This document shows positions 1-64,000 of a DNA stretch of 64,000 nucleotides, one piece after another. The position numbers were made by a program, and so were the translations under genes. Positions within the stretch are counted from its first letter, which is position 1. Every line of letters starts with the position of its first letter. Source of the stretch: a virus (Duplodnaviria > Heunggongvirae > Uroviricota > Caudoviricetes); IMG/VR virus record IMGVR_UViG_3300041955_001975, positions 26,738 through 90,737 of that record. The stretch is one strand, 5' to 3'. The notes under the pieces are model-generated. The model searched no databases. It saw nothing but the letters and a program-made list of their open reading frames with translations, and had not been told where the DNA came from.

Positions 1-169
1 TGAACACGTTAATCATCAGGGTCCACTTCCTTTGCCTCCTCGCAGGTCTCTCGGTGCTTGCGCCAGCACTCGTCACACAATGGGCCAGCTCCGCAGGGGC
101 AGTAGGACGAGTCGTTGCTGATTCCGGCTCTTCCGGTCGGCTCGTCGCATTCATGACAGAACTCCGCGG

Positions 170-727
170 TCAGCGCACGATGCTATAGGCTTTGTCCATC
201 TCTTGAATGACGCGAGCCAGGTCACCGGGCGGGACCGTGATGTGCGGAATCCGCCACTCGTGCAGATAGTTGGCGATGGTGTCGTGCATTGCCCCAGCGC
301 TTCCAGGCGTTTGGTAACGACCCTGCGGCTTGTAGGGAACGAGGCGGTCCACGAGAAAGTTGATTGACTGATAGACCCGATCGAACTCCTCGGCAATGTG
401 CCGTAGCTCTCTTGCCGCCGGTCGCTGTTGATGCACGGCGTACATGACCTGCAACATCATCGGCGAGTCGGTCACGACCATGTTCACGCCGGCCTGGAGG
501 AAAAGGTCCTCCGCGTGCAGTTGCTTGGCGAACGTGTAAACGTAGTCAAAGGACCGCAACTCCCGACGCTGGTAGGCCCACGTCTTGATGAACTCTTGCG
601 CCAACTCCACATCGAAGCCCTTAGCCTTCAGGTGGCCGAACAACTGGGCCGCCAGGGTGCTCTTGCCTACGCCGGGGCCGCCGAAGAAGTTGATGCGTAG
701 TCCCACGATGCGTCTCTTCGTTTCCAA
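170..727 (-). CDS. P-loop NTPase, putative nucleotide/nucleoside kinase
   Basis: Walker A motif GGPGVGKST within 15 residues of the N-terminus. Size and layout resemble small AAA/adenylate-kinase-like kinases. Confidence 0.5.
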   Translation of the reverse strand: METKRRIVGLRINFFGGPGVGKSTLAAQLFGHLKAKGFDVELAQEFIKTWAYQRRELRSFDYVYTFAKQLHAEDLFLQAGVNMVVTDSPMMLQVMYAVHQQRPAARELRHIAEEFDRVYQSINFLVDRLVPYKPQGRYQTPGSAGAMHDTIANYLHEWRIPHITVPPGDLARVIQEMDKAYSIVR

Positions 728-862
728 GTCGTCGGCCGGTTACCGCGCGTTTCGCTATGTCGGTATGATCTCCGCTACAGCACGCGCCCGTCTTCAATGT
801 TCCCACCCGGGCCAACCCACACCGAAACTAGATTGGCCACCCTCACCGGCCTTCGACTTGTT

Positions 863-1513
863 TCACTGTTTGGTCTTGACGAAGACGAGGAAGTAGGAGT
901 GGTTCTTTCTCGCGTGGACTTGCTTATTCATCCGACTCACTCCGGGTCGATTTGTTCGCACGAGTACAAACAAGTCTTTCGCGTGAAACCCCATCGTGGC
1001 GTACTCGTTGATGATCTCGACGTGGGTCAAGTGTTGCCGGTTGGCGCTCACTTCGTCTTGGCACTTGACAATGAGAGTTCCGCCATGCCGAAGCACGCGA
1101 CGGGCCTCTACGGCAGCCTCGACGTAGAGCGACAGGACGGCAGCGTGATAGCGTGGCCCGCTGGTAGTCATCGCCGAGGAAGAATAGTGCTCTCGAAAGG
1201 GCGCATGAGACCCGGAGCCCGCAAGTTGGCTCACGGCTCGCCGGAAAAAGCCTTCCATGTACGGCGGGTCAAGGACAACAGCGTCGATCGACCCATCCCC
1301 ATAAGGCAGCTTCCTGCAATCCACGCCGCTGTTCAGGTCGCTGGGCAACAACGTGTAGTGGGTCGGATCGACCTCTTTCCAGAACGTCCCTTTCCCATAG
1401 GTCACGTCTGCGACCTTGGAACCGCGCGGCACGTGCAGACGCAGGATGTCTGCGAATAGACGCGCGTTCTGGCCGACATGCGCGCTGAGAATTAGGGAAA
1501 TCGAGGCAGCCAT
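863..1513 (-). CDS. DNA methyltransferase (N6-adenine or N4-cytosine, DPPY motif)
   Basis: Catalytic motif VLDPPYMEG and SAM-binding-like DVTYGKGTF. Start set at MAASISL, which overlaps the upstream stop in a TAATG arrangement. The ORF track extends it to 1708. Confidence 0.6.
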
Positions 1514-2247
1514 TACTCGTCGCGCAGCCTCTTCATGGCCTGGAGGTAGTGCGTCTCGCAGTTGCGGCAGGCCCGGCAATAGCTCGACTCGATGCTGCCG
1601 CACATGGAGACCAGGCGATTGTCCCTGTAGCGGGACATGACGTATCGCATGAAGAGCTTGGTCGGGCAGTAGTAGGAGTTGATGTGCCGGACGCGCCACT
1701 CGTAGCACTCATCCGGGCCGCCGATGTCGTTCTGAACCTCGACGGAGACTGTAGGCTTGCGGTCGTAGTAGGCCATGAAGGTCAAGACCACGGGCAGGCC
1801 CCCCGTCGTCCAATGCCGCACGGCGGCGTCAATGTGTTCGAGGTTGGTGCCAGAGACTCGCAGGCGAATGAACATCACGTTCAAAGGCACCTGGTCTGCC
1901 CAAATTGGGCACCATGCCGGCGACTCTTCTTGCTGGTTGGCGGTCAGGACTACCGGCCCGGGGAAGTCCAGTGCGGGGACGCTCGTGTTGAAGAAGAAGT
2001 TCCTGTACTGCTGGGCCGTGGCGATCACCAGGTCGCGCTGGTTGTTACTGTCGTTGCCACAGTTCATGCGGACGATGCCGTCGCCCACTTCCTCCGGCGT
2101 CGGGACCACGGGCAACTGACCCAGCGGAATGTAGTACGCCCCCGGCCGATTGAAGAAGCACTGGCTGCATCCAATGGGACACGACCCCTTCTGCGGGATG
2201 CAATCGAATATCGGAGTGCCTTCTAGCTTCGGGTTGCGCCTGGTCAT
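1513..2247 (-). CDS. radical SAM domain protein
   Basis: Canonical CX3CX2C motif (CPIGCSQC) near the N-terminus plus an extra C-terminal Cys cluster (CRACRNC). 244 aa. Confidence 0.5.
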
Positions 2248-2256
2248 GGTGCGATC

Positions 2257-3015
2257 TCAGAAGTTGGTGAAGAGAATCTCGACCTTGTTGCTGCACTCGC
2301 CCCGACGCTCGCAGGCTCCTCGGCGGGGTGTGTCCCGCGTGATCCGGTTCCAATGCGGGTAGAAACTCGCAGCAGCTAGCGACTCGGACACGATCACCTT
2401 GGCACTGGCCGAGTTCAGCAATTCGACCATTGCCGGATAGTCAACGCGGTAGCGATACTCGTCCTCGTGGCCCACGTAGGGCGGATCGACGTAGATCAGG
2501 GCCTCGGAGTCGTTGTAGACTCGCTGGATTGCGGCCAGTGCGTCCTCGTGCAACAGCGCGACCCCGCGCATCCGGTTGGCGGCCGGGAGCACTCGTTGGA
2601 ACCAGTCGGCCCAGACCTCGCTCTTGGGCTTGTGCGGGGCTGAGGACTTATCCAGCGACCAAGTTGAATTGTTGCCGTTGCCGCAGTAGAACTGCGTTCC
2701 CTGGGCCATCAGCAGCACGGCCTGGTCGATGTCGCCCACCGGCTGCCCGCGCCAATTGGCGGCCGTATAGGGCGTGGCCCAGATCAGCGCAGCCAATTGC
2801 TCCGGCTGCGACTGGATTGCTTTCCACATGCCCATGACCACCTCGTCCAGATCGTTGACGATCTCGGCAAACGAGCGGGGCTTTGCCAACAGCACGGCGG
2901 CCGAGCCACAGCAGGGCTCCATGTAGACCCGGTGCTGCGGGAAGTGGGAAACAACCCACTTGGCGATGGACGCCTTGCCGCCGTACTGGCGATAGGTGAT
3001 CTTGGGCGTGGCCAT
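2257..3015 (-). CDS. Dam-type (D12 class) DNA N6-adenine methyltransferase
   Basis: N-terminal YGGK motif (RQYGGKASIAKW) and motif IV IYVDPPYV, typical of the D12/Dam family. Confidence 0.7.
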   Translation of the reverse strand: MATPKITYRQYGGKASIAKWVVSHFPQHRVYMEPCCGSAAVLLAKPRSFAEIVNDLDEVVMGMWKAIQSQPEQLAALIWATPYTAANWRGQPVGDIDQAVLLMAQGTQFYCGNGNNSTWSLDKSSAPHKPKSEVWADWFQRVLPAANRMRGVALLHEDALAAIQRVYNDSEALIYVDPPYVGHEDEYRYRVDYPAMVELLNSASAKVIVSESLAAASFYPHWNRITRDTPRRGACERRGECSNKVEILFTNF

Positions 3016-3410
3016 CAGTCTTCGTCGTCCTCTTCCTTGGCAACGATGTCTAATGCCTCCCCCATCAGGTACTCGGCCGCCAGGGCTCCGGCCTTCTCGA
3101 TGAGGACGGCGGCCCAGTGGACGATCAACGGTTGGTCGTCGTTCAGCTTGGCCTCCTCCAAAGTGACCAGGGCTTCCAGGACCAACTTGCCTTTCTTGGT
3201 GAGATGGCCGTCATCCAGGGCGTCGCCCAGGGCGCGGGCGTCGTTTCCCTCTTCCTGAAGGGTTAGAATTTCCTCCAGGGTGGCCTCAAGCTGGGCTTCC
3301 CGTGACTCCGTGGCAGCGGCCCCGGAGCCGTTACGTTGCTTCATTGCCTCCAAGAGTCCCTGGGCCTTCGTCCAGAGCTGGATCACTTCGCGTAAGGTCG
3401 CTTTATTCAT
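3015..3410 (-). CDS. highly acidic hypothetical protein (DNA-mimic-like composition)
   Basis: 131 aa from MNKATLREV. Very rich in D/E and has a C-terminal EEDDED tail. It sits inside the methyltransferase island. Confidence 0.35.
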   Translation of the reverse strand: MNKATLREVIQLWTKAQGLLEAMKQRNGSGAAATESREAQLEATLEEILTLQEEGNDARALGDALDDGHLTKKGKLVLEALVTLEEAKLNDDQPLIVHWAAVLIEKAGALAAEYLMGEALDIVAKEEDDED

Positions 3411-4089
3411 GGCTCGCCTCAAAGGTGAAAGTGGAGTCGATCTGGTTTCCCCGTTGATCCCAGCCTGCCCACGGCCTGCGGGCAAACAGTTCCAGGTAAG
3501 GCCCGGGGCTCTGCTCTTCGATCAGGTCGTAGAAGAAATCGGGCTTGACGCTGCGAGTCTCCCCGCGGCAGCAGGTAGGCTGTCGGCCGGCACGGGCCCG
3601 CCAGACGCAGGCTTCCACGCACTGCGAACAGAAGATGCTCTGTCGCACTGCGGTAGTAGTAGCCGGTCTTCATCGACGGGCTGCCGTCCGCCTTCACCTT
3701 CACCCAGGTCAACACCGTCTTGGGAACAAAACCCCAGGCCCCGACAATCTCATGTGCTTCAACCAGGAACGAGTTGGTGGTCCGCCGGATCGGCCTGGTC
3801 GCCCATGTGGGCCAGTTCGCCTCTTTCCGCGTCAGACCTCCTGGTTGCTGGCCTCGCGGCAGGTCTTGCACTGGACGATCTTGGTGCTGATGCCCTTGAT
3901 CTCGCTGTCGTAAGGGTCGGCGGCCGGCAGGGCGTCGGTGCCGCGCGACACTTTTCCGCAGTCGCGGCAACAGCCCACGAGCTGCTGGAGGTCGTAGGTC
4001 TTGCGATGGAATGTCGCTGGGTTGACGCAATGGCCCTTGTAGACCAATTGGCCGGGCTTCAGCGGGGTAGTCTTGGTCATGGCTGGCAA
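3403..4089 (-). pseudogene. MT-A70-family adenine methyltransferase, disrupted by two apparent frameshifts
   Basis: MT-A70-like blocks are split over three reading frames. One frame has LVEAHEIVGAWGF...TVLTWVKVK...GYYYRSATEHLLFAVRGS. Another has RSVKPDFFYDLIEE...YLELFARRPWAGWDQRGNQ. A third holds an N-terminal Cys-rich segment with ADPYD. Confidence 0.45.
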
Positions 4090-4114
4090 AAGGACTTGAT
4101 TCGCGGCGTCATCG

Positions 4115-4288
4115 TTACCTCACGATCCAGTGGTAGCAGTTGACCGGCCAACTCAAGGCCCACATCAGTTGATCCGGCGTGAGCCTGTGGTGGACCTGTT
4201 CCAGGGCCATCGCCAGGGCAAACGCGCCGCCGGCCCAAAAAATCAGGGTGTTGGTTATCAGGGCCAGGGTGAAGGAGATCAGTCGCAT
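4115..4288 (-). CDS. small membrane protein (57 aa, one TM helix)
   Basis: ATG to TAA ORF MRLISFTLALITNTLIFWAGGAFALAMALEQVHHRL..., hydrophobic at the N-terminus. It is below the 60-aa cutoff of the ORF track. Confidence 0.3.
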   Translation of the reverse strand: MRLISFTLALITNTLIFWAGGAFALAMALEQVHHRLTPDQLMWALSWPVNCYHWIVR

Positions 4289-4471
4289 GGTTCTTCCGCC
4301 TCGCGGCGGTCCTTGTGTTGAAGATGTTGACGGACTTGCTTTGCACCCTTCCGCTTCAGCCGCTTGCCAATGCCTCGTCGCACGTTATGACAGCGGCTAT
4401 CGGTATCTTGCGTGCGGGCCGTGGCCATGATTTCGGCACGTTTCGTATCCATGCCACGTCCCTGCCCAATA

Positions 4472-4504
4472 AAGAGTTGCAAAACACGGCTAACTGGTTT
4501 TCAG
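4472..4504 (-). promoter_or_regulatory. conserved intergenic motif copy A (candidate phage promoter)
   Basis: Plus strand: aagagttgcaaaacacggctaactggttttcag. Gene orientation: CTGAAAACCAGTTAGCCGTGTTTTGCAACTCTT. Confidence 0.5.
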
Positions 4505-4518
4505 CGGCGTGCGAATTG

Positions 4519-5025
4519 TCACTGCCTCGTAGCCGTCGTACAGAACGCCCCCTTCAGCGAGCAGCACTGCAACGCTCGGGCATTCCCCTTGCCGTAGGCC
4601 AGTAACACCGATGGGCCGCCGGCGTTGCCCTTGGCCCGGGTCCCGTTCATCTGGTAGAAATGCAACCGTCCTTCCAGGAACAGGACCCCATCCGCGTTGG
4701 CCCAGACATGCTCGAAGAACATCGCCGTTTCCGTTCTGGCGAAGATCAAAGCGATCCCGTTGCCGTGCTGACCCAGCCGGCCGAGCCATCGTCCCGTCTC
4801 CTGACCGTAGGGCGGATTGAGCCACACGCGGCCGAACCACGGCAGTTGCAGGCCGTCCTGTGGCGGAGTGTAATGGGACTTGGCTGTCGCCCACGGCTGG
4901 CCGGGGGCGGCGCAAGGGTCAAGATCAAACGGCCCAAGCGCCTTGATGATCTCCGGCGGCGTCAGCCAGCAGTCAGTTGCCCCTTGGAACGCGCGAGTAT
5001 GGCTGCCGATGCCTGTCTTCGTCAT
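4519..5025 (-). CDS. phage Dam-like DNA N6-adenine methyltransferase (NPPY)
   Basis: WLNPPYGQ catalytic motif in a ~170-aa protein typical of the phage N6A_Met/Dam family. Start MTKT overlaps the upstream stop as ATGA. Confidence 0.65.
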   Translation of the reverse strand: MTKTGIGSHTRAFQGATDCWLTPPEIIKALGPFDLDPCAAPGQPWATAKSHYTPPQDGLQLPWFGRVWLNPPYGQETGRWLGRLGQHGNGIALIFARTETAMFFEHVWANADGVLFLEGRLHFYQMNGTRAKGNAGGPSVLLAYGKGNARALQCCSLKGAFCTTATRQ

Positions 5026-6005
5026 GGGGCGACTTGCCGGGTTCGTTGGATTCGTTGAAGTGCTTGCTCGTACACGGCCTGCTTGATCTCGGCGGCAAAT
5101 GCCATCCGCCCGGCTTCCACCGCCGCGATCGAGGCGGTGCAAAGGCCGCCGAACGGCTCCCACACCACGTCGCCCGGGTCCGAGCAACTTTTCACGAGCA
5201 ACTGCATGAGGGCGAGCGGCTTCTGATTGGGATGGACCACGCTGCCTTGGACCTTGATCCGTTCCTTGCCGCGCACTGCCGGGACGTGCCAGACGTTGGT
5301 TACCCCGGCCTCACAGTGAAACTTCCCGCGAAGCTGCTCCCACTGTGAAGCCGCCAGGCTCGTCTCGCCGTCAACCGAAAAGTAGGGACGGCCCCAGGGA
5401 TCGCCGTGCGTGTTGGCGTAGTCCACCAGCCGTTGGAACACGTCGGGCGGCGGGAAGTACCACAGATAATCGCCGGTGAGATACTTGCGGGTGGCGGCGT
5501 TCTTCACGCCGCACGCCTTGTTCGACTTGGCGAGAGGCAGTCCGGTCCGCCGCCATTCCGCCCGGAGCCACTGCTGGGCAGAAAGCGGGGAGTCCGCGAC
5601 GGCCAATCGAAACTGGGGTTGCCGGACGTAGTGGACGCAGACCTCGGTGACGACGGGGAACTTCCGCAGCGTTTGCGTGTTCGTGTTGCCGGCGACGTGG
5701 GCCAGACCCTTGTCCCAGACGCAGCACGCCCGGTAAATCCAGCCCGCGTCCCGCAAGACGGGGTGGACTTCCGCCCAGCCGACCTCCGTGTTCCAAAACC
5801 AAAGCGTCGTGCTCGCGGTAGCACGGCGGGTCCATGCCGCAACGTGCGGCTCGTACCACTGGCGAAGTTGCTCCGGCCGTGCGAGATCGCCGTCGTAGCC
5901 ACTGAGACCGTAGGGCCCATCGGAAACGATGAGCGCCGGCGAGTCCCACTGATCGTAGTAGATCAGGGCGTCTCCGCAGCAGAGATGGATCAAGGGATCT
6001 CTCAT
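5022..6005 (-). CDS. DNA methyltransferase (N6_N4 MTase, beta class)
   Basis: N-terminal SDGPYG motif IV-like region. C-terminal HPNQKP...VWEPFGGLCTASIAA motif I region typical of PF01555-type enzymes. Start set at MRDPLIH. Confidence 0.6.
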   Translation of the reverse strand: MRDPLIHLCCGDALIYYDQWDSPALIVSDGPYGLSGYDGDLARPEQLRQWYEPHVAAWTRRATASTTLWFWNTEVGWAEVHPVLRDAGWIYRACCVWDKGLAHVAGNTNTQTLRKFPVVTEVCVHYVRQPQFRLAVADSPLSAQQWLRAEWRRTGLPLAKSNKACGVKNAATRKYLTGDYLWYFPPPDVFQRLVDYANTHGDPWGRPYFSVDGETSLAASQWEQLRGKFHCEAGVTNVWHVPAVRGKERIKVQGSVVHPNQKPLALMQLLVKSCSDPGDVVWEPFGGLCTASIAAVEAGRMAFAAEIKQAVYEQALQRIQRTRQVAP

Positions 6006-6089
6006 AACAAGTAGGCAAGGAAGGCAATGACAGGCCCGTAGGCTGCCAGAATCGGGACGGTGATGACCCAAGACGCGAAGGCGGAGACG

Positions 6090-7199
6090 TTACTCCATGT
6101 CCCTCCGCCGCCAGTAGCGGCCTTCCTTCGGAATGCCGTCGTCGGACAACTCACGGTACTTGAAGGTCACTGCCTGACCAACCTTGAAGTGCCGGCCCTG
6201 GAACCAGCCGGGCATGTCCACGCCCGGGTTGGCCGAGGCGAAGACGCCCATCTCGCCGGAGGCAAACTCGCGCTCGATGTCGGTTAGGCCGGAGAGTTCC
6301 AGCCGCTTGCCGCCATAGTCAACGATCAGGGCACCGATGCGGCCCAGATGCTTGCTGCCCTTGTCCGTCTCACGGCCGGATGTGAAGCCGACGATCATCG
6401 CCTCGGCGTCGGAGAACGGTTTGTACTTGAGGATGCCCCGATGCCGCTTCGGCGTCCAAGTTGCGTGCGGATTGCGGACGACGACGCCTTCGCCGCCCTG
6501 GTCAAGCACCTTTTGCAGGAAGGCTTCAACCTGTTTGGCCGCCTCTTCCGCTGTGTCGATCAGCTTCGTCTGCTGGTGCATGTAGCAGGCGGACAGGTCC
6601 GTGTTTTCCAGGGCGGCCCCCAGAAACTCCAACTCCTGGGCAAAGGTCGCCCGGCGGTTGATGAAGCAGAAGTCTCCGTCGAAGTCTTCAAGCCGCCCCT
6701 TGACCCATCCTTCAACCGCCTCGTAGTTGATGGCGGCGTGCAGGTTGGCGTTCTTGATCTCGCCGGAGGCAAACACCGAAGTGAGCGGCGGCGCGGAGTA
6801 GACGGCATACTGAATCTGCCGGAACCGCGGATCGGGCGTGTCGCCGCCACAGATCGACCGGCAAAGCTGGAAGTTCCCGCGGCCGGCCCACAGCTCGCCG
6901 TCCAGCAGGCAGCACGGCAAGAGATTCAGGAACCAATCCGGGGCGAGGATCGGATTGCCGTAGCGGCTCCACAGGCCCGTGGCGACCGGCTTGATCTTGG
7001 CCTTCATCCTGCCCGTCTTCGGGTCGGTGACCGAGGCCCAGGGGACCTCCACGGTCGGCATCCCTCGGCTCAAGCCGCCGTCCCAGAAACAGCGGGTGCC
7101 GTCGAGCTTCTCGGAGATAAGCCAGCCGGCAACGTCGTGCTTGGCCCGGACGTAGTGGTCGGCCAGTTGCAGGAACTCGCGGCGATTCGATGATGCCAT
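6090..7199 (-). CDS. ATP-dependent DNA ligase
   Basis: Adenylation motif I KxDGxR (ISEKLDGTRCF). Size of 369 aa is typical of phage T7-like ligases. Confidence 0.7.
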   Translation of the reverse strand: MASSNRREFLQLADHYVRAKHDVAGWLISEKLDGTRCFWDGGLSRGMPTVEVPWASVTDPKTGRMKAKIKPVATGLWSRYGNPILAPDWFLNLLPCCLLDGELWAGRGNFQLCRSICGGDTPDPRFRQIQYAVYSAPPLTSVFASGEIKNANLHAAINYEAVEGWVKGRLEDFDGDFCFINRRATFAQELEFLGAALENTDLSACYMHQQTKLIDTAEEAAKQVEAFLQKVLDQGGEGVVVRNPHATWTPKRHRGILKYKPFSDAEAMIVGFTSGRETDKGSKHLGRIGALIVDYGGKRLELSGLTDIEREFASGEMGVFASANPGVDMPGWFQGRHFKVGQAVTFKYRELSDDGIPKEGRYWRRRDME

Positions 7200-7327
7200 T
7201 ATGACGTGCCTCTACGGTGCTCAGATGGGTTATGATGAGAATGCGGCCCGGCGCAGCCGTTCCACCCGTTCGTCCTTGCGGCGAACGTGTAAACGTCGCT
7301 CGACCTGGATCGGCCGGCTGTAGACGA

Positions 7328-7765
7328 TCAGGCCGGGGCACCAAGCGGCATGTTCCAAGTAGCGGGTGCTGATGAATTCGACCGTCCGCATTCGCAAGCT
7401 TTCTTGGTTGACTGCCCCTGTCCAAAGAAAGAGTTGCAAAACACGGCCAACTGGTTTTCAGCCTCGCGCGAATTTTCCGCCGTGCTGACTTTAGGCGCTG
7501 GCCCGACCCCTGGTATGAACCCGGGTTGAGGCTCTGGACGGGGCCTTGGTTCAGGCCACTGGGGGCGCGGAATCCGGTGCTTGGCGAACACGTCTTCGCA
7601 CCGGCGAATGTACTCGTCGCGCACACCCAGGGCGCGTTGCAGACGGTCGGCCGTCTCCCAGGCCGCGATGAACCCTTCGTGCTCACGGGCGATCTCCCGC
7701 GCGTGGTCGATCTCCGCCAGGACGACAAAGGCAAGCACCAGGACGAGGATCACGATTCTCTGCAT
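7328..7765 (-). CDS. hypothetical secreted or membrane-anchored proline-rich protein
   Basis: From MQRIVILVLVLAFVVLA (signal/TM-like N-terminus), followed by a PEPRPRPEPQP segment. The C-terminal end reads through conserved intergenic motif copy B, so the 3' end is uncertain. Confidence 0.25.
   Translation of the reverse strand: MQRIVILVLVLAFVVLAEIDHAREIAREHEGFIAAWETADRLQRALGVRDEYIRRCEDVFAKHRIPRPQWPEPRPRPEPQPGFIPGVGPAPKVSTAENSREAENQLAVFCNSFFGQGQSTKKACECGRSNSSAPATWNMPLGAPA
7429..7461 (-). promoter_or_regulatory. conserved intergenic motif copy B
   Basis: aagagttgcaaaacacggccaactggttttcag. Identical to copy A at 32 of 33 positions. Confidence 0.5.
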
Positions 7766-8361
7766 GACTTGTACTCTCCTTGATAAGCCAGTAGCCGGCC
7801 GAAACACTCAACGAGATAGAGGGACATGCAGCAATGCCCCAGCTTGTTCCAGGGGCGCGGCACCAGGACGACGCAACCGTCATTGCCGGCCCGCTCGAAA
7901 AGATCGGTGTTCGCTTCGCTATCGTCCACCAGCAGGGCGTCAGGGCGCGCGAAGAGCCATTTGCGAGGCGTGATGGCGTACTGCCGGTGCATCCACGGCG
8001 GGAAGTGCTTCTGAATCCACTGGACCTTACCGGCCGCACAATCGGGGTCTTTGGTGGGACTGGTGGCAATGATGATGTTCTCCCGCCCCACCAGCCGCTC
8101 GCATTGCTCCAGCAGCCAGGGAAACTCCGGTGTCTCCGGCACGGAAGCCCAGTCGTCGCGTGTGAAAAACTCCCAGAAGGAGGGCCGAGTGAACCGCTGC
8201 TCGCCCAGCAGCCTATTGGCGATGTCGGCAAGATCAAACACCGAGCCGGCGGGCAGATCGCCGTAGTCCGTGGGGCTGACCTTGCAGCCCACAAGCGTCA
8301 GGAAGTACATGGACAGCGTATTGCACACGTCGTCCAGGTCGAGATAGATTCGACGGATCAT
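7750..8361 (-). CDS. HAD-superfamily 5'(3')-deoxyribonucleotidase-like phosphatase
   Basis: N-terminal HAD motif I DxDxV (IYLDLDDVCNTL). Size fits the NT5C-like dNMP phosphatases found in phages. Confidence 0.5.
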   Translation of the reverse strand: MIRRIYLDLDDVCNTLSMYFLTLVGCKVSPTDYGDLPAGSVFDLADIANRLLGEQRFTRPSFWEFFTRDDWASVPETPEFPWLLEQCERLVGRENIIIATSPTKDPDCAAGKVQWIQKHFPPWMHRQYAITPRKWLFARPDALLVDDSEANTDLFERAGNDGCVVLVPRPWNKLGHCCMSLYLVECFGRLLAYQGEYKSCRES

Positions 8362-9023
8362 TTGCTGCCCTTCTTGATGTGCCTCAACTCGGCCTTAGCC
8401 AGCGTCCGCTGATACAGTCCTTCCTTCATGCGGTACGTGGAAGCCAGCGACATGCCGATGGCATCCGCAATCTCTTGCAGTGAGTAGCCGGCCTCACGCA
8501 TTGCGACGTAGGTTCGCTCCTCCTGGCGGCAACAGCAGGACGCGATCAGATCACGCATCTCGAAGAGTGAATCGTTGCCGTTGCAAAGACAGGTCTCAGG
8601 CAAAATGCCGGAAGGCTGCATCGCCTTAATCCGCTTGCCATTGGCCGTTGCCGTCCACTGTGTCCCATGCGGGATGCGGATCATGGGTTCCGCCTCGGCA
8701 AATTGTCCCAAGCGGGAGGCAACTGCAACGCCGATGTACTCGACAGGCGCAGTGACGCCGCACCTTTTCTCCGCCATGAGGTTTACAGCCGCCACCAGGC
8801 CCATGAAGCCGACACTCGTCAGATCATCCCGCAAATAGCCGTACTCGGGAAAATCGCGGATGTAGGCACTCACTTTTGACACAACCAGCGGCATGTTGCC
8901 TTCGATCATCTGGCGGCGCGCTTCCAGATCGCCCGCCGCCACCTTCGGCGCAAGCGCCAGGTTGCCCTCTGTGCTCAGCGGCGTGGTCATCTTGGAAATG
9001 AGTTCAGTGTTGTATTGGCTCAC
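8358..9023 (-). CDS. sigma-70-family RNA polymerase sigma factor (phage-encoded)
   Basis: Region-2-like block (EGNMPLVVSKVSAY...DDLTSVGFMGLVAAV) and region-4 HTH (YSLQEIADAIGMSLASTYRMKEGL). Confidence 0.6.
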   Translation of the reverse strand: MSQYNTELISKMTTPLSTEGNLALAPKVAAGDLEARRQMIEGNMPLVVSKVSAYIRDFPEYGYLRDDLTSVGFMGLVAAVNLMAEKRCGVTAPVEYIGVAVASRLGQFAEAEPMIRIPHGTQWTATANGKRIKAMQPSGILPETCLCNGNDSLFEMRDLIASCCCRQEERTYVAMREAGYSLQEIADAIGMSLASTYRMKEGLYQRTLAKAELRHIKKGSK

Positions 9024-9526
9024 GATCGCTCTTTCGGAAGAAGAATGGCGTCAATGCGCCAGGCGCACAAAGGCTGGAAGCCGCGAAGATCGAAATCGAA
9101 CCAGGCGTACTCGTAACCGTCCGGGTCATAGATGTGTCCACAGTCGTAGGCGACCATGTGACCGCTGTGGACACCGTGCCCCTCAAGGACGCCGCGCGTC
9201 GTGCAAAGCATGTCGTAGAAGCGGTTCGTCCGGTCGTGGTCGCTAAGATGGTGGCCGGCGTAGGTTCGACCACGCACGTCGCGCAGCATCGGGCAGAATT
9301 CAATCGGCGTCACGGCAAGGCCGCGCTTCAGGCACAGATCAATTAACTCCTGGATGTGAAAACCGCGGCGGCCTTCGAGGCCGCCAGGGCCTGGAGTTTC
9401 CTGCCAGAGCACTTCGCCGCCGTCATGGCCCAACTCGTCGAGCAGGGCCTTGACCGGTATATCCAGCGCAATCGCAAACGACGTTGGCACACACTGCCAG
9501 CGTTCAGGCTTTCGCTGTAGGCGCAT
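9020..9526 (-). CDS. papain-like cysteine peptidase (C39/CHAP-like); possible cell-wall hydrolase
   Basis: Candidate catalytic Cys in WQCVPTSFAIAL and downstream His in GHMVAYDCGHIYDPDG. The assignment is weak. Confidence 0.35.
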   Translation of the reverse strand: MRLQRKPERWQCVPTSFAIALDIPVKALLDELGHDGGEVLWQETPGPGGLEGRRGFHIQELIDLCLKRGLAVTPIEFCPMLRDVRGRTYAGHHLSDHDRTNRFYDMLCTTRGVLEGHGVHSGHMVAYDCGHIYDPDGYEYAWFDFDLRGFQPLCAWRIDAILLPKERS

Positions 9527-9570
9527 AGCGTCCCTCAGTTGTTGACTTATGTCGGGGGGATGGGAGCGAG

Positions 9571-9984
9571 CTAATCGAGTTGCGTGCGCTCCAGCGCTTC
9601 GCGGTCTAGCTCGTCAAGCAGCGCGTCGATGTCAGGGATCTGGCCCCATGACTCTTTCCAATACTCGCGCCAGTTGGGCCGCTTGAACAACTTGCCGTAT
9701 TCGGCTTCATTGGCGGCAGTGAGTATCCAGATGCCAATTCCCTTCGCATCCCACAAAGGCCACTTCTGTTTCTGTGCCTTCGTGAAGGTGTATTGCTTGG
9801 GCTGCTTGCAGTCGATCCAGCGTGTGCCCCACTTCTCGTGGGCGACAAACAAGTCAGGGAAGCCGGTCTGGTAGAGGTTTCCGTGGGTATGTTCCACCAT
9901 CCACCCCCGGGCTTTCAGAAAGCCGATGAGGGCTTGCTGGATATGCCACTCGGGGCCGTGGGCCGGCTGCCGGATCTTTCTCAC
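9571..9984 (-). CDS. VRR-NUC domain nuclease
   Basis: PD-(D/E)xK-like core GFPDLFVAHEKWGTRWIDCKQPKQ...QKQKW matches the VRR-NUC pattern. Confidence 0.5.
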   Translation of the reverse strand: MRKIRQPAHGPEWHIQQALIGFLKARGWMVEHTHGNLYQTGFPDLFVAHEKWGTRWIDCKQPKQYTFTKAQKQKWPLWDAKGIGIWILTAANEAEYGKLFKRPNWREYWKESWGQIPDIDALLDELDREALERTQLD

Positions 9985-12482
9985 CGCATCTCCTTGGCCC
10001 GGATCTTCACGGTGTCGGCCGTGCCCTTCTTTTCGGCCCAGTTCTGCATTTCCTTGTGCCAGGTGATGCCGATCAGGGGCACCTTGGGACGGAAACGCTC
10101 CACGTTCTCGCGCACGACATCGACGATCGTGTCGCCCAATTCCGGCCGGGTGACGCAGAGCAGCTCGTCGTGGACGTTCATAATCATCAGCCGTAGATCA
10201 TGGACGCCGGCAGGCTGCAATTCCCAAAGCTTTCGCTGGACGGCTTTCGTGATCTGGGCACCGGGGCTCTGGATCTCGTGGTTCGCCGCCGCCCGCATAT
10301 TGGCAGCCTGCATGGCGAACGACGCACCATAGAGCGCAGAAGAGACCGCGCCGCCTGCCGTCTGGACGCGATCGCGCCGCACGACCTTCACCTTGACGCC
10401 GGCCCAGTTTTTGGGTGGCTTGCGGGCCAGGTCGAAGAGCGCCTTGCAAATCTTGTTTTCCAGGCTGAAGTAGCGGCGGAACCCCAGGAAGGACTCGATG
10501 TACTCGGCTGGGTCCGCCCAGACCACCGCAGAGCCAAGGCCGCCCGGCTGCTTCATGGAGCAGAAGGCGTCGAACGTCTTCTGCCGAGCCTTGGGGATGC
10601 CCGGGAACTTCCTGAAGAATCCCTCCTCGGCACGCTGGGCGACTTCCGGCGAGAGACCGAACTTGCCCACAAGGGTGTTCCAGTCGCCGCCGTAGATCAT
10701 GCCGAAGACGCCCTGTTTGCCCTTGGTGTACATATCGAACTCGGTGTCGGCCGAGGCCAAGATGTCTTCGTAGGTCTTGCCGGGGTACATCTCCATGCCG
10801 AACAGGGCATGGATCTTCTTCCCGCTGCACAAGGCGGCGCGCAGGGATGGGTCGTTGTACACGGCGTCCGCCAGTGTCACCTCGAAGGAATCAAAGTCGC
10901 CACCGCAGAGGATGTAGCCGTCCCAGGAAAGCGGGAACATGCGGCGCACGTCCTTGGTGTGCTTGATGCCCTGCGGGTTCAGGCCGTCCGCACCGGCCAT
11001 GCGGCTGGAAAGGGTGCCGATCACGACGAACGAGGCGTGGAACTTGCCGGCCAGGAGCAGCTTCTGGTAGAGTTCCACCTCCTTGGCGGCGATCTTCACG
11101 TCGAGGATCTTGCCGGCACGCAGCGCGGCGGGGTGACGCCCGACCCGCATGACGCCCGTGCCCCCGCAGCGGGGACATTGCGGGTCGGTCCCTTCCACGC
11201 ACTTCGCGCAGGGTTCGTCTTCAGCGACTTCCCATTCGCGGATGGCTTCGAGGTTGGCCTTCTTCGTGGACGCCTCCAGGATGATGCCCTCCGTCTCGTC
11301 CATCGCGGCGGTGACGTAGCCGCGGACTTCACCCGGCTTGTTGATGTTCACCGGGGCGTTGTCCACGACGGCCTGGGCCTTTGCCAGCAGCCCCTTCATG
11401 CCGGGGATGTCGATCTGGAAGCCGTGCCAGCGGACGACGGGGACCATGCAGGCCAGGATCGAATCGTCGTCGCCCGGCGGCGGGTCGCCAAAGTGGTGGT
11501 CCAGGGCCCGCGTGTAAACGATGTCGTCGTTGGCGTACTCACGGGCGTCCGGCCGGGTCGCCCAGTGCGCGATGTGCTTGCCGATCACGCCGGGCCAGGC
11601 GTAGCCCAGCAGCTTGTCTACGCCGGCCTTCGGCTTCTTGGGGCGTTCATCGTCGTCGTGCGCATCACCCAACTGGGCGTCCAGGTCGGCGAGTGTCACG
11701 GGCTCCTCATTCAGGACTTGGAGTTTCCCCTTCTTCTTGCCCCACACCTCCCAGTTCTTTTCCGGCGACGACACGGCCAACGCCGTGGGCGCATAGCCCA
11801 ACTCGTAGGGCCGCCAAGAGGTCTGCGGCTCTACGTCCTTGAAGTGGAACTTGGGCTTGAACCCCATTGCGTGCTCGGCCAGGAACTTGAGGCCGCCGGC
11901 AGGGTTGAAGCGCAGCACCACGTCCTTGAACTCGGTATCAAGGTCGCCGAAGCGATCCTTGCGATCGAAGGTTTGCCACTTGGGCGCGTTGGGGTCCGCC
12001 GACTTGGCGAAATAGATACTGTCGAGCTGGATACGACGTTCCAGCTCGCCAGCCAGCGCGTAGGCGAGTGCGGTGGGGACCCGCTTGATGCGGATGTCTT
12101 CGCGGGCCATGAGTGCCTGGTAGGGACCCTTGCGGCTGTGCAGCAGCAAGTCCAGGGCTGAAGCGGGCTTGACGCAGGGGCCATCCTGACCCCTGGGCTC
12201 AAGCAGGGCGATCTCGTTGACGTGATCCTGCGGAATCCAGTCCGGGTCGCAGAGGCGGAAGATCGTGTAGAGCTTGACGATATGGAACCAGTCGAACGAC
12301 AGGTTGAAACCGACCACGCACTCCTCGCACAGCCACTCAATCAGATTGAGCGTCGTGCGGACTGGCTGCCGCCAGACTTCGTGAAGGTGGATCGGACCTT
12401 CACCCTCTGCGTACTGCAACAGGACTGCCATGCTGTGCAGGCCGCAGGTTTCGGAGTCGAGGTAACGTTTAATCAACGGCAT
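9981..12482 (-). CDS. DNA polymerase, family A, with N-terminal 3'-5' exonuclease
   Basis: Exo I DxE (YLDSETCGLH) at the N-terminus. Polymerase motif C (IMNVHDELL) near the C-terminus and a motif-A-like GGDFDSFE. Has an internal Cys4 insertion (CAKCVEG...CPRCGG). 833 aa. Confidence 0.8.
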   Translation of the reverse strand: MPLIKRYLDSETCGLHSMAVLLQYAEGEGPIHLHEVWRQPVRTTLNLIEWLCEECVVGFNLSFDWFHIVKLYTIFRLCDPDWIPQDHVNEIALLEPRGQDGPCVKPASALDLLLHSRKGPYQALMAREDIRIKRVPTALAYALAGELERRIQLDSIYFAKSADPNAPKWQTFDRKDRFGDLDTEFKDVVLRFNPAGGLKFLAEHAMGFKPKFHFKDVEPQTSWRPYELGYAPTALAVSSPEKNWEVWGKKKGKLQVLNEEPVTLADLDAQLGDAHDDDERPKKPKAGVDKLLGYAWPGVIGKHIAHWATRPDAREYANDDIVYTRALDHHFGDPPPGDDDSILACMVPVVRWHGFQIDIPGMKGLLAKAQAVVDNAPVNINKPGEVRGYVTAAMDETEGIILEASTKKANLEAIREWEVAEDEPCAKCVEGTDPQCPRCGGTGVMRVGRHPAALRAGKILDVKIAAKEVELYQKLLLAGKFHASFVVIGTLSSRMAGADGLNPQGIKHTKDVRRMFPLSWDGYILCGGDFDSFEVTLADAVYNDPSLRAALCSGKKIHALFGMEMYPGKTYEDILASADTEFDMYTKGKQGVFGMIYGGDWNTLVGKFGLSPEVAQRAEEGFFRKFPGIPKARQKTFDAFCSMKQPGGLGSAVVWADPAEYIESFLGFRRYFSLENKICKALFDLARKPPKNWAGVKVKVVRRDRVQTAGGAVSSALYGASFAMQAANMRAAANHEIQSPGAQITKAVQRKLWELQPAGVHDLRLMIMNVHDELLCVTRPELGDTIVDVVRENVERFRPKVPLIGITWHKEMQNWAEKKGTADTVKIRAKEMR

Positions 12483-12527
12483 AGTCGTAGCTTGGGGTAT
12501 TGCTCAGTGCTCAAGAGTGAAGCGGAA

Positions 12528-12719
12528 TCAGGCGGCTTCGATGCGGGGCCCGCCGGCCTCAGCCATAGCGCCCTCTTCGAGTAAGGCCGCCCTCGCGGCC
12601 CGCATTTGCTTCAGCGATGCGAACATGCCCCGGGTGTCCCACTCCAACACACATTCGATGAACACCTCGTAGGCAAGCGCCAACGTCTTCCAGGCTTCGC
12701 ACTCGTCTCTCAGCTTCAT
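12528..12719 (-). CDS. hypothetical protein
   Basis: 63 aa from MKLRDECEAWK. Compact and gene-like in composition. Confidence 0.3.
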   Translation of the reverse strand: MKLRDECEAWKTLALAYEVFIECVLEWDTRGMFASLKQMRAARAALLEEGAMAEAGGPRIEAA

Positions 12720-12915
12720 GGTTTCCTCGGTTCTTGGAGGGCTCCCGGCACGTCGCACGACTACCCACCAGCCACGGCGGGCGTTACCGTTATGGCCGGG
12801 CTACGGTCCCTCCCAGTCAACAGCCGTGCGGTTATGGGTTCAGCGCAGGTCCGCGCAGACCGGGAGCCCTCTTGGCCATCATTCACGGGTTAGGTGCCGG
12901 CATCCGACACCTGGA

Positions 12916-13284
12916 CTAGAACACGTCATAGGTCCAGCCGGGGCCGACAACACTGGCCGCGACGACAGGGCCGGACATGAAGTTGCCGTTGCGGAAGCGG
13001 ATGAACATCTGAAGCGTTCGACCGATCCAGGCGTCCAGGCCGACGTTGGCATCCAAGACATAGACGCCTCGTAGGTACTGGCCAACTGTGGACTGCCGTA
13101 GGAGGGGCAAGGTGCTGCTCACTTCCACCAGACCGGAAGCGGGATTGAGTACGGTGATCTCGAAGAGGTGGTTATCCGTCTCAACCATGATCTTGGTGCC
13201 CTTGTTTTGCCGTGTCAGGTCGATTCCTGGCTGGGCTTTCAGGGCCTTCAGAACTTCTTCACGGGTCGGCAGTGCAGGCATCAT
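12916..13284 (-). CDS. hypothetical protein
   Basis: ATG 12 nt downstream of conserved motif copy C with a GGAG in between. 122 aa. Confidence 0.4.
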   Translation of the reverse strand: MMPALPTREEVLKALKAQPGIDLTRQNKGTKIMVETDNHLFEITVLNPASGLVEVSSTLPLLRQSTVGQYLRGVYVLDANVGLDAWIGRTLQMFIRFRNGNFMSGPVVAASVVGPGWTYDVF

Positions 13285-13294
13285 TCGCTCCACA

Positions 13295-14158
13295 TTAAGA
13301 GTTGCAAACCGACCCTTTCTGGTTTTCGTCCTCGATGTCTTTTATCAACGCGGCGTCGTCAATCTCGGCCATCGCCCAGGCCAGAGCCCGGGTAGGGAGC
13401 CCGTTGACCCCGGCCTCAAACATTCTGAGGATCATCGCATTGATCTGCTCCTTGGTGCGGCGAAACCGGAAGCGACGTTTGTACGTTTCATCGAGTCCCG
13501 GCAACTTGCCGCTCGATCCCCGCCGCCGGGCATCCGCGGTTTTCTCGGCAAGGAACAACTGCTCCTCCGGCGCTTCCTTGTACAGCCGCTCGATCGAGAC
13601 CTGCGACAAGAGGCCGTTGGCAGCCATCTCTTGGATTTCGACCGGGAGATCCAGCAGCCGGAAGCGTGCCGCGATCCACTTCGTGGGCCGATGCAGTTCC
13701 TTATTGGCCTGCCGAAGCGACACGCCGTCAGGGTACAGACGTTTGAGTGCGATGGCCTCTTGCAGCATGTTCAGGTCTTTCCGCTCAAGATTCTCCGTGA
13801 AGTTGAGCAGGCGGGCCTCGTAGTCCGTCAACTCGTGTCGGACCATCGCCGGAATGTTCGCCCACTTCAGAAAGAACTCGACCGCTCGAAAGCGCCGGTG
13901 GCCGGCGATCAGTCGATAGTCAAAGCCCGAGGGCACAGTGCCCACGACCTCGGCGGTGAGCTGCACCACGACGGGAAAATCGAGGCCCCTTAGTTCGACA
14001 CCCCCTCCCTTCTGGCGAATGCTCTCGGCCAATTCCGAGACCGACTCCAGCGTGAACTGCCCCCGGCAGTTGAAATCGGCATCGTAGTAGATGCCGCTCA
14101 ACGGCAGGGCAAACACGTCATAGTCCTGGAGTCTCTCCGCCACCAGCAGTCTCCTCAA
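13295..14158 (-). CDS. ParB-like nuclease domain protein
   Basis: ParB N-terminal domain signature LIAGHRRFRA. Confidence 0.6.
   Translation of the reverse strand: MRRLLVAERLQDYDVFALPLSGIYYDADFNCRGQFTLESVSELAESIRQKGGGVELRGLDFPVVVQLTAEVVGTVPSGFDYRLIAGHRRFRAVEFFLKWANIPAMVRHELTDYEARLLNFTENLERKDLNMLQEAIALKRLYPDGVSLRQANKELHRPTKWIAARFRLLDLPVEIQEMAANGLLSQVSIERLYKEAPEEQLFLAEKTADARRRGSSGKLPGLDETYKRRFRFRRTKEQINAMILRMFEAGVNGLPTRALAWAMAEIDDAALIKDIEDENQKGSVCNS
13297..13328 (-). promoter_or_regulatory. conserved intergenic motif copy C
   Basis: aagagttgcaaaccgaccctttctggttttcg, 12 nt upstream of the ATG of gene 12916..13284. Confidence 0.45.
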
Positions 14159-14161
14159 CGC

Positions 14162-14938
14162 TCATTCCAGGACGATGTTGTTCGGCGTCGGGCCGTGATC
14201 CCAGTCGTAGACCCGCACCGAGTCGCCGGTGATGTTGACGAAGCTGTTAACCTGGGTACACCAGGAGCCCGAGTTGTAGTACCACTCCCCCTGACGCCCG
14301 GGGGTGTGCGTATGCCCGCCAATCACGATGTCGCACTCGCCGTTGTCCACGGGCTGCTTCAGGCCGGCGATCAGTTCTTGATCTCGCGGCTTCTTGCCCC
14401 AAAGCCACTCGTGGAAGGCGACCATCTTTTCCAGGCTGCCGACAAACAGGTCCTCGATGCTCGATCGCCCCCTCATGGGTCCGCCGTTCTTGTCCTCCAG
14501 CAGCCCCGTGATCGTGGCCAGGATGCGGCTGAAATCGGGCATCTCGTTGGAGCAATACTTATCGGCCTCGTGGCCGTGCATGATCTTGATCCGCCGGCGG
14601 CCGTCATTCAGAACGAATGGACCGCACAAGGTGTCGAATAGCGGGTGATTCAGGAAGTGCGCGCCGATGAAGTGGAGTAGGTCAATGTCGTGGTTGCCCA
14701 CGACGTAAATGGCCTGCATCGCCGCCAGGCGATCCAACAAGGGGCCATAGTGCTCGACCGACCGGCTGAAGTTGCACTGCCAGAGATCGAACAAGTCGCC
14801 CGCAATAATCAGGCGGCCGTGTTGCTGCTCCACGAAGTCCAGAAAGCGATCGAACTGCTGCGGCCGATCGTTCCACGCGAAGCGATCGCGGGGGCCGCCA
14901 TCGCACAGATGCAAGTCAGAGACTACGAAATGATTCAT
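14162..14938 (-). CDS. calcineurin-like metallophosphoesterase
   Basis: Motifs SDLHL, GDLFD, GNHD, GHEAD and GGHTH. Start set at MNHFVV, so it does not overlap the tRNA. Confidence 0.6.
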   Translation of the reverse strand: MNHFVVSDLHLCDGGPRDRFAWNDRPQQFDRFLDFVEQQHGRLIIAGDLFDLWQCNFSRSVEHYGPLLDRLAAMQAIYVVGNHDIDLLHFIGAHFLNHPLFDTLCGPFVLNDGRRRIKIMHGHEADKYCSNEMPDFSRILATITGLLEDKNGGPMRGRSSIEDLFVGSLEKMVAFHEWLWGKKPRDQELIAGLKQPVDNGECDIVIGGHTHTPGRQGEWYYNSGSWCTQVNSFVNITGDSVRVYDWDHGPTPNNIVLE

Positions 14939-14968
14939 CGGTCCTCTCCAGATTACGTAACGCATGAG

Positions 14969-15040
14969 CTGCCAGGGCAGGACTCGAACCTGCAATGACG
15001 CGATTAACAATCGCGGACCTTGCCATTAGGCGACCTGGCA
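14969..15040 (-). tRNA. tRNA-Asn (anticodon GTT)
   Basis: Manual cloverleaf: acceptor TGCCAGG/CCTGGCA, anticodon stem CGCGA/TCGCG with loop TTGTTAA, T-arm GCAGG-TTCGAGT-CCTGC, discriminator G. CCA is not encoded. Confidence 0.6.
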
Positions 15041-15104
15041 TCGTCTCACACCGTCGCCTTGACAGGCCACGGTGCGGGTACTGTTCCCGCGCATGGCGGG
15101 TCAG

Positions 15105-15458
15105 CTAATCACGTGGTCTCGTCGAACGTGTCGAAGCCTTCGTCGTCAAGGTTGTCGTGCCGCTCCTCGTGCCGCTCGGGAATCGGCACTTCTCCCGTAA
15201 CTCGGCGATCACGTCCTCAAGGGTCTTGTATTCGCCGCGCTCATAGGCTTCGATGCACCGCCGCTCCATCTCGGCGTCGTACTTGACCACCACGTCGTCC
15301 GTGGCGAAGTGCATACCGAGCCACTCCCACCAGACGGTGAAGTGCAATTCGTGCTGAGCGTCCCAGTACCAGTTGCGACGGCAGAGCGGCACGAGGGTCT
15401 GAAAGAGGAATACGAAGTCGGACAGGAACGTGACCAGGGTCAGGACAATGCGGAACAT
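15105..15458 (-). CDS. hypothetical membrane protein
   Basis: From MFRIVLTLVTFLSDFVFLF (hydrophobic N-terminus). The ORF track's upstream extension is low-complexity. Confidence 0.3.
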   Translation of the reverse strand: MFRIVLTLVTFLSDFVFLFQTLVPLCRRNWYWDAQHELHFTVWWEWLGMHFATDDVVVKYDAEMERRCIEAYERGEYKTLEDVIAELREKCRFPSGTRSGTTTLTTKASTRSTRPRD

Positions 15459-15471
15459 GGTTGTCTCCTTC

Positions 15472-15909
15472 TTATCGGTGGCCTCCGCCGCCATGACTGC
15501 CACCGCCACGTGGACCAGGGGTAGGACCAGGACGCAGACCAGGATTGTAGCGCGGCTCGGGCCGTCGCGGTTCAGGCCGAGGCTCCGGCCGTCGCGGTTC
15601 GGGTCGCATTCCAGGGCGCTCGCCTGGCATGATGATGGGCGGTCCGACAATGACGGGCGGCTCGACGATGATGGGCGGTTCCACCACAATGGGCGGCTCG
15701 AAAGCCGGCGGCTGGACAATGACAGGAGGCCGGATGACCGGCGTGACAATGACGGAGCCGTCAGGGATCAGGAACCTGCTGCCGTCCGGCGTCACGAGAA
15801 TTGAGCCATTGGGAACAGCGACCGTGTCAGCCTTGACAGGCGCGCATGTTCCCAGAACAAGCAGCAGCAAGACAATCAAGAGAACGATGCCGAAGGTGAA
15901 GCGAATCAT
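15472..15909 (-). CDS. secreted proline-rich repeat protein
   Basis: Signal-peptide-like MIRFTFGIVLLIVLLLLVLGTCAP. Then VEPPI(I/V)V and RRPEPRPEP repeats. Confidence 0.45.
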   Translation of the reverse strand: MIRFTFGIVLLIVLLLLVLGTCAPVKADTVAVPNGSILVTPDGSRFLIPDGSVIVTPVIRPPVIVQPPAFEPPIVVEPPIIVEPPVIVGPPIIMPGERPGMRPEPRRPEPRPEPRRPEPRYNPGLRPGPTPGPRGGGSHGGGGHR

Positions 15910-16229
15910 GGTTGGTCAATCTCCAGTTTGGCGAAGACAATCTTGCGCATGTCGTCAAGGTGGTGTTGTGTGGCCACCAGGCAGCCCGCGCCGGCCTTGG
16001 CCTCCGTCGGCCGCAGGCCGCAGGACCATAGCTGGTTCATCAGGGCCTGGGCCTCCTCGCGGAACAATCGAAAGGTGGGCTCGACCGGCGCACCCTGGGG
16101 AATCGTGGTGTCGAATTCCAAGGGCTTGCGGATGCCCCGCCGCTCACCGTTGTGATGGCGGACAAGGACAGCCTCTCTCCTCGTGCATCGCGGCGTAGTG
16201 ATCGAGCAGCTTCTGTAGCACCTGGTCAT
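15906..16229 (-). CDS. hypothetical protein
   Basis: ORF only; no recognisable motifs. Confidence 0.25.
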   Translation of the reverse strand: MTRCYRSCSITTPRCTRREAVLVRHHNGERRGIRKPLEFDTTIPQGAPVEPTFRLFREEAQALMNQLWSCGLRPTEAKAGAGCLVATQHHLDDMRKIVFAKLEIDQP

Positions 16230-16452
16230 CCGACAGGGTGCTCAGCTTGAAGAGGCGGACGGGCTGCTGCTCGCCGATCAAGACCTCGCGGTACTGAACC
16301 TTCTGGAATGGAGGCGGCACTTCAACCCGCAAGGGCACCGCCAGCGGGACGGGCCTCTTCCGTGGCACGCAGGCATAGAGCACCGTCAGCCGATCGTCCA
16401 CGGTTCGGACACAGCCGTCCATCGGACCGCCAATCAGTACGGCGCGCTTCAT
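16144..16452 (-). CDS. hypothetical protein
   Basis: ORF only; 102 aa. Confidence 0.3.
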   Translation of the reverse strand: MKRAVLIGGPMDGCVRTVDDRLTVLYACVPRKRPVPLAVPLRVEVPPPFQKVQYREVLIGEQQPVRLFKLSTLSDDQVLQKLLDHYAAMHEERGCPCPPSQR

Positions 16453-16502
16453 GGCAGCTTCCTATGGCTCAATGCCGCCTGGCATCCACAGCCTCGCATA
16501 GG

Positions 16503-16715
16503 TCACCTCACGTTTTGCAGCAGAAAGTCCACAAGCCCCTGCGGGTTAAAACGAAGCTCGTCGCCCGTGTCCAACACAATCATGCCGGGCGGAAAGATGA
16601 CCCTCGCAACACCATTGACCGCAGTGATGGTCGTACTCGCCAGGTCGATGCTCTCGATCCGTTCACCGTCACGCCAGTGTTCAATTGCGCATTTCATCGG
16701 AGCCTCTACATCCAA
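16503..16715 (-). CDS. hypothetical protein
   Basis: ORF only; 70 aa. Confidence 0.3.
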   Translation of the reverse strand: MDVEAPMKCAIEHWRDGERIESIDLASTTITAVNGVARVIFPPGMIVLDTGDELRFNPQGLVDFLLQNVR

Positions 16716-17020
16716 AGATGAATCAGCCAGCCCAGCGTTGTGGAAGCCAATGCGCCTGCAAGAGACTGCCAGACGCTACACTTCGCCTCAAGCCGGTGCA
16801 GCCCCAGCAACACGACAAGGGCCAAGGTCAGGCCGATGGCAGCGAGGATGCCGATAGGCGGCAGGCCCAAGGGCACAACGAACCAGAGCCACAGCTTCGT
16901 GACGCACCAAGCCCTGACCACAACCGCCGCGGCGAGCATGAGGATGGATGTGAAAGTGATCGCGCCGACGCCGGCCGCGACAATCGCCTCCAGCTTCTTG
17001 AACTCTTCGTTGTTCTTCAT
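16706..17020 (-). CDS. multi-pass membrane protein
   Basis: Three predicted hydrophobic helices (AIVAAGVGAITFTSILMLAAAVVV, LWLWFVVPLGLPPIGILAAIGLTLALVVLLGL). Confidence 0.4.
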   Translation of the reverse strand: MKNNEEFKKLEAIVAAGVGAITFTSILMLAAAVVVRAWCVTKLWLWFVVPLGLPPIGILAAIGLTLALVVLLGLHRLEAKCSVWQSLAGALASTTLGWLIHLWM

Positions 17021-17060
17021 GGGAGACCCAGGGAGTGGAGGAGAGGGTTAGGACTTCAGC

Positions 17061-17162
17061 GGTCCAATATCCCGGCCGCCGTCGATCAGGCATCATTTGG
17101 GCCATTCTTTTCGGCCGGATACTTGAGCTTGCAGTTGAGACGCCAGGTGACGCCGTGCTTGG
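17061..17162. repeat. direct repeat copy 1 (degenerate duplicate of the 3' end of gene 17703..19022)
   Basis: About 80% identical to 17717..17819 (..tcccggccgccgtcgatcagg...agcttgcagttgagacgccaggt..). Lies immediately downstream of the stop of methyltransferase gene 17163..17654. Confidence 0.5.
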
Positions 17163-17654
17163 CTAGACAATCAGGGCCATCTGTTCGCCGTGCCCTCTTC
17201 GGAAATGCACGGCTCCACAGGCCCATCCAAATCCGAAGCCCACAGCGCGACCCGTCCACGGTGCGTAAACCTCGACAATCCCGCCATAGCGCTTAACCAT
17301 CAACAACCGTTTCCGGCTGCCGAAGACCTTGGCGATCGGCAGGAGGTAGACCACGTTGGCCGCCAACGCGAAACTGTGCTCAAGCCACGCATTGAGGATC
17401 GAGTAAGGTGGGTTGCCGATAATCCAGTCCACGGGCTGCTTCCAATCGAAGAAGTCTCGGCCCTCTCTGATCTCGCACCACAGACACTCCGGCACATGGC
17501 GGCTAAACGCACGATCGCCAGCGCAGGGGTCCAGCACCTTTCCTGTTGGCAGATAGCGACGAACGATCGCCGCGGCGACATGATCGGGCGTAAAGACCAC
17601 ATCCCGATCCTTGAAGTCCTTCGAGTTGTCAGACCGCAGGTGCGTCATCGGCAA
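17163..17654 (-). CDS. N6-adenine methyltransferase catalytic domain (Eco57I/TaqI-like, no target-recognition domain)
   Basis: FTPDHVAAAIV...VLDPCAGDRAF (motif X/I) and IIGNPPYS (motif IV). At 163 aa it is too short to include a TRD. It is flanked by a ~100-bp direct repeat. Confidence 0.55.
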   Translation of the reverse strand: MPMTHLRSDNSKDFKDRDVVFTPDHVAAAIVRRYLPTGKVLDPCAGDRAFSRHVPECLWCEIREGRDFFDWKQPVDWIIGNPPYSILNAWLEHSFALAANVVYLLPIAKVFGSRKRLLMVKRYGGIVEVYAPWTGRAVGFGFGWACGAVHFRRGHGEQMALIV

Positions 17655-17702
17655 GAACTCAAGGTCGTATAGTGAACAGGCGTTGGGCGCAAAAGCCTCG
17701 GA

Positions 17703-19022
17703 TTAGCCACGCAGGAGTCCAACGTCCCGGCCGCCGTCGATCAGGTAGCGCTTGGGACCATTCCTCTCGGCTTCGTGCCTCAGCTTGCAGTTGAGACGCC
17801 AGGTCACACCATGCTTCGGATTAACGCCGTGCAGCCATTGGGCCGGCTCGCGGTAGCCAGAAAACGAGTTGTAGGAATAGCTATCGGTGCCCACCCAGGC
17901 ACCGTTTACCATCATCTCGCCATCAATGTCCGAGAGGGTCGCGGCGGCATGATGGTGGCCAATGCAGTAGTACCGAATGCGCTGGCCACCGGCCGCTGCA
18001 CCCAGGGCGACGAGGCCCTTTTGCCGGCGGACCAACCCGTACCAGGGAATTCCGAGGTTCCCCCGCACATCGTCACCGTGCGCGACATTGAAGCCCACGT
18101 CGCCGATATTGATGTTGGCCGACCAGGCATCAGGAATCTGGAAGCTGACGTTCTCCAAGCCGCGGCAATGCAACCGAGCGATCTCGGCGATCAGGTAGTC
18201 GAAGTTGTCGTGGGCACCGCCGTAGTCCTTCTTGACCGTTCGCCGGCCGTGGTTGCCCGCCAGGTAAAGGATGTTCACAGCCTCGAAATGGGCCGCAAGA
18301 TCGCGGTACATCAATGCGTGCAACTGACCAATGGCCAGGCAGTTCTTGAACGTGTTGCGGTAATAGGACCGCTGCGTGGCGTTGTGGATCTCGCCGCTGG
18401 TGAAGTCCCCATAGGCCAGCACCGTCAGCGTGGGGAACTGGAACTTGGGCACCAGGGTGTCCTGGGTCCACTCGATCACGGTGTCCACCAGCCGCTCGGC
18501 GCGGGCACAGGAGATCGGAAAGTTGTACTCCTCCAGGCCGCCCACCTCGTCCGGCCGCACGACCTGATCGTGGTGGCCATCCGAGAGGTGCAGCACGCAG
18601 GCTTCCGTGATCTGGGCCTTGCGGCGGAAGTCCAGCGCCGGCGGCAGGGCCGTGAAGGGCTTGATCCGCTGTTCCATCTCACCCACGATGGCCTTGAACA
18701 GGCCGGCGACCTTGGCCCCGGCCTTGACCTTCTGCCGCTCGCGGTTCCGCTCGTCAGTCAGGTGAACGATCTCCGACTCCAGCTCCAGGATGCGGTTGTT
18801 CGTCGGATCATAGTCGGGCTCCGGCTTCCGCTGACCGCCGGCCTTCTTGGGACAGGGCTGCGCATCGTCAGGCCAGGGCACATCCTTGTGGATGCGGCCG
18901 GTGGCGATGTCCGAGACCACCGAGCGGCTGACCTTGAATTGCTTGGCGATTCTTGGCTGGGTGACCCCCTCGGCCACTTGTGCCTTGATGGCCGCGACTC
19001 TCTTATCGGATAACTTCGTCAT
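17703..19022 (-). CDS. HTH-domain plus Mre11/SbcD-like metallophosphoesterase
   Basis: N-terminal HTH (RIAKQFKVSRSVVSDIATGR). Phosphoesterase motifs LHLSDGHHD, YGDFTSG, LAGNHG and CIGHHH. Confidence 0.5.
   Translation of the reverse strand: MTKLSDKRVAAIKAQVAEGVTQPRIAKQFKVSRSVVSDIATGRIHKDVPWPDDAQPCPKKAGGQRKPEPDYDPTNNRILELESEIVHLTDERNRERQKVKAGAKVAGLFKAIVGEMEQRIKPFTALPPALDFRRKAQITEACVLHLSDGHHDQVVRPDEVGGLEEYNFPISCARAERLVDTVIEWTQDTLVPKFQFPTLTVLAYGDFTSGEIHNATQRSYYRNTFKNCLAIGQLHALMYRDLAAHFEAVNILYLAGNHGRRTVKKDYGGAHDNFDYLIAEIARLHCRGLENVSFQIPDAWSANINIGDVGFNVAHGDDVRGNLGIPWYGLVRRQKGLVALGAAAGGQRIRYYCIGHHHAAATLSDIDGEMMVNGAWVGTDSYSYNSFSGYREPAQWLHGVNPKHGVTWRLNCKLRHEAERNGPKRYLIDGGRDVGLLRG
17717..17819. repeat. 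direct repeat copy 2 (within the 3' coding end of gene 17703..19022)
   Basis: Partner of 17061..17162. Confidence 0.5.
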
Positions 19023-19234
19023 GGTGTTCCTTCGTCAGTCATAGGCCCGTGCATCGAGGGGCTTGTCGTGAGACTCTGGATTCTGCCTGGCCTTCCGCCG
19101 GTTACGTCGATGGAGGGCCTTCTTGAACTTGCGCTTTCGACCCGCCGAGCCCACGGCACGGGCAGCCTTCTTCCAAGCGTGCGGGCGTCCCATCGGTGCT
19201 TGAAGCCTCCTTGACGGGGGAGGCAGCGGGATCA

Positions 19235-20098
19235 TCAGGCGGCCGGCCTGTAGATCGCACCGTCCCCACTGTCGTCGTCAGCGTCCTCGCCGCCCTCGTC
19301 GTCGGGGTTCAACACGCAAGCGCCTGAGTAGTCGGGAGGCAACTTCTCCGTGCCGTCCGTAAGCTTGGGAACGGCCGCCACCGGAGTCTCGGGATTCAGG
19401 GCCCACAGGATGCCCATCTTCTTGGCCCAAGGAATGATCCGACGCATCGGAATGATGAAGTTCAGACCAGGACCGGCACCCTGGGTCAGCATTCCGATGT
19501 ACCTGCCGTCTTCCAGATAGACGCCGCCGCCAGACGAGCCGGGGTAGCCCATCACGGTAGTCTGCTCGAACATCTTGCCGGTCTTGAGCAGGTCCCGGTC
19601 GGTCTGCGAAATGATGCCGAGGCTTATCGAGTCATAGGTGCCCAACGTGCAGCCAACATGAATCAGCTTCGTTCCGATCTGCTGGATCGAGCCCGTCAGA
19701 TCGAACTTCGCACCGACCGTCGTAGGCCGGAAGTTGTCTTGCAGAACTTCCAAGAGGGCCAGGTCTTCCCCGTCGTCCGGGTCGCTGTAGGCAATGACCT
19801 TGGCCTCGATGTCCGACTTGCCGATCGCACGGCCGCCATCGCGGAATTCCTGCTTGATCGTCGGATTCTTGAACGTGCCGTCCGGCTGCATGAGATGCTG
19901 GACGACGTGCCCTGCCGTCCAGACGTAGGTGCGGGTGACCTCCCCGACCTGGCGGGTCACCAGGACTCCGGTGCCGAGGCCCTTGCCGACATCGACGAGG
20001 CAGGTTGTGGCTTGCAGGTTGTCGTAGACATTGGCAAAGGCAGTGCCCGCAAACAGCAACACAGCGCACAGAGACAGAATCACGGAACGAGACTTCAT
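19235..20098 (-). CDS. secreted trypsin-like (S1) serine protease
   Basis: Signal peptide MKSRSVILSLCAVLLFAGTAFA. Catalytic His (TAGHVV) and Ser (GSSGGGV) contexts. Confidence 0.6.
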   Translation of the reverse strand: MKSRSVILSLCAVLLFAGTAFANVYDNLQATTCLVDVGKGLGTGVLVTRQVGEVTRTYVWTAGHVVQHLMQPDGTFKNPTIKQEFRDGGRAIGKSDIEAKVIAYSDPDDGEDLALLEVLQDNFRPTTVGAKFDLTGSIQQIGTKLIHVGCTLGTYDSISLGIISQTDRDLLKTGKMFEQTTVMGYPGSSGGGVYLEDGRYIGMLTQGAGPGLNFIIPMRRIIPWAKKMGILWALNPETPVAAVPKLTDGTEKLPPDYSGACVLNPDDEGGEDADDDSGDGAIYRPAA

Positions 20099-20140
20099 GT
20101 TGCAAGGCTCCAGATGCAGGGTTTGGACTTCACGCAGGTT

Positions 20141-20455
20141 TCACACGAGAGCGGTGTCCTGCTCGACTTCAAGCAGGCTGTCGTATTCGGGGGCCAGCCG
20201 AGAAATCAGGGCCTCGTAAAGGATGTCGCCCAAGAGTTCGGCGTCGGACGATTCGCTGCCCACCTCTACGCGAACAATCAGGCATACGCCTTCGTCATGC
20301 TCACCGTCGTCGGGAAGCCTGAAGCTGACCGCCTCTACGCGATCCCAGGGGCGACCGTAGAAAGCTCGCTTCAGGCAGCAAGTAATGACGTTGCGAGTCG
20401 GGTTGACCTTCCAGTAGCCGTGGTACAGCCGCAGGTCGTAAGTCATGCGGATCAT
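20141..20455 (-). CDS. hypothetical protein
   Basis: From MIRMTYDL, in an ATGA-type overlap with the downstream helicase gene. Confidence 0.3.
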   Translation of the reverse strand: MIRMTYDLRLYHGYWKVNPTRNVITCCLKRAFYGRPWDRVEAVSFRLPDDGEHDEGVCLIVRVEVGSESSDAELLGDILYEALISRLAPEYDSLLEVEQDTALV

Positions 20456-22419
20456 GTCCGGTACTCCTCGAACTCGCCTTCTTTCGTGGCGGCGTCGTCC
20501 CAATCCACGCCGTCCATCACTTCGCCCATCGTCATCAATTCCAGCTTCCGGTTGGCCCGGATCACTTCGAGCACCCGGCGGTCGCTCGGCAGATGGATCA
20601 GATCGACAATGGTGCAGCCCTTGTTCAAATCCATCGAAATCCGGTGGATTCGGTCTTCCGACTGGACCCGGTACTCAGGTTTCCAGGAATTGGACCAGTA
20701 GACCGCCATCCGGCTTTCAGTGAGTGTGAGGCTCATGCCGCCGGACTCGGGATTGGCAACGAAGGCCACGCGAGGGTTTACCTCCCTGTCGGCCCAGTAG
20801 TCCAAGGGCTCTTCCGTCACGGGCGAGTCATTGTGCGGCAGGACTTGGAAGCTGCCCTGGTCGCAGCGCACTGCGCTCCACCCCTCTTTCTTCACCAGCT
20901 TCACGACTCGATCCACGGAGCCGGTGAACCCGGCGAAGACCACGATGCGTCCCGTCTCCTCGCACTCGTCGAGCAGCATCCTGAGTGCTGCATCCTTCGG
21001 GCAGGCGACTTCGCGCGTCGTGCGGACAATCTTGTCCACTTCCTTCGTACCGCCACACACCGGGCAGGCCGCCGACTGCTGAACCAACCGATCTACGACC
21101 TCATCGGGGAGCAGATCGGTGCCGGGGTAAGACCGCCCCGGGTCTTCCGGGTCCAACCAGATCGTCACCGTGCCGTCCGTGCAGTGCGTACATCGTGTCT
21201 TACCGTCCTTTACCTCGCGGTACTGGAACCCGTCGCTCAACTCCCGCAGGAGTGTCATACCAGTGACCGCATTCGGTGCCGCTTCCACCAGGGCCTTGGC
21301 GACGCGCAGGGTGCTGGCACTCGGCTTGCAAACGATCTGGCGGTAGCGTTTGTCGGGCAGGTTCAGGCAGTCCTTCTTGTGCTTAATGACCACCAGGCCC
21401 TTGAGCCGTTCGTAGAGATAGGCGACCTCATTCTTGCTGGGCGTGAACGGATGGTACTCGGCCGGGTCGGTCAGGCCGTCCAGTTCATGCGTCCCGTCCT
21501 CACGACTCTCGCCGCAGGTGGCGCACTTTGATTCGTCGTCCTTCCAGCCGACTCGCTTCTTGAAGGCGGCAGTCTCAAACTTCTGATCGACCATGAAGGC
21601 CAGGCGTGCCTCCATCGCCTTGGCGCTGCCCTCACGGAGGAATCCAGGCCAGGCAATCTCGCACTGGCTCCACCAGTCCACGGGCGTCTTGGGCGACGGC
21701 GTGCCGGACATCTCCACGACGTAGCCGTGCTCCAGGCCCCACTTCTCGCGGATCATGTCGGCCAGACGTTGCACGGCGCGGGAGCGCTGGCTGCTGTAGT
21801 TCTTCAGCCGGCTGGACTCATCGCAGATCAGGCCGTGCGGCGGCAGTTGGCCCTCGGGCCACTCGTCGATGACGCGCACCAGACCTTCGTAGGTGAAATA
21901 CTGAATGTCGAACTGCTCGGCGGGAAACTTCCAAATGCGGAACTCCCGCTTGACGTTCGGCAGGCTGGTCTTCGGACCGATCCAGAACCAGTCCTGGACG
22001 CCGGAGCGTTCGATCAACTCCTGGGCCGAGAGCGTCTTGCCCGTGCCCATCTCGGCCGCCCACAACTGGTAGTGGTAGGTCAGGCCGGAATCGGTTAGGT
22101 CCATTTGATGGGGCATGAGCGGGCGCTGATACTCATGCCGGACCAGGTCACGATCGAACCAGGCAAATACGTCCTCGCCGCACATCAGCGAAAGCTGGAA
22201 GTTGTTCCGCTGGCAGTCCTCGACCGACCATATCTTCCGCGGATTCTCTTCCTCGAAGCCGTGCCACTTCGATCCCTTCATCGCCTTGATCTCGTCCTTC
22301 AATGAGAAAGGCGACTTGATGAAGAGGATGCGGCCATCGGCTCGCTCGATCGTCGCGGGCACCTTGATAAGGCGACCGCTGCTGGTCCGCGTAACGAGCT
22401 TGAGTTCTTCGATTGCCAT
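20452..22419 (-). CDS. SNF2/DEAD-like ATP-dependent helicase
   Basis: Walker A AAEMGTGKT, DExx box LICDESSRLKN, C-terminal helicase domain, and a Cys-rich insertion (CATCG...CTHCTDG...CPVCGG). Confidence 0.7.
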   Translation of the reverse strand: MAIEELKLVTRTSSGRLIKVPATIERADGRILFIKSPFSLKDEIKAMKGSKWHGFEEENPRKIWSVEDCQRNNFQLSLMCGEDVFAWFDRDLVRHEYQRPLMPHQMDLTDSGLTYHYQLWAAEMGTGKTLSAQELIERSGVQDWFWIGPKTSLPNVKREFRIWKFPAEQFDIQYFTYEGLVRVIDEWPEGQLPPHGLICDESSRLKNYSSQRSRAVQRLADMIREKWGLEHGYVVEMSGTPSPKTPVDWWSQCEIAWPGFLREGSAKAMEARLAFMVDQKFETAAFKKRVGWKDDESKCATCGESREDGTHELDGLTDPAEYHPFTPSKNEVAYLYERLKGLVVIKHKKDCLNLPDKRYRQIVCKPSASTLRVAKALVEAAPNAVTGMTLLRELSDGFQYREVKDGKTRCTHCTDGTVTIWLDPEDPGRSYPGTDLLPDEVVDRLVQQSAACPVCGGTKEVDKIVRTTREVACPKDAALRMLLDECEETGRIVVFAGFTGSVDRVVKLVKKEGWSAVRCDQGSFQVLPHNDSPVTEEPLDYWADREVNPRVAFVANPESGGMSLTLTESRMAVYWSNSWKPEYRVQSEDRIHRISMDLNKGCTIVDLIHLPSDRRVLEVIRANRKLELMTMGEVMDGVDWDDAATKEGEFEEYRT

Positions 22420-23657
22420 TAGCGTGATGTGGTGTTGAGGCGCGAGACGGCGATGTCGCAGTTATGAACGTCCAGTTCGACGCCGATGCACTCGCGCCCC
22501 AGGCGCTTTGCAGCCACGAGGGTCGAGCCGCTGCCGGCAAAGGGATCAAGAACCACGCCGCCGGTCGGCGTGGACAAGAGTGTGAGCAAGTAGTCCATCA
22601 GCGCCAGCGGCTTCACCGTGGGGTGGTCGTTGTCCTCGCCGCGCTCTTTCTTCGTGGCCTTGGCGCAGTAAAAGAACCGGCTCGCACCGCCGGTGTCCCC
22701 GAAGCCCGTCAGGACACTACCTGTCCGATTGGCGTCAGACCCGTAGATGCCGCTGTCACCGGACGTGCCCTTACGTGTGCCGCTCGGCTTGCCGCTGGTG
22801 AGCGTGCCGGTCTGGGCGTCCAACTGCGCGGCGGCCTTTTCGTCCAAGAGGAGATTCGCAGGCCAACGGCCCTTGGTGGATTCGATGAACTGGGAACCTT
22901 TCTTCTCGGCAGACTGCTTGATGCGCTCGCCCTGTTTGCCGTGGAAGGTCGTGCCGTTGCGGTCCGCGTTGTACTTGTAGCCGGGGTTGTCGCCGATGCG
23001 GCAGGCGTCGATGTTCATGCCCGCCACGCCCCACGTCTCGGCGTTGTGGGCGATCGTGCCGTCCAGGGGCTTCATGGCCAGGATGATCGGTTCCCAGGCA
23101 GGCTTCAGGGCGAAGGCCCAGCCGGTCCACGCCTCAGCCAACGCGGTGGCCGGAGCCGTGATCTGCGCGGCGCGGAGCCGAGCGTCGGTGCCGGGGGCAT
23201 GAAGCCCATTGCCACCGCCGTAGCACCCGTTCCCCTTCCCCTCGTGCAGGTGATAGCCAGGGCGATCCAGCTTGTCGCCGATAACCTCACGCTGGGCACC
23301 CTTGGCCTTGTCGATCAGCTTGCCCACGTCGGCCGACTTCGGGAAACCCTGGCCCTGGAGCCACATCAGGGTGTCACGAATCTCCCAGCCGGCGTCTTCA
23401 ATGGCACAAACCAACCGGTGCCACGTCCGCGTGCCGCCGAACGCCGCCAGCAACGCACCGGGCTTACAGACCCTCGCAATGGCCCTCCAATAATCCGGGC
23501 CCGGCACGGCACTGTCCCAGCCCTCTCCCATGAAGGAGAGGCCGTAGGGAGGGTCCGTCACTACGTAGTCCGCGCACGCCTCGGGCAGGCCGGGGAGCAC
23601 ATTGCGCAGATCACCGTCGTAGAGGGCGATGTTGCCGTCTGTGTGGTAAGGTATCAA
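22419..23657 (-). CDS. DNA methyltransferase (N6_N4 MTase, DPPY)
   Basis: Motif IV VVTDPPYG at the N-terminus. Motif I HPTVKP...VLDPFAGSGSTLVAA at the C-terminus. Uses a TTG start. Confidence 0.7.
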   Translation of the reverse strand: MIPYHTDGNIALYDGDLRNVLPGLPEACADYVVTDPPYGLSFMGEGWDSAVPGPDYWRAIARVCKPGALLAAFGGTRTWHRLVCAIEDAGWEIRDTLMWLQGQGFPKSADVGKLIDKAKGAQREVIGDKLDRPGYHLHEGKGNGCYGGGNGLHAPGTDARLRAAQITAPATALAEAWTGWAFALKPAWEPIILAMKPLDGTIAHNAETWGVAGMNIDACRIGDNPGYKYNADRNGTTFHGKQGERIKQSAEKKGSQFIESTKGRWPANLLLDEKAAAQLDAQTGTLTSGKPSGTRKGTSGDSGIYGSDANRTGSVLTGFGDTGGASRFFYCAKATKKERGEDNDHPTVKPLALMDYLLTLLSTPTGGVVLDPFAGSGSTLVAAKRLGRECIGVELDVHNCDIAVSRLNTTSR

Positions 23658-23707
23658 GGATTGCCTTTCGCGGCTGTCGAGCAGGCCAATACGTTGAACG
23701 CCACATC

Positions 23708-23738
23708 AAGAGTTGCAAAACGCGAAAAACTGGTTTGG
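23708..23738 (-). promoter_or_regulatory. conserved intergenic motif copy D
   Basis: aagagttgcaaaacgcgaaaaactggtttgg, about 50 nt upstream of methyltransferase gene 22419..23657. Confidence 0.45.
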
Positions 23739-23744
23739 CCGATC

Positions 23745-24272
23745 TCAACGATTTCTCTTGTCTTCCAGGTAGAAGGTCTGCTGGTCCGGCGCGGTCCGGG
23801 CGCAGAAGTCGGTCCACACGCTCAAGTCCGCAGCCTCGAAGAGGGTGAAGATCCGGTTGAAGCACTGCCGCACCGGCATGGTGGCCGTCGGATCGCTGCC
23901 CGACCTGACGGCATCCCGCCACTGGGCCAAGGTCCCGGTTATGACGGCAATCTGGATGTTGTTGGCGATCGTGTTCGCCACCACGAAGGGCATTCCCGCA
24001 GCACACTGCAAGATAGCCAGCATGTCGCGTTCGTCGGCGGCCACGAAGACACTGAAGCTGACGTGGGCAAGCAGACTCGGGACAAACCCCACCGGAGCCT
24101 TGGCGTCGCGCATCGCCGCCAAATAGCTCAGAAAACGCTCGGCATCCGACAACTCACGCGGGCACAAGTCGGCCTTGTCGGTCAGGCTGTACCCCAGCGC
24201 GCGGTGACTCAAGCCCAAGAAGGTCGTGAAGTCGATGGTCGGCTTGTTAATCAGGACGGCATCCGGCTTCAT
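23745..24272 (-). CDS. hypothetical protein
   Basis: From MKPDAVLINKPTIDF; 176 aa. Its 5' leader contains a tRNA-like 3' fragment. Confidence 0.35.
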   Translation of the reverse strand: MKPDAVLINKPTIDFTTFLGLSHRALGYSLTDKADLCPRELSDAERFLSYLAAMRDAKAPVGFVPSLLAHVSFSVFVAADERDMLAILQCAAGMPFVVANTIANNIQIAVITGTLAQWRDAVRSGSDPTATMPVRQCFNRIFTLFEAADLSVWTDFCARTAPDQQTFYLEDKRNR

Positions 24273-24308
24273 GGCAGTACGACCCCGGTAAGGAGGAAAG
24301 AGAGACAA

Positions 24309-24395
24309 TAGACACCGCCGGGACTCGAACCCGGACGCACCGAAAGCTGACGGCGAGGCTTTATGGGATGAATCTGTGTGCTCGCGCAGACGGTG
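24309..24395 (-). other. tRNA-like 3' fragment (T-arm plus acceptor 3' strand), not foldable into a full tRNA
   Basis: Minus strand: ...GCGTCCGGGTTCGAGTCCCGGCGGTGTCT. A 5' partner GACACCG exists only 85-108 nt upstream, and there is no canonical D or anticodon arm. Confidence 0.3.
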
Positions 24396-24424
24396 TTGCT
24401 GCTTTACAACACGGTGTCTTCGAG

Positions 24425-24452
24425 GGCCGCAGGCGGTGCGCACCGCCTGCGG
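24425..24452. repeat. 28-bp perfect palindrome
   Basis: GCCGCAGGCGGTGC|GCACCGCCTGCGGC, intergenic between genes 24619..25359 and 23745..24272. Confidence 0.5.
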
Positions 24453-24618
24453 CTGCGGACGAAAGACCCACCGAGAGTGAGCGTGCCCTGTGGCAGAGGC
24501 CCGATGGGTTTACTGATCTACTCGCCCATGATGCACGTCACCGTCGAACGGGAGCGGTGCAGCGAGTGTGTTGACCCTGCCGGCGGCCTTGTGGCTGATC
24601 CGGCAGGGAGCCGATGCG

Positions 24619-25359
24619 CTAGCGGGCGCGGGCCTTCTTGCCCTCGGGCTCCTTCACCGTCTCGACGCCATCGCCCTTGCAGTTGATGAACCGCGTGATC
24701 TCCTTCACGATCTGGTCCTTCGACGGCAGCTTGGGGAATGGCTGGGCGCACTTCACGATGACGGGCACGTGCCAGGAATACGTGCCCTTCTCGACGAGCC
24801 GGCTCTTGAGCGTCAACGGCAGCGGGCCGTGGGGCTCCAGGCCGGCGACATCGTTGCCGGCGGCCTTCTGGCGGGCGATGTCGGCGGCCGTCAGCGGCAG
24901 GAACGGGTAGACCTTCTTGGCCTCGCTCCGCGTGCTCTTCGTGCCGCAGAAGAACTCCAGGAAGCGGTTGGTGCTCCGCTCGTAGACGAGGAAGCTGGGG
25001 CCGTACATGCAGTGCGACTCCTTTTCCAGCGACTGCGCTGCGATCCGCTTGAACTCATCCGACTCGGGATCGTAGTTCACGATCAGGGCGTCGCCGTCGG
25101 TCATGTCGATGGCCTTCGGCCGGCGAGCCAGCGGGATGATGTGGATGGTGTCGGTCAGGTCGGCGACCTCTTCGCCATCGGGAATGCCGTAGTGGCCGGG
25201 TCGGACCTGGCCTTTGTTGACAGCCTTGCCCTTGGTGTACAGTTGCAGGCGGCCGATGAAGTCGGCGCTCTTGGCCAATTCGATGAACTGATCGTCGGTT
25301 CCGAGCTGGGTGGAGGGGAGTTGCGCAAGATCGACGGGGACCAGCGAGCTGTCGGACAT
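24619..25359 (-). CDS. hypothetical protein (basic C-terminal tail)
   Basis: From MSDSSLVPVDL; C-terminus KEPEGKKARAR. No confident family match. Confidence 0.35.
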   Translation of the reverse strand: MSDSSLVPVDLAQLPSTQLGTDDQFIELAKSADFIGRLQLYTKGKAVNKGQVRPGHYGIPDGEEVADLTDTIHIIPLARRPKAIDMTDGDALIVNYDPESDEFKRIAAQSLEKESHCMYGPSFLVYERSTNRFLEFFCGTKSTRSEAKKVYPFLPLTAADIARQKAAGNDVAGLEPHGPLPLTLKSRLVEKGTYSWHVPVIVKCAQPFPKLPSKDQIVKEITRFINCKGDGVETVKEPEGKKARAR

Positions 25360-25450
25360 GAGTAGCCTCAGAGTTGAAACGGGAATAGGGGCGTGAACAG
25401 ATACAGGAAAAGCAAACTGCAAACGCGGCCGGTGATGACAGGGTGTTACT

Positions 25451-26359
25451 TCATGGTTCGGTCTCCTCGGTAAAGTGCCTCCTCATACGCTCTCGTAGCT
25501 TTCCTCTCTGCTCTTCGAGACTCTTGGCGTCGAGGTGCGTGATCCACTCCAGGCAGGCGTTCCAACCGTCCACCGCCGTCCGTGCATTTCTGGCGGCGAG
25601 CATCATGGGCCCGGCTTCAGGTGTCTCTTTCTCGGTCAGAACTTCTCGCAAGTTGCGAAGGTGGGCAACGGGCGTGAACTCGTTGTTGAACAACACGTCC
25701 AGCTTCCCTTGCCGTGCCGCCTCGCGCTGCTGCTTGATGAAGGCAGCGACCGTGACCTTGAACACGTGGACGGGGGCCGTCCTGGCAAGATCAAGAAACC
25801 GGTGCTGTTGGCTGCGAAGGACGCGAGACAGCACGTAGCCCGACATCAAAGGGATCTCCCCGCGGTCCACGGCCTTCTGGACCTCGGGTTGCAGACGCAG
25901 GAGACCCAGTTGCTCTCCGATCCAATGCGGACTCTTGTGGATCAGCCCTTGTAGTCGCGCGTGCGACATGCCAGGGTTGGCGTCCAGGATCTTCTTCAAC
26001 TGCCTTGCAAAGTCGGTTTGCTTGGTTGTCGGCCGTATGGCATTGGCTTGAATCTGCGCGGCCACGACCATTTCATCGGTCATGCCGTACCGGACCAGGC
26101 AGGGCACAGGCGATAGCTCCAACTCCTGGTAAGCGGTGTAGCGGTACATGCCGTCCACCACTTCCCACTTCCCGGGAAGACGGGGCGAGGGCCTGACGCA
26201 GATCGAGTTCAGCGGGCCGTTGGCCGCCAGCGAGTCTCGCAACTCGATGTACTCCAGCGACTCCTTTTCCACCAATCGGAGCAGCAGGCGGGTCTCGTGG
26301 ATGTCGCAGAGCGGAATGTCACGGGACTCGATCTTCACGGTGGACTCCGGGATCAACAA
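25451..26359 (-). CDS. ParB/sulfiredoxin-like N-terminal domain protein
   Basis: ParB-like block ICVRPSPRLPGKWEVVDGMYRYTA. Second ParB-like gene in this module; TTG start. Confidence 0.5.
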   Translation of the reverse strand: MLIPESTVKIESRDIPLCDIHETRLLLRLVEKESLEYIELRDSLAANGPLNSICVRPSPRLPGKWEVVDGMYRYTAYQELELSPVPCLVRYGMTDEMVVAAQIQANAIRPTTKQTDFARQLKKILDANPGMSHARLQGLIHKSPHWIGEQLGLLRLQPEVQKAVDRGEIPLMSGYVLSRVLRSQQHRFLDLARTAPVHVFKVTVAAFIKQQREAARQGKLDVLFNNEFTPVAHLRNLREVLTEKETPEAGPMMLAARNARTAVDGWNACLEWITHLDAKSLEEQRGKLRERMRRHFTEETEP

Positions 26360-26457
26360 CTACACCTACAGGAGATGTCAAAAACGGGCGGTTTTTTCAG
26401 AAAAGGGGCACCGTTTGTGAAAAAAACACTCGTATCTGACATCTCCTGTAGGTGTAG
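26360..26457. promoter_or_regulatory. 21-bp perfect inverted repeat pair with 56-bp AT-richer spacer (candidate origin/operator/centromere-like site)
   Basis: CTACACCTACAGGAGATGTCA ... TGACATCTCCTGTAGGTGTAG, in the divergent region between the ParB-like (minus) and primase (plus) genes. Confidence 0.5.
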
Positions 26458-26530
26458 CTATCCCAGCGTCTTCCGCGCCGGAAGACCTTCCACACTGAGC
26501 GCGTGTAAACGCATCTATCAGGGAAGCGAA

Positions 26531-29251
26531 ATGAAAGTCACCGAAGCCATCAAGGTCTTCCTCAACGCCAGGAAGTTGCCCGCCAACGCCGATCTGGTCG
26601 ATCGCTGGAGCGCCAGCATAGAGACCCAGGTCAACGTCGCCGCCGGCAATGGCGAGCCGGTCGAGGGCAAACGGACGACGTACAGCGATGGAATCAACGA
26701 ATGGTGGAACATTCGCTTGCCGAAGAACGCCAACAGCGACCCGTCCTGGGACGACTACGAGCTTCGGTTCCCTTTCGAGTTACACGCCGAGGGCATTGGC
26801 TGCACGGGCTGGGACTGGGCAGCACGCCGATCTCGCTGGTGCGCATTCGATTTTGACAGTCTCACCACGCACGCCAGGGGCGTCGGCGTCACCGACGAGG
26901 AACTGGAGAAGATCAAGCTGGCGGCCGAGGCCCTACCCTATGTTGAGACCCGCCGCAGCACGGGCGGCAGCGGTGTCCATCTCTACGTCTACTTCGACGC
27001 GGCGGGCGTCCCCACAGACAACCACACCGAGCACGCCGCGCTGGCCAGGTGCGTACTGGGAATGATGTCTTCGGACACCGGCTTCGACTTTGCCTCGCAG
27101 ATCGACTGCTGCGGAGGGGTCATGTGGCTGTGGCACCGCAAGATGACCGCCGAGAACGGCGGCCTGTCTCTCGTGAAGCCGGCCACCAAGACGCTCTCCG
27201 TCTCCGATCTGCCGGCCAACTGGCACGATCACATTGAAGTCGTGACCAAAAAGCGGAGCAAAGTGCGTGTAAACGAGGTGGCCGAGGACGACCTCGACCC
27301 GTTCGAGGCCCTGGCAACATCCCGCAAGATCATTCCCCTGGACGACGGCCACAAGGCTCAGATCGAAAGCCTGATGCGGTCTGGCTTCACCACGCTTTGG
27401 ATCGCCGACCACCACCTGCTCCAGACGCACACCTGCGCACTGGCCAAGCTGATGGGTGAGGCTGACCTGAAGCTGGTCGGCTACTTCCAGACCATCTCGG
27501 AAGGCAAGAATCCGGGGTCACCCAACTGTTTCCTTTTCCCGCTCCCCAGCGGGGCGTGGAAGGTCTACCGTTTCTCGCCCGGGATCGCCGAGGCCGAGAC
27601 CTGGACCCAGGACGGCAATGGGTGGACGACCTGCTACTTCAACCGCACACCGGACCTTTCCGTCGCCGCCAAGGCCCACGGTGCCCTCGAAGACCCGGAC
27701 AAGATAGGCGAGTTCGTATTCCACGATGCTGCAAGCGCTCTGGAGGCGGCCGAGGCCCTGGGCCAGAAAATCACCCTCCTGGACGAGATGATGGACCGCG
27801 AAACCCGGCTCAAGTCCGGCAGGGACGGCCGGCTCGTCGTCGAGATCGAGAAGCGGGAAGAAGACGCCCCCATGCCGGGGTGGTTCGCCAAGAAGGGCAA
27901 GTGGTCTCGCATCTTCGACGTGAAGACCGACTCCAAGAAGTCCGACGAACTGGGCTTTTCGGAGCACGACAATGTTCTCCGCGAACTGGAGACACCCGCC
28001 AAGGAATTCGCCGGCTGGGTCATCCACAAGGGTGGCGAGTGGGTCCGCGAGCCGCCGGCCAACGTGAAGATGCTCTTGCAGAGCCGCGGTTTCGACAAAC
28101 CCGAGGCCGAGGCCATCATGGGCGGCGCGATCGGCAAGAGCTGGCGGCTGGTGAACCTGCCCTTCCACGAAGAGTATCCCGGCGGCCGGCAATGGAACAT
28201 GGACGCCGCCCAGTTGCGCTATGAGCCGGCAATCCTGGGCGATGAAGAGCAGCCGAGCCACGCACATTGGGACAAGGTTCTCAACCATATCGGCCAGGAG
28301 TTGAACGCCGGGCTGCGTGAGTCTCCCTGGGCGCAGAAGGCAGGCATGAAGACAGGGGCTCAGTATCTTTTGGCCTGGATCGCCTGCATGATCCGCTACC
28401 CTTTCTCGCCGCTGCCCTACCTGTTCCTCTACGGACCGGAGAACAGCGGCAAGTCGATCTTCCACGAGGCCATCGCCCTCTTGATGACCAAGGGCTGCGT
28501 GCCGGCCGACCGGGCATTGACCAGCGCCAGCGACTTCAACGGGGAACTGGCCAACTGCATCCTGGCGGTCGTCGAAGAAAAGGACATCTCCAAGGCCAAG
28601 GGGGCGCTGGCCAAGATCAAGGAATGGGTCACGGCCCGCAACCTGTCCATCCGCAAGATGCGGACCGACAGCTACACGCAGCCCAACACGACCCACTGGG
28701 TCCAATGCGCCAACCGCCGGGAGAACTGCCCCATCTTTCCCGGCGACACGCGGATCACCGTGATCCATGTGCCGGACCTTCTGCCGGACCAGGAAATCCC
28801 CAAGGAGAAGCTGATCGAGCGTCTTACGGAAGAGGCCCAGCACTTCATGTACAGCCTGATGAACATGGAACTGCCGGAGGTGTTGGGTCGGCTGCGGCTC
28901 CCCATCGTGATTACCGACAGCAAGCTGCGGAGCGAGGAAGACAACCGCGATGCGTTCGAGGAATTCCTTGCCGACAACTGCTTCGAGGCCCCGGGGGCCT
29001 TGATGCCTTTCAAGGACTTGTTCGACAAGTTCTACGAGTCGCTGACCGTCAACGAGAAGGGCGAGTGGACGAAGCAGAGGGCGATCAAGAAGCTGCCCTC
29101 ACGGTTCCCCACAGGAAACGGTCCCGGCAACAAGAAGTATGTTGCCAACATCTCCCTTGAAGAAGTGACCACTCCCGACGCAAAGCCCCTTCTGTACTTG
29201 AACGGCAAGTTCGTTACACAGCCGCAAGAGCCATCGGAGGCCCAGCCATGA
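26531..29251 (+). CDS. bifunctional primase-polymerase (AEP) / D5-like SF3 helicase
   Basis: N-terminal prim-pol block (GSGVHLYVYFD). C-terminal P-loop LYGPENSGKS typical of P4/D5-type primase-helicases. Start set at MKVTEAIK (906 aa). Confidence 0.75.
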   Translation: MKVTEAIKVFLNARKLPANADLVDRWSASIETQVNVAAGNGEPVEGKRTTYSDGINEWWNIRLPKNANSDPSWDDYELRFPFELHAEGIGCTGWDWAARRSRWCAFDFDSLTTHARGVGVTDEELEKIKLAAEALPYVETRRSTGGSGVHLYVYFDAAGVPTDNHTEHAALARCVLGMMSSDTGFDFASQIDCCGGVMWLWHRKMTAENGGLSLVKPATKTLSVSDLPANWHDHIEVVTKKRSKVRVNEVAEDDLDPFEALATSRKIIPLDDGHKAQIESLMRSGFTTLWIADHHLLQTHTCALAKLMGEADLKLVGYFQTISEGKNPGSPNCFLFPLPSGAWKVYRFSPGIAEAETWTQDGNGWTTCYFNRTPDLSVAAKAHGALEDPDKIGEFVFHDAASALEAAEALGQKITLLDEMMDRETRLKSGRDGRLVVEIEKREEDAPMPGWFAKKGKWSRIFDVKTDSKKSDELGFSEHDNVLRELETPAKEFAGWVIHKGGEWVREPPANVKMLLQSRGFDKPEAEAIMGGAIGKSWRLVNLPFHEEYPGGRQWNMDAAQLRYEPAILGDEEQPSHAHWDKVLNHIGQELNAGLRESPWAQKAGMKTGAQYLLAWIACMIRYPFSPLPYLFLYGPENSGKSIFHEAIALLMTKGCVPADRALTSASDFNGELANCILAVVEEKDISKAKGALAKIKEWVTARNLSIRKMRTDSYTQPNTTHWVQCANRRENCPIFPGDTRITVIHVPDLLPDQEIPKEKLIERLTEEAQHFMYSLMNMELPEVLGRLRLPIVITDSKLRSEEDNRDAFEEFLADNCFEAPGALMPFKDLFDKFYESLTVNEKGEWTKQRAIKKLPSRFPTGNGPGNKKYVANISLEEVTTPDAKPLLYLNGKFVTQPQEPSEAQP

Positions 29252-29415
29252 CGATCCTGGTCTACAAGATCACCGGCAGGCACACCCGCTCGATTGCGAC
29301 AGCGACCCTTGTGGATCAAGTCGAAACGGACAAGATGCCCAGCGACCAGATCGCGTTCGCCGAACAGCACGGCGGCGACTTCATTGAAGTGGCCGCAGAA
29401 ACGGCAGGTGCTTGA
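29248..29415 (+). CDS. hypothetical small protein (55 aa)
   Basis: ATG overlaps the primase stop as ATGA. GGAGG lies 8 nt upstream. Confidence 0.3.
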   Translation: MTILVYKITGRHTRSIATATLVDQVETDKMPSDQIAFAEQHGGDFIEVAAETAGA

Positions 29416-29657
29416 TGGCACAATTCATCCCGCTTGGCGGCGCGGTGTATGAAGTCCGCGCGGTGTTGGACATCGGCGACCTGCAACAGTTCGTCGGCGG
29501 CTTCGTGCGATTCTTGGATATCGGCTCGGGGAACCACGTCGTCTGCCACGAGGATGCCGAACTCGTCTACAGCAAGAACGCGCTGGCATCATCCCTATCC
29601 CAGCGGCCCGTTCACGGGCCTGCGATCATCTGTCGAATGAAAGAATTGGAGCTTTGA
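29412..29657 (+). CDS. hypothetical protein
   Basis: Translationally coupled to the upstream ORF. 81 aa. Confidence 0.3.
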   Translation: MMAQFIPLGGAVYEVRAVLDIGDLQQFVGGFVRFLDIGSGNHVVCHEDAELVYSKNALASSLSQRPVHGPAIICRMKELEL

Positions 29658-30115
29658 TGAAGTACAACATGACCGACAGCGGCAAGCGGCAGCAATTCGG
29701 CAGCAACCTCGCCATCCGGGACACCGCGGACGACAAGCCGCGCCCCGACCTGATCTCTCCCTTCGCCGAAGAGCGCCAGGGCCAATGGCTCCGCATGGGG
29801 GCCGCCAAGTATGCCGAACGCAACTGGGAACGCGGAATGCCCTTCACCCGCTGCGTCGCCTCGCTCAAGCGGCACGTCATGCGATACCAGCAGGGCAAGC
29901 GCGACGAGGACCACCTGGCCGCCATCATGTTTAACGCAATGGCCCTGATCCACTACGAGGAGATGATCGAGCGCGGCCTGCTCCCGACCGAACTGAACGA
30001 CATGCCCGTCTACAGCAAGCCGGCGGCCAAAGACAATAAGAGCCGTCGCAGGCCGGCGGCCATGAAGAAACACAATCCGCGCAAGCCGGCCTCCCCCACG
30101 AAGAGACGTAGGTGA
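29654..30115 (+). CDS. hypothetical protein with basic C-terminal tail
   Basis: 153 aa; C-terminus KSRRRPAAMKKHNPRKPASPTKRRR. Confidence 0.35.
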   Translation: MMKYNMTDSGKRQQFGSNLAIRDTADDKPRPDLISPFAEERQGQWLRMGAAKYAERNWERGMPFTRCVASLKRHVMRYQQGKRDEDHLAAIMFNAMALIHYEEMIERGLLPTELNDMPVYSKPAAKDNKSRRRPAAMKKHNPRKPASPTKRRR

Positions 30116-30151
30116 GTCTTACAAGGCTCTGCCAGCATAGACATCGGAATT

Positions 30152-30185
30152 CTGAAACCAGTTAGCCGGTTCCTGCAACTCTTTA
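30152..30185 (+). promoter_or_regulatory. conserved intergenic motif copy F (plus orientation)
   Basis: ctgaaaccagttagccggttcctgcaactctt, about 30 nt upstream of the exonuclease gene at 30216. Confidence 0.45.
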
Positions 30186-30215
30186 AGAGGGCGGGCAGCA
30201 CCTTGAGCACAGACC

Positions 30216-30833
30216 ATGAAAACCTACTCCTCCCTCGTGACCTGCAACGGCAATCTGTTGGTCTCCATCGACCTGGAGACAACCGGCACCCAGCCGGGCT
30301 ACCACGAGATCATCCAGATCGCCATCGTGCCGCTGAACAGCGACATCCGCCCCATCGCGGAGTTGCCGGTCTTCTACACCAACATGAGGCCGAAGTTCCC
30401 GCGCCGCGCGGAGAAATCGGCTACCGCCAAGCACGGCATTACGATCTCCGACCTGCTGATGCAAGCGCCGGAGCCGGAAAAGGTCGAGGACATGCTGGTG
30501 GAGTGGTTCGAGCGGCTGGAACTGCCCTTCGGCAAAGTGCTCGTCCCCCTGGCCCACAACTGGGCCTTCGAGTCCAGCTTCCTGAAGGCATGGCTCGGCT
30601 GCCCGATGGTGGACCGCATCTTCCACTCGCACGCCCGGGACGGGATGCTCACGGCCATTGCGCTCAATGACCGGGCGGCCTTCGCCGGAGAGCCGGAGCC
30701 CTTTAACCGGGTGGGTCTCGGCTCCATCTGCCACAAGCTGGGGATCGTCAACACGAAAGCGCACGACGCCCTGGCCGACGCCTATGCCGGGGCCGAGGTC
30801 TACCGCGCAATGGCCCTGGGAATGGTGGGATAA
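30216..30833 (+). CDS. DnaQ-like (DEDDh) 3'-5' exonuclease
   Basis: Exo I VSIDLETTG, Exo II HNWAFE, Exo III HDALADAYAGAEVY. Confidence 0.7.
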   Translation: MKTYSSLVTCNGNLLVSIDLETTGTQPGYHEIIQIAIVPLNSDIRPIAELPVFYTNMRPKFPRRAEKSATAKHGITISDLLMQAPEPEKVEDMLVEWFERLELPFGKVLVPLAHNWAFESSFLKAWLGCPMVDRIFHSHARDGMLTAIALNDRAAFAGEPEPFNRVGLGSICHKLGIVNTKAHDALADAYAGAEVYRAMALGMVG

Positions 30834-31198
30834 TGAGCGCAGAACCACGACCCGACCTGGCAGCCATTGAACTCACGCTCCCGCCGCCCGGCCCAAAGGA
30901 CACGGAGCGGACCTTCCACCGTCCGATCTTCGAGCCCGATGGTGCGATCACCTACCCGAAGACTCCAAGCGACTGGGAGCCGCCGCAGGACATCAACGGC
31001 TACGTCCGCGACCCCGACAACAAGTGGCGGTTCCTGCCACTCTGGCTGCCCTGCGGGCTGCGTTATCAGATGGCCTTCTTGAAGCCAAGCTGCGGCTGCA
31101 TCGACATCATCATGCGCTGCAACAACCCACAGGCATCCCTTTACGGTGAACGGCTGTCCCACACCGCCTGTGAATCGTGCCAGAGGAGAATAACATGA
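30833..31198 (+). CDS. Cys-rich hypothetical protein (GYVRD motif)
   Basis: Contains INGYVRDPDNKWRFLPLWLPCG plus CGC and CESC pairs. Paralogous to the next ORF. Confidence 0.35.
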   Translation: MSAEPRPDLAAIELTLPPPGPKDTERTFHRPIFEPDGAITYPKTPSDWEPPQDINGYVRDPDNKWRFLPLWLPCGLRYQMAFLKPSCGCIDIIMRCNNPQASLYGERLSHTACESCQRRIT

Positions 31199-31752
31199 AA
31201 GAACCCTGCACCGACTGTCCCCAGATCGCAATCCCGTTGCCGGGCAGCCAGCGGCCTGTAGCGCCTGCCTCGACCGTCATTCTCAACTTTGGCAGCCCGC
31301 AGCAGCACTCCCATCGGTTGGTAGCGCAGGCCATCCCGGCCGATGCCGCCCTGACGCACGGGCGTCCCGCGTGCCATGACGACGGCTCGCTGGAGTTCCC
31401 CGTGGAAGGGCACCCGGACATCCACGGATACGTGCGGGACAGCCGGAACCCGCGAGTCTTCCATCCGGCATGGCCGGAATGCGTCTATCGGGTGCTGCGC
31501 GTGACTGCGGACAAGCAGCTTGTCGTCACCGGACACTGCAACGGACCGCTAGCGGCACGCACGCGGCAGCCACTCACTACAGAGATTTGCCAGGCGTGCC
31601 CCGCCCGGCGTCCCCATCTGACCCGGGCGCTGCCTAAGAATGCCGATGAAATCAATGCTGCCGTGAGAGCCAGGTTGAAGCCTACTGGTAAAACTGCGAA
31701 TGAGCCATCCCCGCCCGGTCAGCCTGGCTCATCATCAGCTTCAGTACCTTAG
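31195..31752 (+). CDS. Cys-rich hypothetical protein (GYVRD motif), paralog of 30833..31198
   Basis: CTDCP...IHGYVRDSRNPRVFHPAWPECV...CQACP. Its 3' end overlaps the convergent SPFH gene by about 70 bp. Confidence 0.35.
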   Translation: MKEPCTDCPQIAIPLPGSQRPVAPASTVILNFGSPQQHSHRLVAQAIPADAALTHGRPACHDDGSLEFPVEGHPDIHGYVRDSRNPRVFHPAWPECVYRVLRVTADKQLVVTGHCNGPLAARTRQPLTTEICQACPARRPHLTRALPKNADEINAAVRARLKPTGKTANEPSPPGQPGSSSASVP

Positions 31753-32257
31753 TCTCAGCGAAGTCCACCAACTTCGAGCGGACAACGTGGACGCCAAACT
31801 GCCGCAACTCCTTGCGGACGGCATGAGTCAGCGTCGTAGTCAAGGTCTGGTCCGCGATCCCCTTCATAATCTCATCGTAGGTGTGGGTGGCGACCACACC
31901 GACCACCGTGGCCTGGGTCAGGTCGTTGATCGTCACGTCCACGTCCCAGTTGACCTTGCCGATGGCCTGCACCACGTCCCGGATCTTGTAGACCACCAAG
32001 GTCTTGACCGTAACTTTCTTGCCGTCCTTGGTGGTCAGGACCTGGTCAGGGATCGAAAGCGTCTGGCGGGCCGTGACCAGGACTTCCACCTCGGTCGTCA
32101 GGGGCCAGTACCAGTGCAGGCCAGGCGGCATCGCCTTGACCTTCCAGCCATGTACCCACTTCACCCCGGCATGAGTCGCCCGGACAATGACGATGCGAGG
32201 GCAAAAGCGAAAGACCGCCTCAATCAGTTGATTAAGCCACGCGAAGGCAGATTCCAT
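31682..32257 (-). CDS. SPFH/band-7 (stomatin/prohibitin-like) domain protein
   Basis: SPFH core LTTKDGKKVTVKTLVVYKIRDVVQAIGKV...VVGVVATHTYDEI. Confidence 0.6.
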   Translation of the reverse strand: MESAFAWLNQLIEAVFRFCPRIVIVRATHAGVKWVHGWKVKAMPPGLHWYWPLTTEVEVLVTARQTLSIPDQVLTTKDGKKVTVKTLVVYKIRDVVQAIGKVNWDVDVTINDLTQATVVGVVATHTYDEIMKGIADQTLTTTLTHAVRKELRQFGVHVVRSKLVDFAETKVLKLMMSQADRAGMAHSQFYQ

Positions 32258-32362
32258 CGTAGTGTCTCCAGAAAGAGAAAGGGTGTCCAGGCGTAAGCCG
32301 GGGCACCCTTTCGTCGTTTACGGCGTGCTGCGGGTCCTGCTGGGGACCCGTTAGGAAAGCCG

Positions 32363-32635
32363 TCAGGGAATCGGGCACGGAGCGTCGGGGTCCGGGTTCG
32401 GACTGCCGGGCTGCAAAAGCTGCCGGCTGCGCGATGCCTCCCTCACGCTCATCAGCGTGCTCTTGAGATCGGACCTGCGAGGGTCGATCGAGTCCAGATC
32501 ATGGGAGGCGCGAGCAGCCCGCGCCGCCTCCCGAGCGTCTTGAATGTCCCGGCCGACATCGTTAGGATTGCGGCCCTGGGCCTCAATCAAGGCGATGCCC
32601 GGCGTCGGGTTGGTGGCCTTGCTTACGTTCTGCAT
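32363..32635 (-). CDS. small paralog family protein 1 (MQNV...AQGR family)
   Basis: MQNVSKATNPTPGIALIEAQGRNPNDVGRDIQDAREAA...DAPCPIP. One of four tandem paralogs. Confidence 0.45.
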   Translation of the reverse strand: MQNVSKATNPTPGIALIEAQGRNPNDVGRDIQDAREAARAARASHDLDSIDPRRSDLKSTLMSVREASRSRQLLQPGSPNPDPDAPCPIP

Positions 32636-32652
32636 GGATGCCCTTTCTTGGG

Positions 32653-32949
32653 CTACACGATGGGTTGTGGAGAAGGGGCGGCCGTATCCGTGGCCACGGC
32701 CCTGGGATAAGTCGCCAGGGCCGGCTCGCCTCCCCACTCCCCGCCCCGCCTGTCCACGACCGCCTGCCTCATGGCCAGCAGCTTGCGTTGGACGGGCGTG
32801 TGGTCCACTGACACAGCGCGTTGGCGGACCTCCGCCGTGTGCCGAGCGTCCTGAACGTCCTGGTAGACCTCATCGTGACTGCGGCCCTGGGCCTCGATCA
32901 TCACGATGTCCGGCGAGGCGCTGTTGGTATTACCTACGTACTGAGTCAT
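32653..32949 (-). CDS. small paralog family protein 2
   Basis: MTQYVGNTNSASPDIVMIEAQGRSHDEVYQDVQDARHTA... Confidence 0.45.
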   Translation of the reverse strand: MTQYVGNTNSASPDIVMIEAQGRSHDEVYQDVQDARHTAEVRQRAVSVDHTPVQRKLLAMRQAVVDRRGGEWGGEPALATYPRAVATDTAAPSPQPIV

Positions 32950-33036
32950 GGTCGCCTCGTGTCGGGGATCGGACATCCCCATGACTGCGGCCTTGGGCCG
33001 CAATCATGGTGATGTCTGGGTGTCCCCTTCGTCTTG

Positions 33037-33315
33037 TCAGGGAATCGGGCACGGGGCATCCGTGTCCGGGGTCGTACCGATGGTGGGCGTCAGATCACGC
33101 TCCGCGTGCGCCTTCATCATCATGGCCTTCAGCCTGTCCTTGACCCCGGAGGTGAGGGTGCCGGAGGGTGCCGCTTCGTGCGACAACCGCGCCGCCGCCA
33201 CCGTCTGCCGGGCATTCTGGATGTCCTGGTGGACGGCATCGCTGTCGCGGCCCTGGGCCGGAATCAGCACGATGTCCGGCGATGGGCTGGTGACGGGTTT
33301 TCCTACGTTCTGCAT
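33037..33315 (-). CDS. small paralog family protein 3
   Basis: MQNVGKPVTSPSPDIVLIPAQGRDSDAVHQDIQNARQTV...DAPCPIP. Confidence 0.45.
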   Translation of the reverse strand: MQNVGKPVTSPSPDIVLIPAQGRDSDAVHQDIQNARQTVAAARLSHEAAPSGTLTSGVKDRLKAMMMKAHAERDLTPTIGTTPDTDAPCPIP

Positions 33316-33380
33316 GGGAATGTCCCTTCTTGCGTGAGCAGCGATCGGTGCCTGGTCTACGAGACCCGGCACAAGGTCGC

Positions 33381-33629
33381 TTACTCGGTGGCGCTGTCCG
33401 GCACGCTGGCCACGCCGGCGGCCTCGCTGACCTTCTGGCTGACGGGCTTCCAGCCGGCCTGGCCATAGACCTGGGCCTGGTCCCGCTCGGGAACCTGCCC
33501 CGTCGCCTTGTTGTACTCGTTGAGCGACTTGGCCATCGCCACGTCGCGGTCCACCTGGTCGCCCGTCGCACCTTGCGCCTGGATCAAAACGGTGTCGGGG
33601 CACTTGCCCAAAGTTCCGATGTTCTGCAT
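33381..33629 (-). CDS. small paralog family protein 4
   Basis: MQNIGTLGKCPDTVLIQAQGATGDQVDRDVAMAKSL... Confidence 0.4.
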   Translation of the reverse strand: MQNIGTLGKCPDTVLIQAQGATGDQVDRDVAMAKSLNEYNKATGQVPERDQAQVYGQAGWKPVSQKVSEAAGVASVPDSATE

Positions 33630-33715
33630 TTTCGTACTCGCTTTCTGAAACAGAGAAAACAACACAACACAGACGGAAACGAACCTACATCGGTCCGCCT
33701 CTCACTCGCACTACG

Positions 33716-33895
33716 CTACTTCTTGCGATGCTTGGCGAACTGCGCCAGTCGCTTGGCCAACGCGACCTGCCGGTTGGTCGTCGCATCCTTGTGGGGCCTG
33801 GCCTCGAACTGGGAGAGCGTCATGCCCGCCGCCTTGGCCTTCGCCGTCAACGCCCCGGGGTGCTGGATCGCCCCCTGAATCCACTTGTCAGCCAC
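33716..33895 (-). CDS. conserved small phage protein (59 aa)
   Basis: GTG start with GAAGGAGG 7 nt upstream. Sequence ADKWIQGAIQHPGALTAKAKAAGMTLSQFEARPHKDATTNRQVALAKRLAQFAKHRKK. Not in the ORF track (too short). Confidence 0.4.
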   Translation of the reverse strand: MADKWIQGAIQHPGALTAKAKAAGMTLSQFEARPHKDATTNRQVALAKRLAQFAKHRKK

Positions 33896-33918
33896 GAGAT
33901 GCCTCCTTCACGAAAAGG

Positions 33919-36900
33919 TTAGTAAACGATCGCCGAAACCAGGGACGCAACAGTGCTTGCGTCGGTCTGAATTGCCGTGAACTGGGCCGAATTCAGCGTG
34001 GCCCCCCACGCCTGAGAGACAAAAGGCGCGATGAGAGTTACGGTACTGGCCATGCCGAGGGCCAGGTTCGACACGTCGGCCGCCAACCGGGCAACGTCCG
34101 TCCCAAGCCGAGTGGCCGCCGTCACAATCGCAGTCGTCGAGCCTACCGAGATGCCGCGCACCACATTGGCCACGGCATCCAGTTGCACGGTCGCTGCCGA
34201 TCCCGGCACGTTGTAGAGGTAGTCCGACATGGCGGGTGTGTACGCGGCCTCGGCCTTCGCAAAATCCATCTTCAGGGCATACGTCGCACTGGTGTTCGTG
34301 GGGTCGATCACCGGGGCACCGACCTGGCCCAGGCTAAAGAAATCCCCCAGGTAGCCAAAGTTCTTGAGACCGGGATTCTTGCTGTCCATGATCTTCGTCG
34401 TGGAAAGGTCGAGCACAACGGCGGCAGGCACGGGGATGTCGGGGACCGACGCCTCCTGCAAGTAATCCAGGTTCAGGTCCAACTGCTTGGGAGATCCCGA
34501 AGTTGTCCCGGCATACTGATTGGGAAACACGACCGGCTGTGCCGTAAAGCCCACGTCCGTAGGCGTCGGGTCGCCCCAGTCGGCGTGCGGCCCGAAGATG
34601 ACGTTCGGACCGCCGACAAAGACTCCCCGGAGAATAGGCTGAATGCCGCCGGTAGGCACCGTGGAGCCGTCTCCCGTCAGGCCGCCGTCCGCCGCCGGTG
34701 CAACGGCATAGCTGGTGGACGGCAGTTGGCCGACCGGCAGGGGGCCGCCGGCATTCATACCGATGCCGCCGCCCCCGAAACCCACCGTCTCCTCCACGGA
34801 CAGCGGCCAGGTCTGGCTGGTCGGCAAATTGGCCGGCCAGTAGAAGGGGTTCTGCGTCATCGCCCCCGCATTCACCGGGCACTCGCACTCGAAGTCGATG
34901 CAGTTCTCCGCGGAGTTGTAGGCGGCCTTCTGCACCAGCACGGGCACGGCCGCCGAGGCGATCGCCCCAGGGACGTTGAACGTGACGCAATCGAAGGTCT
35001 CCAGGTTCAGCTTGTTCAAGAACGCGCGGAACCTGATCCGCTTCCAGATCATGGAGTAACGGATGAGCCAGAAGGTGGCCATCTTGAGGATGATGTCCGG
35101 CTGATTGAAGATCCACCAGTCGTAATCCTTCTCCCAGAGCCCATAGCGCGAGACGTTGTGCCTCAAGACGATCAACTGCTCCTGCTGCTCCCCCGGCTCA
35201 GGAGCGTAGCCCATCCTCCACTTGACGTTCATCTTGGTGACCAGGTTCTCCGTGTCCGTGGAGGCGATCTCCATGCCGCGCTCGGAGTCGATGTCGCTGG
35301 TGGTGATCGTGTCCACCGGCGTCGGCGGCTCAGGCAGGTAGGTGAGGTAGACCACTTCGTTCTCGATCCAGACCGCACAGCGGCACTGGAAGGCGATGTC
35401 CTTGAGCACTTGCAGCACGTTCTTGCGATCCAGCAAGGGGAAGTTGGCCGGGAAGGGGGCCAGCTTCGTGCGGCAATGGTTGAAGGAGGTCGCGTCCCAG
35501 GTCAGGTCCGTATAGTTCTCGATGAGGTACTCCAGGATGTCCACGATGTTCGGGCCGATCGACGACTGAAACGTGACGTAAATCTGGTCCGACCAGCCTG
35601 TGATCCAGTTGGTGTTCAAGTCCTGGTAGACCACCAGGGAGAGCCGTTGGTTCAGCACCACCTGCACGGCCGTGATGCTCCCGTACTGCACGGTCTCGAC
35701 CGTGTACCAGCTCGGCGGCACCACGTTCAGCACGCGCTGGCCGTTGACCGTCTGGTACGCCTTGACGCACAGCACCTGGCCGGGCGTGATGGAGGCGATG
35801 AAATTGCAACCCTGATTTGTGCCCAATTGGACCTTGGCCCCTGCGTCCGCCCAGAACTGCTTGGCGGTCAACATCGGCGGCTTCACGATGGGGGCCGTCG
35901 GCGTCGTGAGAATGGTGACCGCCTCGTCCAGAAGGCAGGGGTTAGCAGACAAGCTGCCAAGGCTGCCGCAGGGTATGTCGGCGGTGAAGTGCAGTGTGCT
36001 TACCGGCGGCGGGTTTAGCAGCGGGCAATCAATGAGATGCTGTGCCGCCTTCAGCTCCGCGTTCGCCACTTCCAGGTTGTAGTGAAGGATAACCTGCGGG
36101 TCCTCCGTCGCAGTGATGGTGAAGACCTCGCCCTGGAACGATCCCTGGAGGTATGCGCTGCCGAGCGTGAGCCACAATTGCTGGTTTTGCGGGAAATCCT
36201 CTCCCCCGAGTATGTGGATCGGATTGGCACCGGTGAATCCGGCCAACTCCGACAACTGCCGTGCGCGCGTGGCCCTCATGCAGGCTTCCTTATGATTCAG
36301 CAGGAATTCCTCGTTGGCCATCTGGTTGGAAATCGCCTGCGCCTGGTCCTTGTACTGCTGGTACTTGACCGGGTCCACGTCCTGCCAAAGGTCGGCCGCC
36401 TGCTGATACACGTTCATTTGCTGGCCTTGCTTCCAGAGGCCAAACAGCGTGGAGGGGTCGAAGTCCGTCCCGTTGGCGTACAGCGGCACGACCTCGCCGG
36501 TCCAGGTCACGAATCCCACGGGGTCCAGGGTCACGCCTTCGACGGCCAGATTGACCTCCAAGGCGGGGTAGTCGGCCACCTGTCCAAAGACCATCGGCCA
36601 CGCCTTGCCGATCATCTCGCTGGGAATGTAGGGAAAGCTGCCCTCCTCCACCGAGAAGCCGACTTCCAGGTTCTCCAAAGGCGAGACGATCGTGACCTTC
36701 AAGGTACGATCGCGCTCGTTCCAGGTCACCGGCGTATTGATTCGCCCGCTGAAGACCAGGAACTTGTCGGCCAGATCGAGCCCCTGGAACCACTGGTAGA
36801 TGCGGACATGGACATTGTAGATGTCGTAGGCGTCGAAGATCGCCTTGAGCGACCCGTCCGTGTCGTCCAGCGTCAGCCCGACCTGCGCCGAGCTGCCGTT

Positions 36901-37098
36901 GAAGGACAGGTCCAGCACGTCATCCAGGTCACCCAGTTCAACGATCTTGCCGGGGATGGGCGGCGGCCCGGGGAGATCCCTGTCGGCGTAAGACTGCGTG
37001 GCAGCACCCTTGTACCAGTCGATCTCGACGATCGAGATCGGCTCAGTCCCATACTGGGCGGCGAGCTTGGCCAGGCCGTTGCTGGAAATCGTTCGCAT
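33919..37098 (-). CDS. large tail protein (tail tip/host-specificity J-like)
   Basis: 1059 aa at the distal end of the tail module. Has a Gly-rich C-terminal region. Preceded by conserved motif copy E. Confidence 0.45.
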   Translation of the reverse strand: MRTISSNGLAKLAAQYGTEPISIVEIDWYKGAATQSYADRDLPGPPPIPGKIVELGDLDDVLDLSFNGSSAQVGLTLDDTDGSLKAIFDAYDIYNVHVRIYQWFQGLDLADKFLVFSGRINTPVTWNERDRTLKVTIVSPLENLEVGFSVEEGSFPYIPSEMIGKAWPMVFGQVADYPALEVNLAVEGVTLDPVGFVTWTGEVVPLYANGTDFDPSTLFGLWKQGQQMNVYQQAADLWQDVDPVKYQQYKDQAQAISNQMANEEFLLNHKEACMRATRARQLSELAGFTGANPIHILGGEDFPQNQQLWLTLGSAYLQGSFQGEVFTITATEDPQVILHYNLEVANAELKAAQHLIDCPLLNPPPVSTLHFTADIPCGSLGSLSANPCLLDEAVTILTTPTAPIVKPPMLTAKQFWADAGAKVQLGTNQGCNFIASITPGQVLCVKAYQTVNGQRVLNVVPPSWYTVETVQYGSITAVQVVLNQRLSLVVYQDLNTNWITGWSDQIYVTFQSSIGPNIVDILEYLIENYTDLTWDATSFNHCRTKLAPFPANFPLLDRKNVLQVLKDIAFQCRCAVWIENEVVYLTYLPEPPTPVDTITTSDIDSERGMEIASTDTENLVTKMNVKWRMGYAPEPGEQQEQLIVLRHNVSRYGLWEKDYDWWIFNQPDIILKMATFWLIRYSMIWKRIRFRAFLNKLNLETFDCVTFNVPGAIASAAVPVLVQKAAYNSAENCIDFECECPVNAGAMTQNPFYWPANLPTSQTWPLSVEETVGFGGGGIGMNAGGPLPVGQLPSTSYAVAPAADGGLTGDGSTVPTGGIQPILRGVFVGGPNVIFGPHADWGDPTPTDVGFTAQPVVFPNQYAGTTSGSPKQLDLNLDYLQEASVPDIPVPAAVVLDLSTTKIMDSKNPGLKNFGYLGDFFSLGQVGAPVIDPTNTSATYALKMDFAKAEAAYTPAMSDYLYNVPGSAATVQLDAVANVVRGISVGSTTAIVTAATRLGTDVARLAADVSNLALGMASTVTLIAPFVSQAWGATLNSAQFTAIQTDASTVASLVSAIVY

Positions 37099-37152
37099 GG
37101 CAAGACCTCAAACGTGCAATCGGGACGTGCAATGGGCGCGAGGCCCCGCTGT

Positions 37153-37185
37153 AAGAGTTGCTAAAACGGCGGAACTGGTTTCCAG
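37153..37185 (-). promoter_or_regulatory. conserved intergenic motif copy E
   Basis: aagagttgctaaaacggcggaactggtttccag, about 55 nt upstream of the tail gene start at 37098. Confidence 0.45.
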
Positions 37186-37201
37186 AATTCCGCGGCCGGC
37201 T

Positions 37202-37606
37202 CTAGGCGGTTTGCAGCACTCCCTCGAATTCCAGATCAATGGCCTGTACCTCCCCGCGAAGCAAGGGCGGCCGCGCCGGGGCACCTCGTTCGGGGGTGTC
37301 AAGCTCGAAGGGGTTGCTGGTGAAGTAGCCGACCCAGTTCCGTCCCAAGTGGTCCAGCACGTAAATCTTCGAGGCGAAGTAGGACTGGATGAAGGCCCGC
37401 AGTTCCAAGCCTTTGTTGCGGGTCAATTGAAACGTCCACTTCAGCCTCCGCCGGCCGCCCTTGGTCTTGACGTAGGTCCGCCGTGTGCCGTCCATCGCCC
37501 GCTTCACGATCACCGCATCGGTCAGGTTCATGGCATCGCTGAACTTCGGCTCGGGGAGAACCGTCAAGGTCTGCAACGTCGGATAGGGGGCCTGGAGGTA
37601 GAACAT
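37202..37606 (-). CDS. hypothetical tail-module protein
   Basis: 134 aa. C-terminus AIDLEFEGVLQTA resembles the C-terminus of the adjacent fibre (GLEFEGQLVS). Confidence 0.35.
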   Translation of the reverse strand: MFYLQAPYPTLQTLTVLPEPKFSDAMNLTDAVIVKRAMDGTRRTYVKTKGGRRRLKWTFQLTRNKGLELRAFIQSYFASKIYVLDHLGRNWVGYFTSNPFELDTPERGAPARPPLLRGEVQAIDLEFEGVLQTA

Positions 37607-37627
37607 GATCGACTCCCACTGCTGAGC

Positions 37628-39226
37628 CTACGAGACCAGTTGACCCTCAAACTCCAAGCCAGCCGTGAAGCTGTACTTGCTGTCTTCCACCACCGGGTCA
37701 TTGGGATTGGTGATGACACCCACCCAGCAGTGGCCTTCCCAATCCCAGAGGCCAATCTCCAGCCCGATGTGGTTCAGCATGAACTCCAGCAGGGCTTCGG
37801 CCTGCGTGGGCGTGAGCGCGGAAAAGGTCAGCACCAGGGTCTCCGTCTTCGGCCACATGGGGTCCGCGTACACGATCAGCGTGCCGCCTCGCGTCTCGCG
37901 GCTGATGCGGTTGAACTGCAAGCGGTCCTTGTTGCCGAACTCCGGGTTGCGCAGCACCAGCGTGTCCGTGGCCGTTCCCGTGGACGGGTAGACCAGGGTG
38001 AAGGTCCCCGGTGCCGCCGGGTTGGGGCCGGTCAAGGTGGCCGGGGGCGGCGTGGGATTGCCGGCCGTGCCCGCCCCGATGAAAGGTCGGTAGTCCCTCT
38101 TCACCAGTCCGAAGGGCAGCGTGTAGCTGAAGGACTGCTCAATGACGATGTTGTCCTCGGCCGACAACAGTCGCACGACCACCACCGAGGCCCGGTCGCC
38201 GATGGTCAGCGGATCGGTGGTCGGCCTGCCGACTGCGACCAGGGCCATGTCGCCCAATTCAAGCCCGTCAACAACTTCGGGCGAAGGGCTCTTGACAGCC
38301 GCATCACTGAGGCTGAGGGCGTCCGTTGCCGCAAGCGCGATCGCCGTAGAACGGATGACGCCGACCTGGATCGACTCGCCGAAGGAGAGCCGATCGGTCA
38401 CGCTTTGAGCGCTGTGCCAGATAACCTCCGAGTTGCTGTCCTGCAAGCCCGTGTAAACAGTCTGCGAGACATTGTTCGTCGAATCCCAGACCTGGTCCGA
38501 CGTTTGCAGCACGTCCACTGCGCCGGCGTAGATCGGCCCGATCTCATTGGCCGCATCGGCAATGGCAATCGCATCGGTGACCTGGAGGCTCCAGTGTTTC
38601 TGCTGCCAGACGGCCATCGAATCCTGGACAGGTATCTGGTCGATCGCGTCCAGGTGCTGGGTGGCGTCGTGGCCGGCGGCCGTATCCACCAGCGACAGCA
38701 CGTCAGTCGCGCCAGCCTGGATCACGGGGTTGGAGCCGGCCGCCGTGTCCGCCAGCGACAGCATGTCAGTCGCGCCGGCGTGGATCACAGGGTTGAAGCC
38801 GGCCGCCGCATCCGCCACCACAATGAAATCGGTGGCCTGCGGGCTGCCTATTTTCTGGACCGTCGCACTCTGGGAGACCGTCAGCGGATCGGTGACATTC
38901 TTGCCGCTCGGGCCGATGGCATCCTCATGGAGCGACAGGCTATCGGTCGCACTGACGATGTAGACCCAGGCAGATTGGGCCTGGTCTGCAACCGCCAAGG
39001 TGTCGGCCGCCGTCCGTGAGGCGATATGACACACCACAGCTTGATCGCCGAGCGAGAGAGCGGAGAGAGTGGAGCAAGCGGCAGCGTGCCCGACGTTTGC
39101 GGCATCGTTCAACGTCAGGGGATCTAAGGCGCTGGCGGTGTACGCACTGACCACCGTGTCCTGACCGAGGACAATGTTGCCAAGTTCGGCGTTGACGACA
39201 CCCAGCCTGCCGGTAGTTGCAGCCAT
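37628..39226 (-). CDS. repeat-containing tail fibre protein
   Basis: Roughly 18-20-aa repeats (ATDxLSLxDxAAG...NPVIxAG) occur more than 12 times. 532 aa. Confidence 0.5.
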   Translation of the reverse strand: MAATTGRLGVVNAELGNIVLGQDTVVSAYTASALDPLTLNDAANVGHAAACSTLSALSLGDQAVVCHIASRTAADTLAVADQAQSAWVYIVSATDSLSLHEDAIGPSGKNVTDPLTVSQSATVQKIGSPQATDFIVVADAAAGFNPVIHAGATDMLSLADTAAGSNPVIQAGATDVLSLVDTAAGHDATQHLDAIDQIPVQDSMAVWQQKHWSLQVTDAIAIADAANEIGPIYAGAVDVLQTSDQVWDSTNNVSQTVYTGLQDSNSEVIWHSAQSVTDRLSFGESIQVGVIRSTAIALAATDALSLSDAAVKSPSPEVVDGLELGDMALVAVGRPTTDPLTIGDRASVVVVRLLSAEDNIVIEQSFSYTLPFGLVKRDYRPFIGAGTAGNPTPPPATLTGPNPAAPGTFTLVYPSTGTATDTLVLRNPEFGNKDRLQFNRISRETRGGTLIVYADPMWPKTETLVLTFSALTPTQAEALLEFMLNHIGLEIGLWDWEGHCWVGVITNPNDPVVEDSKYSFTAGLEFEGQLVS

Positions 39227-39262
39227 GTTATCACCTCACCCGGGTGTCATCAAGAGAGGCCA

Positions 39263-40918
39263 CTAGAGCACGACCGTCGTGCCATCCGCGTTCAAGCCGC
39301 TGTAGAGATTCGTGACCTCGGTCGAAGTGAGGGCCCGGTTGTAGATGCGCAGGTCGCACAGGTTGCCGATGAAGGGCATGTTCGACAGGGTGCTCTCGCC
39401 AGTGCCTAGTTCCACAAACCCGGTGGCCGTGCTGATCGTAGATCCACTGGCCGTGCCCGTCGTCTGGAGCGTCCCATCCAAGTAGAACAGCACTTGGGAG
39501 TTCGCCGTATAGCCGCTGGGCACGATCCACACGCCGTGGTGCCAGGTGTCGGCGCTGATCGTGCTGGAGGAGACAACACCGCCTGAGTAGCAGTTCAGGC
39601 CCAGGCCCGAAGGCTGCATGTAGATATTGATGTTCTTCCCGGAGCTGCTTTGCCCATAGCAAAACGCGACGTTGCTGCGGGTGGTGCTCCAGGTGGACGG
39701 ACACTTGAACCAGACGGAAATGGTTCTCGGTGCCGTGGACAATGGTAGGGGCCAGTCGCAAACGCCGCCGCTCTTATAAACGTCATCGGAGCCGTTGAAC
39801 AGGGCGCTACGCCAGGCAGGGTTCGTCAGCGCGGCCGGCACATCCGTGGAGACGGTCGGGTAGCCCGACGACGGGTTCAGACAAATCTGGAAACCCGAGG
39901 AGTCCGCGTAGCCGCCCGTGGTGACGGTCTCGTTCAGCTTGTACCAGCCGACCAGGCCGGCCTCGGGCTGGCCGCTGGGCGCTCCCTCGTCCCAGGCCAG
40001 CAACACCACCGATGTAGGAGCGGAGTTGATCGTCGAGCAATAGAAGACCAGTTGGTCGGGCTCGTAGCCGCTGGGATTAAAGGTGGTGTCGGTGGGGGCG
40101 GCGCAGCCGTAGACCGGAATCCAATCGACCCCGTTGTTGGAGATGTAAAAGCCGCAACCCGTCTCACCGTTTTCCGAGGTGCAGCGGACCGCCTTCAACC
40201 AGAGGCGATCGGCGGGGGAGATAGTCGTCAATGCCAACTTGGCAGGCGTCGTGCTATCCGCGGTCGCTGGGGCACGAACCGTGATGCTCGGGCCCGCAGA
40301 CGACCAGAGCACCAGCTCGGCCTGCCCGTGCGTACTGTCGCGGAAGCCGATCCCTACCAGGCCGGCCGTGCCGTAGTTGATGTAGGTCGCCGCATCCACA
40401 CAGGCCACCAGCGTAACCACGCCGTTAGTGGCGCTAGGCATGGGCCGGGTCAGGTACACGCCCTCGTAGCTGCTGCCGCCGGTCTTGGCGATCGTCAGCG
40501 CGTTGCCGGTCTGCGTGACCGTGGTATCACTGTGCGAGTCCACCTTCGTAAAATCGCTGACAACCAGGGCAGTGCCGGAGGAGTTCACGATGCGAAGGGG
40601 AGGCTGAACTGCTGCCCAGGAGCAATTGTCCGCCAGGAAAGTCTGCAAACTGCCTGCTGCGAGGATCACGAGGACCGGCGCGGCAGAGGCGTGCGTGGCG
40701 GCTGTGGTGCCTTCGATTCCCCGCGCGACGGTCAAGGTCGTGCCGGCGCAGCCGGTGCAGAGCATGATTTCGCCGTCCACCAGCAGGCGAAAGTCGCCCG
40801 TGGCCGGAAGCGCGGCAGCGCTGGCGACCGTCAGGGTCGTCGCCGTCGTCGAGGTGATGGCGGCCGACAGCGTCGTGGCTGCCGCATCGACAAGTTGCTC
40901 GCGTCGTACCGCCATCAT
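39263..40918 (-). CDS. tail fibre / receptor-binding protein with C-terminal LamG (concanavalin-A-like) domain
   Basis: Shared N-terminal domain (ATGDFRLLVDGEIMLCT...TLTVARGIEGTTAATHASA). C-terminal LamG-like block (RTISVWFKC...WHHGVWIV...VLFYLDGTL...LCDLRIYNRALTSTEVTNLY). Confidence 0.6.
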   Translation of the reverse strand: MMAVRREQLVDAAATTLSAAITSTTATTLTVASAAALPATGDFRLLVDGEIMLCTGCAGTTLTVARGIEGTTAATHASAAPVLVILAAGSLQTFLADNCSWAAVQPPLRIVNSSGTALVVSDFTKVDSHSDTTVTQTGNALTIAKTGGSSYEGVYLTRPMPSATNGVVTLVACVDAATYINYGTAGLVGIGFRDSTHGQAELVLWSSAGPSITVRAPATADSTTPAKLALTTISPADRLWLKAVRCTSENGETGCGFYISNNGVDWIPVYGCAAPTDTTFNPSGYEPDQLVFYCSTINSAPTSVVLLAWDEGAPSGQPEAGLVGWYKLNETVTTGGYADSSGFQICLNPSSGYPTVSTDVPAALTNPAWRSALFNGSDDVYKSGGVCDWPLPLSTAPRTISVWFKCPSTWSTTRSNVAFCYGQSSSGKNINIYMQPSGLGLNCYSGGVVSSSTISADTWHHGVWIVPSGYTANSQVLFYLDGTLQTTGTASGSTISTATGFVELGTGESTLSNMPFIGNLCDLRIYNRALTSTEVTNLYSGLNADGTTVVL

Positions 40919-40927
40919 ACACCTCGC

Positions 40928-42610
40928 TTACAAGGCCACCGCCGAGCCGTCCGCATTCAAGCCGCTGTAAAGGTTGCCGATCCCAGTCGAGGTGAGGGCC
41001 GTGTTGTAGACCCGCATATCGCAGACCTTACCCGGAAAATAGTCGCTTGCACCCGGGTTGCGGCCGAAAAAGACGTTGCCCGGCTGCGTGTTCACCACGT
41101 GGGTGTCACTGTGCCCTGTCGTCGTCAGCAGCGCGCCGTCCAGGTAAAAGACGATCTGGGCGTTGCTGGTGCAACTCGTGGGCACGACCACCGCCAAGTG
41201 GTGCCAGCCGGTGTCCGGCCACGTCGAGCCTGAGAAATTGGTCCCCGGGGTTACGGTCGCGGTGGCGTTGCCGCCATTAACGTCAAGCTCCAGGCCAGCC
41301 GTGGCCAGCGATAATTGGAAAAACTGTCCCGAAGTGTTGTAGCCCCAGCCCAATAGCGCATACTCCGAGGGGATGGCACCGGCCGAGGCACACTTGAACC
41401 ACAACGAGATCGTGCGGGGCGTGCTGCCCAAGGGCAACAACTCCCAGTCCGTGGTCTGGGTGTAGTTCGAGGTTCCGTTGAAGTCCAAGGTCTGCCGGCC
41501 AGGAAGCGCGCTGGGGGAGTCCAGGGTCGTGGTAGGGGTGGCAACCTGGCCGCCGCTGATCGTGGCGTAGATTCGGTGGTGCAATTCCGCCGGCCCGTGA
41601 TCGAAAAGCGTCGATTGAACGGGGTTTTCGTTGCAGGGATACCAGCTCACCAGGCCCGACTCCGCCACGTTGGCCCCCTCGTCCCAAGCCAGCAGGTTCG
41701 CCGCACTGGGGTAGGGGCTGTCCGCCAGGTCCACGAAGATCAGGCTGTCCGGTGCGGTGCTGAAGAAGTCGCTCACCCGCTGAGAAAGGAGCGTCATCCA
41801 GTTGATGCCGGTGTCCGAGATGCTGTAGCTGTAGCCGTCGCCCGTGTAGCAAATCCGCATCCACAGGTGCGGCGTGGGGCCGAGGTTGGCGGTGCCGGAT
41901 GTGCCGTAGCCGTAGACTACGCCGGACGACCCGCCGCTGGTGGTCGTTGGGGCGCTGAACTGCGTGATGTATAAGAAAGCGCCCATGACGTTCATGGGCT
42001 GGTAGATGAAAGCGACGGCCTTGCCCGTGGACGAGCAGTACAGTCCCACGCCAACTTCCAAGTAACCCCCGTACAGCCCCATGCCGTCCACACAGGCCGT
42101 CAGCACCGCGGGGCGCTGAGATGGCAGCGGGCGTGTTAGCCAAGTGCCGAACACCTGGCTGGCCATACCGTTGCGTGCGACCGTAATCGCCGTGCCCCAT
42201 TGCTTGACGACAGGCGGCGGTCCGACACTGACCATGCCGAAGCTGGCCGTCGTCAAGGGGTTTCCCGAAGCGTCCACGAGCCGCAAGGGCGGTCGCTGGC
42301 CGGCCAGAGGGACGTTGTCACCGAGAAGTGTTTGAAGGGCCCCCTGGGTCAAGACGTTGACCACGGCAACGCCGCTGGCATGGCTTGCCGCCGTCGTCCC
42401 TTCTACTCCGCGGACGACCGTCAGGGTCGTACCCGAGATGGCCGTGCAAAGCATCACCTCCAGCTCGACCAGCAGGCGGAAGTCGCCAGTGGCGGGAAAG
42501 AGGCTGGCGCTGGCCACGCTCAGCGTCGTGGCCGAACTGTTCAGGGCGCTGGTCAACGTCGCGGCGGCGTTATTCATCAGTAGCTCGCGGCTGCTCATGA
42601 TTCGCTCCAA
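40928..42610 (-). CDS. tail fibre / receptor-binding protein paralog with LamG domain
   Basis: Same N-terminal domain (ATGDFRLLVELEVMLCT...). LamG-like C-terminus (RTISLWFKC...WHHLAVVV...IVFYLDGALL...VCDMRVYNTALTSTGIGNLY). Confidence 0.6.
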   Translation of the reverse strand: MERIMSSRELLMNNAAATLTSALNSSATTLSVASASLFPATGDFRLLVELEVMLCTAISGTTLTVVRGVEGTTAASHASGVAVVNVLTQGALQTLLGDNVPLAGQRPPLRLVDASGNPLTTASFGMVSVGPPPVVKQWGTAITVARNGMASQVFGTWLTRPLPSQRPAVLTACVDGMGLYGGYLEVGVGLYCSSTGKAVAFIYQPMNVMGAFLYITQFSAPTTTSGGSSGVVYGYGTSGTANLGPTPHLWMRICYTGDGYSYSISDTGINWMTLLSQRVSDFFSTAPDSLIFVDLADSPYPSAANLLAWDEGANVAESGLVSWYPCNENPVQSTLFDHGPAELHHRIYATISGGQVATPTTTLDSPSALPGRQTLDFNGTSNYTQTTDWELLPLGSTPRTISLWFKCASAGAIPSEYALLGWGYNTSGQFFQLSLATAGLELDVNGGNATATVTPGTNFSGSTWPDTGWHHLAVVVPTSCTSNAQIVFYLDGALLTTTGHSDTHVVNTQPGNVFFGRNPGASDYFPGKVCDMRVYNTALTSTGIGNLYSGLNADGSAVAL

Positions 42611-43560
42611 GCCAGGAGGCTACCCGAAGTCTGTTGGGCATTGTTGCTGCCGACCATGAAGAACGCCTGGTTGAAGAGGTCGCCGCTGTGCGTGTAATAG
42701 TCAGCAGACGTGGTGAGCACCAGCCAGTTCACTCCGTCCGCGGAGACCGAGTACGTCGCCGTGTGGCTGGCATCAATGGTGATCTTCATCCACGCCCGCG
42801 AGATGCGGCAGGTAGACGCAAGGCTCAGCAGCCAGGTGCTCTCCGTGTCAGAATCCGTCCAGCCGGCGACGCCGATATTGGAATTTGCAGCCGGGCAATA
42901 GACAATGCCGTAGGCATCTCCGTAGACGGAGTCGCACAGCCCGATGCCAAGATAGTTCACGTTGGGTGATACGTCGTCGATGTTAATGCCGCCGACGCAG
43001 GCAATTATCGTACAGGGGCGGGTCGCTGTCAGCGCTCGGAGCAACCAGGTCCCGTGGTAAGCGCCGCCGGTCGGTTGCGTGAGGATCTGGATCTGGTTGC
43101 CAACCTGCCGCGCGGCCCCGATGTTGCTTTTGTCGTTGATGGTGAAATTGCCGAGCGTCAAAGGGTTTCCGTTGATGTCCAGCAGCCGGAACGACGGCCG
43201 GCTGATGGCCGCCAAGGGCACGCTATCCTGCAAGAGAGCAGTCAGACCGCCGGCCGTCAGGATGTGCGCTACGACCGCCGCGCTGGCGTGCGAGGCCGGC
43301 GTCGTGCCCTCCATCCCGCGCGTCACCGTCAGCGTGACGCCCGAGACGCCCGTGCAAAGCAGCAACTCGGTATCAATAATCAGGCGGAAGTTGCCGGAAG
43401 CCGGAAAGGAAGCGCTGCTGGCCACGGTGATCGTCGCGTCCGACGACCCGGCCGCAGAGGCAAGGGTCGTGGCCGCCAGGTTCGTAAACTGCTCACGTGG
43501 GGCCATTGCGTCACCTGGAGGAAAGCGGGCCGGGGGGGGGATTAGAAGGCCGGCCCCCAA
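42595..43560 (-). CDS. tail fibre paralog (shared N-terminal domain, different C-terminal domain)
   Basis: N-terminus ASGNFRLIIDTELLLCT...TLTVTRGMEGTTPASHASA is homologous to the other two fibres. No LamG. Confidence 0.5.
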   Translation of the reverse strand: MGAGLLIPPPARFPPGDAMAPREQFTNLAATTLASAAGSSDATITVASSASFPASGNFRLIIDTELLLCTGVSGVTLTVTRGMEGTTPASHASAAVVAHILTAGGLTALLQDSVPLAAISRPSFRLLDINGNPLTLGNFTINDKSNIGAARQVGNQIQILTQPTGGAYHGTWLLRALTATRPCTIIACVGGINIDDVSPNVNYLGIGLCDSVYGDAYGIVYCPAANSNIGVAGWTDSDTESTWLLSLASTCRISRAWMKITIDASHTATYSVSADGVNWLVLTTSADYYTHSGDLFNQAFFMVGSNNAQQTSGSLLAWSES

Positions 43561-43581
43561 CCCGGCGAGGGAGAGATCAGG

Positions 43582-44202
43582 CTAGGCGGTGACGGAGTAG
43601 GTGATCTTCAACTGGTCGCCGCTCTGAACGGCCACGTCACCGCTGGTGAAGGCCGCTGCGGACCAGAGCGTTGCACCGCTGCCGCTGGTGTGGTCGCCCT
43701 TCGTCTGGCAAATGCTGTTGCCACCCACGAGGAAGAGGCCCTTGATCGTGCCGGTCGCCGTGATGTCGAAGACCGAGGCGGTCGAATTGGCGACCGCGGC
43801 CACGTGGGAAGTGACCGAGACCGCACCCGAGGTCCAGACCGGCCGGGTGGAGCTACTGCCACTGTTGAGGTCGTCGGTGTAGGCGGTGTTTTCCCGCCAG
43901 CCGTTGGTCCCGGCCAATTGGCCGTAGGCGTCCGCCTGGGCGTAGGCGGTGAAGCTCACGCTGTCCACAAGACCCATCCAGTAGGACGTGATCTGCGTGA
44001 CCGAATGGAACATCACGCCCAACAGCGCCGTGCGGCCCTCGTCGGTGATGTAGTTGGGCGCTTCGTAGGTGGCGAGCAGCTTCCCGCCGCGCCAATGCTC
44101 GACGTGGTACAGGCCATGCGGCTCCAGCTTGTCGCTGGCCGGCTTCGCGGGGCGGACCAATTCGACGTTGGCCCGCTGGCCCACATTCAAGGTGTCCTTC
44201 AT
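43582..44202 (-). CDS. tail protein (distal tail or fibre-associated)
   Basis: 206 aa immediately downstream of the tape measure gene. Ser/Thr/Gly-rich. Confidence 0.35.
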   Translation of the reverse strand: MKDTLNVGQRANVELVRPAKPASDKLEPHGLYHVEHWRGGKLLATYEAPNYITDEGRTALLGVMFHSVTQITSYWMGLVDSVSFTAYAQADAYGQLAGTNGWRENTAYTDDLNSGSSSTRPVWTSGAVSVTSHVAAVANSTASVFDITATGTIKGLFLVGGNSICQTKGDHTSGSGATLWSAAAFTSGDVAVQSGDQLKITYSVTA

Positions 44203-44228
44203 GGTGAACCTCCTTCAAGGATTGATTG

Positions 44229-47200
44229 CTAAAGGATCGAGGAGCCGCGCCGAAGTTCCCGGCGGAGTTCCGTGGCGATCGACCTGCCCGTTTGACGAGC
44301 CGAGCCGCCGCCGGTGACACTGACGTTGATGTCGCCCACGTTGGTCACGCTGCCGCCGTGGGTGTGATAGCTGGGCCTGACCCCAGCGTTCATGGCCGTC
44401 AGTTGCGAGGAAAACTTCCGTGCGCTGCCGGCGTTGATGACCATCTCGCCGGGGCTGAGCATGGCGCGGATGGTGTCCGTGCCGCGAGGGAAACCTCCAC
44501 CGGCGAGGAAGTTCCAGATGGCCCCGCCCCGGGCCTGTGCCGTCTGGGGATTCAATTGGCCGGCGACGATCGGCACCTGCACCCCGTCGTAAGCGGCTTT
44601 CAGGATCTTCACCTGCTCGGCCCAGGCCGCGGTCCTGGCAGCGGCCTTGGATGTCTCCGCCGCCGCCTGACTCGTAGTAGCGCCAACATCCTTGGTGGCG
44701 TCTGCGAGGTCTTGCGAGGCGGACACTCTCCCCGGCAACGTATCGTTCAATTGCCGCAAGTGGGCCTCGCCGGCGGCTGCGGGCCCTTGGTCTTTGTCCC
44801 TGATCTGCTGCTGAGTCTTCCGACGTTGCTCTTCGAGTTCCGTAATTCTCTGGAGCCGCTCGACGTTCGTACTGATGAGCCCCTCGGTCTCGCCAGCGCC
44901 GCTAAGAGGAAAAGCGTTATATCCTTGGGCCTTTGCCTTCCAGGCTTCCACCTGGTCCTTCGTGATCGTCTCGGGCATCGTGGACGCATTGCGGATCTGT
45001 CCCAAAGTCCGATACCGATCCTCCATCATCTCGCGCGTTTCCCTGGGACTGTCGCCGGTGAAGATGCTGCCGAAGTGGATCTTCGTCATCTCCCACATCC
45101 GCTTGTCCCAGCGATTGACGTTGACCTCGCTGCTCCCTTGGACAAGCTCCCTGGTCTTGTTGATCTCACGCTGTAGGTTCTGTTCGTTGGCCTTCAGGCT
45201 CTGGTAATCGGTGCTGGCCTTCTGCTGGTCCTTCAGCTTTTGCTCCGCCGCCGCGCGGGCCTGTTGCACCGTCTTGTCCTTCATCTCCTCCATGCTCAGG
45301 CCCGCAACCTTGGCGTAGATCGGAATGATGCCCAGGCCGTGCGTGATCTGTTCGTTCAACTTCGCCAGCGTCCCGGGGGCCGCTCGCATGTCCCTGATCT
45401 GCACGTCGGTGATGCCGGCCTTCATGTTGTCCGCCATCTTGCTCCGCAAGCTGGCATAGTCCAGAAGCTTGGAGGCGTCCCACTTCTGGCTGAAGGCCAG
45501 CTCCAGGAAGGTCGAGGTGTCCTGGGCGAAGGCCGCAGCATCCTTGGTCCGCTGCTCCGCGCTCTTCGGGTTGCCCTTCTCGTCGTACTGATTGGCTTCC
45601 TTGGCAATCTGCTTGGCCAGGACCCGCATCTGGTTGGCCTGCTGCTCCTCCTTGGCGGCGGCCTGAGCGGCGGCCTGGGCCTGCTCCGCTTTGACCTTGC
45701 GAATGGCCTCCTCGTACTGGAGTCGCGTCCCCAGGAGGTTCTCGATCGTTTGCTCGGCCTCCTCCTGAAGCCGGATGTCCCCGGACGCCTTGGCCGCGGA
45801 AGCGGCCAACTGGGCGTATGCCTCCGCCCGCTTGAGGGTCAAGTCCGCCTTTTCCTGGTTCTCCGGCGAGGCCAGGTCCGAGCTGTTGCCGGCCTCATAG
45901 CCGCCGATCAAAGCGGGAGCCCCCGCCACGCTGAACGCCAGGCTCTTGGACCGCGCCAGATAGGCCGCCTCCTCCGCACGCGCCGCCTCCTTGGCGTCCT
46001 TGTACGCCGCGGCCTTCTTCTTCAAGTCAACATCAAACCGCGTGTCGGCCAGCTTCGTTTGAAGATCGAGGGTCCTTTTCTGGGACTTCTCGATGTCCTT
46101 CTCGTCTTCCTTCGCCAGGTCACGCAGTAGGTGGGAGCCCTTTTCCTTGGCGGAGATCAATTGCTCCATCGTGGACTTGGTGCTGGCGACCAGGTTTCCG
46201 TCCGACTTCTTGGCGGCGTCAAGCTCGTCGTCGTAGACCTTGCTGACCTGCGCGATGTACTGGAGACCGCGCTGCACGATCTTGCCGTACAACTCGTCGC
46301 TTGCGCGAATCCGCTCCCGATTGGCCGCGTCCTTCTTCTTGATCTCCTCGTCTTGCTCGGCCTCGAACTGCCTGGCGGCCTCCGCCGTCGCCTCGTGCAT
46401 CTTGGTGTCCACAAAATTGAAAGTCGCCCAGCCCGCCAAGACGGTCATCGCCCCCGAAGCGGCAAAACCAAAAGCCTTCATCTCGAACGTGGCGGCCTTG
46501 GCCTGCATCGAGGCGAGGGCAAAATAAGTCCCGATCGCCGTGATCGCGCCTACGAAAACCGTCGCCGGTCCGATGACGGCGCTGATGGCGGACTTGAGCG
46601 TGCCCACGCCGCCCACGAAATCCACGATCTTGGCGAGGCTCTGCACAAGACTCTCGCCGAGGTCCGTGGCGATGTAAGTCTTCAGGTCATTGATTTCTTT
46701 GTTGAGCCTGAAGGCGTCGGTGGCCTTGAACTTCGCACTCTCACTCTCCAGCAGCGCCGCACCGGACTTCCTCATGTTGTCGTAGCCGGCTGCCGCCGCA
46801 TTGGCATTGGGTCCCGTGTCCGTGAGGATGGCGTTAAGGGCCCGGACATTCGGGATCAGCTTCAGAATGCTCTGGAGATCGTTGTCCTGGCTGTTGGCCA
46901 GCGCTTGCAGCGCACCGATCAGGCCGCCCGACATGGCGATGAACTGCTCCCCGGAGTCGGCACCGAAGTTCTTCTTGAGGGCCTCGTGCAAGGGTCCAGA
47001 ATCCTTGGCCAAGGCCACCATGACGCTGCGCAGGGAGGTGATCGCTTCTGCCGGCTTGACGCCGGCCACCGTCAGTCGCTCGGTCGATGCGCCGACATCA
47101 TCAAGGCTGACGCCCAGGGCGTGGGCCGTGGACATGACCTTGCCCCAGGTCGCGGCGATCTCCTCGCCACGGACCCGGCCGTCCCGGATCACCTGGAAGA

Positions 47201-48059
47201 ACTTGCCCGCGATAACCGACGATTGGCTGGCTTCCATGCCGTAGGCGCGCAGCCCCCCGGTGACAAGATTGGTCGCCGTATTGAGCGACATGCAGCCCAC
47301 CCTGGCCAGGTCCGTTGCAGCGCTCATGACCTGGGCGCGGTCGGCGGCATTCGTATAGGCGGCGGATACGGCCTGGTACTCGGCCTCCACCACCTGTCCC
47401 ACGGGAAAGGCGGAGGCACTAGCCAGATCGGCGGTCTCCTTCTTCAAGGACTCAATGGCCCCGATGGGACCACCCATAATGGCATTCAGTTCGGAAATCC
47501 GCGTGGAGAACTCAAGGTTTGAGGACACCGCCTCCTGAAAAGCGTCCCGGACCATGCTCAGGCCCCGCACGATGGCCTGGGTGAAGACCACGCGCGACAG
47601 CGTCCGCAGGCTGACCAGGAAATCTAGTGACGCATCCTTCGCGGGCTTGACGGCCGGAGCGATCGGCGCAAAGCCGCCGGGAACCACTTTCCCGATGTTC
47701 TCGCCCTCACCGGCAATGTCCCGCAGGTCCTTCTTCATCTGCTCCGCCACGCCGGACGGAAGCCAGAGCTTCGACGACGGCGCGGGGGCCGGAGGAACGA
47801 TCGGTGCGGCCGGCGCTTGCGTGTGCTTACTCATGGATGAGCTGAGCTTCTCCATCGCAGAAGCAGCACTGGTGGCATACGTGGCCATCTCCTTGAGGTG
47901 GCCGATGGTCGCACTGGCACCACTATTCCAGGTAGACATGGCCTGGCCGAGGGAACCGAAGCGGCCCTCCAACTGCCCCATCTGCTCGTCCATCTTGGAG
48001 AGCGCAGCCAGGGCATCGCTCACGTCCCAGCCCAGCTTCTGAATGAGTTCATCTGCCAT
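44229..48059 (-). CDS. tail tape measure protein
   Basis: 1276 aa, strongly alpha-helical A/E/K/Q-rich composition, positioned between chaperone-like ORFs and tail-tip genes. Confidence 0.75.
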   Translation of the reverse strand: MADELIQKLGWDVSDALAALSKMDEQMGQLEGRFGSLGQAMSTWNSGASATIGHLKEMATYATSAASAMEKLSSSMSKHTQAPAAPIVPPAPAPSSKLWLPSGVAEQMKKDLRDIAGEGENIGKVVPGGFAPIAPAVKPAKDASLDFLVSLRTLSRVVFTQAIVRGLSMVRDAFQEAVSSNLEFSTRISELNAIMGGPIGAIESLKKETADLASASAFPVGQVVEAEYQAVSAAYTNAADRAQVMSAATDLARVGCMSLNTATNLVTGGLRAYGMEASQSSVIAGKFFQVIRDGRVRGEEIAATWGKVMSTAHALGVSLDDVGASTERLTVAGVKPAEAITSLRSVMVALAKDSGPLHEALKKNFGADSGEQFIAMSGGLIGALQALANSQDNDLQSILKLIPNVRALNAILTDTGPNANAAAAGYDNMRKSGAALLESESAKFKATDAFRLNKEINDLKTYIATDLGESLVQSLAKIVDFVGGVGTLKSAISAVIGPATVFVGAITAIGTYFALASMQAKAATFEMKAFGFAASGAMTVLAGWATFNFVDTKMHEATAEAARQFEAEQDEEIKKKDAANRERIRASDELYGKIVQRGLQYIAQVSKVYDDELDAAKKSDGNLVASTKSTMEQLISAKEKGSHLLRDLAKEDEKDIEKSQKRTLDLQTKLADTRFDVDLKKKAAAYKDAKEAARAEEAAYLARSKSLAFSVAGAPALIGGYEAGNSSDLASPENQEKADLTLKRAEAYAQLAASAAKASGDIRLQEEAEQTIENLLGTRLQYEEAIRKVKAEQAQAAAQAAAKEEQQANQMRVLAKQIAKEANQYDEKGNPKSAEQRTKDAAAFAQDTSTFLELAFSQKWDASKLLDYASLRSKMADNMKAGITDVQIRDMRAAPGTLAKLNEQITHGLGIIPIYAKVAGLSMEEMKDKTVQQARAAAEQKLKDQQKASTDYQSLKANEQNLQREINKTRELVQGSSEVNVNRWDKRMWEMTKIHFGSIFTGDSPRETREMMEDRYRTLGQIRNASTMPETITKDQVEAWKAKAQGYNAFPLSGAGETEGLISTNVERLQRITELEEQRRKTQQQIRDKDQGPAAAGEAHLRQLNDTLPGRVSASQDLADATKDVGATTSQAAAETSKAAARTAAWAEQVKILKAAYDGVQVPIVAGQLNPQTAQARGGAIWNFLAGGGFPRGTDTIRAMLSPGEMVINAGSARKFSSQLTAMNAGVRPSYHTHGGSVTNVGDINVSVTGGGSARQTGRSIATELRRELRRGSSIL

Positions 48060-48063
48060 GCGG

Positions 48064-48579
48064 CTACCCTGCTTTGATCGTCTCGGCCTTGATGAAGGGT
48101 TTCACGCTCGGCAGACGTACACCGTCCGCAAAGTGCAGAAAAGCGACCAGTCCCTTGGCTTGAAACTCATAAGGGCCCGGCTTCTTGAGCACGGCCGGCG
48201 GCGGCCACTTGGTAGGGTCAGGGTCCACGTTGGCGTCGTTGAACTCGTTCCATATCAGCCAGGGCAGCGTCGTCTGGTAGGTGAAGGTGTAGTGCCCCGC
48301 CGGCTCGTTGACGCTCAGCTTGCTCCCCGTGCTCTCGCTCATTCCCTGACTGATGCGGTCGTTGGTCACCGGCGCGTTAGGCACCGACATGCCGATCGTG
48401 TCGGCGAGCACGGCGAAGGTGGCGCGGGACGCGCCGCTCCAACTGGGAATCTCCTCCAGAACCCTGGTGAGCCATTCCACCAGGGCCTGCGCAAGGGTCT
48501 CGCGCATGGCCTTGTCCAAGGCGGCGCGGTAGCCATCAAGGTCAATCCGCGGCGCGGCAAACTGTCCCGTGCATTTCAT
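48064..48579 (-). CDS. putative tail assembly chaperone
   Basis: Position immediately upstream of the tape measure gene. Start set at MKCTGQF. Confidence 0.3.
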   Translation of the reverse strand: MKCTGQFAAPRIDLDGYRAALDKAMRETLAQALVEWLTRVLEEIPSWSGASRATFAVLADTIGMSVPNAPVTNDRISQGMSESTGSKLSVNEPAGHYTFTYQTTLPWLIWNEFNDANVDPDPTKWPPPAVLKKPGPYEFQAKGLVAFLHFADGVRLPSVKPFIKAETIKAG

Positions 48580-48741
48580 GGTCAACAGCCTCCGCTTACC
48601 CGATGGGCATCCTTGCCCCGGCCAATTGAGCTTCCCGTTCCGCTTCGTCGTGGCTGCGGGTTTGGTGGTAGGCGATGAGGAGTGCTTGCGCTTCAACGCC
48701 GCACTCATCCCAGCTCGGCTGTACGCCGGGAGGCAGAATCC

Positions 48742-49302
48742 CTAGCCGTTCGCAGGCTCCCCAGACGACGTATTCGCCGGTTCGGTCTGGAGGCCAGAGG
48801 ACACGGCAGCCGCCTGCTCCAGACCAGCAAGAAAAAGCTTCCGTGCCCTCTCGATCTTGTCGTCATCGAGGCTGTTGGCTTCCAGCACCAGGCCGGTCAC
48901 CCGGTTGACCTCGAACTGATTGAGTCCACCGTTCTTCAGGTCGGTCTCCCAGTTGCCCCACGTCGCCGGGTTGGCGATGTCCACCGTGTCCCAGGTGATC
49001 TCCGAGGGCTCCAGCGACTTGACGGCCATGTAGCCCAGCCGCTTGGTGCCCCACATCGTAAGCAACTGCTGGTAGCTCGGGTCGTTGGTGTTGGGGATGA
49101 AGCCGTCCTTGGTCAGCTTCCCCGGCGGCTTGGGTGCCGGGCAGATGGTGCTGAACTCGCTCATGTCCTTCAGGCCGTGGGCGCGAAACACGAGCTGCGT
49201 GTCGCCCCGGGGCAGGACCAAAAGGAATTCGCGGGACAAGGTGGTGGGGTCGATGCCGCCGATCTTCACGTGCGTTTCTCCCTCGCAAATGGAAGTTGTC
49301 AA
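48742..49302 (-). CDS. putative tail assembly chaperone / tail protein
   Basis: 186 aa between the tail tube candidate and the tape measure gene; TTG start. Confidence 0.3.
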   Translation of the reverse strand: MTTSICEGETHVKIGGIDPTTLSREFLLVLPRGDTQLVFRAHGLKDMSEFSTICPAPKPPGKLTKDGFIPNTNDPSYQQLLTMWGTKRLGYMAVKSLEPSEITWDTVDIANPATWGNWETDLKNGGLNQFEVNRVTGLVLEANSLDDDKIERARKLFLAGLEQAAAVSSGLQTEPANTSSGEPANG

Positions 49303-49354
49303 GAAAGGTCAGCGCCGGCACGATTGCCGGCGCTGTTTGGAATCTCCGCAGGGC

Positions 49355-50503
49355 TTAGATGGGCTGCGGCGAGGTCTGCGGAACCCGGGTCACGACGGCC
49401 TGGGTGATGTTGCACTTGCCGGCCACGGAAATCATGGCCTTGGAGTAGTCGATGGCCCGCGACTCCACGCGGAAGTCCGGGAAGTCCGTGTACTCGATGT
49501 CCGCCCCGTAGCAGGGCGGCACGTACTCGATCGTCACATCGACGGCGTGAGGCTCGCACGGATCGGGCCCGGAGGTGACCCACTCGGCCGCCCCATTGAT
49601 GCCCTTGAGCGCATCCATCGGGCAAATCTGCTCGCCCGTGCCCGTGGTGATGTGCTCGTAGACGCACTCGAACTTCATCTCCACCGGGACCTCATTGCCC
49701 TCCCGCACGGCGTCCAGGTTGCCGCGCTCAAGGTCGTACTTGTACTCCAGCTTCTCGGTGTAGTCGCAGTTGCCTTCGCCGATCTTGATCTCCAGCCGCT
49801 GCGAGTAGAACGAGATCAGGTCGTCGTCGGCGTAGGCGGAGGTCGCGGCCCCCAAGGCCGGCGAGAAGGTGATCGCCGTGGTCACGGTATTGGGAGTCGG
49901 CACGACGCCGGTCTGCACGCTGGCGATCGTCACCACGGTGCAGCCCGTGGGGCCAGTGAGGTCCGCGCCGTTGGCCGTCATGAGGGTCTGGGGCGCGTTG
50001 CCTTGCAGGCCCTTGAACTCGACGATCCATGCGCCGGGCACGCCGGTCACGGCCCAATCCGAAGAGGAGAAGTTGGTGTCCGCCGCCACCAGGGCCGCGA
50101 GCACGTCCGTCGTGGCAGCGCTGTAGGCGATGGGTGCGGTCGTGAAGCCGTAGCAGGACAAGGTAAAGGTCCCGCCCGTGGGCGCAGCCGCCCCGGTGGC
50201 CAGCGTGACCGACTGCTTGGCGTCCGCGCCCGCGTTCGTGCCCTGGGTGCGGCCGGTGACAACGTGGACGGTTGGACCCGTCGAGCCCAGCGCCTCGGAA
50301 GCCAGCGTGAAGCGCGCCCCCACGGGAATCTTCGTCGGTGCCGCCGCGCGGGGAATGTTCACGTTGTCCACCGTCAGCGTGGATGCGCCCTGAACCGGGG
50401 CCACAGCGGCCTGGGCGGTGGGCAGAGTGACGCCGTCGACGCCGGGCAGGCCGAGCCCGTCCTTGAGCGTGATCGTGCAGTAACGCAGTTCAATACGTGC
50501 CAT
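49355..50503 (-). CDS. putative major tail (tube) protein
   Basis: 382 aa, Thr/Ala/Gly/Val-rich, upstream of the chaperone-TMP block in canonical synteny. Confidence 0.4.
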   Translation of the reverse strand: MARIELRYCTITLKDGLGLPGVDGVTLPTAQAAVAPVQGASTLTVDNVNIPRAAAPTKIPVGARFTLASEALGSTGPTVHVVTGRTQGTNAGADAKQSVTLATGAAAPTGGTFTLSCYGFTTAPIAYSAATTDVLAALVAADTNFSSSDWAVTGVPGAWIVEFKGLQGNAPQTLMTANGADLTGPTGCTVVTIASVQTGVVPTPNTVTTAITFSPALGAATSAYADDDLISFYSQRLEIKIGEGNCDYTEKLEYKYDLERGNLDAVREGNEVPVEMKFECVYEHITTGTGEQICPMDALKGINGAAEWVTSGPDPCEPHAVDVTIEYVPPCYGADIEYTDFPDFRVESRAIDYSKAMISVAGKCNITQAVVTRVPQTSPQPI

Positions 50504-50539
50504 CTCAGTTACCTTTTTTCATGGGTTAAGGATGCCGGG

Positions 50540-51052
50540 CTAAATGTTGCCGTCACCCGTGTGGTTCGTCACATACGACAGATACCGGGCATCCACGAGG
50601 GTCTGCTTGATCCGGTCGGTCAAGTCGGCCTGTCCAAAGTGCAGCACCCGCACCCCGCTGCCGCGCTCCTTGCGCGGCTCCATGACGCCGACAATGACCG
50701 TGCTGTCGTCGCCTTCTTGGTTGCCGTACTTGTAGATCGGGATGGGAGCGTCAAGGGCGGCCTGGAATGCGCCGACGGCTTGGAGAATGGCGTACTGGTT
50801 CTTGCCGCCCTCGTAGCGGCTGACAAACAGCGCGTTGGCATCCACGGAAAGTTCGTAGTAGTTGCGGCTCAGGTCCCGGGTGAACGGGCCGGTGATGCGG
50901 ATCTCAACCCGGTCCGTAGCCTCCATAAAGGCTGTGGTCCGTTCGTCCAGGCCCTCCACCATGACCGGCAGATTACAGCTTTCCGCCACCCCCTTGAGCA
51001 AAGTTGCCAAGGAGGCAAAGACCCATCGCGCCCAATTAGGATCAACGCTCAT
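50540..51052 (-). CDS. head-tail joining / tail completion protein (by position)
   Basis: 170 aa between capsid and tail tube genes. Confidence 0.3.
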   Translation of the reverse strand: MSVDPNWARWVFASLATLLKGVAESCNLPVMVEGLDERTTAFMEATDRVEIRITGPFTRDLSRNYYELSVDANALFVSRYEGGKNQYAILQAVGAFQAALDAPIPIYKYGNQEGDDSTVIVGVMEPRKERGSGVRVLHFGQADLTDRIKQTLVDARYLSYVTNHTGDGNI

Positions 51053-51061
51053 GGGCGGCTC

Positions 51062-51568
51062 CTATGCGTGAGTGCCGGCGTCAGCCAGCGACAAGCCGTC
51101 CGTAGCCGATAGGAAAAGCAACTGCATCCCTTCCGCGCGGCCCACGAGTTCCTTCCCGATGGCGACCCATGCGGTGCCGTAGGGATACTCGGTCACGGTG
51201 TCGAGGTCATAGTGCCGGCTGTCGAAGACGATCCAATCGTCCTTCCGCAGCACGAAGTCCCGCGGCACGTCCCTGCGGTCAATGATGAAGGTCCGCTTGC
51301 CCACGTCAAAGCCGCCGCCCTGGACCATCTGCTTCTGGGCCGTGATGAGCGAGATGCTCTGCTTGGCGTCCCGCGTGACCACCCCTTGCAGAACCACGGC
51401 CCGGCGGACCCTCAGCGTCGTAATCGTCAGGCTGGTATCTCCCGTCTGGGAGTTCGACGTGGCGGCAGCCTTGGTACGGACGAGGATCGGCGCACCGTAC
51501 TGCTTCTTCATGGCGTAGATGTTGTGCGCGACATGATAGTGCGTCGTGTCGTTGTAAGGGGGTCTCAT
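51062..51568 (-). CDS. head-tail connector/adaptor protein (by position)
   Basis: 168 aa, head-tail junction synteny. Confidence 0.3.
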   Translation of the reverse strand: MRPPYNDTTHYHVAHNIYAMKKQYGAPILVRTKAAATSNSQTGDTSLTITTLRVRRAVVLQGVVTRDAKQSISLITAQKQMVQGGGFDVGKRTFIIDRRDVPRDFVLRKDDWIVFDSRHYDLDTVTEYPYGTAWVAIGKELVGRAEGMQLLFLSATDGLSLADAGTHA

Positions 51569-51577
51569 GGTCGGCCT

Positions 51578-51871
51578 CTACTTGGGGCCCAGGCACTTTT
51601 GCTTCAGGGGGCACTCGAAGCGCTCATCGAGAGCCTTTTCCAGCCGTTCCATGACATTCGTGTTTTGGGTAATCACTTCCGTGCAGCGCTCGACCATCGG
51701 CAGCAGCACGTTGCGCTGCTCGTCTTCGAGCAGGTCGATCCGGTTTCCCATCCTGGTTTCCCGATTCCAGCCCTGCCAGAGCAGGTACACGACCACCAGG
51801 ACCAGCGGGCCGTATTGTTTGAGCAAGGGGAAAATCTCAGTGAACGTAACGTCGGCCAGTAGGTAGGTCAT
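51578..51871 (-). CDS. small single-pass membrane protein (holin-like topology)
   Basis: From MTYLLADVTFTEIFPLLKQYGPLVLVVVYLLWQGW, one TM helix. Placed after the post-capsid terminator hairpin. Confidence 0.3.
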   Translation of the reverse strand: MTYLLADVTFTEIFPLLKQYGPLVLVVVYLLWQGWNRETRMGNRIDLLEDEQRNVLLPMVERCTEVITQNTNVMERLEKALDERFECPLKQKCLGPK

Positions 51872-51903
51872 CGCCTTGCCTCCCTTCGTCGAAAGAAAGG
51901 CCG

Positions 51904-51930
51904 CCCCGCCCGGATACCGTCCGGGCGGGG
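51904..51930 (-). terminator. candidate intrinsic terminator downstream of the major capsid gene
   Basis: 10-bp GC stem CCCCGCCCGG / CCGGGCGGGG with a 7-nt loop, followed on the minus strand by CCTTTCTTTCG. Confidence 0.4.
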
Positions 51931-51977
51931 CAAGCCTCTTCGTTGCGAGACACACCGCGGCAGGTCCAAGGACCCGC

Positions 51978-53432
51978 TTAGCCTTGCAGCACGACTGCCA
52001 GGTTGGTGTCGAGAATGGCGACCCCGGCGAGGATGTCGAGGTTGACGATCGTTCCGCCGTTGACCACGCTGTACTGCATCGAGACCCGCATGGCGATGTC
52101 GTTGTAGACACCGACGTGCGCCAACACGCCCATCGCGTTGTTGGGGATGGCCAGGGGGCGGGTGACCAGGGCGATGGCGTTCCGGTGGAAGGCCAGATTC
52201 ATGGCCCCGGCCGGCCCGGGGAAGCAGAGGTCGCCGGCGTTCACCGTGTTGTCCAGCGGCCGATCCAGGAGGATCGTCTGGGTGTTGCTGCCGCTGTAGG
52301 TGGACTCGATCACCGTGTAGGTCGCCCGGCCGCTGCCGGTGCCGAAGGCCACCAACTGGCCGATGGACGGCGCGTTGGTCCAGCCGGTGACGGGAATCCC
52401 CTGGGACCAGCCGGCGAGGTAGTTGCTGCCGGCGGCCACCTTGCAGGACTCGTAGACCGTCAAGACCGCCCCGGCGGACGTGGCGTACTTGTTGGCCTCG
52501 TTCAGGGTGATCGCCGTGGTGGTGCCGCTGGTCGGGTACGGTCCGCCCGTGACGGTGGCCGCGGTGATGACGGTCGGCTGATCGTTGCCGGCCACGACGG
52601 CGAAGCAGCCCACGTCGGCGGCGATGGCCAGGGTCACGGTCTGGCTGGGACCGGCAGGGGCCGTGCCGAAGACGGCGGCGGCCAGGGCGTTGGTGACCGC
52701 GCCCACGGTCACGTCGGACTTGCTCGCCGACGCGCTATTGACGTTCTGATCCATGTAGGTATCGAACCCGAGAATCCGTCCCAGGGTCGCGCTCTCCAAG
52801 GATGTGCCGAAGTCACCCCGTTGCTGGGCGGCGATGAACAGCTCGTTCTTCAGCAGCGCGGTCTCGCTGACCGGGGCCAGGACCAGGTTGCGGCCCTCCA
52901 GCGGGGCCTTGTTGACGTTCAACTGCTCGCGGGCCTCCAGCACGTAGTCCTTGCTGTTGGCGGCGTTGAGGTTCGCCAGCCGGCCGACGCGCTGCGTCGG
53001 GCCGCCGAGGAAGCCGTGGACCTGGCCGAGGACGGCGCGGTCCACCGAGCGGGCGATGGTAATCATGCCGGGCCGGAGGTAGATGTCCACCAGGTCTTGG
53101 AAGGACTGGCTGGCCTCGCCGTCCTTGATGGTGAAGTTGGCGTAGAACCACTGGTTCAACGGCACCGGGACTTTGGTCGCCGAGGCGTCCTGCGGCACCA
53201 GGGGCACGCCGTCCGACTTGCGGCTGATGGCGAAGTTGCCGGGCCGGCGGGTGTTGACCACGTCGCCAAACTGGCGGATCTCGTTCTCGAAGTCGCGGTG
53301 GACCAGGTTGGCGATGACCATGTTCTCCTGGAGGATGGCCAGGCCCTCATTCGCCCACAGCTCGGGGATGAAAGCGCTGTTGTCGTTGTCGAAGCAGACG
53401 AAACGAGCGCGGGCGGCGTACAACAGATTCAT
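51978..53432 (-). CDS. major capsid protein
   Basis: 484 aa immediately downstream of the scaffold gene. Gly/Ala/Thr/Val-rich composition typical of HK97-fold coat proteins. Shares its N-terminal 15 aa with the scaffold. Confidence 0.6.
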   Translation of the reverse strand: MNLLYAARARFVCFDNDNSAFIPELWANEGLAILQENMVIANLVHRDFENEIRQFGDVVNTRRPGNFAISRKSDGVPLVPQDASATKVPVPLNQWFYANFTIKDGEASQSFQDLVDIYLRPGMITIARSVDRAVLGQVHGFLGGPTQRVGRLANLNAANSKDYVLEAREQLNVNKAPLEGRNLVLAPVSETALLKNELFIAAQQRGDFGTSLESATLGRILGFDTYMDQNVNSASASKSDVTVGAVTNALAAAVFGTAPAGPSQTVTLAIAADVGCFAVVAGNDQPTVITAATVTGGPYPTSGTTTAITLNEANKYATSAGAVLTVYESCKVAAGSNYLAGWSQGIPVTGWTNAPSIGQLVAFGTGSGRATYTVIESTYSGSNTQTILLDRPLDNTVNAGDLCFPGPAGAMNLAFHRNAIALVTRPLAIPNNAMGVLAHVGVYNDIAMRVSMQYSVVNGGTIVNLDILAGVAILDTNLAVVLQG

Positions 53433-53575
53433 GGTAGAACTCCAAAGGTTGTCACATCGAGAAACGCCGAGGGCCGTCTACATCGACGGTCCAACACACA
53501 GGCTATCTCCCGAAATAAAAGAGCCGTGTAGAAACGGCGATCGCTCGGATTGTTGAACAACCCCTGTCCAGCCGC

Positions 53576-54457
53576 TTAGACGCTGCGGCGCTTGTCGCGG
53601 CGGAGTCCGAGCAACTCAGGGTTCTTTGCTCGAATGTCCTGGTACTGCTGAGGCGTGAGCTTTCTCACGTCCAGCTTGCCGCTGGAACCCGGCGCAATGC
53701 CGCCGGTTGCTGAACTCGCACCGATGCCGGAGACGACACCGGACTTGAACAAATTGCCGTAGCGGGCGGGCAGCTCCTTCATCCGCTTCACGGCCGACTC
53801 GGGCGTGTGGAGGGTCACGCTGGGCTCGCCGGTGTTGGGGTCCGTGTCGGGGAAATCGACCACGACCTTGAACTTGCCGGTGCCCTTCTTCGTCTTCTCG
53901 TCGAGTTCCTCCGAGATACGGGTCATGCCGCGGAGCATGGTCACGACCTGCTCCGGCTGCCAGGATTCGCCGGTCACGGCGGCGTCTTGCAGCGCCCGCT
54001 CGACCATGCTCTCCCGGTAGCGGTTCTCCCACAGCACGCGGCCCTTCTTCTCCTCCTCCACCTTGGTGTTGAATTGCTCTTCGAGCTGCTTCCGTTCGTG
54101 GGCCTGCTGTTGCTCGCGGGTCCTCGTCTCCTTCTGCATGTCTTCCAACCGCTGGGCAAGCTGCTCGCGCTCTTGCGTCGTCAGATTCTTGCTGGTCAGC
54201 GTCTCCTCCAAGGTCTGCTGGATCTTGGTGATCTGCGCCTGGTGCTTCCTGCGGTCCTCGGCCAAAAGCCGGTTCAGGTCGTCCTGAGTGAACTTGGGCG
54301 GCTCCTGGAGGTTCAGTCCGGCGGCGGCGGCAGCGGCGGCAGCGGCCTGGGCCTTGGCCTGCTCCTGGGCTTGAGCCTGGGCCTGGGCTTGGGCGGCGGC
54401 AGCGTCCTCGGCGGCGTCGAAGCAAACGAGACGGGCGCGAGTGGTGTAACGATTCAT
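53576..54457 (-). CDS. scaffolding protein
   Basis: Coiled-coil Q/E/A-rich (AQAQAQAQEQAKAQAAAAAAA, EQQQAHERKQLEEQ), placed upstream of the capsid gene. Confidence 0.6.
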   Translation of the reverse strand: MNRYTTRARLVCFDAAEDAAAAQAQAQAQAQEQAKAQAAAAAAAAAGLNLQEPPKFTQDDLNRLLAEDRRKHQAQITKIQQTLEETLTSKNLTTQEREQLAQRLEDMQKETRTREQQQAHERKQLEEQFNTKVEEEKKGRVLWENRYRESMVERALQDAAVTGESWQPEQVVTMLRGMTRISEELDEKTKKGTGKFKVVVDFPDTDPNTGEPSVTLHTPESAVKRMKELPARYGNLFKSGVVSGIGASSATGGIAPGSSGKLDVRKLTPQQYQDIRAKNPELLGLRRDKRRSV

Positions 54458-54577
54458 TGAGAAATCCTTCGCCCCACATCATGTAACGCAAGCAATCCGC
54501 TGGCTGTGGGTGGCCAAGGAATCAGCGTCATCGGACCCGATGCAAACCATCGGTAGTGCGCCGAAGAACTCGGCAGT

Positions 54578-54599
54578 AGAAAGACCGCGCTGGCGGTCT
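54578..54599 (-). terminator. candidate intrinsic terminator between gene 54706..55275 and the scaffold gene
   Basis: Hairpin AAGACCGC-cagc-GCGGTCTT followed on the minus strand by TCTACT. Confidence 0.3.
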
Positions 54600-54705
54600 T
54601 AATTCTTCGTGGAAAGATAGGCCCCGAGGCCCATCTGAGAAATCTGTGCGAGGTTCTCTTCGATCCTCTTCAGGTGCTTGTCCTCTTCATGTTGTTGCCG
54701 CTGCA

Positions 54706-55275
54706 TTAGCACACGCGGCTCAGACGCACGGCGTCACCATCCCGCAGGAACGGTCGCAGCAGGTTCCACGCAACGGCGTTGGGCACCATGTTCAGTAAAT
54801 GTTCGATCGGCACCTGGCCGCGCTCGTAATGCGTCCGCACCTCACCGTAGCCGTGGGCCGTGACCTCAAGATTCTCCAATTCCATCTCCGGGTCTTTGCC
54901 GTCCAGCAGGCTGTAGGCAATCTCGTAGCAGGCCCGGAGAATCGCGGCCGGCACGTCGGTGTCAGAGCCACGCGGAAACTCCAGCGGCTGTTGCTCTTCA
55001 GCGGCCCGAATCTGTGCCTTTCGCTGCTCGCAAAGGATCGTTGACTCGAAGGTGTCGCCTGGGGTGGCCCACAGCGGTGTTAGCGACTGTTTCAAGAGCC
55101 AGACCGTGTGCCGGTCTCCCTTGAAATTCAGGTTGTCGATGATCTGTGTGGCAGCATAGAGGGCCTTGGGCTTGTCGGCCGGCTCGGCCTCCCGCCATGC
55201 GTACTCATGGAGTCGCATGGCGAAATAGGACTCCGCCTCATCGACCGAGCCGTAGTAGGTGAAGTCCAAGGCCAT
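54706..55275 (-). CDS. hypothetical head-module protein
   Basis: 189 aa between the glycosyltransferase and scaffold genes. Confidence 0.3.
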   Translation of the reverse strand: MALDFTYYGSVDEAESYFAMRLHEYAWREAEPADKPKALYAATQIIDNLNFKGDRHTVWLLKQSLTPLWATPGDTFESTILCEQRKAQIRAAEEQQPLEFPRGSDTDVPAAILRACYEIAYSLLDGKDPEMELENLEVTAHGYGEVRTHYERGQVPIEHLLNMVPNAVAWNLLRPFLRDGDAVRLSRVC

Positions 55276-56438
55276 TACCGCCTCCGTAACCAGTCAAGGT
55301 CTTTTCGGTTATCGTGGGCGGCGTACCAGCCATCGCCCCACAGGTCGGTGAGCATCTCGAAGTATTCCTGATAGGTGTGCCGCAGTCGGTCCATCGAATA
55401 GTTGGCCACGGCCCGCTCGTGGATGTACAGCGGGTCGAGTTCGCAAGCGTGCTGAGCGGCCCAAGCGAACTGGTCGAGCGTGCGGCAGCGGTATCCCGTG
55501 CGGCCATGCTCCACCGTTTCGGGAAAGGCTCCCCAGTCGGTGGTGATCGCCGGCGTGCCGGCCATCTGCGATTCGATGGCCACCGCGCCGAAGGGTTCGA
55601 TGTAAGTCGTGGGCACGAAGGTAGCGATGGCGTTCTGGTACAGCCTCGCCCGCTTCTCGCCGGTGGCAAAGCCCATGTACTCCAGGTTGTCGCCCTCGTA
55701 GACCTCGCCATCGGCACAGTGGATGCGGTTGCCTTCCACCCTGACGCAGCCCTGGCCCGCGATCTTTAGCTTGGCTCCGAGGCGTTTACACGTCTCGACG
55801 GCGACGTGGATTCCCTTCCGCTTCACCAGCCGGCCGAGGTAGAGGTAGTAGTCTCCCTTCACGGTTTGCAGCGGGTAGTCGTCTGGGTTGAGGTAGTTGG
55901 GAACCACGGCGTCGTAGAAATGCCCGTCCGGGTCGAAGCCGCCCTCGGCACCCCAAATCTTGTGCATGTGGGCGTAGGACTCGTAGACCCGGTAGCGCCC
56001 CGGCTTTCGCGGCAACAGTCCGTTGTAGCCCGCCCCGTACTCGACGACCATCATGTTGCTTTCCACCATCGCCACCAGCGGCAGGCTCAGCGAGCCGGTG
56101 ATGATGCAGAGGAAATCCCCCTGTCGCTTCCGTTGATTGATCTCGGCAGTGGCGCGACTATGGAACAACCGCCAGTAGGGCGCTCGCCCGGTCCAATCGA
56201 CCTCATAAAGGGCATGGGGGTCGTAGGGGCCGAAGAAGCCTTCCTGCTCCTTGCGAGACAAAACAGGCACGTCCTCGCACCACTGGCGAATGTCGCTTCC
56301 TTCGACGCCATAGTGGATGCACTCGTGGCCCAGGGACGCCATCATTTGGATCAGATGGCGGGCCTTCATGCTAAACGCGCAGGCGCTGTGTTCCATACCC
56401 AAGGTTGTATGCGGAAGCCCTACCACGTGGAATCGCAT
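55275..56438 (-). CDS. glycosyltransferase family 4 (GT-B, group 1)
   Basis: Group-1 signature YLGRLVKRKGIHVAV and the E-x7-E region EPFGAVAIESQMAGTPAITTDWGAFPETVEHGRTGY. Confidence 0.7.
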   Translation of the reverse strand: MRFHVVGLPHTTLGMEHSACAFSMKARHLIQMMASLGHECIHYGVEGSDIRQWCEDVPVLSRKEQEGFFGPYDPHALYEVDWTGRAPYWRLFHSRATAEINQRKRQGDFLCIITGSLSLPLVAMVESNMMVVEYGAGYNGLLPRKPGRYRVYESYAHMHKIWGAEGGFDPDGHFYDAVVPNYLNPDDYPLQTVKGDYYLYLGRLVKRKGIHVAVETCKRLGAKLKIAGQGCVRVEGNRIHCADGEVYEGDNLEYMGFATGEKRARLYQNAIATFVPTTYIEPFGAVAIESQMAGTPAITTDWGAFPETVEHGRTGYRCRTLDQFAWAAQHACELDPLYIHERAVANYSMDRLRHTYQEYFEMLTDLWGDGWYAAHDNRKDLDWLRRR

Positions 56439-56499
56439 CAGTTTTCCTTTGATTGCAGAGTGAAAATGCAGACAAAGTGCTCAACGCGCCGGGCCGCGT

Positions 56500-58653
56500 C
56501 TAGTCCAAGACTGGAGGACCGAGGAGAATCATCAAGGTGGTCGAAGTCAGGGCGATGCCTACCGGCGCAGTGTAGTCCGATGCACTTGGCGGCCCAATAA
56601 GTAGCTCTCCTGAGACTGTGTCCACGTAGTACCAAGCGCCGGGCGTCAATGAAGCACCGTTAGAAGTGACCGCTTCCCATTGCGCCGCAGTCAAGGTCAA
56701 CTGCCCCCACACTGCCACACTGCCGGTCGCATTATTGGCACAGGTTGCCGTCATCAGGCCGACAGGGAAGTTGTTCTTTTCGAGACTGCTACTGGCTACG
56801 GCCGCAAAGAGACCCGTGCCTATCTCGTAGTACACCACCTGGCCTATCGTCAAACTGCCGCCGCTGCCATTGAGAAGACTGACTGTTACCAAAGTCGGTC
56901 CAGACACCCCGGTTGCTCCGGTAGCCCCGGTGGTTCCAACCCCAGTCGGGCCCGTAGGCCCCGTGGCTCCAACTGCACCGCCGCTGCCTGCCGGGCCGCT
57001 CGGACCACTCGGTCCACTGGGTCCGGTGTTGCCTGTCGTACCTGTTGCACCTGTCACTCCCGTATTGCCCGTTGTGCCTGTTGCACCTGTCGTGCCCTTA
57101 GCCCCGCTCGGACCGCTGGGTCCACTCGGGCCCGTCGCGCCTGTGGCTCCGGTGACGCCGACACCTGTCGGGCCAGTCGCGCCCACATCGCCGTCGCTGC
57201 CTGCGGGACCGCTTGGGCCGCTGGGTCCACTCGGGCCTGTCGCGCCTGTAGCTCCGGTGACGCCGACACCGGTCGGGCCAGTCGCGCCCACACCGCCGTC
57301 GCTGCCTGCGGGACCGCTCGGGCCGCTGGCTCCACTCGGGCCCGTCGCGCCTGTAGCTCCGGTGACGCCGACACCGGTCGGGCCCGTCGCGCCCACACCG
57401 CCGTCGCTGCCTGCGGGACCGCTCGGGCCGCTGGCTCCACTCGGGCCCGTCGCGCCTGTGGCTCCGGTGACGCCGACACCTGTCGGGCCAGTCGCGCCCA
57501 CACCGCCGTCGCTGCCTGCGGGACCGCTCGGGCCGCTGGCTCCACTCGGGCCCGTCGCGCCTGTGGCTCCGGTGACGCCGACACCTGTCGGGCCAGTCGC
57601 GCCCACACCGCCGTCGCTGCCTGCGGGACCGCTCGGGCCGCTGGGTCCGCTCGGACCCGTTGCGCCTGTAGCTCCGGTGACACCGACGCCGGTCGGGCCA
57701 GTCGCGCCCACAACGCCGTCACTGCCTGCGGGACCGCTCGGGCCACTGGGTCCGCTCGGACCCGTTGCGCCTGTAGCTCCGGTGACACCGACACCAGTCG
57801 GGCCGGTCGCACCCACACCGCCATCGCTGCCTGCGGGACCGCTCGGGCCGCTGGGTCCGCTCGGACCCGTTGCGCCTGTAGCTCCGGTGACACCGACACC
57901 AGTCGGGCCGGTCGCGCCCACACCGCCATCGCTGCCTGCGGGACCGCTCGGGCCGCTGGGTCCACTCGGCCCAGTCTCGCCTGTGGCTCCGGTGACGCCA
58001 ACACCAGTCGGGCCGGTCGCGCCCACATCGCCGTCACTGCCTGTGGAACCGCTCGGGCCGCTGGGTCCGCTCGGACCCGTCGCGCCTGTAGCTCCGGTGA
58101 CGCCGACACCTATCGGGCCAGTCGCGCCCACACCGCCGTCGCTGCCTGCGGGACCGCTCGGGCCGCTGGCTCCACTCGGGCCTGTCGCGCCCGTGGCTCC
58201 GGTGACGCCGACACCAGTCGGACCAGTGGCCCCAGTATCGCCCGTGCTGCCCGTGGCTCCACTCGGTCCTGTTGCACCAGTGGGCCCGGTCGAACCCATG
58301 ACCCCTGTGGCCCCGATCCCGGCAACATCACCTGGAATGCCCTGGGGGCCAGTGGGACCCGTCGCGCCTGTAGCTCCGGTGACGCCAGCGCCAGTCGGGC
58401 CGGTAGCACCCGTCGGTCCATAACGACCTAAAGGTCCAATCGGCCCCGTCGCGCCTGTGGGACCTGGCACCCCCGTGGCACCTTGAGTGCCCGTCGCGCC
58501 TACGACCCCTTGTATGCCCGGCGCGCCAGTTGGCCCTGTAGCGCCCGTAACCCCTTGAGGTCCGGTCGCACCGGTAGACCCAGTCGCCGGCCCTGTCGGA
58601 CCAGTGGGGCCTTCTTCACCGGGAGTGCTCATATAGAAATCCATGCTTCGCAC
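56500..58653 (-). CDS. collagen-like triple-helix repeat protein with globular C-terminal domain
   Basis: About 550 aa of Gly-X-Y repeats, including eleven 35-aa units ([35 protein letters not shown]). Non-collagenous C-terminus of about 150 aa. Confidence 0.75.
57080..58230. repeat. 105-bp tandem repeat array (about 11 units) inside the collagen-like gene
   Basis: Unit ...gcccacaccgccgtcgctgcctgcgggaccgctcgggccgctgg... recurs at 105-bp spacing (for example 57286 and 57391). It encodes the 35-aa Gly-X-Y unit. Confidence 0.7.
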
Positions 58654-58668
58654 TCCCGTTCACGGCTA

Positions 58669-59577
58669 TTACTGCGGCGTGAACACCTGCCAAGTCAAGT
58701 TACCTGCACCGTCTGCACTCAAGTAGTAGCACTTATTGGTTCCCACAGGGGCGGTCGGCAAACCGGCACTCGGGCCAGTTGGACCGGTGGCCCCTGTCGC
58801 ACCGGGAGGACCGCCGCTCGGGCCACTCGGGCCAGTCGGACCCGTCGCACCAATCTGGCCTGTCGCGCCGCGTGGACCAGTCGGACCAGTGGCTCCAGTC
58901 AAACCTGTGTCACCGACATCGCCGACATCGCCTTGCGGTCCAGTCGGGCCGTAGGGACCTGTTGGACCCGTCGCGCCAGTGACTCCCGTTGAGCCTGTCG
59001 CGCCTGTGGCTCCCGCACCAGTCGGCCCAGTTGCGCCGTCAGAACCAGCCGGTCCCGTCGCGCCCGTGGCTCCCGTGGCTCCCGCGCCCGTTGGCCCTGT
59101 CGGGCCAGCAGGACCTGTCGGTCCTGTGGCACCATCAGCGCCTGTCAGGCCGCTCGGTCCAGTAGGTCCGCCACTCGGGCCAGTCGCACCGATCGGACCG
59201 CTAGGGCCGGTCGCGCCATCGGGTCCTGTCTCGCCGATCTCACCTTGCGAACCCGAAGGACCAGAGGGACCTTGCGAGCCAGACGGCCCGCTTGGGCCAG
59301 TGGCACCATCAGCCCCAGTTGGACCAGAAGGACCATAGAGACCCTGCGAGCCGGAGGGCCCCGTGGCCCCTGTCTCGCCTTGTGGGCCGCTCGGTCCAGT
59401 CGCGCCAGTGGCTCCCGCGCCGGTCGGGCCCGTGGGGCCGATCGACCCGGTCGGACCAATGCGTCCAGAAGGACCGGAAGGGCCAGTGGCTCCAGTCGCC
59501 CCAACCGGGCCGCCCGATGGGCCGCTCGGGCCAGTCGGGCCTTGAGCCCCCAGAGGTTCGCTGTACGTGATCCCCAT
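58669..59577 (-). CDS. collagen-like Gly-X-Y repeat protein
   Basis: [26 protein letters not shown]... throughout. Short C-terminal domain ...[22 protein letters not shown]. Confidence 0.7.
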
Positions 59578-59579
59578 GA

Positions 59580-59900
59580 CTAAATCCCCAACCAGTTGAG
59601 GTTCTGACCGGGAGTCCCGGAGATGGCATAGATCAGCGACGGATCGTCCACCGGCAGTTCGAGAATGCCGCCGGGAACCAGCGGCATCCCGCCCGTGGCG
59701 CTTGAGTCTGCGGTGACGCTCGCCAACCCGATGTAGATGATGTCCGTGTTGGGCACCGAGTCCGCCGCGCCGGGCGACCGCAGCAGCAGGCCGCGCACCA
59801 GCTCCACCGAGTTCGGCGACACTTGGACCGCAGACGTGCCAACCGTGGTGTTGCCGTACTTCAGGTCGCCAGCCGGCGAAGTCTCTTTGACCTCAAACAT
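59580..59900 (-). CDS. hypothetical head-module protein
   Basis: 106 aa between the portal and collagen-like genes. Confidence 0.3.
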
Positions 59901-59911
59901 GGTTGCAGTCC

Positions 59912-61840
59912 TTACTCTTGATTGTTCTTACCCTTGCCCCGCACGCGGGGCTGGTGATCGTCGGCCAGCGTCGGGTCCTGACTGATCGTCTTCTCCTCGA
60001 CGGGGGCCGTGTTCGGGTCCGCCGAGAGATCAGGCAGACCACGCGCCGCAGGGTCCGTTCCCGCGACACCGGGCACTGCGCCTCCGGCACCCTTGCCGGC
60101 GACCTTTTGCTGGGCTTGCAGCACGCGGATCGCGCGGGCGGCATGATCCTTCGCGGCCTGGATGTGCTCGTCGTCGTCAAAGCCAAGGGCCATCGAGCCA
60201 ACCTTTTCGCCACAGAGGCCGTTGACAACCGCCTGGATGATCGTGTTGACATCGCTGGTGGTATACGGGCAGGCGTCGATCTCCTCGTAGATGGCTTCCA
60301 GATCAGCCACGCTAACCTTGCCGCCGAGCAACGCCGTCACGACGCACTTGGCCAGCTCGCGCTTGATCTTGCGGCCAGGTACGGCCGTCATCAGCTTGAC
60401 CAGGTTTTGTGCCTCGGTCACGCGATCGGCATCGCTCTTGAGGCTGTACACGTCCGGGTACTTGATCGTAGCGACCTGCCGATTGGCCGGGTTCCGCTCC
60501 TCATAAGCGGCCCAATGCTCCGCGATCTGCCGCTCGGCGTTCTCCAGGACCAGGCCGATGTAGGACAGCCCCGCCTCAAGGCCCTGGTTGTCCACGATCT
60601 TCGACTCGGCCGACTGCCGGCTGGCAAGACTGGCCACGGCCAGGTTGACGAGCTTCCTGATGTCGTCGGCCAACCGATCCTGCAACTCCATCGACGTTCG
60701 CAACGGATCGGACGGCGGTGCAATGAAACTGGGCGCATTCAGGCCCTTATCATAGGACCGGCCGTGGGTCGGGCCGACCTCGATGTCAACGTCAGCGCTC
60801 GGCTGGCCGCCCGTAGTGGCCGTGCCGTCCGTCGCCGCCGGCTTCAAGTGAGCACCGCTGGCCCGGAGGTCGCGCTGTTCGACGTAGAAGGGGAAGTTCG
60901 CCTTGAGGGCGTAGTTCACGTCCGAGCTGCCGAGGTTCAGCAGCGCGATCTGGTGGTTGACGACATCCTTAATCATGCTGTCGCCGATGTCGAGCAGGAT
61001 GAAGGGAATCCGCCGTAGTTCCAACTCGATGACGCCGCCCGGATTGCCGTCGCGGTCCACCGGGTTGCCGTCCGTGTCAAGGAACTGCAAGTTGACGAAC
61101 CCCGTCTCGCGGTTGATCCACAACATGCGGAACCGCTCGACCGTCGTGGTCGGCAAGTAGGTCCGCTGGTCGAAGTTCAACACCACGTCCCGCAACAAGA
61201 TCGCCTGAAACTCAGTGGGCTCCTCGGGCTTCGAGCACGTCCAGCTCAGGATGTCCTCGATAGGATAGAAGTAGACGTAAGGCCGCTGCTCGCGCGATTG
61301 GGCCTCGGCCAGGGTCACTTCCCCGGTCAAGGCCGGCGCATCAACGAAGATGCCCACACGTCCCATGATGAGCAGATCGGTCAGAACCTTGATGCCGAGA
61401 AAGGCATTCATGTTCAGGCCGCGCTTGTCCACACCCAAGTTCAACCCGGCGACAGCTTCCTGGTAGGATGTCGTACCGCCGCGGCGCGTGATGTCACGCA
61501 TCCGCTGGAAAATGGCGTTGCGAACGTCGTTGATCGCCAGCCGAGCAAAGGCCGGAATGGGCGTCATGTTGAGACGTTCATTGAACTCCTGATCGTCCTC
61601 ACGCCGGGAGAACTTGGTCAGGTAGAGCTTGCGAAAGTATTCCCCGCCGTTGTAAGTGATCCGCCACTTGCGCCAGTCGAGAAGACTACTGAGATAAGAC
61701 GGATGCCTTACCTCCACTATGTTAGTGATGTATTCAACTACCAAAGCGGCGGCTCCTTTTGCAGAGGCCCGTGGATAGCGGACAACCGCTTCGAGCCGGG
61801 TAGTCTTCAGGGCACTTGGAAACAGGGCGGCGGCAGGCAA
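59912..61840 (-). CDS. portal protein
   Basis: 642 aa immediately downstream of the terminase region. Size and position are canonical. Confidence 0.55.
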   Translation of the reverse strand: MPAAALFPSALKTTRLEAVVRYPRASAKGAAALVVEYITNIVEVRHPSYLSSLLDWRKWRITYNGGEYFRKLYLTKFSRREDDQEFNERLNMTPIPAFARLAINDVRNAIFQRMRDITRRGGTTSYQEAVAGLNLGVDKRGLNMNAFLGIKVLTDLLIMGRVGIFVDAPALTGEVTLAEAQSREQRPYVYFYPIEDILSWTCSKPEEPTEFQAILLRDVVLNFDQRTYLPTTTVERFRMLWINRETGFVNLQFLDTDGNPVDRDGNPGGVIELELRRIPFILLDIGDSMIKDVVNHQIALLNLGSSDVNYALKANFPFYVEQRDLRASGAHLKPAATDGTATTGGQPSADVDIEVGPTHGRSYDKGLNAPSFIAPPSDPLRTSMELQDRLADDIRKLVNLAVASLASRQSAESKIVDNQGLEAGLSYIGLVLENAERQIAEHWAAYEERNPANRQVATIKYPDVYSLKSDADRVTEAQNLVKLMTAVPGRKIKRELAKCVVTALLGGKVSVADLEAIYEEIDACPYTTSDVNTIIQAVVNGLCGEKVGSMALGFDDDEHIQAAKDHAARAIRVLQAQQKVAGKGAGGAVPGVAGTDPAARGLPDLSADPNTAPVEEKTISQDPTLADDHQPRVRGKGKNNQE

Positions 61841-61843
61841 CGA

Positions 61844-62116
61844 CTAGAAGTCGCAACAGTCGTGGAGCAGCTCGGAAAGACGCCTGTAGGTGTAGCCGTC
61901 GTAGGCCGAGAGGCGGTAGAGCACTTCCTGGAACGCATTCGGGTAGGTGTCCGCTGACGGCGATGCGGGCGGTGACTGCGCGGCCAAGGCGGCCGTGAGC
62001 GCCGTCTCCTCGGCGGCCAGCGCCGAGAGAAGCAGATAGGCAACGTCACCGCCGTTGTCCTGGCTGCTGCTGTCCAAAGCGAGCGTGTTGAGAACCGTCT
62101 GGTAGCACTGGGTCAT
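61844..62116 (-). CDS. hypothetical protein between terminase and portal
   Basis: 90 aa, lambda gpW-like position. Confidence 0.3.
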   Translation of the reverse strand: MTQCYQTVLNTLALDSSSQDNGGDVAYLLLSALAAEETALTAALAAQSPPASPSADTYPNAFQEVLYRLSAYDGYTYRRLSELLHDCCDF

Positions 62117-62144
62117 TTTTCATTCTCCGGTTCCCAAGGAACCC

Positions 62145-63818
62145 TTAGAGGAACTTCTTGATGTCCTGCCCCGTCGTCATCGACGCCGCAAATGGCAGTG
62201 CAATCTCCGCGTAGTTCAGGCTGTGAGCAAAGTGGTCGGGGCCGGTCTCAACAAAAGTGGCTACAGGGTTGCCCGTCTCATCCTTCTCGTAGGTCCGCAC
62301 AAGCGACTTGAGGTGCTCACGGTACTCAAGCGTTATGTCGCGCGGGAGCATGATGCGTGGCGGCTTCGTCTTAAAGCGGCCGAGCGTGCAGCTCAGCCAG
62401 TTGGTGCGGTCCACCGTCGCCATCGGTGCCCCGGTCTCTTCCTCGGTCACGGAAACTTCCTTGGCCGTCTGGCCCCGCCGATAGCGGCACAACCAGACGT
62501 AGCCGTGAAACCTGCGTGCGAAGCGGCGGGCCTCATTGATCTGCGGGTCGGCGTCGATCACGCAGGCCAAGACCTGCCATTCACGCATCAGATCATTGAG
62601 GAAAGCCCAATCGTCTTCGAGAAACTTGCCGAACCAGAGGAGCTTGGACACGGCGGCGACATTGATGTCGCTGCTCATTACGTCAACGAACCACTCGCAC
62701 ACCGAGACGTAATTCCACTTGCCCTGGTCCACTCCCATCGTGATGCAACGGCGACCGCCCGTAGCCGGCCGCGGATCGTTGAGCGTGTGATTCTTGATGG
62801 CCGCATCAATCATCTCGTCGGTGACCTGAGCACCGGTGCCGATGAAGGGCAGACCCAGCTTCGAGTTGTGAAACTCCTTGTTGGCGGCCTCGTCGCCCTG
62901 GCCACGGTGATAGGCAATCACCAGCTCGCCCGGCGACACCGTGCTGCTGTACAACTGGTTGACGTAGAAGCCACGCGATTCCTGGGGATCGACGTTCGTA
63001 GCGGTCGCCACCCACTCCGCGGCGGCCAGCCATTGCGGCTTGGCCTTGTGTTCCAGCGCGTGCTGGCATTCCTTGCACTTGAGGAACGATTCCTTGCATC
63101 GCGGGTCTTGAACCGACTCGCCGATGATCTCAATGCAGTCAGGCCAGGTCAGCTCCGTCAATCGTGAACAATGCGGGCACCTGAAGAAGAAATGTTCCTG
63201 GGTGCTCGACAAGAAGAGTTTGTGGATGCCGTACTTCGGGACGGTCGGCGTCGAGATCGCTATGACGTGCTTCTGGACCTGACCGGACAGGCGTTCCAAA
63301 GCCAGCCAGACGGCCTTCTGCTCCATTTCGTCCAACTCATCCAGCACCAGTTCGGACACCGGGATGGACTTCAAGTTGGAGTCGCCGCGCGAACCGCGGA
63401 TATAGAGCGAATTGATGCCGGTGGATTTCAGGCCGACCGTATTGGTGTCAGTGAAGAGATTCTTGAGGTAAGGGCTGAGATTCAGGGCCCCGGAGAACCT
63501 GGCCTTGGAAAAGTCGCTCGCATTCAAGGTCGTCGGCAGGACGTAGAGCACGTCGCGCTTCAACTGATCGAGCGTGAAGAAGGCACGATTGATTCCGGTT
63601 TCCGTCACGCCCAACTGGGCAGCTTTCATCGCCACCGTGAAAGCCGATTGAGAATCATGGATCGCACGGCACCAGGGGTGATGATAAAAGCTGTAGGGTC
63701 CCTCGAAAGGCGACCCCATCACCCGTCGATGTTCAGCCCACCGAGAACAAGTCTTTACCGTCCTGCTCCGCACGCCTTCCATGAACGTCAGCTTCAGATC
63801 GTCGAGGAGGCTGTTCAT
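62145..63818 (-). CDS. terminase large subunit
   Basis: N-terminal ATPase with Walker-A-like AMKAAQLGVTETG and Walker B LVLDELDEM. Has CxxC pairs and a C-terminal nuclease-sized domain. 557 aa. Confidence 0.7.
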   Translation of the reverse strand: MNSLLDDLKLTFMEGVRSRTVKTCSRWAEHRRVMGSPFEGPYSFYHHPWCRAIHDSQSAFTVAMKAAQLGVTETGINRAFFTLDQLKRDVLYVLPTTLNASDFSKARFSGALNLSPYLKNLFTDTNTVGLKSTGINSLYIRGSRGDSNLKSIPVSELVLDELDEMEQKAVWLALERLSGQVQKHVIAISTPTVPKYGIHKLFLSSTQEHFFFRCPHCSRLTELTWPDCIEIIGESVQDPRCKESFLKCKECQHALEHKAKPQWLAAAEWVATATNVDPQESRGFYVNQLYSSTVSPGELVIAYHRGQGDEAANKEFHNSKLGLPFIGTGAQVTDEMIDAAIKNHTLNDPRPATGGRRCITMGVDQGKWNYVSVCEWFVDVMSSDINVAAVSKLLWFGKFLEDDWAFLNDLMREWQVLACVIDADPQINEARRFARRFHGYVWLCRYRRGQTAKEVSVTEEETGAPMATVDRTNWLSCTLGRFKTKPPRIMLPRDITLEYREHLKSLVRTYEKDETGNPVATFVETGPDHFAHSLNYAEIALPFAASMTTGQDIKKFL

Positions 63819-64000
63819 GGTGTGCTGCTGAATGTAAAAGAGGTTGCATTACAGGCTCGCGGCAGCTCGTGGCTTTAGTGGTGGGCGTTCATCCTGGCAA
63901 CCTCATGTTTCCCGTTGGCTTTGGGCTCTTGCCTTGGAGAGCACAAAGCCAACGGCCCTTGGTCGCCAAAGGGCCAGAGGTTCATTATGTGGGGTCGGTC

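Follow-up and report, generated by a model that had tools for sequence, protein, structure and literature searches.

Why does one phage carry so many DNA methyltransferases (MTases)? We analysed a window of 64,000 nucleotides from an uncultured phage, in which six DNA-methyltransferase-like genes are intact and one more is dead. A first-pass annotation of the same DNA had counted seven MTase genes. All of its open reading frames are present at the positions given there and on the minus strand, which carries every gene described here (Table 1), and six of the seven MTase genes are intact, but the seventh, an MT-A70 gene, is a pseudogene. A gut-phage survey counted 3921 MTases and found restriction-modification-related subunits in 3543 of 22,673 genomes (PMC10711547). 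Because the window has six intact genes and a pseudogene in 64 kb, its MTase load is far above the norm of that survey.

Table 1. Positions of the features discussed, numbered from the first letter of the window.
Feature	Position	Strand	Description
Palindrome purge	1..64000	.	22 uninterrupted 6-bp palindromes, genome-wide
AAA_28 P-loop protein	170..727	-	PF13521 3e-17; backbone on the downstream side of the slot
M1	863..1513	-	216-aa MTase; N-terminal G-x-G (DVTYGKG), then DPPY at residue 82
Radical-SAM-like protein (putative)	1513..2247	-	244 aa; clade core gene
M2	2257..3015	-	D12-class (alpha) N6-adenine MTase, 252 aa; PF02086 6e-14
Acidic protein	3015..3410	-	131 aa, predicted helical, pI 4.4; gene call in L001
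MT-A70 pseudogene	3403..3783	-	5'-truncated, without DPPW; +1 frameshift near 3565
Zinc-ribbon-like ORF	3832..4080	-	82 aa; phrog_31350, phrog_20551 (both unknown function)
M4	4519..5025	-	Phage Dam-family N6-adenine MTase, 168 aa; NPPY at residue 70
M5	5022..6005	-	Beta-class PF01555 MTase, 327 aa; 8e-15, 55.8 bits vs cut-off 26.7
ATP-dependent DNA ligase	6090..7199	-	PF14743, PF01068; backbone on the upstream side of the slot
M6	17163..17654	-	TaqI-like MTase core, 163 aa; NPPY at residue 81
SNF2-like DNA helicase	20452..22419	-	phrog_62 1e-49, weak PF00176; directly downstream of M7
M7	22419..23657	-	Beta-class PF01555 MTase, 412 aa; 2e-27, 97.3 bits vs cut-off 26.7

Pfam and PHROG profile matches place the MTase reading frames in at least five sequence families. 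The check for inactivating lesions gave a mixed result: the MT-A70 copy is dead, five of the six intact enzymes (M1, M2, M4, M6 and M7) keep a canonical D/NPPY motif IV, and M5 has DGPY instead. Each of these forms of motif IV is adenine-type. The proposal that the enzymes are orphans was borne out. None of the ORFs adjoining the island genes has the size of a restriction endonuclease; those that separate the island MTases are all small, and no complete R-M, BREX or DISARM system was found. On the window, PADLOC returned generic MTase_II and oMTase (Type II or orphan) matches for the MTases and no defence-system match. The PDB relatives of the MTases are too distant to assign any specificity.

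M1 matches PF01555 in part (profile positions 1-108; 5e-9, 36.8 bits against a cut-off of 26.7) and phrog_24333 at 7e-72. Its motif order is the reverse of that of the beta class. Because G-x-G, at about residue 40, precedes DPPY, M1 is not of beta architecture. The start of M1 shares 1 nt with the stop of the radical-SAM-like gene, and orthologues occur in two related loci, L013 and L014. M2 shows the D12-class motifs, EPCCGSA (motif I) at residues 33-39 and DPPY at 177. It matches PF02086 with 52.8 bits (cut-off 22), phrog_56 at 7e-33 and TIGR00571 at 7e-12. Since its TIGR00571 Dam score is under the cut-off (45.6 vs 114.9), GATC specificity should not be assumed. M4 has the features of phage Dam, with matches to PF05869 (1e-11, 44.9 bits vs a cut-off of 28.1) and phrog_111 (2e-41); its TIGR01712 match (1.5e-9) scores 37.6 and is under the equivalog cut-off of 97. 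M5 carries DGPY as motif IV and EPFGGL (FGGLCT) as motif I, compared with the canonical DPPY and FxGSG. Both motifs stand where they are expected in the beta class, and in an alignment with M.MboIIA, DGPY falls on the DPPY of that enzyme. They are invariant in the subfamily, across phage orthologues and bacterial homologues of M5 (more than 6700 matches). With these non-canonical motifs, the activity of M5 on DNA is uncertain.

The MT-A70 gene had been described as frameshifted and as spanning 3403-4089. The frameshift is real and results from a 1-nt insertion, but homology covers 3403-3783 only. About 88 N-terminal codons, the N-terminal third, are missing and DPPW with them; no DPPW was found upstream of the remnant. 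Consecutive parts of PF05063 and phrog_359 are matched in two frames, with PF05063 covered only at profile positions 51-110 and 133-172. The intact MT-A70 gene of L006 matches the window over residues 71-195 only (tblastn), and the MT-A70 homology of L011 begins at 3783 with one 1-nt gap (blastn). L001, an independent assembly from another sample, is 99.8% identical across the remnant without gaps and has the same lesions. Because the remnant is split between two frames, lacks DPPW and carries the +1 insertion, we call it a pseudogene. The dead copy makes cassette turnover visible.

We rejected the ORF at 3832-4080 as part of the MT-A70 gene. It is a separate zinc-ribbon ORF with its own gene call in L001 and homologues in L011, L022 and L058. 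The small protein at 3015-3410, which most likely starts at 3410, had been called very acidic; it is acidic (28 D/E vs 13 K/R) but not extremely so. It has no family match in Pfam, PHROG or NCBIfam and no PDB match. In L011, L034 and L056 its homologues are the immediate upstream neighbours of the radical-SAM gene.

The protein encoded between M1 and M2 is a putative radical-SAM enzyme, a call based on an invariant CxxxCxxC motif and the modelled fold. The three cysteines (C23, C27 and C30) are invariant across 40 homologues, and the model has a partial TIM barrel. The partial TIM barrel and the N-terminal CxxxCxxC are shared with spore photoproduct lyase, QueE and viperin, radical-SAM enzymes whose substrates are DNA or nucleotides. 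In contrast to these enzymes, the phage protein has no sequence-level family match, carries an additional invariant four-cysteine cluster at its C-terminus and has no conserved partner genes among the relatives. No Pfam (e.g. PF04055), NCBIfam, PHROG or PDB profile matched it, and nothing significant was found in the BFVD viral structure library. The first-pass annotation had placed a radical-SAM gene within the MTase cluster. The putative identity stands, but a partnership with the MTases does not: this is a core gene of the whole clade, kept with or without flanking MTases.

Two further MTase-like genes lie outside the island. M7 has canonical motifs, DPPY at 35 and FAGSGST at 373 with a long insert between them, and matches phrog_67 at 8e-61. 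It ends in an overlap with the start of the helicase gene. We rejected this adjoining gene as a nuclease partner; it encodes an SNF2-like helicase, and PADLOC gave only generic SNF2 matches. M6 had been annotated as an Eco57I/TaqI-like catalytic domain. The core is confirmed: as in the gamma class, it has a Rossmann MTase fold with NPPY after motif I. M6 scores under the PF02384 threshold (17.5 bits vs 20.4), and some of its homologues have a precomputed PF02384 match. In motif I, the second Gly has given way to R48. The modelled structure is a catalytic core alone, without a target-recognition domain, and the whole family measures only ~156-210 aa. With the Arg in motif I and no such domain, the activity of M6 on DNA is uncertain, and either DNA or RNA may be its substrate.

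In the genome itself, the signature of Type II restriction pressure is very strong. In the window, 22 hexamer palindromes are observed 2 times in all, against ~393 expected from a Markov-4 model or 429 from base composition. None of the 1175 non-palindromic 6-mers with an expectation of at least 20 is absent. Most 4-, 5- and 7-bp palindromes occur at expectation (observed/expected: GATC 420/414, GANTC 190/205); the only low 4-mers are CTAG (19/87, 0.22) and GTAC (139/194, 0.72). The purge is clade-wide, with pooled counts of 0/240 for CTCGAG and 0/189 for AGGCCT. Hexamers made of G and C only, such as GCCGGC (123/124), are kept. As the MTases are all adenine-type, they do not explain this retention. 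The purge is so thorough that methylation alone cannot have been sufficient as protection. The island holds 0 sites of the purged set where ~32-34 are expected, and the cassettes have therefore long been resident in this gene pool.

The MTase island is not unique to our phage. A large clade of uncultured phages, whose host is possibly a planctomycete (Planctomycetota), shares a conserved replication module, and the island is a variable slot within it. The relatives keep the order PolA - NT5C - ligase - [variable] - radical-SAM - [variable], and in L006, L011, L017, L035 and others AAA_28 is encoded downstream of the radical-SAM gene. The same cassettes (M1, M2, M3, M4, M5 and an M7-like one) recur among the related loci in varying combinations and positions, and M2 is the commonest one adjoining the radical-SAM gene. 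The 35 non-redundant related loci have a median of 2 MTases per 20 kb, with a maximum of 6. No link between cassette presence and site retention among the relatives survived multiple testing.

We consider it probable that this is an accessory slot in which orphan adenine-MTase cassettes are swapped and lost, and which together with the site purge evades restriction. Because the Type II restriction signature is very strong, an anti-restriction role is the most economical reading. Anti-restriction self-methylation had been proposed before; orphan status, families, selection and the restriction signature all agree with it, and we infer that the MTases act on phage DNA at target motifs of their own and benefit the phage by letting it escape restriction. 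The cassettes share a strand with PolA, ligase and helicase and, judging by position, may be co-expressed with them. Before new phage DNA is packaged, the MTases would methylate their target motifs in it, and restriction enzymes of the next host that read those motifs would then be unable to cut. Deletion of most 6-bp palindromic restriction sites would be a second, hard-wired strategy. Shorter sites may be too frequent for deletion, and methylation would be their obvious cover. Counting against this reading are the kept G/C-only hexamers, the unusual features of M5 and M6, the thoroughness of the purge and the absence of a significant link between cassettes and site retention among the relatives.

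Some or all of the MTases could instead serve the phage's own biology, through replication timing, packaging, expression marks or host reprogramming. Packaging in phage P1 uses Dam methylation, and CcrM-type enzymes reprogramme the host. The location within the replication module, near PolA, ligase, helicase and ParB-like genes, agrees with such a role, as does the translational coupling of M7 to the SNF2-like helicase. So does M8, a PF01555 MTase of ~250 aa that resembles a housekeeping gene in its fixed position in nearly all relatives; however, M8 is encoded beyond the window and does not belong to the island. Essential regulation would not be expected of cassettes that close relatives may have or lack and carry at different positions, one of them dead, and the genome-wide restriction signature offers a simpler selective reason. 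We regard this explanation as unlikely.

A mainly selfish or hitch-hiking nature of the cassettes is, in our judgement, still less likely. In that case they would move from phage to phage during co-infection, for example alongside homing endonucleases, would add little to phage fitness and would use the island as a dumping ground. Their positions do differ between phages, and one copy in the window is decaying. In L066, moreover, an MT-A70 gene adjoins an HNH homing endonuclease (HNH_3), with Endonuclease_7 and HNH genes close by and M6 elsewhere. However, no homing endonuclease ORF was found within the island of the window, and the MTase motifs are intact. Four of the five MTases tested are under strong purifying selection, with dN/dS of 0.14 for M1 (against L013), 0.13 for M2 and M4 and 0.15 for M5; M7, at 0.39, is under much weaker selection. 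The four values lie below those of the backbone (ligase 0.34, radical-SAM gene 0.26) and indicate sustained selection on the proteins. Amino acid identity between phages is 79-83% for cassettes vs 69-72% for backbone genes.

Heavy or non-specific adenine methylation (for example by the M6 core), or action of some of the proteins on RNA or protein, is equally improbable: M6 is a conserved core of ~160 aa without a recognition domain whose closest folds include the RNA m6A methyltransferases PH1948, ErmC' and METTL5 besides M.TaqI, and the DGPY of M5 is unusual, but of the six enzymes, five are members of site-specific DNA MTase families, and the extensive adenine hypermethylation raised earlier is unlikely because purging 21 of the 33 A/T-containing hexamer palindromes would be needless under blanket m6A.

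The data thus fit a lineage that faces heavy pressure from Type II restriction and pairs site avoidance with shuffled orphan adenine MTases, and the phage is a rich example of an already known kind of restriction escape. Phages are already known to employ orphan DNA methyltransferases against restriction, a subject reviewed by Murphy et al. in 2013 (cited in PMC11946311). The Bacillus phages SPbeta, phi3T and rho11s encode multispecific C5-cytosine MTases, with several specificities per protein. The likeness to our phage lies in broad protection against several restriction enzymes; our phage, in contrast, uses separate genes, all of adenine type. T4, T1, P1 Dam and Cellulophaga phage phi18:1 provide stand-alone MTases in or near the replication module, as here, among the D12, PF05869, PF01555 and MT-A70 types. 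Phage phi18:1 is a multi-MTase phage with four such enzymes (PMC11946311). Compared with known multi-MTase phages, the window holds more, six intact genes and a pseudogene in 64 kb, and a conserved extra one is likely outside it. Compared with known orphan-MTase phages, cassette shuffling is visible here among ~35 relatives.

Rusinov et al. 2018 (PMC6286503) regard site avoidance in phage genomes as the simplest among a number of anti-restriction strategies. As in that work, Type II-like palindromic sites have been lost selectively. Here the loss is unusually complete and broad, covering 22 hexamers with a core list shared by the clade, and many MTases stand alongside it. The accessory-gene or hyper-variability hot spots of phages described in bioRxiv 10.1101/2024.10.15.618418 likewise combine a fixed backbone position with variable counter-defence cargo. 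In our phage clade, the annotatable cargo consists almost entirely of MTases, and the slots flank a conserved radical-SAM-like gene.

We counted palindromic sites in the window and compared the counts with two expectations, a Markov-4 model and base composition. Twenty-two uninterrupted 6-bp palindromes occur only twice in total, against about 393 copies expected under Markov-4 and 429 from base composition. They are the sites of XhoI, StuI, PstI, SalI, AatII, NarI, BclI, NruI, PvuII, NcoI, ClaI, BglII, BstBI, SphI, BspEI, BamHI, ScaI, ApaLI, SacI, BsiWI, MluI and AclI. The absent hexamers include GGCGCC, AGGCCT, GACGTC, CTGCAG, CTCGAG, TGATCA, TCGCGA, CAGCTG, CCATGG, ATCGAT, AGATCT, TTCGAA, GCATGC, TCCGGA and GGATCC, each with 0 copies observed and 12–29 expected. 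All 1175 non-palindromic hexamers with comparable expectation do occur, the rarest of them at 0.45 times its expected count. Several palindromic hexamers are found at expectation (observed/expected: GCCGGC 123/124, CGGCCG 96/102, TGGCCA 47/48, CGATCG 51/64 and GAATTC 13/12). The purge took 21 of 33 hexamers that contain A/T versus 1 of 8 made of G/C only (Fisher p = 0.016). Counts of 4-base palindromes, and of 5- and 7-base palindromes around a central N, match expectation or come close to it (GATC 420/414, GANTC 190/205). CTAG is strongly reduced (19/87) and is the only clearly low 4-bp palindrome; GTAC is mildly low (139/194) and the remaining ones are near expectation.

The same window carries six intact methyltransferase genes and one dead one (M1–M7, where the dead M3 is the MT-A70 gene). 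The open reading frames that the first-pass annotation had assigned to this class are all present at the coordinates it gave, all on the minus strand, and the families it gave for M1, M2, M4, M5 and M7 agree with our profile searches. M6 scored 17.5 bits against Pfam N6_Mtase, under the cut-off of 20.4 bits. When window positions 1–8000 were compared with INPHARED by blastn, the only matches were Gordonia and Mycobacterium phages, at 65–69% identity over the Dam gene, and no close known phage was found. PDB sequence searches with M1, M2, M4, M6 and M7 and a profile search with M5 returned no solved structure or only distant ones from which to read target motifs; similarity to characterised enzymes is too low for motifs to be assigned.

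Coordinates, family matches and selection estimates for features of the window (dN/dS and amino acid identity are against the nearest orthologue)
Feature	Coordinates	Strand	Length (aa)	Matches and remarks	dN/dS	Identity (%)
M1	863-1513	-	216	PF01555, 5e-9, partial; phrog_24333, 7e-72; G-x-G at about residue 40, then DPPY at 82	0.14	83
Radical-SAM-like protein	1513-2247	-			0.26	72
M2	2257-3015	-	252	PF02086 (D12 class), 6e-14; DPPY at 177	0.13	81
Zinc-ribbon ORF	3832-4080
M4	4519-5025	-	168	PF05869 (phage Dam), 1e-11; phrog_111, 2e-41; NPPY at 70	0.13	79
M5	5022-6005	-	327	PF01555, 8e-15	0.15	80
ParB_N/HTH_ParB gene	13295-14158	-		replication region
Metallophos phosphoesterase	14162-15010			replication region
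tRNA-Asn (GTT)	14968-15040	-
M6	17163-17654	-	163	phrog_799, 3.5e-26; LDPCAGDRAF, then NPPY
Exonuclease	17703-19022			N-terminal HTH; replication region
Trypsin-like protease	19235-20098			replication region
M7	22419-23657	-	412	PF01555, 2e-27; DPPY at 35; FAGSGST at 373	0.39	61
ParB_N/HTH_ParB gene	25451-26359	-		replication region
DUF5906 protein	26297-29251	+	984	probably primase-helicase
Collagen-like protein	56500-58653	-	717	probably tail fibre
DNA ligase					0.34	69

M5 has DGPY in place of DPPY and EPFGGLCT in place of FxGSG. Both are identical in the phage orthologues of three related loci (L014, L018 and L022; 75–79% identity) and invariant in bacterial homologues at 52–60% identity. 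Phages and bacterial chromosomes together supply more than 6700 members of the subfamily, with chromosomal copies in Chondromyces, Competibacteraceae and Gemmataceae among them; the subfamily has DGPYG, without variation, as catalytic motif and EPFGGL as motif I. A profile alignment places the DGPY of M5 on the DPPY of M.MboIIA. Decay as the origin of DGPY is ruled out by the invariance of the motif, which extends to the chromosomal members. A literature search for a DGPY methyltransferase motif found nothing relevant.

M6 belongs to a conserved family of methyltransferase cores of about 160 aa, with NPPY and without a target-recognition domain. Nearly all of its 301 homologues are 156–210 aa long, so M6 is not a truncated fragment. 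N81, P82 and P83 are invariant, and position 84 is Y in 27 of 30 sequences and F in the other 3. The M6 of the window has R48 where 24 of 30 homologues carry the second glycine of motif I. Its structure is equally close to RNA m6A methyltransferases and to M.TaqI.

The MT-A70 gene had been described as frameshifted, and the frameshift is borne out; the gene, however, is dead and shorter than proposed. Two reading frames match consecutive stretches of PF05063 (profile positions 51–110 and 133–172). The alignment with an intact 201-aa orthologue (L006) begins at residue 71 of the latter. DNA homology to L011 sets in at position 3783 of the window, at the codons for TTNSF, and runs at 81% identity with one gap; the gap reflects one extra nucleotide inserted in the window near 3565, within the conserved PHSVKP codons. 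The first ~88 codons are missing, ADPPW included. A near-identical contig from a different sample (L001) covers window positions 4118–1247 at 99.8% identity without gaps; the lesions are therefore real and an assembly error is ruled out. The zinc-ribbon ORF is separate from the MT-A70 gene, with its own gene call in L001 and homologues in L011, L022 and L058, and L011 keeps the intact order of zinc ribbon, MT-A70, acidic protein and radical-SAM gene. Position 3410 is the most likely start of the acidic protein, which then has 131 aa, a pI of 4.4 and 28 D/E against 13 K/R. Family and PDB searches gave it neither a recognisable relative nor a match to a known anti-restriction DNA mimic.

The protein annotated as radical SAM has no sequence match in Pfam, PHROG, NCBIfam or PDB, and its 433 homologues at 60–76% identity are all unannotated. 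It has invariant cysteines C23, C27 and C30 (CxxxCxxC) and a likewise invariant C-terminal four-cysteine motif, C-x7-C-x2-C-x2-C. Its AF2 model (pLDDT 91) superposes over 154–178 residues on Mmp10, NifB and PFL activase, and the nearest folds are spore photoproduct lyase, QueE and viperin. The radical-SAM label is thus supported by the motif and the predicted fold, rather than by family membership. Among viral structures, BFVD gave no hit below E 0.015 and no significant relative.

We retrieved relatives with this family as probe, which gave 47 IMG/VR loci, several long metagenome contigs and 9 genome loci. The closer relatives share a backbone of PolA, NT5C, DNA ligase, a variable slot, the radical-SAM gene, a second variable slot, and AAA_28 and/or DeoC. 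A conserved PF01555 methyltransferase of ~250 aa (M8) follows some 4–9 kb beyond AAA_28/DeoC. By synteny, M8 of the window phage probably lies just past the left end of the window; scanning viral and metagenome contigs with 46-mers found no sequence extending past that end. The radical-SAM gene occurs with or without flanking methyltransferases, and no gene is conserved next to it across the distant low-GC relatives. It belongs to the core genes of the phage clade, and a role as methyltransferase partner is ruled out.

Cassettes of the window recur in the variable slots of the relatives, combined and placed differently. M5 is found in the ligase/D12 interval in L014 and in the PolA/NT5C interval in L018, and it follows the radical-SAM gene in L022; M2 precedes that gene in L010 and follows it in L007. 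The M4, M7-like and MT-A70 genes vary in placement likewise. Among 35 non-redundant relatives, the number of methyltransferases per 20 kb has a median of 2 and a maximum of 6. On a related 228-kb contig (L066), the M6 orthologue has Metallophos and ParB genes on either side, and an MT-A70 gene adjoins an HNH endonuclease gene. Endonuclease_7 and HNH_3/AP2 homing-endonuclease genes (L066 positions 12265–16429 and 20238–20486) flank PolA and MT-A70. These endonuclease genes suggest homing-type mobility for some cassettes.

Low dN/dS values show that four island cassettes, M1, M2, M4 and M5, are maintained by selection. From phage to phage these four cassettes differ less than the backbone genes do, which fits exchange between phages. 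The island contains none of the purged sites, against ~32–34 expected; its cassettes are thus long-standing residents of the gene pool and not recent imports.

The core purge list is common to every close relative and was seen in L006–L040, L056–L059 and L062. In 32 pooled loci the observed/expected counts were 0/240 for CTCGAG, 0/189 for AGGCCT, 0/109 each for GTGCAC and AGTACT, and 1/175 for TTCGAA. Relatives differ in CCGCGG, CCCGGG, GGGCCC, CGATCG and TCGCGA, each of which only some of them retain. The window is near expectation for CGATCG (51 sites), GGGCCC (25), CCCGGG (29) and CCGCGG (33), whereas most close relatives have purged them. Pooled CGATCG counts in relatives are 121/450, and the difference between phages is roughly bimodal. 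Most of the distant low-GC phages with the radical-SAM gene show little depletion (L055 136/148, L048 68/77), though several are partly depleted (L046 26/78, L050 24/77, L053 22/53). Over ±10 kb of each relative, cassette presence was compared with retention of 4- and 6-mer palindromes in 36 non-redundant loci, which are phylogenetically related; the best p value, 4.7e-4, is not significant after correction for 336 tests.

These observations are most simply explained by a lineage that has long faced intense Type II restriction and has two passive defences. Six-base palindromes have been mutated away. Shorter sites, present in hundreds of copies, could not be removed; some of them would instead be protected before packaging by a shifting repertoire of orphan adenine-type methyltransferases that is produced together with the replication proteins. 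Through gain, loss (as of MT-A70) and relocation, the cassettes would follow the restriction repertoires encountered. The data establish what the genes are, the shuffling of cassettes, the selection on them and the purge, while enzyme activity, the motifs targeted and a benefit to phage fitness are inferred. D/N-type motif IV goes with N6-adenine rather than N4-cytosine enzymes, and all motif IV variants of the window are of the D/N type; the methyltransferases therefore do not explain the retained G/C-only hexamers.

A second reading is improbable. In it the radical-SAM-like enzyme, whose nearest folds (spore photoproduct lyase, QueE and viperin) all have DNA or nucleotides as substrates, would carry out an undescribed modification or repair of DNA or nucleotides, and the methyltransferase cassettes may gather around it for the same process. 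As a related option, M6 may be a new kind of adenine methylase, either non-specific or guided by a partner. Extensive adenine hypermethylation, as proposed in the first-pass annotation, fits poorly with a purge of A/T-containing sites.

Outside the island, the single tRNA gene overlaps the annotated 5′ end of the Metallophos ORF. The DUF5906 gene, on the opposite strand, marks a strand switch, where AT skew is positive over 26–32 kb. The collagen-like protein consists largely of Gly-X-Y repeats in ~40-aa units, and its gene accounts for a local GC peak of 67–68% and for a GGGCCC cluster.

Loci with the same backbone, cassettes and purge (L057, L058, L059 and L062) are found on Planctomycetota MAG contigs, assigned to Thermoguttaceae (481 kb and 137 kb) and Planctomycetaceae (1.07 Mb). 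Accessions for MAGs of these two families with related loci are JAXGPP010000005.1, JBDKTJ010000060.1 and CAWBLA010000006.1. This location suggests Planctomycetota as the host phylum. The contigs could be prophages or binned phage DNA, and a binning or assembly artefact is possible because several L062 genes are split. If the assignment holds, the lineage would offer one of few views of phage-host conflict in this phylum.

Two classic passive strategies against restriction, deleting sites and methylating sites, are at an extreme in one lineage. The relatives form a natural experiment, in which shared cassettes are variously combined and the choice of retained and purged hexamers varies as well. 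Such variation could let methyltransferase specificities and host restriction repertoires be read from metagenomes. Both orphan phage methyltransferases (PMC11946311) and restriction-site avoidance (PMC6286503) are well known, and phages with four methyltransferases have been described (PMC11946311). A survey of gut phages reported 3921 methyltransferases, and restriction-modification-related subunits in 3543 of 22,673 genomes (PMC10711547). The window is an unusually rich example of this known type of system, and it flags three widespread, uncharacterised and not yet described protein families: the radical-SAM-like core family, the DGPY subfamily (>6700 members) and the ~160-aa methyltransferase cores.

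Follow-up and report, generated by a model that had tools for sequence, protein, structure and literature searches.

A two-block motif as a candidate promoter class for a divergent phage sigma factor in an uncultured lineage from Planctomycetota

Introduction

A conserved sequence recurs at six gene junctions in the window, the whole 64,000-nt stretch of phage DNA analysed here, and raises the question of whether it serves as a promoter and, if so, which factor reads it. The original prediction, made from the same stretch, was that of a bipartite promoter specific to the phage, not a terminator, likely read by the sigma factor that the phage encodes. All of our computational tests fit this reading, in which we infer both the reader and the start site. 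Phage sigma factors that have promoter classes of their own are well established. To our knowledge, few promoters have been characterised in Planctomycetota, the phylum to which the hosts of this phage group belong.

Results

Six invariant copies of a two-block motif

The six copies align without gaps over 36 bases as AAACCAG-N13-GCAACTCTT-N5-GG, a pattern of two blocks that can also be written as AAACCAG-N14-CAACTCT-N6-GG, again with no gaps in any of the six. All 18 specified bases are invariant in every copy, including the GG located 5 nt past CTCTT. The spacer between the blocks is free in sequence and fixed in length, and the variable N6–7 spacer described earlier is thus replaced by a constant one. 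A rescan of the window returned exactly six matches, reproducing the count and the coordinates first reported (Table 1), and no degenerate copy was found in the window at up to three mismatches beyond the exact ones. Base composition predicts about 1e-5 exact copies, while shuffled sequences yielded a mean of 0.28 matches at three or fewer mismatches, and six were reached in 0 of 100 shuffles. Six perfect copies, with none degenerate and far above chance, therefore count in favour of a promoter class.

Table 1. Motif copies and associated genes, in window coordinates. The core is AAACCAG-N13-GCAACTCTT, with 0 mismatches in each copy; distances run from CTCTT to the likely start codon.
Feature	Position	Strand	Core	Distance (nt)	Description
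Motif copy 1	4465..4500	-	4472-4500	19 (ATG 4452)	Non-coding; starts 18 nt past the stop codon of a Dam-like methyltransferase gene (4519-5025)
Motif copy 2	7422..7457	-	7429-7457	37	Upstream of the conserved 53-aa ORF 7230-7391; the DNA ligase gene then follows
Motif copy 3	13290..13325	-	13297-13325	12 (ATG 13284)	Overlaps the final 11 codons of the ParB-like gene
Motif copy 4	23701..23736	-	23708-23736	50	Non-coding; upstream of the DNA methyltransferase gene 22419-23657
Motif copy 5	37146..37181	-	37153-37181	54	Non-coding; upstream of the 1059-aa gene 33919-37098, at the end of the tail module
Motif copy 6	30155..30190	+	30155-30183	32	Only plus-strand copy; upstream of the RNase T-like exonuclease gene 30216-30833
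First gene after copy 2	7230..7391	-			Small conserved ORF containing TVEFISTRYLEHAAWCPGLIV
Divergent sigma-70-family protein gene	8358..9023	-			221 aa; sigma-2 domain, disordered linker, sigma-4 domain (predicted)
First gene after copy 3	12916..13284	-			122 aa, 'MMPALPTREE...'
ParB-like gene	13295..14143	-			ParB_N and HTH_ParB domains; 3' end holds copy 3

Placement and orientation

All six copies share the orientation of their downstream and flanking genes, as had been claimed, including copy 6, which lies within the window's only plus-strand gene block. The distances to the likely start codons, remeasured from CTCTT, range from 12 to 54 nt and are close to the 9–55 nt first estimated. 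At several sites, the invariant GG opens a GGAG Shine-Dalgarno sequence just 7–13 nt ahead of the ATG. Another short motif, AACTGTCT(G/C), found ahead of start codons in some relatives, shows no enrichment in the window.

Five of the six cores are non-coding, although non-coding DNA accounts for only 8.8% of the window by our own gene calls (P ~3e-5). The earlier description of every copy as intergenic holds for these five and fails for copy 3, the core of which lies inside the 3' end of the ParB-like ORF, the last T of the motif opening the TAA stop codon. A motif is also kept at this position in at least six related clades, and the orthologues of the first gene after copy 3 are each preceded by the motif of their own clade. 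A mechanical ORF (7328-7807) runs through copy 2 (at 7429); in a relative with a 94%-identical sigma factor, the end of this ORF contains a 1-nt indel, so that this end is probably not coding. The syntenic position of this junction in relatives also bears a motif.

The genes behind the copies form co-directional DNA-metabolism groups, which comprise five DNA methyltransferases, the ligase, PolA, an SNF2-like helicase, ParB-like proteins and the exonuclease. Copy 3 heads an array that contains both the PolA gene and, further downstream, the sigma gene. The 1059-aa ORF behind copy 5 gave no matches at all. No copy lies ahead of the main structural module (63.8 to 37.2 kb) within the window.

Promoter-like anatomy

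With the invariant GG set as +1/+2, AAACCAG falls at approximately −34 to −28 and CAACTCT approximately −13 to −7, and the two blocks and the GG at these positions correspond to a −35/−10/+1 geometry. The spacing thus does fit that of sigma-70-family promoters, contrary to what was first supposed; the blocks differ from TTGACA and TATAAT in sequence, not in geometry. Both the spacer of fixed length and free sequence and the upstream, co-oriented placement, which recurs in all relatives examined, are those of a two-block promoter of this family. The earlier exclusion of a sigma-54 promoter (TGGCAC-N5-TTGCW, with GG and GC exactly 10 nt apart) was borne out by the alignment of the six copies, in which TTGCA occurs in four, with TA or another pair, never GG, 10 nt upstream of its GC.

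Folding revealed no RNA hairpin shared by the six copies, as each folds differently and the z-scores range from −1.4 to +0.9. A known structured RNA family was ruled out, since the Rfam covariance models gave no match at the motif; their only gathering-level match in the window is a tRNA (14969-15040). The clear terminators of this phage consist of a GC-rich hairpin followed by CTTTCT and are unlike the motif.

A divergent sigma factor encoded by the phage

The ORF at 8358-9023 matches PHROG 351, 'RNA polymerase sigma factor' (E 1.4e-8). A profile of its family matches SigF best (1l0o_C, E 1.7e-12), across regions 2 and 4, followed by SigA, RpoD and RpoS. In the AF2 model, two helical domains are joined by a disordered linker of low confidence (residues 128–151), and no folded sigma-3 domain is present. 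Nearly all of the top 50 PDB fold matches listed for this model are sigma factors or sigma-containing RNA polymerase complexes. However, the ORF lies below every NCBIfam and Pfam cut-off, with only a weak HTH_IclR match in Pfam, and the nearest NCBIfam score was that of a relative (P0017; 42.8 bits, against the 42.9 cut-off for TIGR02937). The PHROG, the profile match to SigF, the model and the fold matches all agree with the sigma-70-family call made earlier, and on this evidence from profiles and modelling the ORF is a divergent member of the sigma-70 superfamily, outside any curated subfamily. Pfam and PHROG scans of a set of ORFs that covers most, though not every one, of the largest detected no family of phage RNA polymerases that could act as the reader.

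Clade-specific motifs in related phages

Relatives of the phage sigma were found only in uncultured phages and in Planctomycetota MAG contigs. The deposited-phage collection that we searched contains no close relative of this phage group: a search with the sigma returned only two uncultured fragments (23–30% identity), a near-identity search with the first 25 kb of the window gave no match, and PolA and the terminase are only ~23–29% identical to those of known phages.

In phages that encode a homologous sigma, motifs of this architecture recur on the gene strand at two syntenic junctions, one where the ParB-like gene ends (its 3' end) and one directly past the sigma and NT5C genes. The search for the motif ahead of orthologous genes in related phages, which had been suggested with the original prediction, thus recovered it with blocks specific to each clade. 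The motif is AAACCAG-N14-CAACTCTT in the clade of the window, AAACCAG-N14-CAACTCTC in the clade with 65% sigma identity to the window, and AAACCAG-N13/14-CGTCTCTC in those with 60% and 52%. It becomes GCGCA(G/C)A(A/C)C-N14-CGACTCTC in the clades with 45–51% identity, AACTCCAAA...CGGCAGTCTATC at 43%, CTACTCYAAAAA...GTTGATTTCATTGT at 33% and AATCCAAARC...TGGCCGCT at 32%. The block sequences therefore differ by clade, with at least seven variants, and the spacer length changes by 1 nt at one site of one relative. Among close relatives, substitutions occur in the spacer and flanks, never in the blocks. Each related contig has from 3 to at least 5 copies; in a 54.7-kb contig, one copy lies on the opposite strand, and all copies are followed by a co-oriented ORF.

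As the carrier loci were found through the sigma gene, this gene is present in every one of them, and because the carriers are all related phages with many genes in common, finding sigma and motif together does not count as independent evidence. The variants were discovered with spaced 6+6 keys, a procedure that needs three exact copies per locus, misses two-copy clades and degenerate sites, and gave noise for many loci. A scan of viral contigs with the window pattern identified only two real relatives (L001 and L015), both short and near-identical; the remaining 13 matches occurred in single copy by chance or fell in conserved coding sequence of unrelated low-GC phages. Scans with two clade-variant patterns gave many irrelevant single-copy matches, with identical spacers among contigs of one sample. 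Identical contigs came from peat and sediment sites, such as those of samples Ga0181517 and Ga0181524.

Discussion

A probable phage-specific promoter class

In our judgement, the six copies probably represent one phage-specific promoter class that is transcribed by the host core RNA polymerase with the phage sigma. The sigma-4 domain would bind AAACCAG as a −35-like element, and the sigma-2 domain would bind (T/A)GCAACTCT as a −10-like element, with transcription starting at or next to the invariant GG, 6–7 nt further on. The DNA-metabolism groups headed by the motif, together with the gene at the end of the tail module, would then constitute a middle-type class. The first dose of sigma may come from read-through of host-type early transcription, and given that copy 3 lies upstream of the array containing the sigma gene, we propose that the factor is subsequently amplified by positive feedback. 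Several features count against this explanation. A start at a GG within GGAG would generate unusual transcripts, in which the Shine-Dalgarno sequence opens a very short leader, and late transcription is not accounted for, since no copy precedes the structural module in the window. The scores of the sigma below the curated cut-offs, and the lack of a clean match between region 4 residues and the −35 block, weigh against it as well.

Alternative readings of the motif

The promoter might instead be read by a host alternative sigma, such as one of the many ECF sigmas of planctomycetes, or by the host holoenzyme together with a phage activator bound at AAACCAG. The arguments from geometry, orientation and placement apply equally to such a reader, and the motif has an ECF-like look, with AAC in the −35 block and a CGTC −10 block in two related clades. 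However, the blocks change between clades although the hosts are all Planctomycetota, as is expected of a phage-borne factor and less so of a conserved host sigma. Furthermore, every carrier locus has a suitable sigma gene, with the proviso that this gene was the means of finding the loci, and no separate activator candidate was identified. We consider a host reader unlikely, and favour the phage sigma.

The motif could also act in the RNA, as a processing site, a nut- or put-like anti-termination site, or a translational operator. The copies are located at co-directional gene junctions and would thus be present in read-through RNA, all of them on the sense strand and near the Shine-Dalgarno sequence, with the GG opening GGAG at several sites. 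On the other hand, neither conserved secondary structure nor covariation was found, there is no Rfam match at the gathering threshold, and the distance to the start codons, 12–54 nt, shows no fixed relation to the ribosome-binding site. Moreover, a spacer of free sequence and fixed length, apart from the 1-nt change in one relative, is typical of two-site recognition of duplex DNA. A signal at the RNA level therefore seems decidedly improbable.

That the phage genome includes genes for two ParB-like proteins and five DNA methyltransferases, and that repeats at gene junctions can mark mosaic boundaries, would suit a dispersed DNA site without a role in transcription, be it a ParB-like binding site, a recombination sequence at module boundaries or a methyltransferase target. 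Such a site is very improbable: the motif is asymmetric and follows the direction of the genes strictly, in the window as in all the relatives, which parS-type sites and recombination linkers do not need, and its two blocks, free spacer and set distance to the invariant GG are the anatomy of a promoter. An intrinsic terminator or attenuator between genes, for which a simple scan flagged one copy (copy 2, a weak hairpin followed by GTGTTTTGCA) and for which copy 5 offers a 10-bp hairpin before GTTTTAG, is hardly credible, because folding each copy revealed no common hairpin, the hairpins being absent or different in the other copies with energies no better than shuffled, the conserved bases are not self-complementary, and the genome's clear terminators are of another kind.

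Comparison with known systems

A promoter class read by the phage sigma would be an instance of phage gene control that is already known, in a phage group and with a consensus that are new. In phages 7-11 and phiEco32, the phage sigma recognises a promoter class of its own, one member of which is located upstream of the sigma gene (PMC4331800; PMC12276001). Like gp36 of phiEco32 and its 7-11 counterpart, which redirect the host core polymerase, the present protein is a divergent two-domain sigma with a sigma-2-like N-terminal and a sigma-4-like C-terminal domain (PMC12276001; PMC4331800). As in that class, several copies of the element precede genes (middle and late genes there), and one lies upstream of the sigma operon (of the sigma gene itself there). 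The consensus sequences differ, with AATGTA or TGATGT around −11.5 in those phages and AAACCAG-N14-CAACTCT here, as do the hosts, Enterobacteria there and Planctomycetota here. Searches with this sigma, including that of the deposited-phage collection, which should contain phiEco32 and 7-11, detected no sequence kinship with their sigmas, and neither a gp79-like co-factor nor an anti-sigma was identified in this phage.

In the classical phage sigma cascades of Bacillus phage SPO1 (gp28 and gp33/34) and T4 (gp55), sigma replacement sets the timing of expression, and the consensus is unlike that of the host. SPO1 relies on two sigmas in succession, and the T4 protein gp55 recognises no more than a −10-like TATAAATA, whereas the phage studied here has one sigma gene and one candidate two-block promoter class. 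An architectural parallel is found in the ECF (group 4) sigmas, whose promoters are exemplified by GGAAC-N16/17-CGT(C): the sigma-2/sigma-4 arrangement without sigma-3 fits, AAC is present in the −35 block, and some relatives have a CGTC −10 block. However, the best sequence matches are to SigF/G, RpoS, SigE/K and RpoD, the sigma-2 sequence being closer to SigF/SigG, RpoS and RpoD, the −10 block of the window is CAAC rather than CGTC, and no anti-sigma partner was seen. In the T7 group, the promoters are contiguous elements of ~23 bp that are read by a phage single-subunit polymerase, and their near-identical copies diverge with the specificity determinant. The present motif likewise occurs in several near-identical copies per genome and diverges between related phages alongside a putative determinant encoded by the phage, but it consists of two blocks, and no phage RNA polymerase was detected among the scanned ORFs, which cover most of the largest.

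Diversification of sigma and motif

On balance, we lean towards the view that the window belongs to an undescribed lineage of phages and prophages from Planctomycetota, in which a compact sigma and a two-block promoter may have co-diversified into at least seven specificities that are potentially orthogonal. If confirmed, the promoter class would provide the first regulatory handle on uncultured Planctomycetota phages and prophages (from Pirellulales, Thermoguttaceae and Planctomycetaceae MAGs). It would also provide a comparative series, in which a shared compact sigma scaffold occurs with several different −35 and −10 blocks at equivalent sites in the genomes, so that a code of sigma–DNA recognition becomes testable by swaps, and the sigma/promoter pairs would be candidate orthogonal expression parts.

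No simple residue-to-base code emerged between sigma region 4 and the −35 block, as the recognition helix differs within the AAACCAG group itself (LASTYR versus LSSLHV). In region 2, Ser103 of the window sigma aligns with Q437 of E. coli sigma-70. The equivalent residue is S or C in the two CAAC clades and R in three of the four CG(T/A)C clades, the exception being N, together with CGAC, in the fourth (L032). Across these six clades, which are not independent of one another, the correlation between this residue and the −10 block offers a hint that the position is a candidate specificity switch.

Fixed architecture of the motif

A search of the window for AAACCAG-N13-GCAACTCTT that tolerated as many as three mismatches gave exactly six sites, every one of them with 0 mismatches. 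The feature is real: shuffled sequences gave a mean of 0.28 sites at this tolerance, none of 100 shuffles held six, and about 1e-5 exact copies are expected from the base composition (window G+C 62.6%). The original prediction had counted the same six copies, but with a variable spacer of 6–7 nt; the distance between its own two blocks is a fixed 13 nt, and the copies align without gaps on the last T of CTCTT. A GG five bases past CTCTT is invariant in 6/6 copies. The full unit is AAACCAG-N13-GCAACTCTT-N5-GG, with 18 invariant positions in 36 bp, and the 3' end of its spacer is T-rich (GTTTTG in 3/6 copies).

Positions of the motif copies and other features in the window and in related loci (L numbers)
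Feature	Position	Strand	CTCTT to most plausible start codon (nt)	Folding z-score vs shuffles
Motif copy 1	4472-4500	-	19	+0.41
Motif copy 2	7429-7457	-	37	+0.87
Motif copy 3	13297-13325	-	12	-0.03
Motif copy 4	23708-23736	-	50	+0.80
Motif copy 5	37153-37181	-	54	-0.10
Motif copy 6	30155-30183	+	32	-1.40
Sigma gene	8358-9023	-
Large terminase gene	62145-63818	-
Tape-measure gene	44229-48059	-
tRNA gene (Rfam 57.4 bits)	14969-15040	-
DNA methyltransferase genes	863-1513, 2257-3015, 4519-5025, 5022-5993, 22419-23657
47-nt inverted repeat	26360-26457
PolA-upstream region	12720-12915	-
Its counterparts	L019 5890-6021, L022 5933-6101, L025 3359-3545, L026 2841-2996
Second conserved non-coding block	707-862	-
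Its counterparts	L019 16180-16338, L022 13589-13753
Gap with tRNA-like 3' half	24273-24618	-
Its recurrences	L019 2696-2829, L022 3251-3375
Gly-X-Y repeat genes	56500-59577	-
Small paralogous genes	32363-33629	-
Three consecutive large genes	39263-43506	-
AACTGTCT(G/C) sites	L019 9469-9573, 18269-18338; L022 9457-9519, 14535-14598; L027 5821-5997; L028 5935-6080
Ribosomal protein S21 homologue	L022 16162-16350

Position of the copies relative to genes

The window represents all or much of a phage genome, and its genes were called by a codon-usage model that had been trained on its long ORFs. A packaging/head/tail module, in which the tape-measure and collagen-like fibre genes lie, extends on the minus strand from the large terminase gene down to ~37.2 kb. 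A long DNA-metabolism gene array runs from ~26.4 kb down to base 170, and the single short plus-strand block (26.5–31.2 kb) contains a primase and an exonuclease.

All six copies lie at co-directional gene junctions in the orientation of the flanking genes, and, as had been predicted, the only plus-strand copy falls in the only plus-strand block. The claim that every copy is intergenic holds for five of the six cores, which are non-coding against a non-coding share of 8.8% of the window (P ~3e-5), but copy 3 lies inside the last 11 codons of a ParB-like gene (13295-14143), the last T of the motif being the first base of its TAA stop codon. A mechanically called ORF (7328-7807) runs through copy 2; its tail was regarded as non-coding because a relative with a 94% identical sigma has a 1-nt indel that shifts it. 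The distance to the start codon, previously put at 9–55 nt, measured 12–54 nt from CTCTT.

The genes after the copies encode DNA methyltransferases, an ATP-dependent ligase, a family-A DNA polymerase, a trypsin-like protease, a metallophosphatase, a weak SNF2-like match, ParB-like proteins and an RNase T-type exonuclease. Copy 5, where the tail module ends, is followed by the gene for a protein of 1059 aa that had no database match. Within the window, no copy stands ahead of the packaging and head genes. The five methyltransferase genes in this one genome comprise two N6_N4_Mtase, one Dam, one D12 class and one PHROG methyltransferase, and three of them sit downstream of motif copies.

A divergent sigma factor encoded in the same array

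The sigma gene shares its array with copy 3, downstream of which it lies, and encodes 221 aa. Pfam gave a weak helix-turn-helix match and nothing more, while residues 13–81 matched PHROG 351 'RNA polymerase sigma factor' (E 1.4e-8), and similarity to the SigF/G, RpoS, SigE/K and RpoD models was weak and sub-threshold. Only 18 homologues were found at E <= 0.001 in a collection of 5.8 billion proteins. Their profile matched Geobacillus SigF (1l0o_C) in regions 2 and 4 alike (E 1.7e-12), followed by many SigA, RpoD and RpoS chains. The AlphaFold2 model (mean pLDDT 78.8) consists of two helical domains, 1–127 and 152–210, joined by a low-confidence linker (128–151), and its best Foldseek matches in the PDB, among the top 50 listed, were with few exceptions sigma factors or RNA polymerase complexes that contain one (sigma-32, sigma-S, SigA, SigB, sigma-E). 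Because of the PHROG, profile, model and Foldseek evidence, the product is assigned, in agreement with the original prediction, as a divergent sigma-70-family protein with predicted sigma-2 and sigma-4 domains and without a folded sigma-3.

Conservation of the motif among related phages

No close homologue of the sigma, polymerase or terminase was found among deposited phages, and relatives were drawn from viral contigs, metagenome contigs and MAGs. The MAG matches belong to Pirellulales, Thermoguttaceae and Planctomycetaceae, and the host phylum is therefore Planctomycetota; a Pirellulales MAG carries a 94% identical sigma at the end of a 698-kb contig. Relatives are located inside large Planctomycetota MAG contigs, and some appear to be integrated. 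The order around the sigma gene is conserved: metallophosphatase, ParB-like, 122-aa protein, PolA, small ORFs, sigma, NT5C, small ORF and ligase.

We searched ~840 kb of related loci for AAACCAG with at most one mismatch and an exact C..CTCT, 13–15 nt apart, and all credible matches were on the gene strand. The motif recurs at two junctions that are syntenic with the window: where the ParB-like gene ends, immediately ahead of the 'M..LPTPEE' gene (position of copy 3), and the site directly past sigma/NT5C, ahead of a conserved small ORF and the ligase (position of copy 2). The motif sequence varies by clade while the architecture is constant, and (A/T)GTGG follows the downstream block in most sites of the closer clades.

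Motif variants by clade, with sigma identity to the window
Clade	Sigma identity	Motif
Window clade (L001, L015, L043, L046, L099)	~94-100% where the locus includes the sigma gene	AAACCAG-N14-CAACTCTT
L019 group	65%	AAACCAG-N14-CAACTCTC
L022	60%	AAACCAG-N14-CGTCTCTC
L016 / L047	52%	AAACCAG-N13/14-CGTCTCTC
L025 / L032 / L086	45-51%	GCGCA(G/C)A(A/C)C-N14-CGACTCTC
L034	43%	AACTCCAAA-N12-CGGCAGTCTATC
L102	33%	CTACTCYAAAAA-N12-GTTGATTTCATTGT
L093	32%	AATCCAAARC-N8-TGGCCGCT

In an unbiased search (spaced 6+6 words that occur three times per locus), the clade motifs were the only multi-word groups besides coding repeats. Whole-contig scans revealed at least five copies in the L016 contig (54.7 kb), of which one lies on the other strand, and three in the L029 contig (52.9 kb), with a co-oriented ORF within 40 nt after every checked copy. 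The few substitutions among close relatives, too few for a test, all fall in the spacer or flanks and none in the blocks.

This comparative conservation is the strongest evidence for a promoter. Constant place, orientation and two-block form, together with blocks that drift by lineage, are expected of a promoter whose specificity factor the phage itself carries, a pattern known classically from the promoters of the T7 group. That the same promoter is instead read by a host alternative sigma, or through a phage activator, seems improbable, and that the motif is a DNA site with a non-transcriptional role even more so.

At the position that aligns with Q437 of E. coli sigma-70, the window sigma has Ser103. 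The two CAAC clades carry Ser or Cys there; of the four CG(T/A)C clades, three carry Arg and one (L032) Asn. The recognition helix of region 4 is not the same in the different -35 types, and also varies inside the AAACCAG type (LASTYR, LATTYR vs LSSLHV, ISSLHV). With few and non-independent clades, this residue–motif correlation is a lead for mutagenesis, not evidence.

Geometry of the proposed promoter and alternative readings

With the first invariant G set as +1, as we infer, CAACTCT spans -13 to -7 and AAACCAG -34 to -28, which is standard sigma-70-family geometry. The preceding (T/A)G then falls at -15/-14, the place of the TG in extended -10 promoters. Only the block sequences, unlike TTGACA/TATAAT, depart from the sigma-70 form. 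The earlier statement that the motif misfits -35/-10 spacing is thus incorrect under this +1, while its exclusion of sigma-54 stands: there is no GG 10 nt upstream of the GC in TTGCA.

An RNA-level signal within read-through transcripts is quite unlikely: 59 nt folded around each copy gave six different structures, and Rfam matched only the tRNA gene in the window and none of the copies. At several sites a GGAG begins with the invariant GG, and a start at GG would leave leaders of only 7–13 nt beginning with the ribosome-binding sequence. A terminator, already rejected in the original prediction, is scarcely credible, since there is no common fold and, where this genome does have convincing terminators (gaps 51872-51977 and 49270-49354 among them), CTTTCT comes after a GC-rich hairpin; a terminator consensus scan marked only copy 2, and weakly.

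The promoter interpretation is supported computationally. We consider it likely that the motif is a middle-class promoter, which host core RNA polymerase would read with the phage sigma, and that the copy upstream of the sigma operon would provide positive feedback. More speculatively, early host-type transcription might start in the only divergent intergenic region (26360-26530). The weak points of the middle-promoter reading are the GG/GGAG overlap with its short leaders and late-gene control, which it does not account for.

The mechanism itself is ordinary, a kind of control already known, with SPO1 gp28/gp34 and T4 gp55 as the classical phage sigma examples. The closest known system is phiEco32 gp36 and its phage 7-11 relative, a divergent two-domain phage sigma with promoters of its own (AATGTA centred at -11.5, plus contacts at -35), one of which lies upstream of the sigma gene itself (PMC12276001, PMC4331800). 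The window case has the same logic, but the sequence family of its sigma, the consensus and the host phylum are all different. As in ECF-type promoters, the -35 block contains AAC, with a CGTC variant in relatives; however, the window sigma is by sequence nearer to group 1–3 in region 2. The value of the case lies in a comparative series of sigma/promoter variants and in a little-known host phylum.

Other features of the window and its relatives

The inverted repeat, 85% complementary around a centre of 4 nt, takes up the one divergent intergenic region, which separates a ParB-like gene (25451-26359, minus strand) from the plus-strand primase gene; it could be an operator, an early-promoter region or an origin. 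Relatives share a conserved, GC-rich intergenic region, ~170 nt in length, that lies upstream of the PolA gene and has a long closing stem GAGGGCTCCCGG...CCGGGAGCCCTC. Its consensus fold over five sequences has 39 pairs, 10 with compensatory changes, and no Rfam match was found even at E<=1, making it a candidate new structured RNA or leader. The second conserved block, GGTGAGGGTGGCC...GTTTCGGTGT...GGGTGGGAAC...AGCGGAGA...CCGACATAGC, lies upstream of an AAA_28 / thymidylate-kinase-like gene and likewise had no Rfam match. A separate tRNA-like 3' half, GGTGCGTCCGGGTTCGAGTCCCGGCGGTGTC, may be an att-site remnant.

The short motif AACTGTCT(G/C) lies directly ahead of some start codons in relatives and shows no enrichment in the window (3 matches at one mismatch vs 3.9 expected). 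In the collagen-like Gly-X-Y genes a 105-nt unit recurs in 11 near-identical copies; the PHROGs that these genes match are tail-fibre and collagen-like ones. The small paralogues downstream of the 1059-aa gene share a 48-nt core (5 copies) and a 111-nt repeat (3 copies; repeat families D10 and D11). The three large genes (551, 556 and 303 aa), with common 3'-end repeats of 95–158 nt (families D9 and D14), probably encode paralogous tail-fibre or receptor-binding proteins. Finally, the S21 homologue (Pfam Ribosomal_S21) in L022 lies amid DNA-metabolism genes.

Follow-up and report, generated by a model that had tools for sequence, protein, structure and literature searches.

A mirror-symmetric inverted repeat between divergent ParB-like and primase-helicase genes of an uncultured (pro)phage lineage, a candidate replication origin

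In satellite phage P4, the alpha protein is a fusion of a primase and a helicase, the C-terminal part of which binds repeats in its own origin. The oriL of herpes simplex virus (HSV) is a long perfect palindrome, and herpes-type palindromic origins stay symmetric while diverging between species. Operators of KorB lie beside divergent promoters, and temperate phages have compact, mirror-arranged early control regions from which two operons run in opposite directions (PL-OL and PR-OR in lambda; face-to-face or back-to-back switches in P2, 186 and Mu). As to its location, HSV oriL is found between the divergent ul29 and ul30 genes (PMC6769088). The Pri-Rep proteins of the staphylococcal islands (SaPIs) are self-loading helicases with a C-terminal winged-helix domain that binds oppositely pointing repeats flanking an AT-rich centre, and one hexamer is thought to load per side (PMC9371898).

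The element described here comprises 98 bases (26360-26457), is mirror-symmetric and AT-rich, and lies between a ParB-like gene and a primase-helicase gene of the window, i.e. the whole 64-kb stretch of viral DNA that was analysed. Its architecture resembles that of the SaPI Pri-Rep origins and of herpesvirus oriL, which is one reason for considering it a possible replication origin.

Anatomy of the element and its genomic setting

A preliminary description of this DNA reported perfect 21-bp inverted repeats around a 56-bp spacer, and this was confirmed, the two 21-nt arms being exact reverse complements of each other (Table 1). Allowing up to 3 mismatches, the 21-mer is matched twice in the window, both times by the arms themselves, with 0.01 matches expected by chance and two matches reached in 0/100 shuffles. 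Among perfect inverted repeats within 320 nt, the element is the longest of the 64 kb; in 100 block shuffles, the longest perfect arm had a mean length of 12.4 nt and a maximum of 15 nt. Chance or artefact as the source of the palindrome is ruled out by these shuffles and by its presence in about 80 independent assemblies. A third arm-like site near the terminase gene was also considered and looks like a coding coincidence once traced into the relatives.

The symmetry extends inward, giving arms of 47 nt that are 85% complementary around a 4-nt centre, with the centre of symmetry at 26408.5. Folded as single-stranded DNA, the element reaches -36 kcal/mol (z = -12). The spacer had been described as AT-richer than the genome, and indeed has a GC content of 43% (24/56) compared to 62.6% for the window; the most AT-rich 100-bp stretch of the window consists of the 100 bp from 26351. 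The left linker of the window already differs from that of a 99%-identical relative (L020). The helix formed by the two inner boxes (helix 4 of the alignment structure) is 95.6% paired, with mirrored double changes in 6/7 pairs.

Table 1. Positions of the palindrome, its parts and the neighbouring features in the window
Feature	Position	Strand	Remarks
ParB/Noc/KorB-family gene	25451..26338	-	Leads the leftward block; start codon 21 nt from the left arm
Left outer arm	26360..26380		CTACACCTACAGGAGATGTCA; outer part with the clade-conserved box ACACCTAYA; aligned with 41 relatives; mirrored covariation
Left linker	26381..26391		AAAACGGGCGG; non-mirror-symmetric, fast-evolving; starts with a conserved A-run abutting the arm
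Inner inverted-repeat box, left half	26392..26399		TTTTTTCA; alignment structure helix 4
Central core	26400..26417		Poorly conserved; symmetry axis between 26408 and 26409
Inner inverted-repeat box, right half	26418..26425		TGAAAAAA; alignment and pair covariation
Right linker	26426..26436		ACACTCGTATC; non-mirror-symmetric
Right outer arm	26437..26457		TGACATCTCCTGTAGGTGTAG; exact reverse complement of the left arm; mirrored covariation
Perfect hairpin	26468..26486	+	GTCTTCCG-CGC-CGGAAGAC; leader between right arm and primase gene
12-bp palindrome	26501..26512		GCGTGTAAACGC; family pattern GCGTnTAnACGC; candidate site of a ParB-like protein
AEP-type primase fused to D5/SF3-type helicase, 906 aa	26531..29251	+	Leads the rightward block; candidate initiator

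The divergent arrangement of a ParB-like and a primase-helicase gene around the element, also part of the earlier description, was found to be correct. The left-hand gene starts with a GTG at 26338, with GGAG 6 nt upstream. Its product is a genuine ParB/Spo0J/Noc/KorB-family protein with an N-domain and an HTH (Pfam ParB_N; match to the Spo0J/ParB/Noc profile with E = 7e-21), in which a GxxRxxA-like motif is kept as GMYRYTA. Its AlphaFold model has a pLDDT of 85, with Noc, ParB and KorB as the top Foldseek matches. A second, more canonical ParB-like gene is present at 13295-14158. The right-hand gene, with its ATG at 26531, is the sole primase-helicase gene. It was assigned based on a DUF5906/D5-type helicase, the PHROG annotation 'DNA primase' and a match to PDB 6k9c. 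The long N-terminal part of the protein has the invariant residues D107, D109 and H150 in a DxD ... GGGxH context, which we take to be the motifs of an AEP primase. For the C-terminus, with 4 homologues retrieved, the AlphaFold model (pLDDT 45) is too poor to show a DNA-binding fold.

The window represents a siphovirus-like genome. Between 63.8 and about 32 kb, the structural genes are oriented leftward and encode the terminase, portal, major head, major tail and tape measure proteins as well as fibres and collagen-repeat proteins. The rightward block is short (26.5 to 31 kb) and encodes the primase-helicase, a MazZ-like diphosphohydrolase and a DnaQ-like exonuclease. The other leftward block, of 26 kb, contains both ParB-like genes together with those for four DNA methyltransferases, an SNF2 helicase, an exonuclease, a family A polymerase and a ligase. 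The position of the palindrome is the sole point of divergence between the two gene blocks.

No cultured relatives were found by megablast. A tblastn search against cultured phages gave only 25-30% identity over the helicase part of the primase and no match for the ParB-like protein. One 99%-identical locus and about 20 more distant ones were found on contigs, in several cases hundreds of kb long, from metagenome-assembled genomes (MAGs) of Pirellulales, Thermoguttaceae and other Planctomycetota. Since the related loci are situated in such contigs, the window comes from a (pro)phage of Planctomycetota.

Conservation and mirrored evolution among relatives

In total, 123 loci encoding relatives of the primase were collected, and for 106 of them the upstream DNA covered extends 250 nt or more from the primase start. 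Of these 106, 85 have perfect inverted arms of 14 nt or longer at this junction. In the main clade, the arms measure 14-39 nt and the spacers 4-57 bp. A distant clade has arms of 17-46 nt around 120-300 bp of AT-rich (34-40% GC) non-coding DNA; a small ORF within these longer spacers was looked for, and none is conserved.

For the statistics of mirrored changes, 42 distinct elements of the main clade were aligned. Complementary bases occupy 96.1% of the pair cells, compared to 69.9% in shuffles (0/500), and mirrored double changes are seen in 255 cells where 76.5 are expected (0/500). Such changes affect 22/24 pairs. Slid controls do not exceed 50%. One-sided (wobble) changes are found in 9 cells (manual tally), against the 255 double changes. 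As these one-sided changes are nearly absent, the symmetry appears to be maintained at the DNA level and is not like that of an RNA stem.

The alignment reveals two concentric symmetric tiers, an outer arm and an inner TTTTYCA ... TGRAAAA box. The outer arm is built, in order, of ACACCTAYA, 8-10 variable bases, CC and an A-run. The 8-11-nt linkers between the tiers are non-symmetric and the centre is poorly conserved. Between genomes, the identity of the arms is 0.58-0.76, compared to about 0.5-0.7 for the third codon positions of the primase gene and 0.82-0.93 for positions 1 and 2, with close to random values for the linkers (0.32-0.48) and the centre (0.25-0.43). Arm sequences diverge widely across genomes yet mirror each other within each genome. 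Judging from the alignment, the conserved property is mainly symmetry together with a few boxes, and not sequence.

Four loci (L069, L080, L076 and L040) have almost fully perfect palindromes, and in one subclade the mirror similarity extends into both leaders, which indicates arm-to-arm copying. The two tiers separated by non-symmetric linkers, as they appear in the aligned elements, argue for selected blocks over passive homogenisation of the whole stretch.

On its left side, the palindrome is adjoined by a ParB-like gene in nearly all loci that carry it. Loci L108 and L117 possess a palindrome of the same build beside the primase gene, with a left gene unrelated to ParB and no ParB-like gene in the sequence covered around the locus. 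Ten loci encode a primase homologue that is co-directional or integrase-linked and have neither a ParB-like gene nor a long palindrome; the palindrome form therefore accompanies the divergent junction, and a primase gene alone is not enough. Several of the ParB-less elements carry clusters of short, element-specific repeats in both orientations up to 400 nt upstream of the primase gene. Within 400 nt upstream of this gene, 7/8 copies of ACCGGAAGCGC are located in L110, 5/5 copies of TGTCGGG in L099, 4/7 copies of GTGGAAC in L026 and 4/5 copies of GGAGCGCT in L107. Inserted genes are always found between the palindrome and the primase gene, being an HNH endonuclease gene in eight loci and an insert of about 1 kb in L081.

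The similarity of the arms correlates with the divergence of both the primase (r = 0.67) and the ParB-like protein (r = 0.66). With a first arm alignment, the partial Mantel r was 0.27 (p = 0.001) for the primase compared to 0.08 for ParB; with a better arm alignment, the partial r was 0.18 compared to 0.12. The best partial correlation with the arms (0.31) was obtained for the fast-evolving primase residues 801-906, at a primase-ParB collinearity of 0.94. Because the divergence of the two proteins is collinear to this extent (r = 0.94), co-variation leaves primase and ParB inseparable.

To the right of the element, a perfect hairpin is located in the primase leader (Table 1), and relatives have a hairpin at the equivalent place. 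A role as RNA hairpin was tried and rejected: in the L004 clade it is 80% paired, with weak covariation that is not significant. The 12-bp palindrome GCGTGTAAACGC, 44 nt to the right of the right arm, is single-copy in the window (chance 0.04). Among the 85 loci, 45 have a palindrome of the GCGTnTAnACGC type that begins 23-53 nt beyond the right arm; in some relatives it is 18-20 bp long. Where an HNH gene was inserted before the primase gene, this motif remains with the long palindrome. We take GCGTGTAAACGC to have the size and form of a ParB/Noc/KorB-type site and, judged on these sequence features, it seems a better candidate for the ParB site than the 21-nt arms.

Candidate origin function and alternative readings

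The preliminary description left the choice between a replication origin, a parS-like centromere and a dimeric-repressor operator. Of these, the origin is tentatively preferred here, at slightly short of an even chance: based on sequence and on analogy with described systems, the palindrome might act as origin and as the cognate site at which the self-loading primase-helicase is loaded, in overlap with two divergent early promoters. This is proposed because the element is single-copy, surpasses every other inverted repeat of the window in length and every other 100-bp stretch in AT content, and is situated beside the gene of the candidate initiator, because related primases elsewhere carry their own upstream repeat arrays, and because L108 and L117 retain the palindrome by the primase gene despite a non-ParB left neighbour. 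The right arm ends 73 nt upstream of the primase-helicase gene, and about 80 relatives have the same adjacency. Repeats in opposite orientation around an AT-rich centre are present as well (arms and inner boxes, with the 43% GC core). Several short iterons (5-8 nt) per side are absent, one long arm and one inner box being found instead. That the arms track the primase slightly better than ParB might offer weak support.

Other observations count against an origin. The arms drift near the synonymous rate, which is unusual for a sequence-specific protein site. There are primase loci lacking ParB that are also devoid of the long palindrome, and the cumulative GC skew has no clear extremum at 26.4 kb.

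Starting from the observed anatomy, conservation, mirrored evolution and association with the primase, we infer binding, melting, loading and every other functional step. The element would consist of two copies of a directional module facing away from each other, each made up, going outward, of an inner TGRAAAA box, a free linker, a T-run and an arm of about 21 bp ending in TRTAGGTGT. The initiator would bind one module per side, probably via its fast-evolving C-terminal part. The A/T-tract core between the modules, presumably the easiest-melting DNA of the genome, would then open, two helicase hexamers would be loaded in opposite directions and the fused AEP primase would begin synthesis. The ParB-like and primase operons would be transcribed outward from in or beside the element, which may aid opening. 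The ParB-like protein would more probably act on the separate GCGTGTAAACGC and tune expression. Symmetry combined with a drifting sequence might result from selection for two equivalent sites or for the ability to form a hairpin. Another possibility might be that the symmetry is kept up by arm-to-arm copying, i.e. template switching at quasi-palindromes.

The divergent promoters are almost certainly located inside or against the palindrome. With no more than 21 nt between the left arm and the first codon of the ParB-like gene (2-31 nt in relatives), the leftward promoter or leader should lie within the palindrome, which places the element in the divergent early control region, at least as a part of it. 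As this promoter overlaps the palindrome anyway, a purely transcriptional role explains the position equally well. Mirror-image promoter, leader or operator modules would then drive and co-regulate both blocks (leftward the ParB-like protein, methylases, helicase and polymerase; rightward the primase and the MazZ-like and DnaQ-like proteins). The arms would lie close to the promoters or in the DNA transcribed first, with RNA polymerase and/or a phage regulator (e.g. a lysogenic repressor) binding there, and their identity would be upheld by copying between closely spaced inverted repeats. As the whole explanation this is possible though rather unlikely, and it is the chief rival of the origin. 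In line with it, besides the short distance to the ParB start, the long palindrome occurs only at divergent blocks and is absent where the primase is part of a co-directional operon, and the HNH and 1-kb inserts always sit on the primase side of the palindrome, as would be expected for the head of an operon. The nearly perfect palindromes of four loci and the mirrored leaders of one subclade are signs of the copying that it invokes. A conserved TTG, preceded by a T-run, stands at a fixed place in the arms; it has no -10 at 16-18 bp.

Against a purely transcriptional role, a sigma-70 consensus scan of the element gave no -35/-10 pair with workable spacing in either orientation, nor an intrinsic terminator, and patterns of -35/-10, sigma-54, ECF and T7-like promoters fitted by hand in both orientations gave no consistent spacing. 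In the literature search, no Planctomycetes promoter consensus and no description of this element were found. Divergent phage promoters are known and, to our knowledge, do without perfect identity over 21-46 bp. The arm sequence occurs nowhere else in the window as a promoter or operator, and the non-symmetric linkers between symmetric tiers are not expected from passive homogenisation. In addition, related primases elsewhere have iteron-like arrays upstream, and not promoter duplications. A multi-copy operator or the promoter of a phage polymerase was rejected, both the 21-mer and the clade motif being found only at this site. When IMG/VR was scanned with a 14-mer of the L004-clade arm, the family contigs contained, among the matches listed, only the two arms, and there were many chance matches. 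As for the dimeric-repressor operator put forward earlier, its geometry is unsuitable: the centres of the arms are 77 bp apart (about 45 to more than 300 bp in relatives), and inspection of the alignment gave no consistent internal dyad within the arms.

A structure-based version of the origin, in which DNA secondary structure itself would be conserved, is judged unlikely. The origin would form hairpins or cruciforms, its symmetry being strict and its sequence free, and the AEP-primase/SF3-helicase would recognise extruded or unwound hairpins, load two hexamers and prime. The element would evolve by mirrored, near-neutral drift and would be the phage counterpart of herpesvirus oriL/OriS*.

The parS-like centromere proposed earlier for the 21-nt arms is poorly supported, and it is improbable that the arms are a nucleation site of the ParB-like protein, whether in partition or in silencing with CTP-dependent clamp loading. 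The arms would have to be brought together by bending of the AT-rich centre, as in P1 parS with IHF. The neighbour is a true family member, with its HTH and E value of 7e-21 to Spo0J and with the retained GMYRYTA motif, and its gene is left-adjacent in nearly all palindrome loci. ParB/Noc/KorB-family proteins recognise contiguous palindromes of 13-16 bp. This is at odds with arms that are separated by 56 bp in the window and by 4-300 bp in relatives and that show no internal dyad symmetry, and also the better-fitting palindrome of 12-20 bp lies 44 nt away. The palindromes of L108 and L117 are retained beside a non-ParB neighbour, and a Pfam scan of 40 ORFs of the window, which may be part of a larger element, gave no ParA. 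Moreover, a centromere is not needed since these elements appear integrated in chromosomes.

Symmetry at the RNA level is less probable still. A transcript across the palindrome, likeliest leftward from a promoter to the right of the element, would form a hairpin with a 21-bp stem that would serve the ParB-like operon as a site where RNase III cuts, or where stability or translation is controlled. With 20 bp or more, a perfect stem has the size of an RNase III substrate. The isolated mismatches in the whole element, read on the + strand, are A.C, equivalent to G.U in RNA of the minus strand, in 18 cases, compared to 3 for G.T. This bias is, however, largely due to one shared position in related genomes and vanishes within the arms, with about 16 A.C and 11 G.U cells (manual tally). 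The rarity of one-sided changes relative to double ones is unlike typical RNA stems, and the spacers of 120-300 nt in the distant clade make a single hairpin unlikely. Rfam 15, at the gathering score, has no match for the element, giving only tRNA-Asn in the window and only tRNAs in ten relatives.

The least probable reading, an invertible promoter (inverton) or a recombination or telomere-resolution site (lox/dif-like or protelomerase telRL-like), is largely refuted, as its likeness to invertons (perfect inverted repeats and a short AT-rich segment between divergent operons) and to N15 telRL, a palindrome beside a replication gene, is set against a constant spacer orientation (24 forward and 3 low-scoring, ambiguous cases in 27 close pairs), spacers of 34-57 bp that are too short for invertase synapsis, a centre that is the least symmetric part of the palindrome, opposite to tel, the absence of an invertase, integrase or protelomerase among the 40 scanned ORFs and an element that is intact within prophages of large chromosomal contigs. 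Inversion would change little in any case, because the spacer is itself quasi-symmetric.

The palindrome is a family-wide cis-element, with about 80 natural variants, of an uncultured Planctomycetota (pro)phage lineage without a close cultured relative. If it is an origin, palindrome and primase-helicase would make up a minimal replicon for a phylum with few genetic tools, and the rule of inverted sites around an AT-rich core would reach tailed phages, beyond staphylococcal islands and eukaryotic viruses. It would also be an unusually clean case in which symmetry, and not sequence, is preserved by selection or arm-to-arm copying. In case the hairpin- or cruciform-forming version is true, this would concern Planctomycetota, a phylum without a described phage replication element. 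If the element is only a promoter or operator, it would be of an ordinary kind with an unusual mode of concerted evolution.

Comparison with known systems

As in lambda, P2, 186 and Mu, two early operons diverge from a compact control region. These phages differ in having short palindromic operators in several copies, with the repressor gene inside the region, and none of them has perfect arms of 21-46 bp around an AT-rich core. For the 12-bp motif only, and not for the 21-nt arms, the locus can be compared to KorB-OB of RK2, Noc-NBS and ParB-parS, since the neighbouring protein belongs to the same family and GCGTGTAAACGC lies near the presumed divergent promoters; in contrast to these systems, the locus yielded neither a ParA nor a KorA partner, and the motif does not resemble parS, NBS or OB. 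The alpha protein of P4, with ori and crr, would be analogous as a primase-helicase fusion beside a candidate origin. P4 differs by its octamer iterons in two separated regions, its Toprim-type primase and the lack of a long palindrome.

The palindromic build with an AT-rich centre and flanking inverted (here putative) initiator sites is shared with HSV oriL/oriS and the SV40 and papillomavirus origins, which are used by helicases of the SF3 or origin-binding type. The position between divergently transcribed genes is shared with oriL, where both genes (ul29 and ul30) are replication genes. Those origins belong to eukaryotic viruses and their initiators have unrelated DNA-binding domains, whereas the element described here has an imperfect centre and non-symmetric linkers. 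The likeness is thus architectural, with no sequence homology.

Compared to SaPI, the candidate origin is differently placed and built. The SaPI ori is located just downstream of rep and consists of 6-12 penta- or hexanucleotide iterons, whereas this element is upstream of its primase gene, between divergent genes, and has per side one 21-nt arm and an inner box of 7-8 nt, with arms that are perfect mirror images. This downstream location of SaPI/PICI origins, with many short iterons, counts against the origin reading. Iteron-like clusters as in SaPI are present only in the ParB-less relatives of this phage's primase. Like the SaPI/PICI Pri-Rep systems, the locus encodes a primase fused or coupled to a replicative helicase, which would here likewise be self-loading, next to a cis site that adjoins the initiator gene, and in both cases repeats with element-specific sequences are arranged in opposite orientation around an AT-rich centre.

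A palindromic candidate site and the presumed leader of the primase gene

The 21-nt arms that lie between the ParB-like and primase-helicase genes are followed on the right by a shorter palindrome of 12 bp (see the table), which is plausible as a candidate site bound by the ParB/Noc/KorB-family protein. Among the 85 related loci with a perfect inverted repeat of at least 14 nt upstream of the primase relative, 45 carry the family pattern GCGTnTAnACGC, and its spacing from the right arm is nearly constant. In some relatives the palindrome reaches 18–20 bp, e.g. CAGTGCGTTTATACGCACTG in locus L007, and L001–L003 have an additional copy about 735 nt inside the primase gene.

The right arm is also bordered by a perfect hairpin. 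Relatives have a hairpin of differing sequence at the equivalent place, with weak, non-significant covariation. Eight relatives (L048, L116, L021, L120, L071, L060, L052 and L094) have acquired a free-standing HNH-type endonuclease gene (motif CxxCDNxxCxNPxHL) between the arm palindrome and the primase. It runs in the direction of the primase gene, which it displaces 510–715 nt from the palindrome.

On the left side, a group of loci referred to as the L004 clade (L004, L005, L006, L007, L009, L013, L023, L025, L033, L060, L061, L065, L068, L073 and L094) has an in-frame stretch 5' of the ATGCC at which the ParB-like gene starts, with the consensus peptide V-S-K-F-D-A-D-A-P-M-P. Since this stretch varies chiefly at third codon positions, the ParB-like ORF of these loci may start at a GTG within the left arm (TAGGTGTC), in which case part of the arm would be coding or transcribed.

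Features of the window outside the arms
Feature	Position	Strand	Details
DNA methyltransferase genes (n = 4)	2257-3015, 4519-5187, 5022-6071, 22419-23657	all -	
Second ParB-like gene	13295-14158	-	canonical GHRRFRA motif
tRNA-Asn gene	14968-15040	-	beside second ParB-like gene
28-bp palindrome	24426-24453		perfect, GC-rich, zero spacer; GCCGCAGGCGGTGC|GCACCGCCTGCGGC
Hairpin	26468-26486		perfect, 8-bp stem, 3-nt loop; GTCTTCCG-CGC-CGGAAGAC; directly outside right arm, in presumed primase leader
12-bp palindrome	26501-26512		GCGTGTAAACGC; one copy in window
MazZ-like gene	29654-30115	+	153 aa; primase operon; matches PF18909 (E = 4e-19)
Collagen-repeat stretch	56500-59577		69-75% GC; codes for two proteins with collagen triple-helix repeats (717 and 302 aa); lies between portal and head genes
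Arm-like site	61883-61896	+	CCTGTAGGTGTAGC; third exact copy of the arm's outer 13-14 nt; ~0.002 expected by chance

Arm-like and palindromic sequences elsewhere

The third copy of the outer arm sequence is probably a coding coincidence. It falls within a 90-aa gene (61844-62116, - strand) that separates the gene for the large terminase from that for the portal, and there it codes for Y-T-Y-R; relatives have ACCTAYAAGAAGG (T-Y-K-K) at the equivalent place. In L016/L145, the sole genome comparable at both regions, the terminase-side site and the arms do not match each other. The 28-bp palindrome is located in a 176-bp gap between two leftward genes, without a T-run behind it.

Other genes and assembly breaks

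The tRNA-Asn gene overlaps the 5' end of a mechanically called metallophosphatase ORF (14162-15010), and the true start of this ORF is therefore probably further inside. Relatives, too, have a tRNA 2–3 kb from the ParB-like gene. Of the methyltransferases, four in one phage genome, one is D12-class, one Dam-like and two are N6_N4. The primase of several MAG contigs is found ~28–30 kb from the contig end, approximately the distance from the primase to the collagen-repeat stretch in the window; this stretch may be what breaks short-read assemblies.

Likeness to known systems

The PF18909 match corresponds to the N-terminal domain of dATP/dGTP diphosphohydrolases, and the protein is thus of the MazZ type, which has been described in phages with 2-aminoadenine DNA (Z-genomes). 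The ORFs scanned in the window yielded no PurZ. Some primase homologues in ParB-less contexts (L110/L111, L099, L026, L107 and L034) have clusters of short, element-specific repeats, in both orientations, 0–400 nt upstream. Some of these contexts are integrase-linked and some lie in large chromosomal contigs. The clusters look like iterons.
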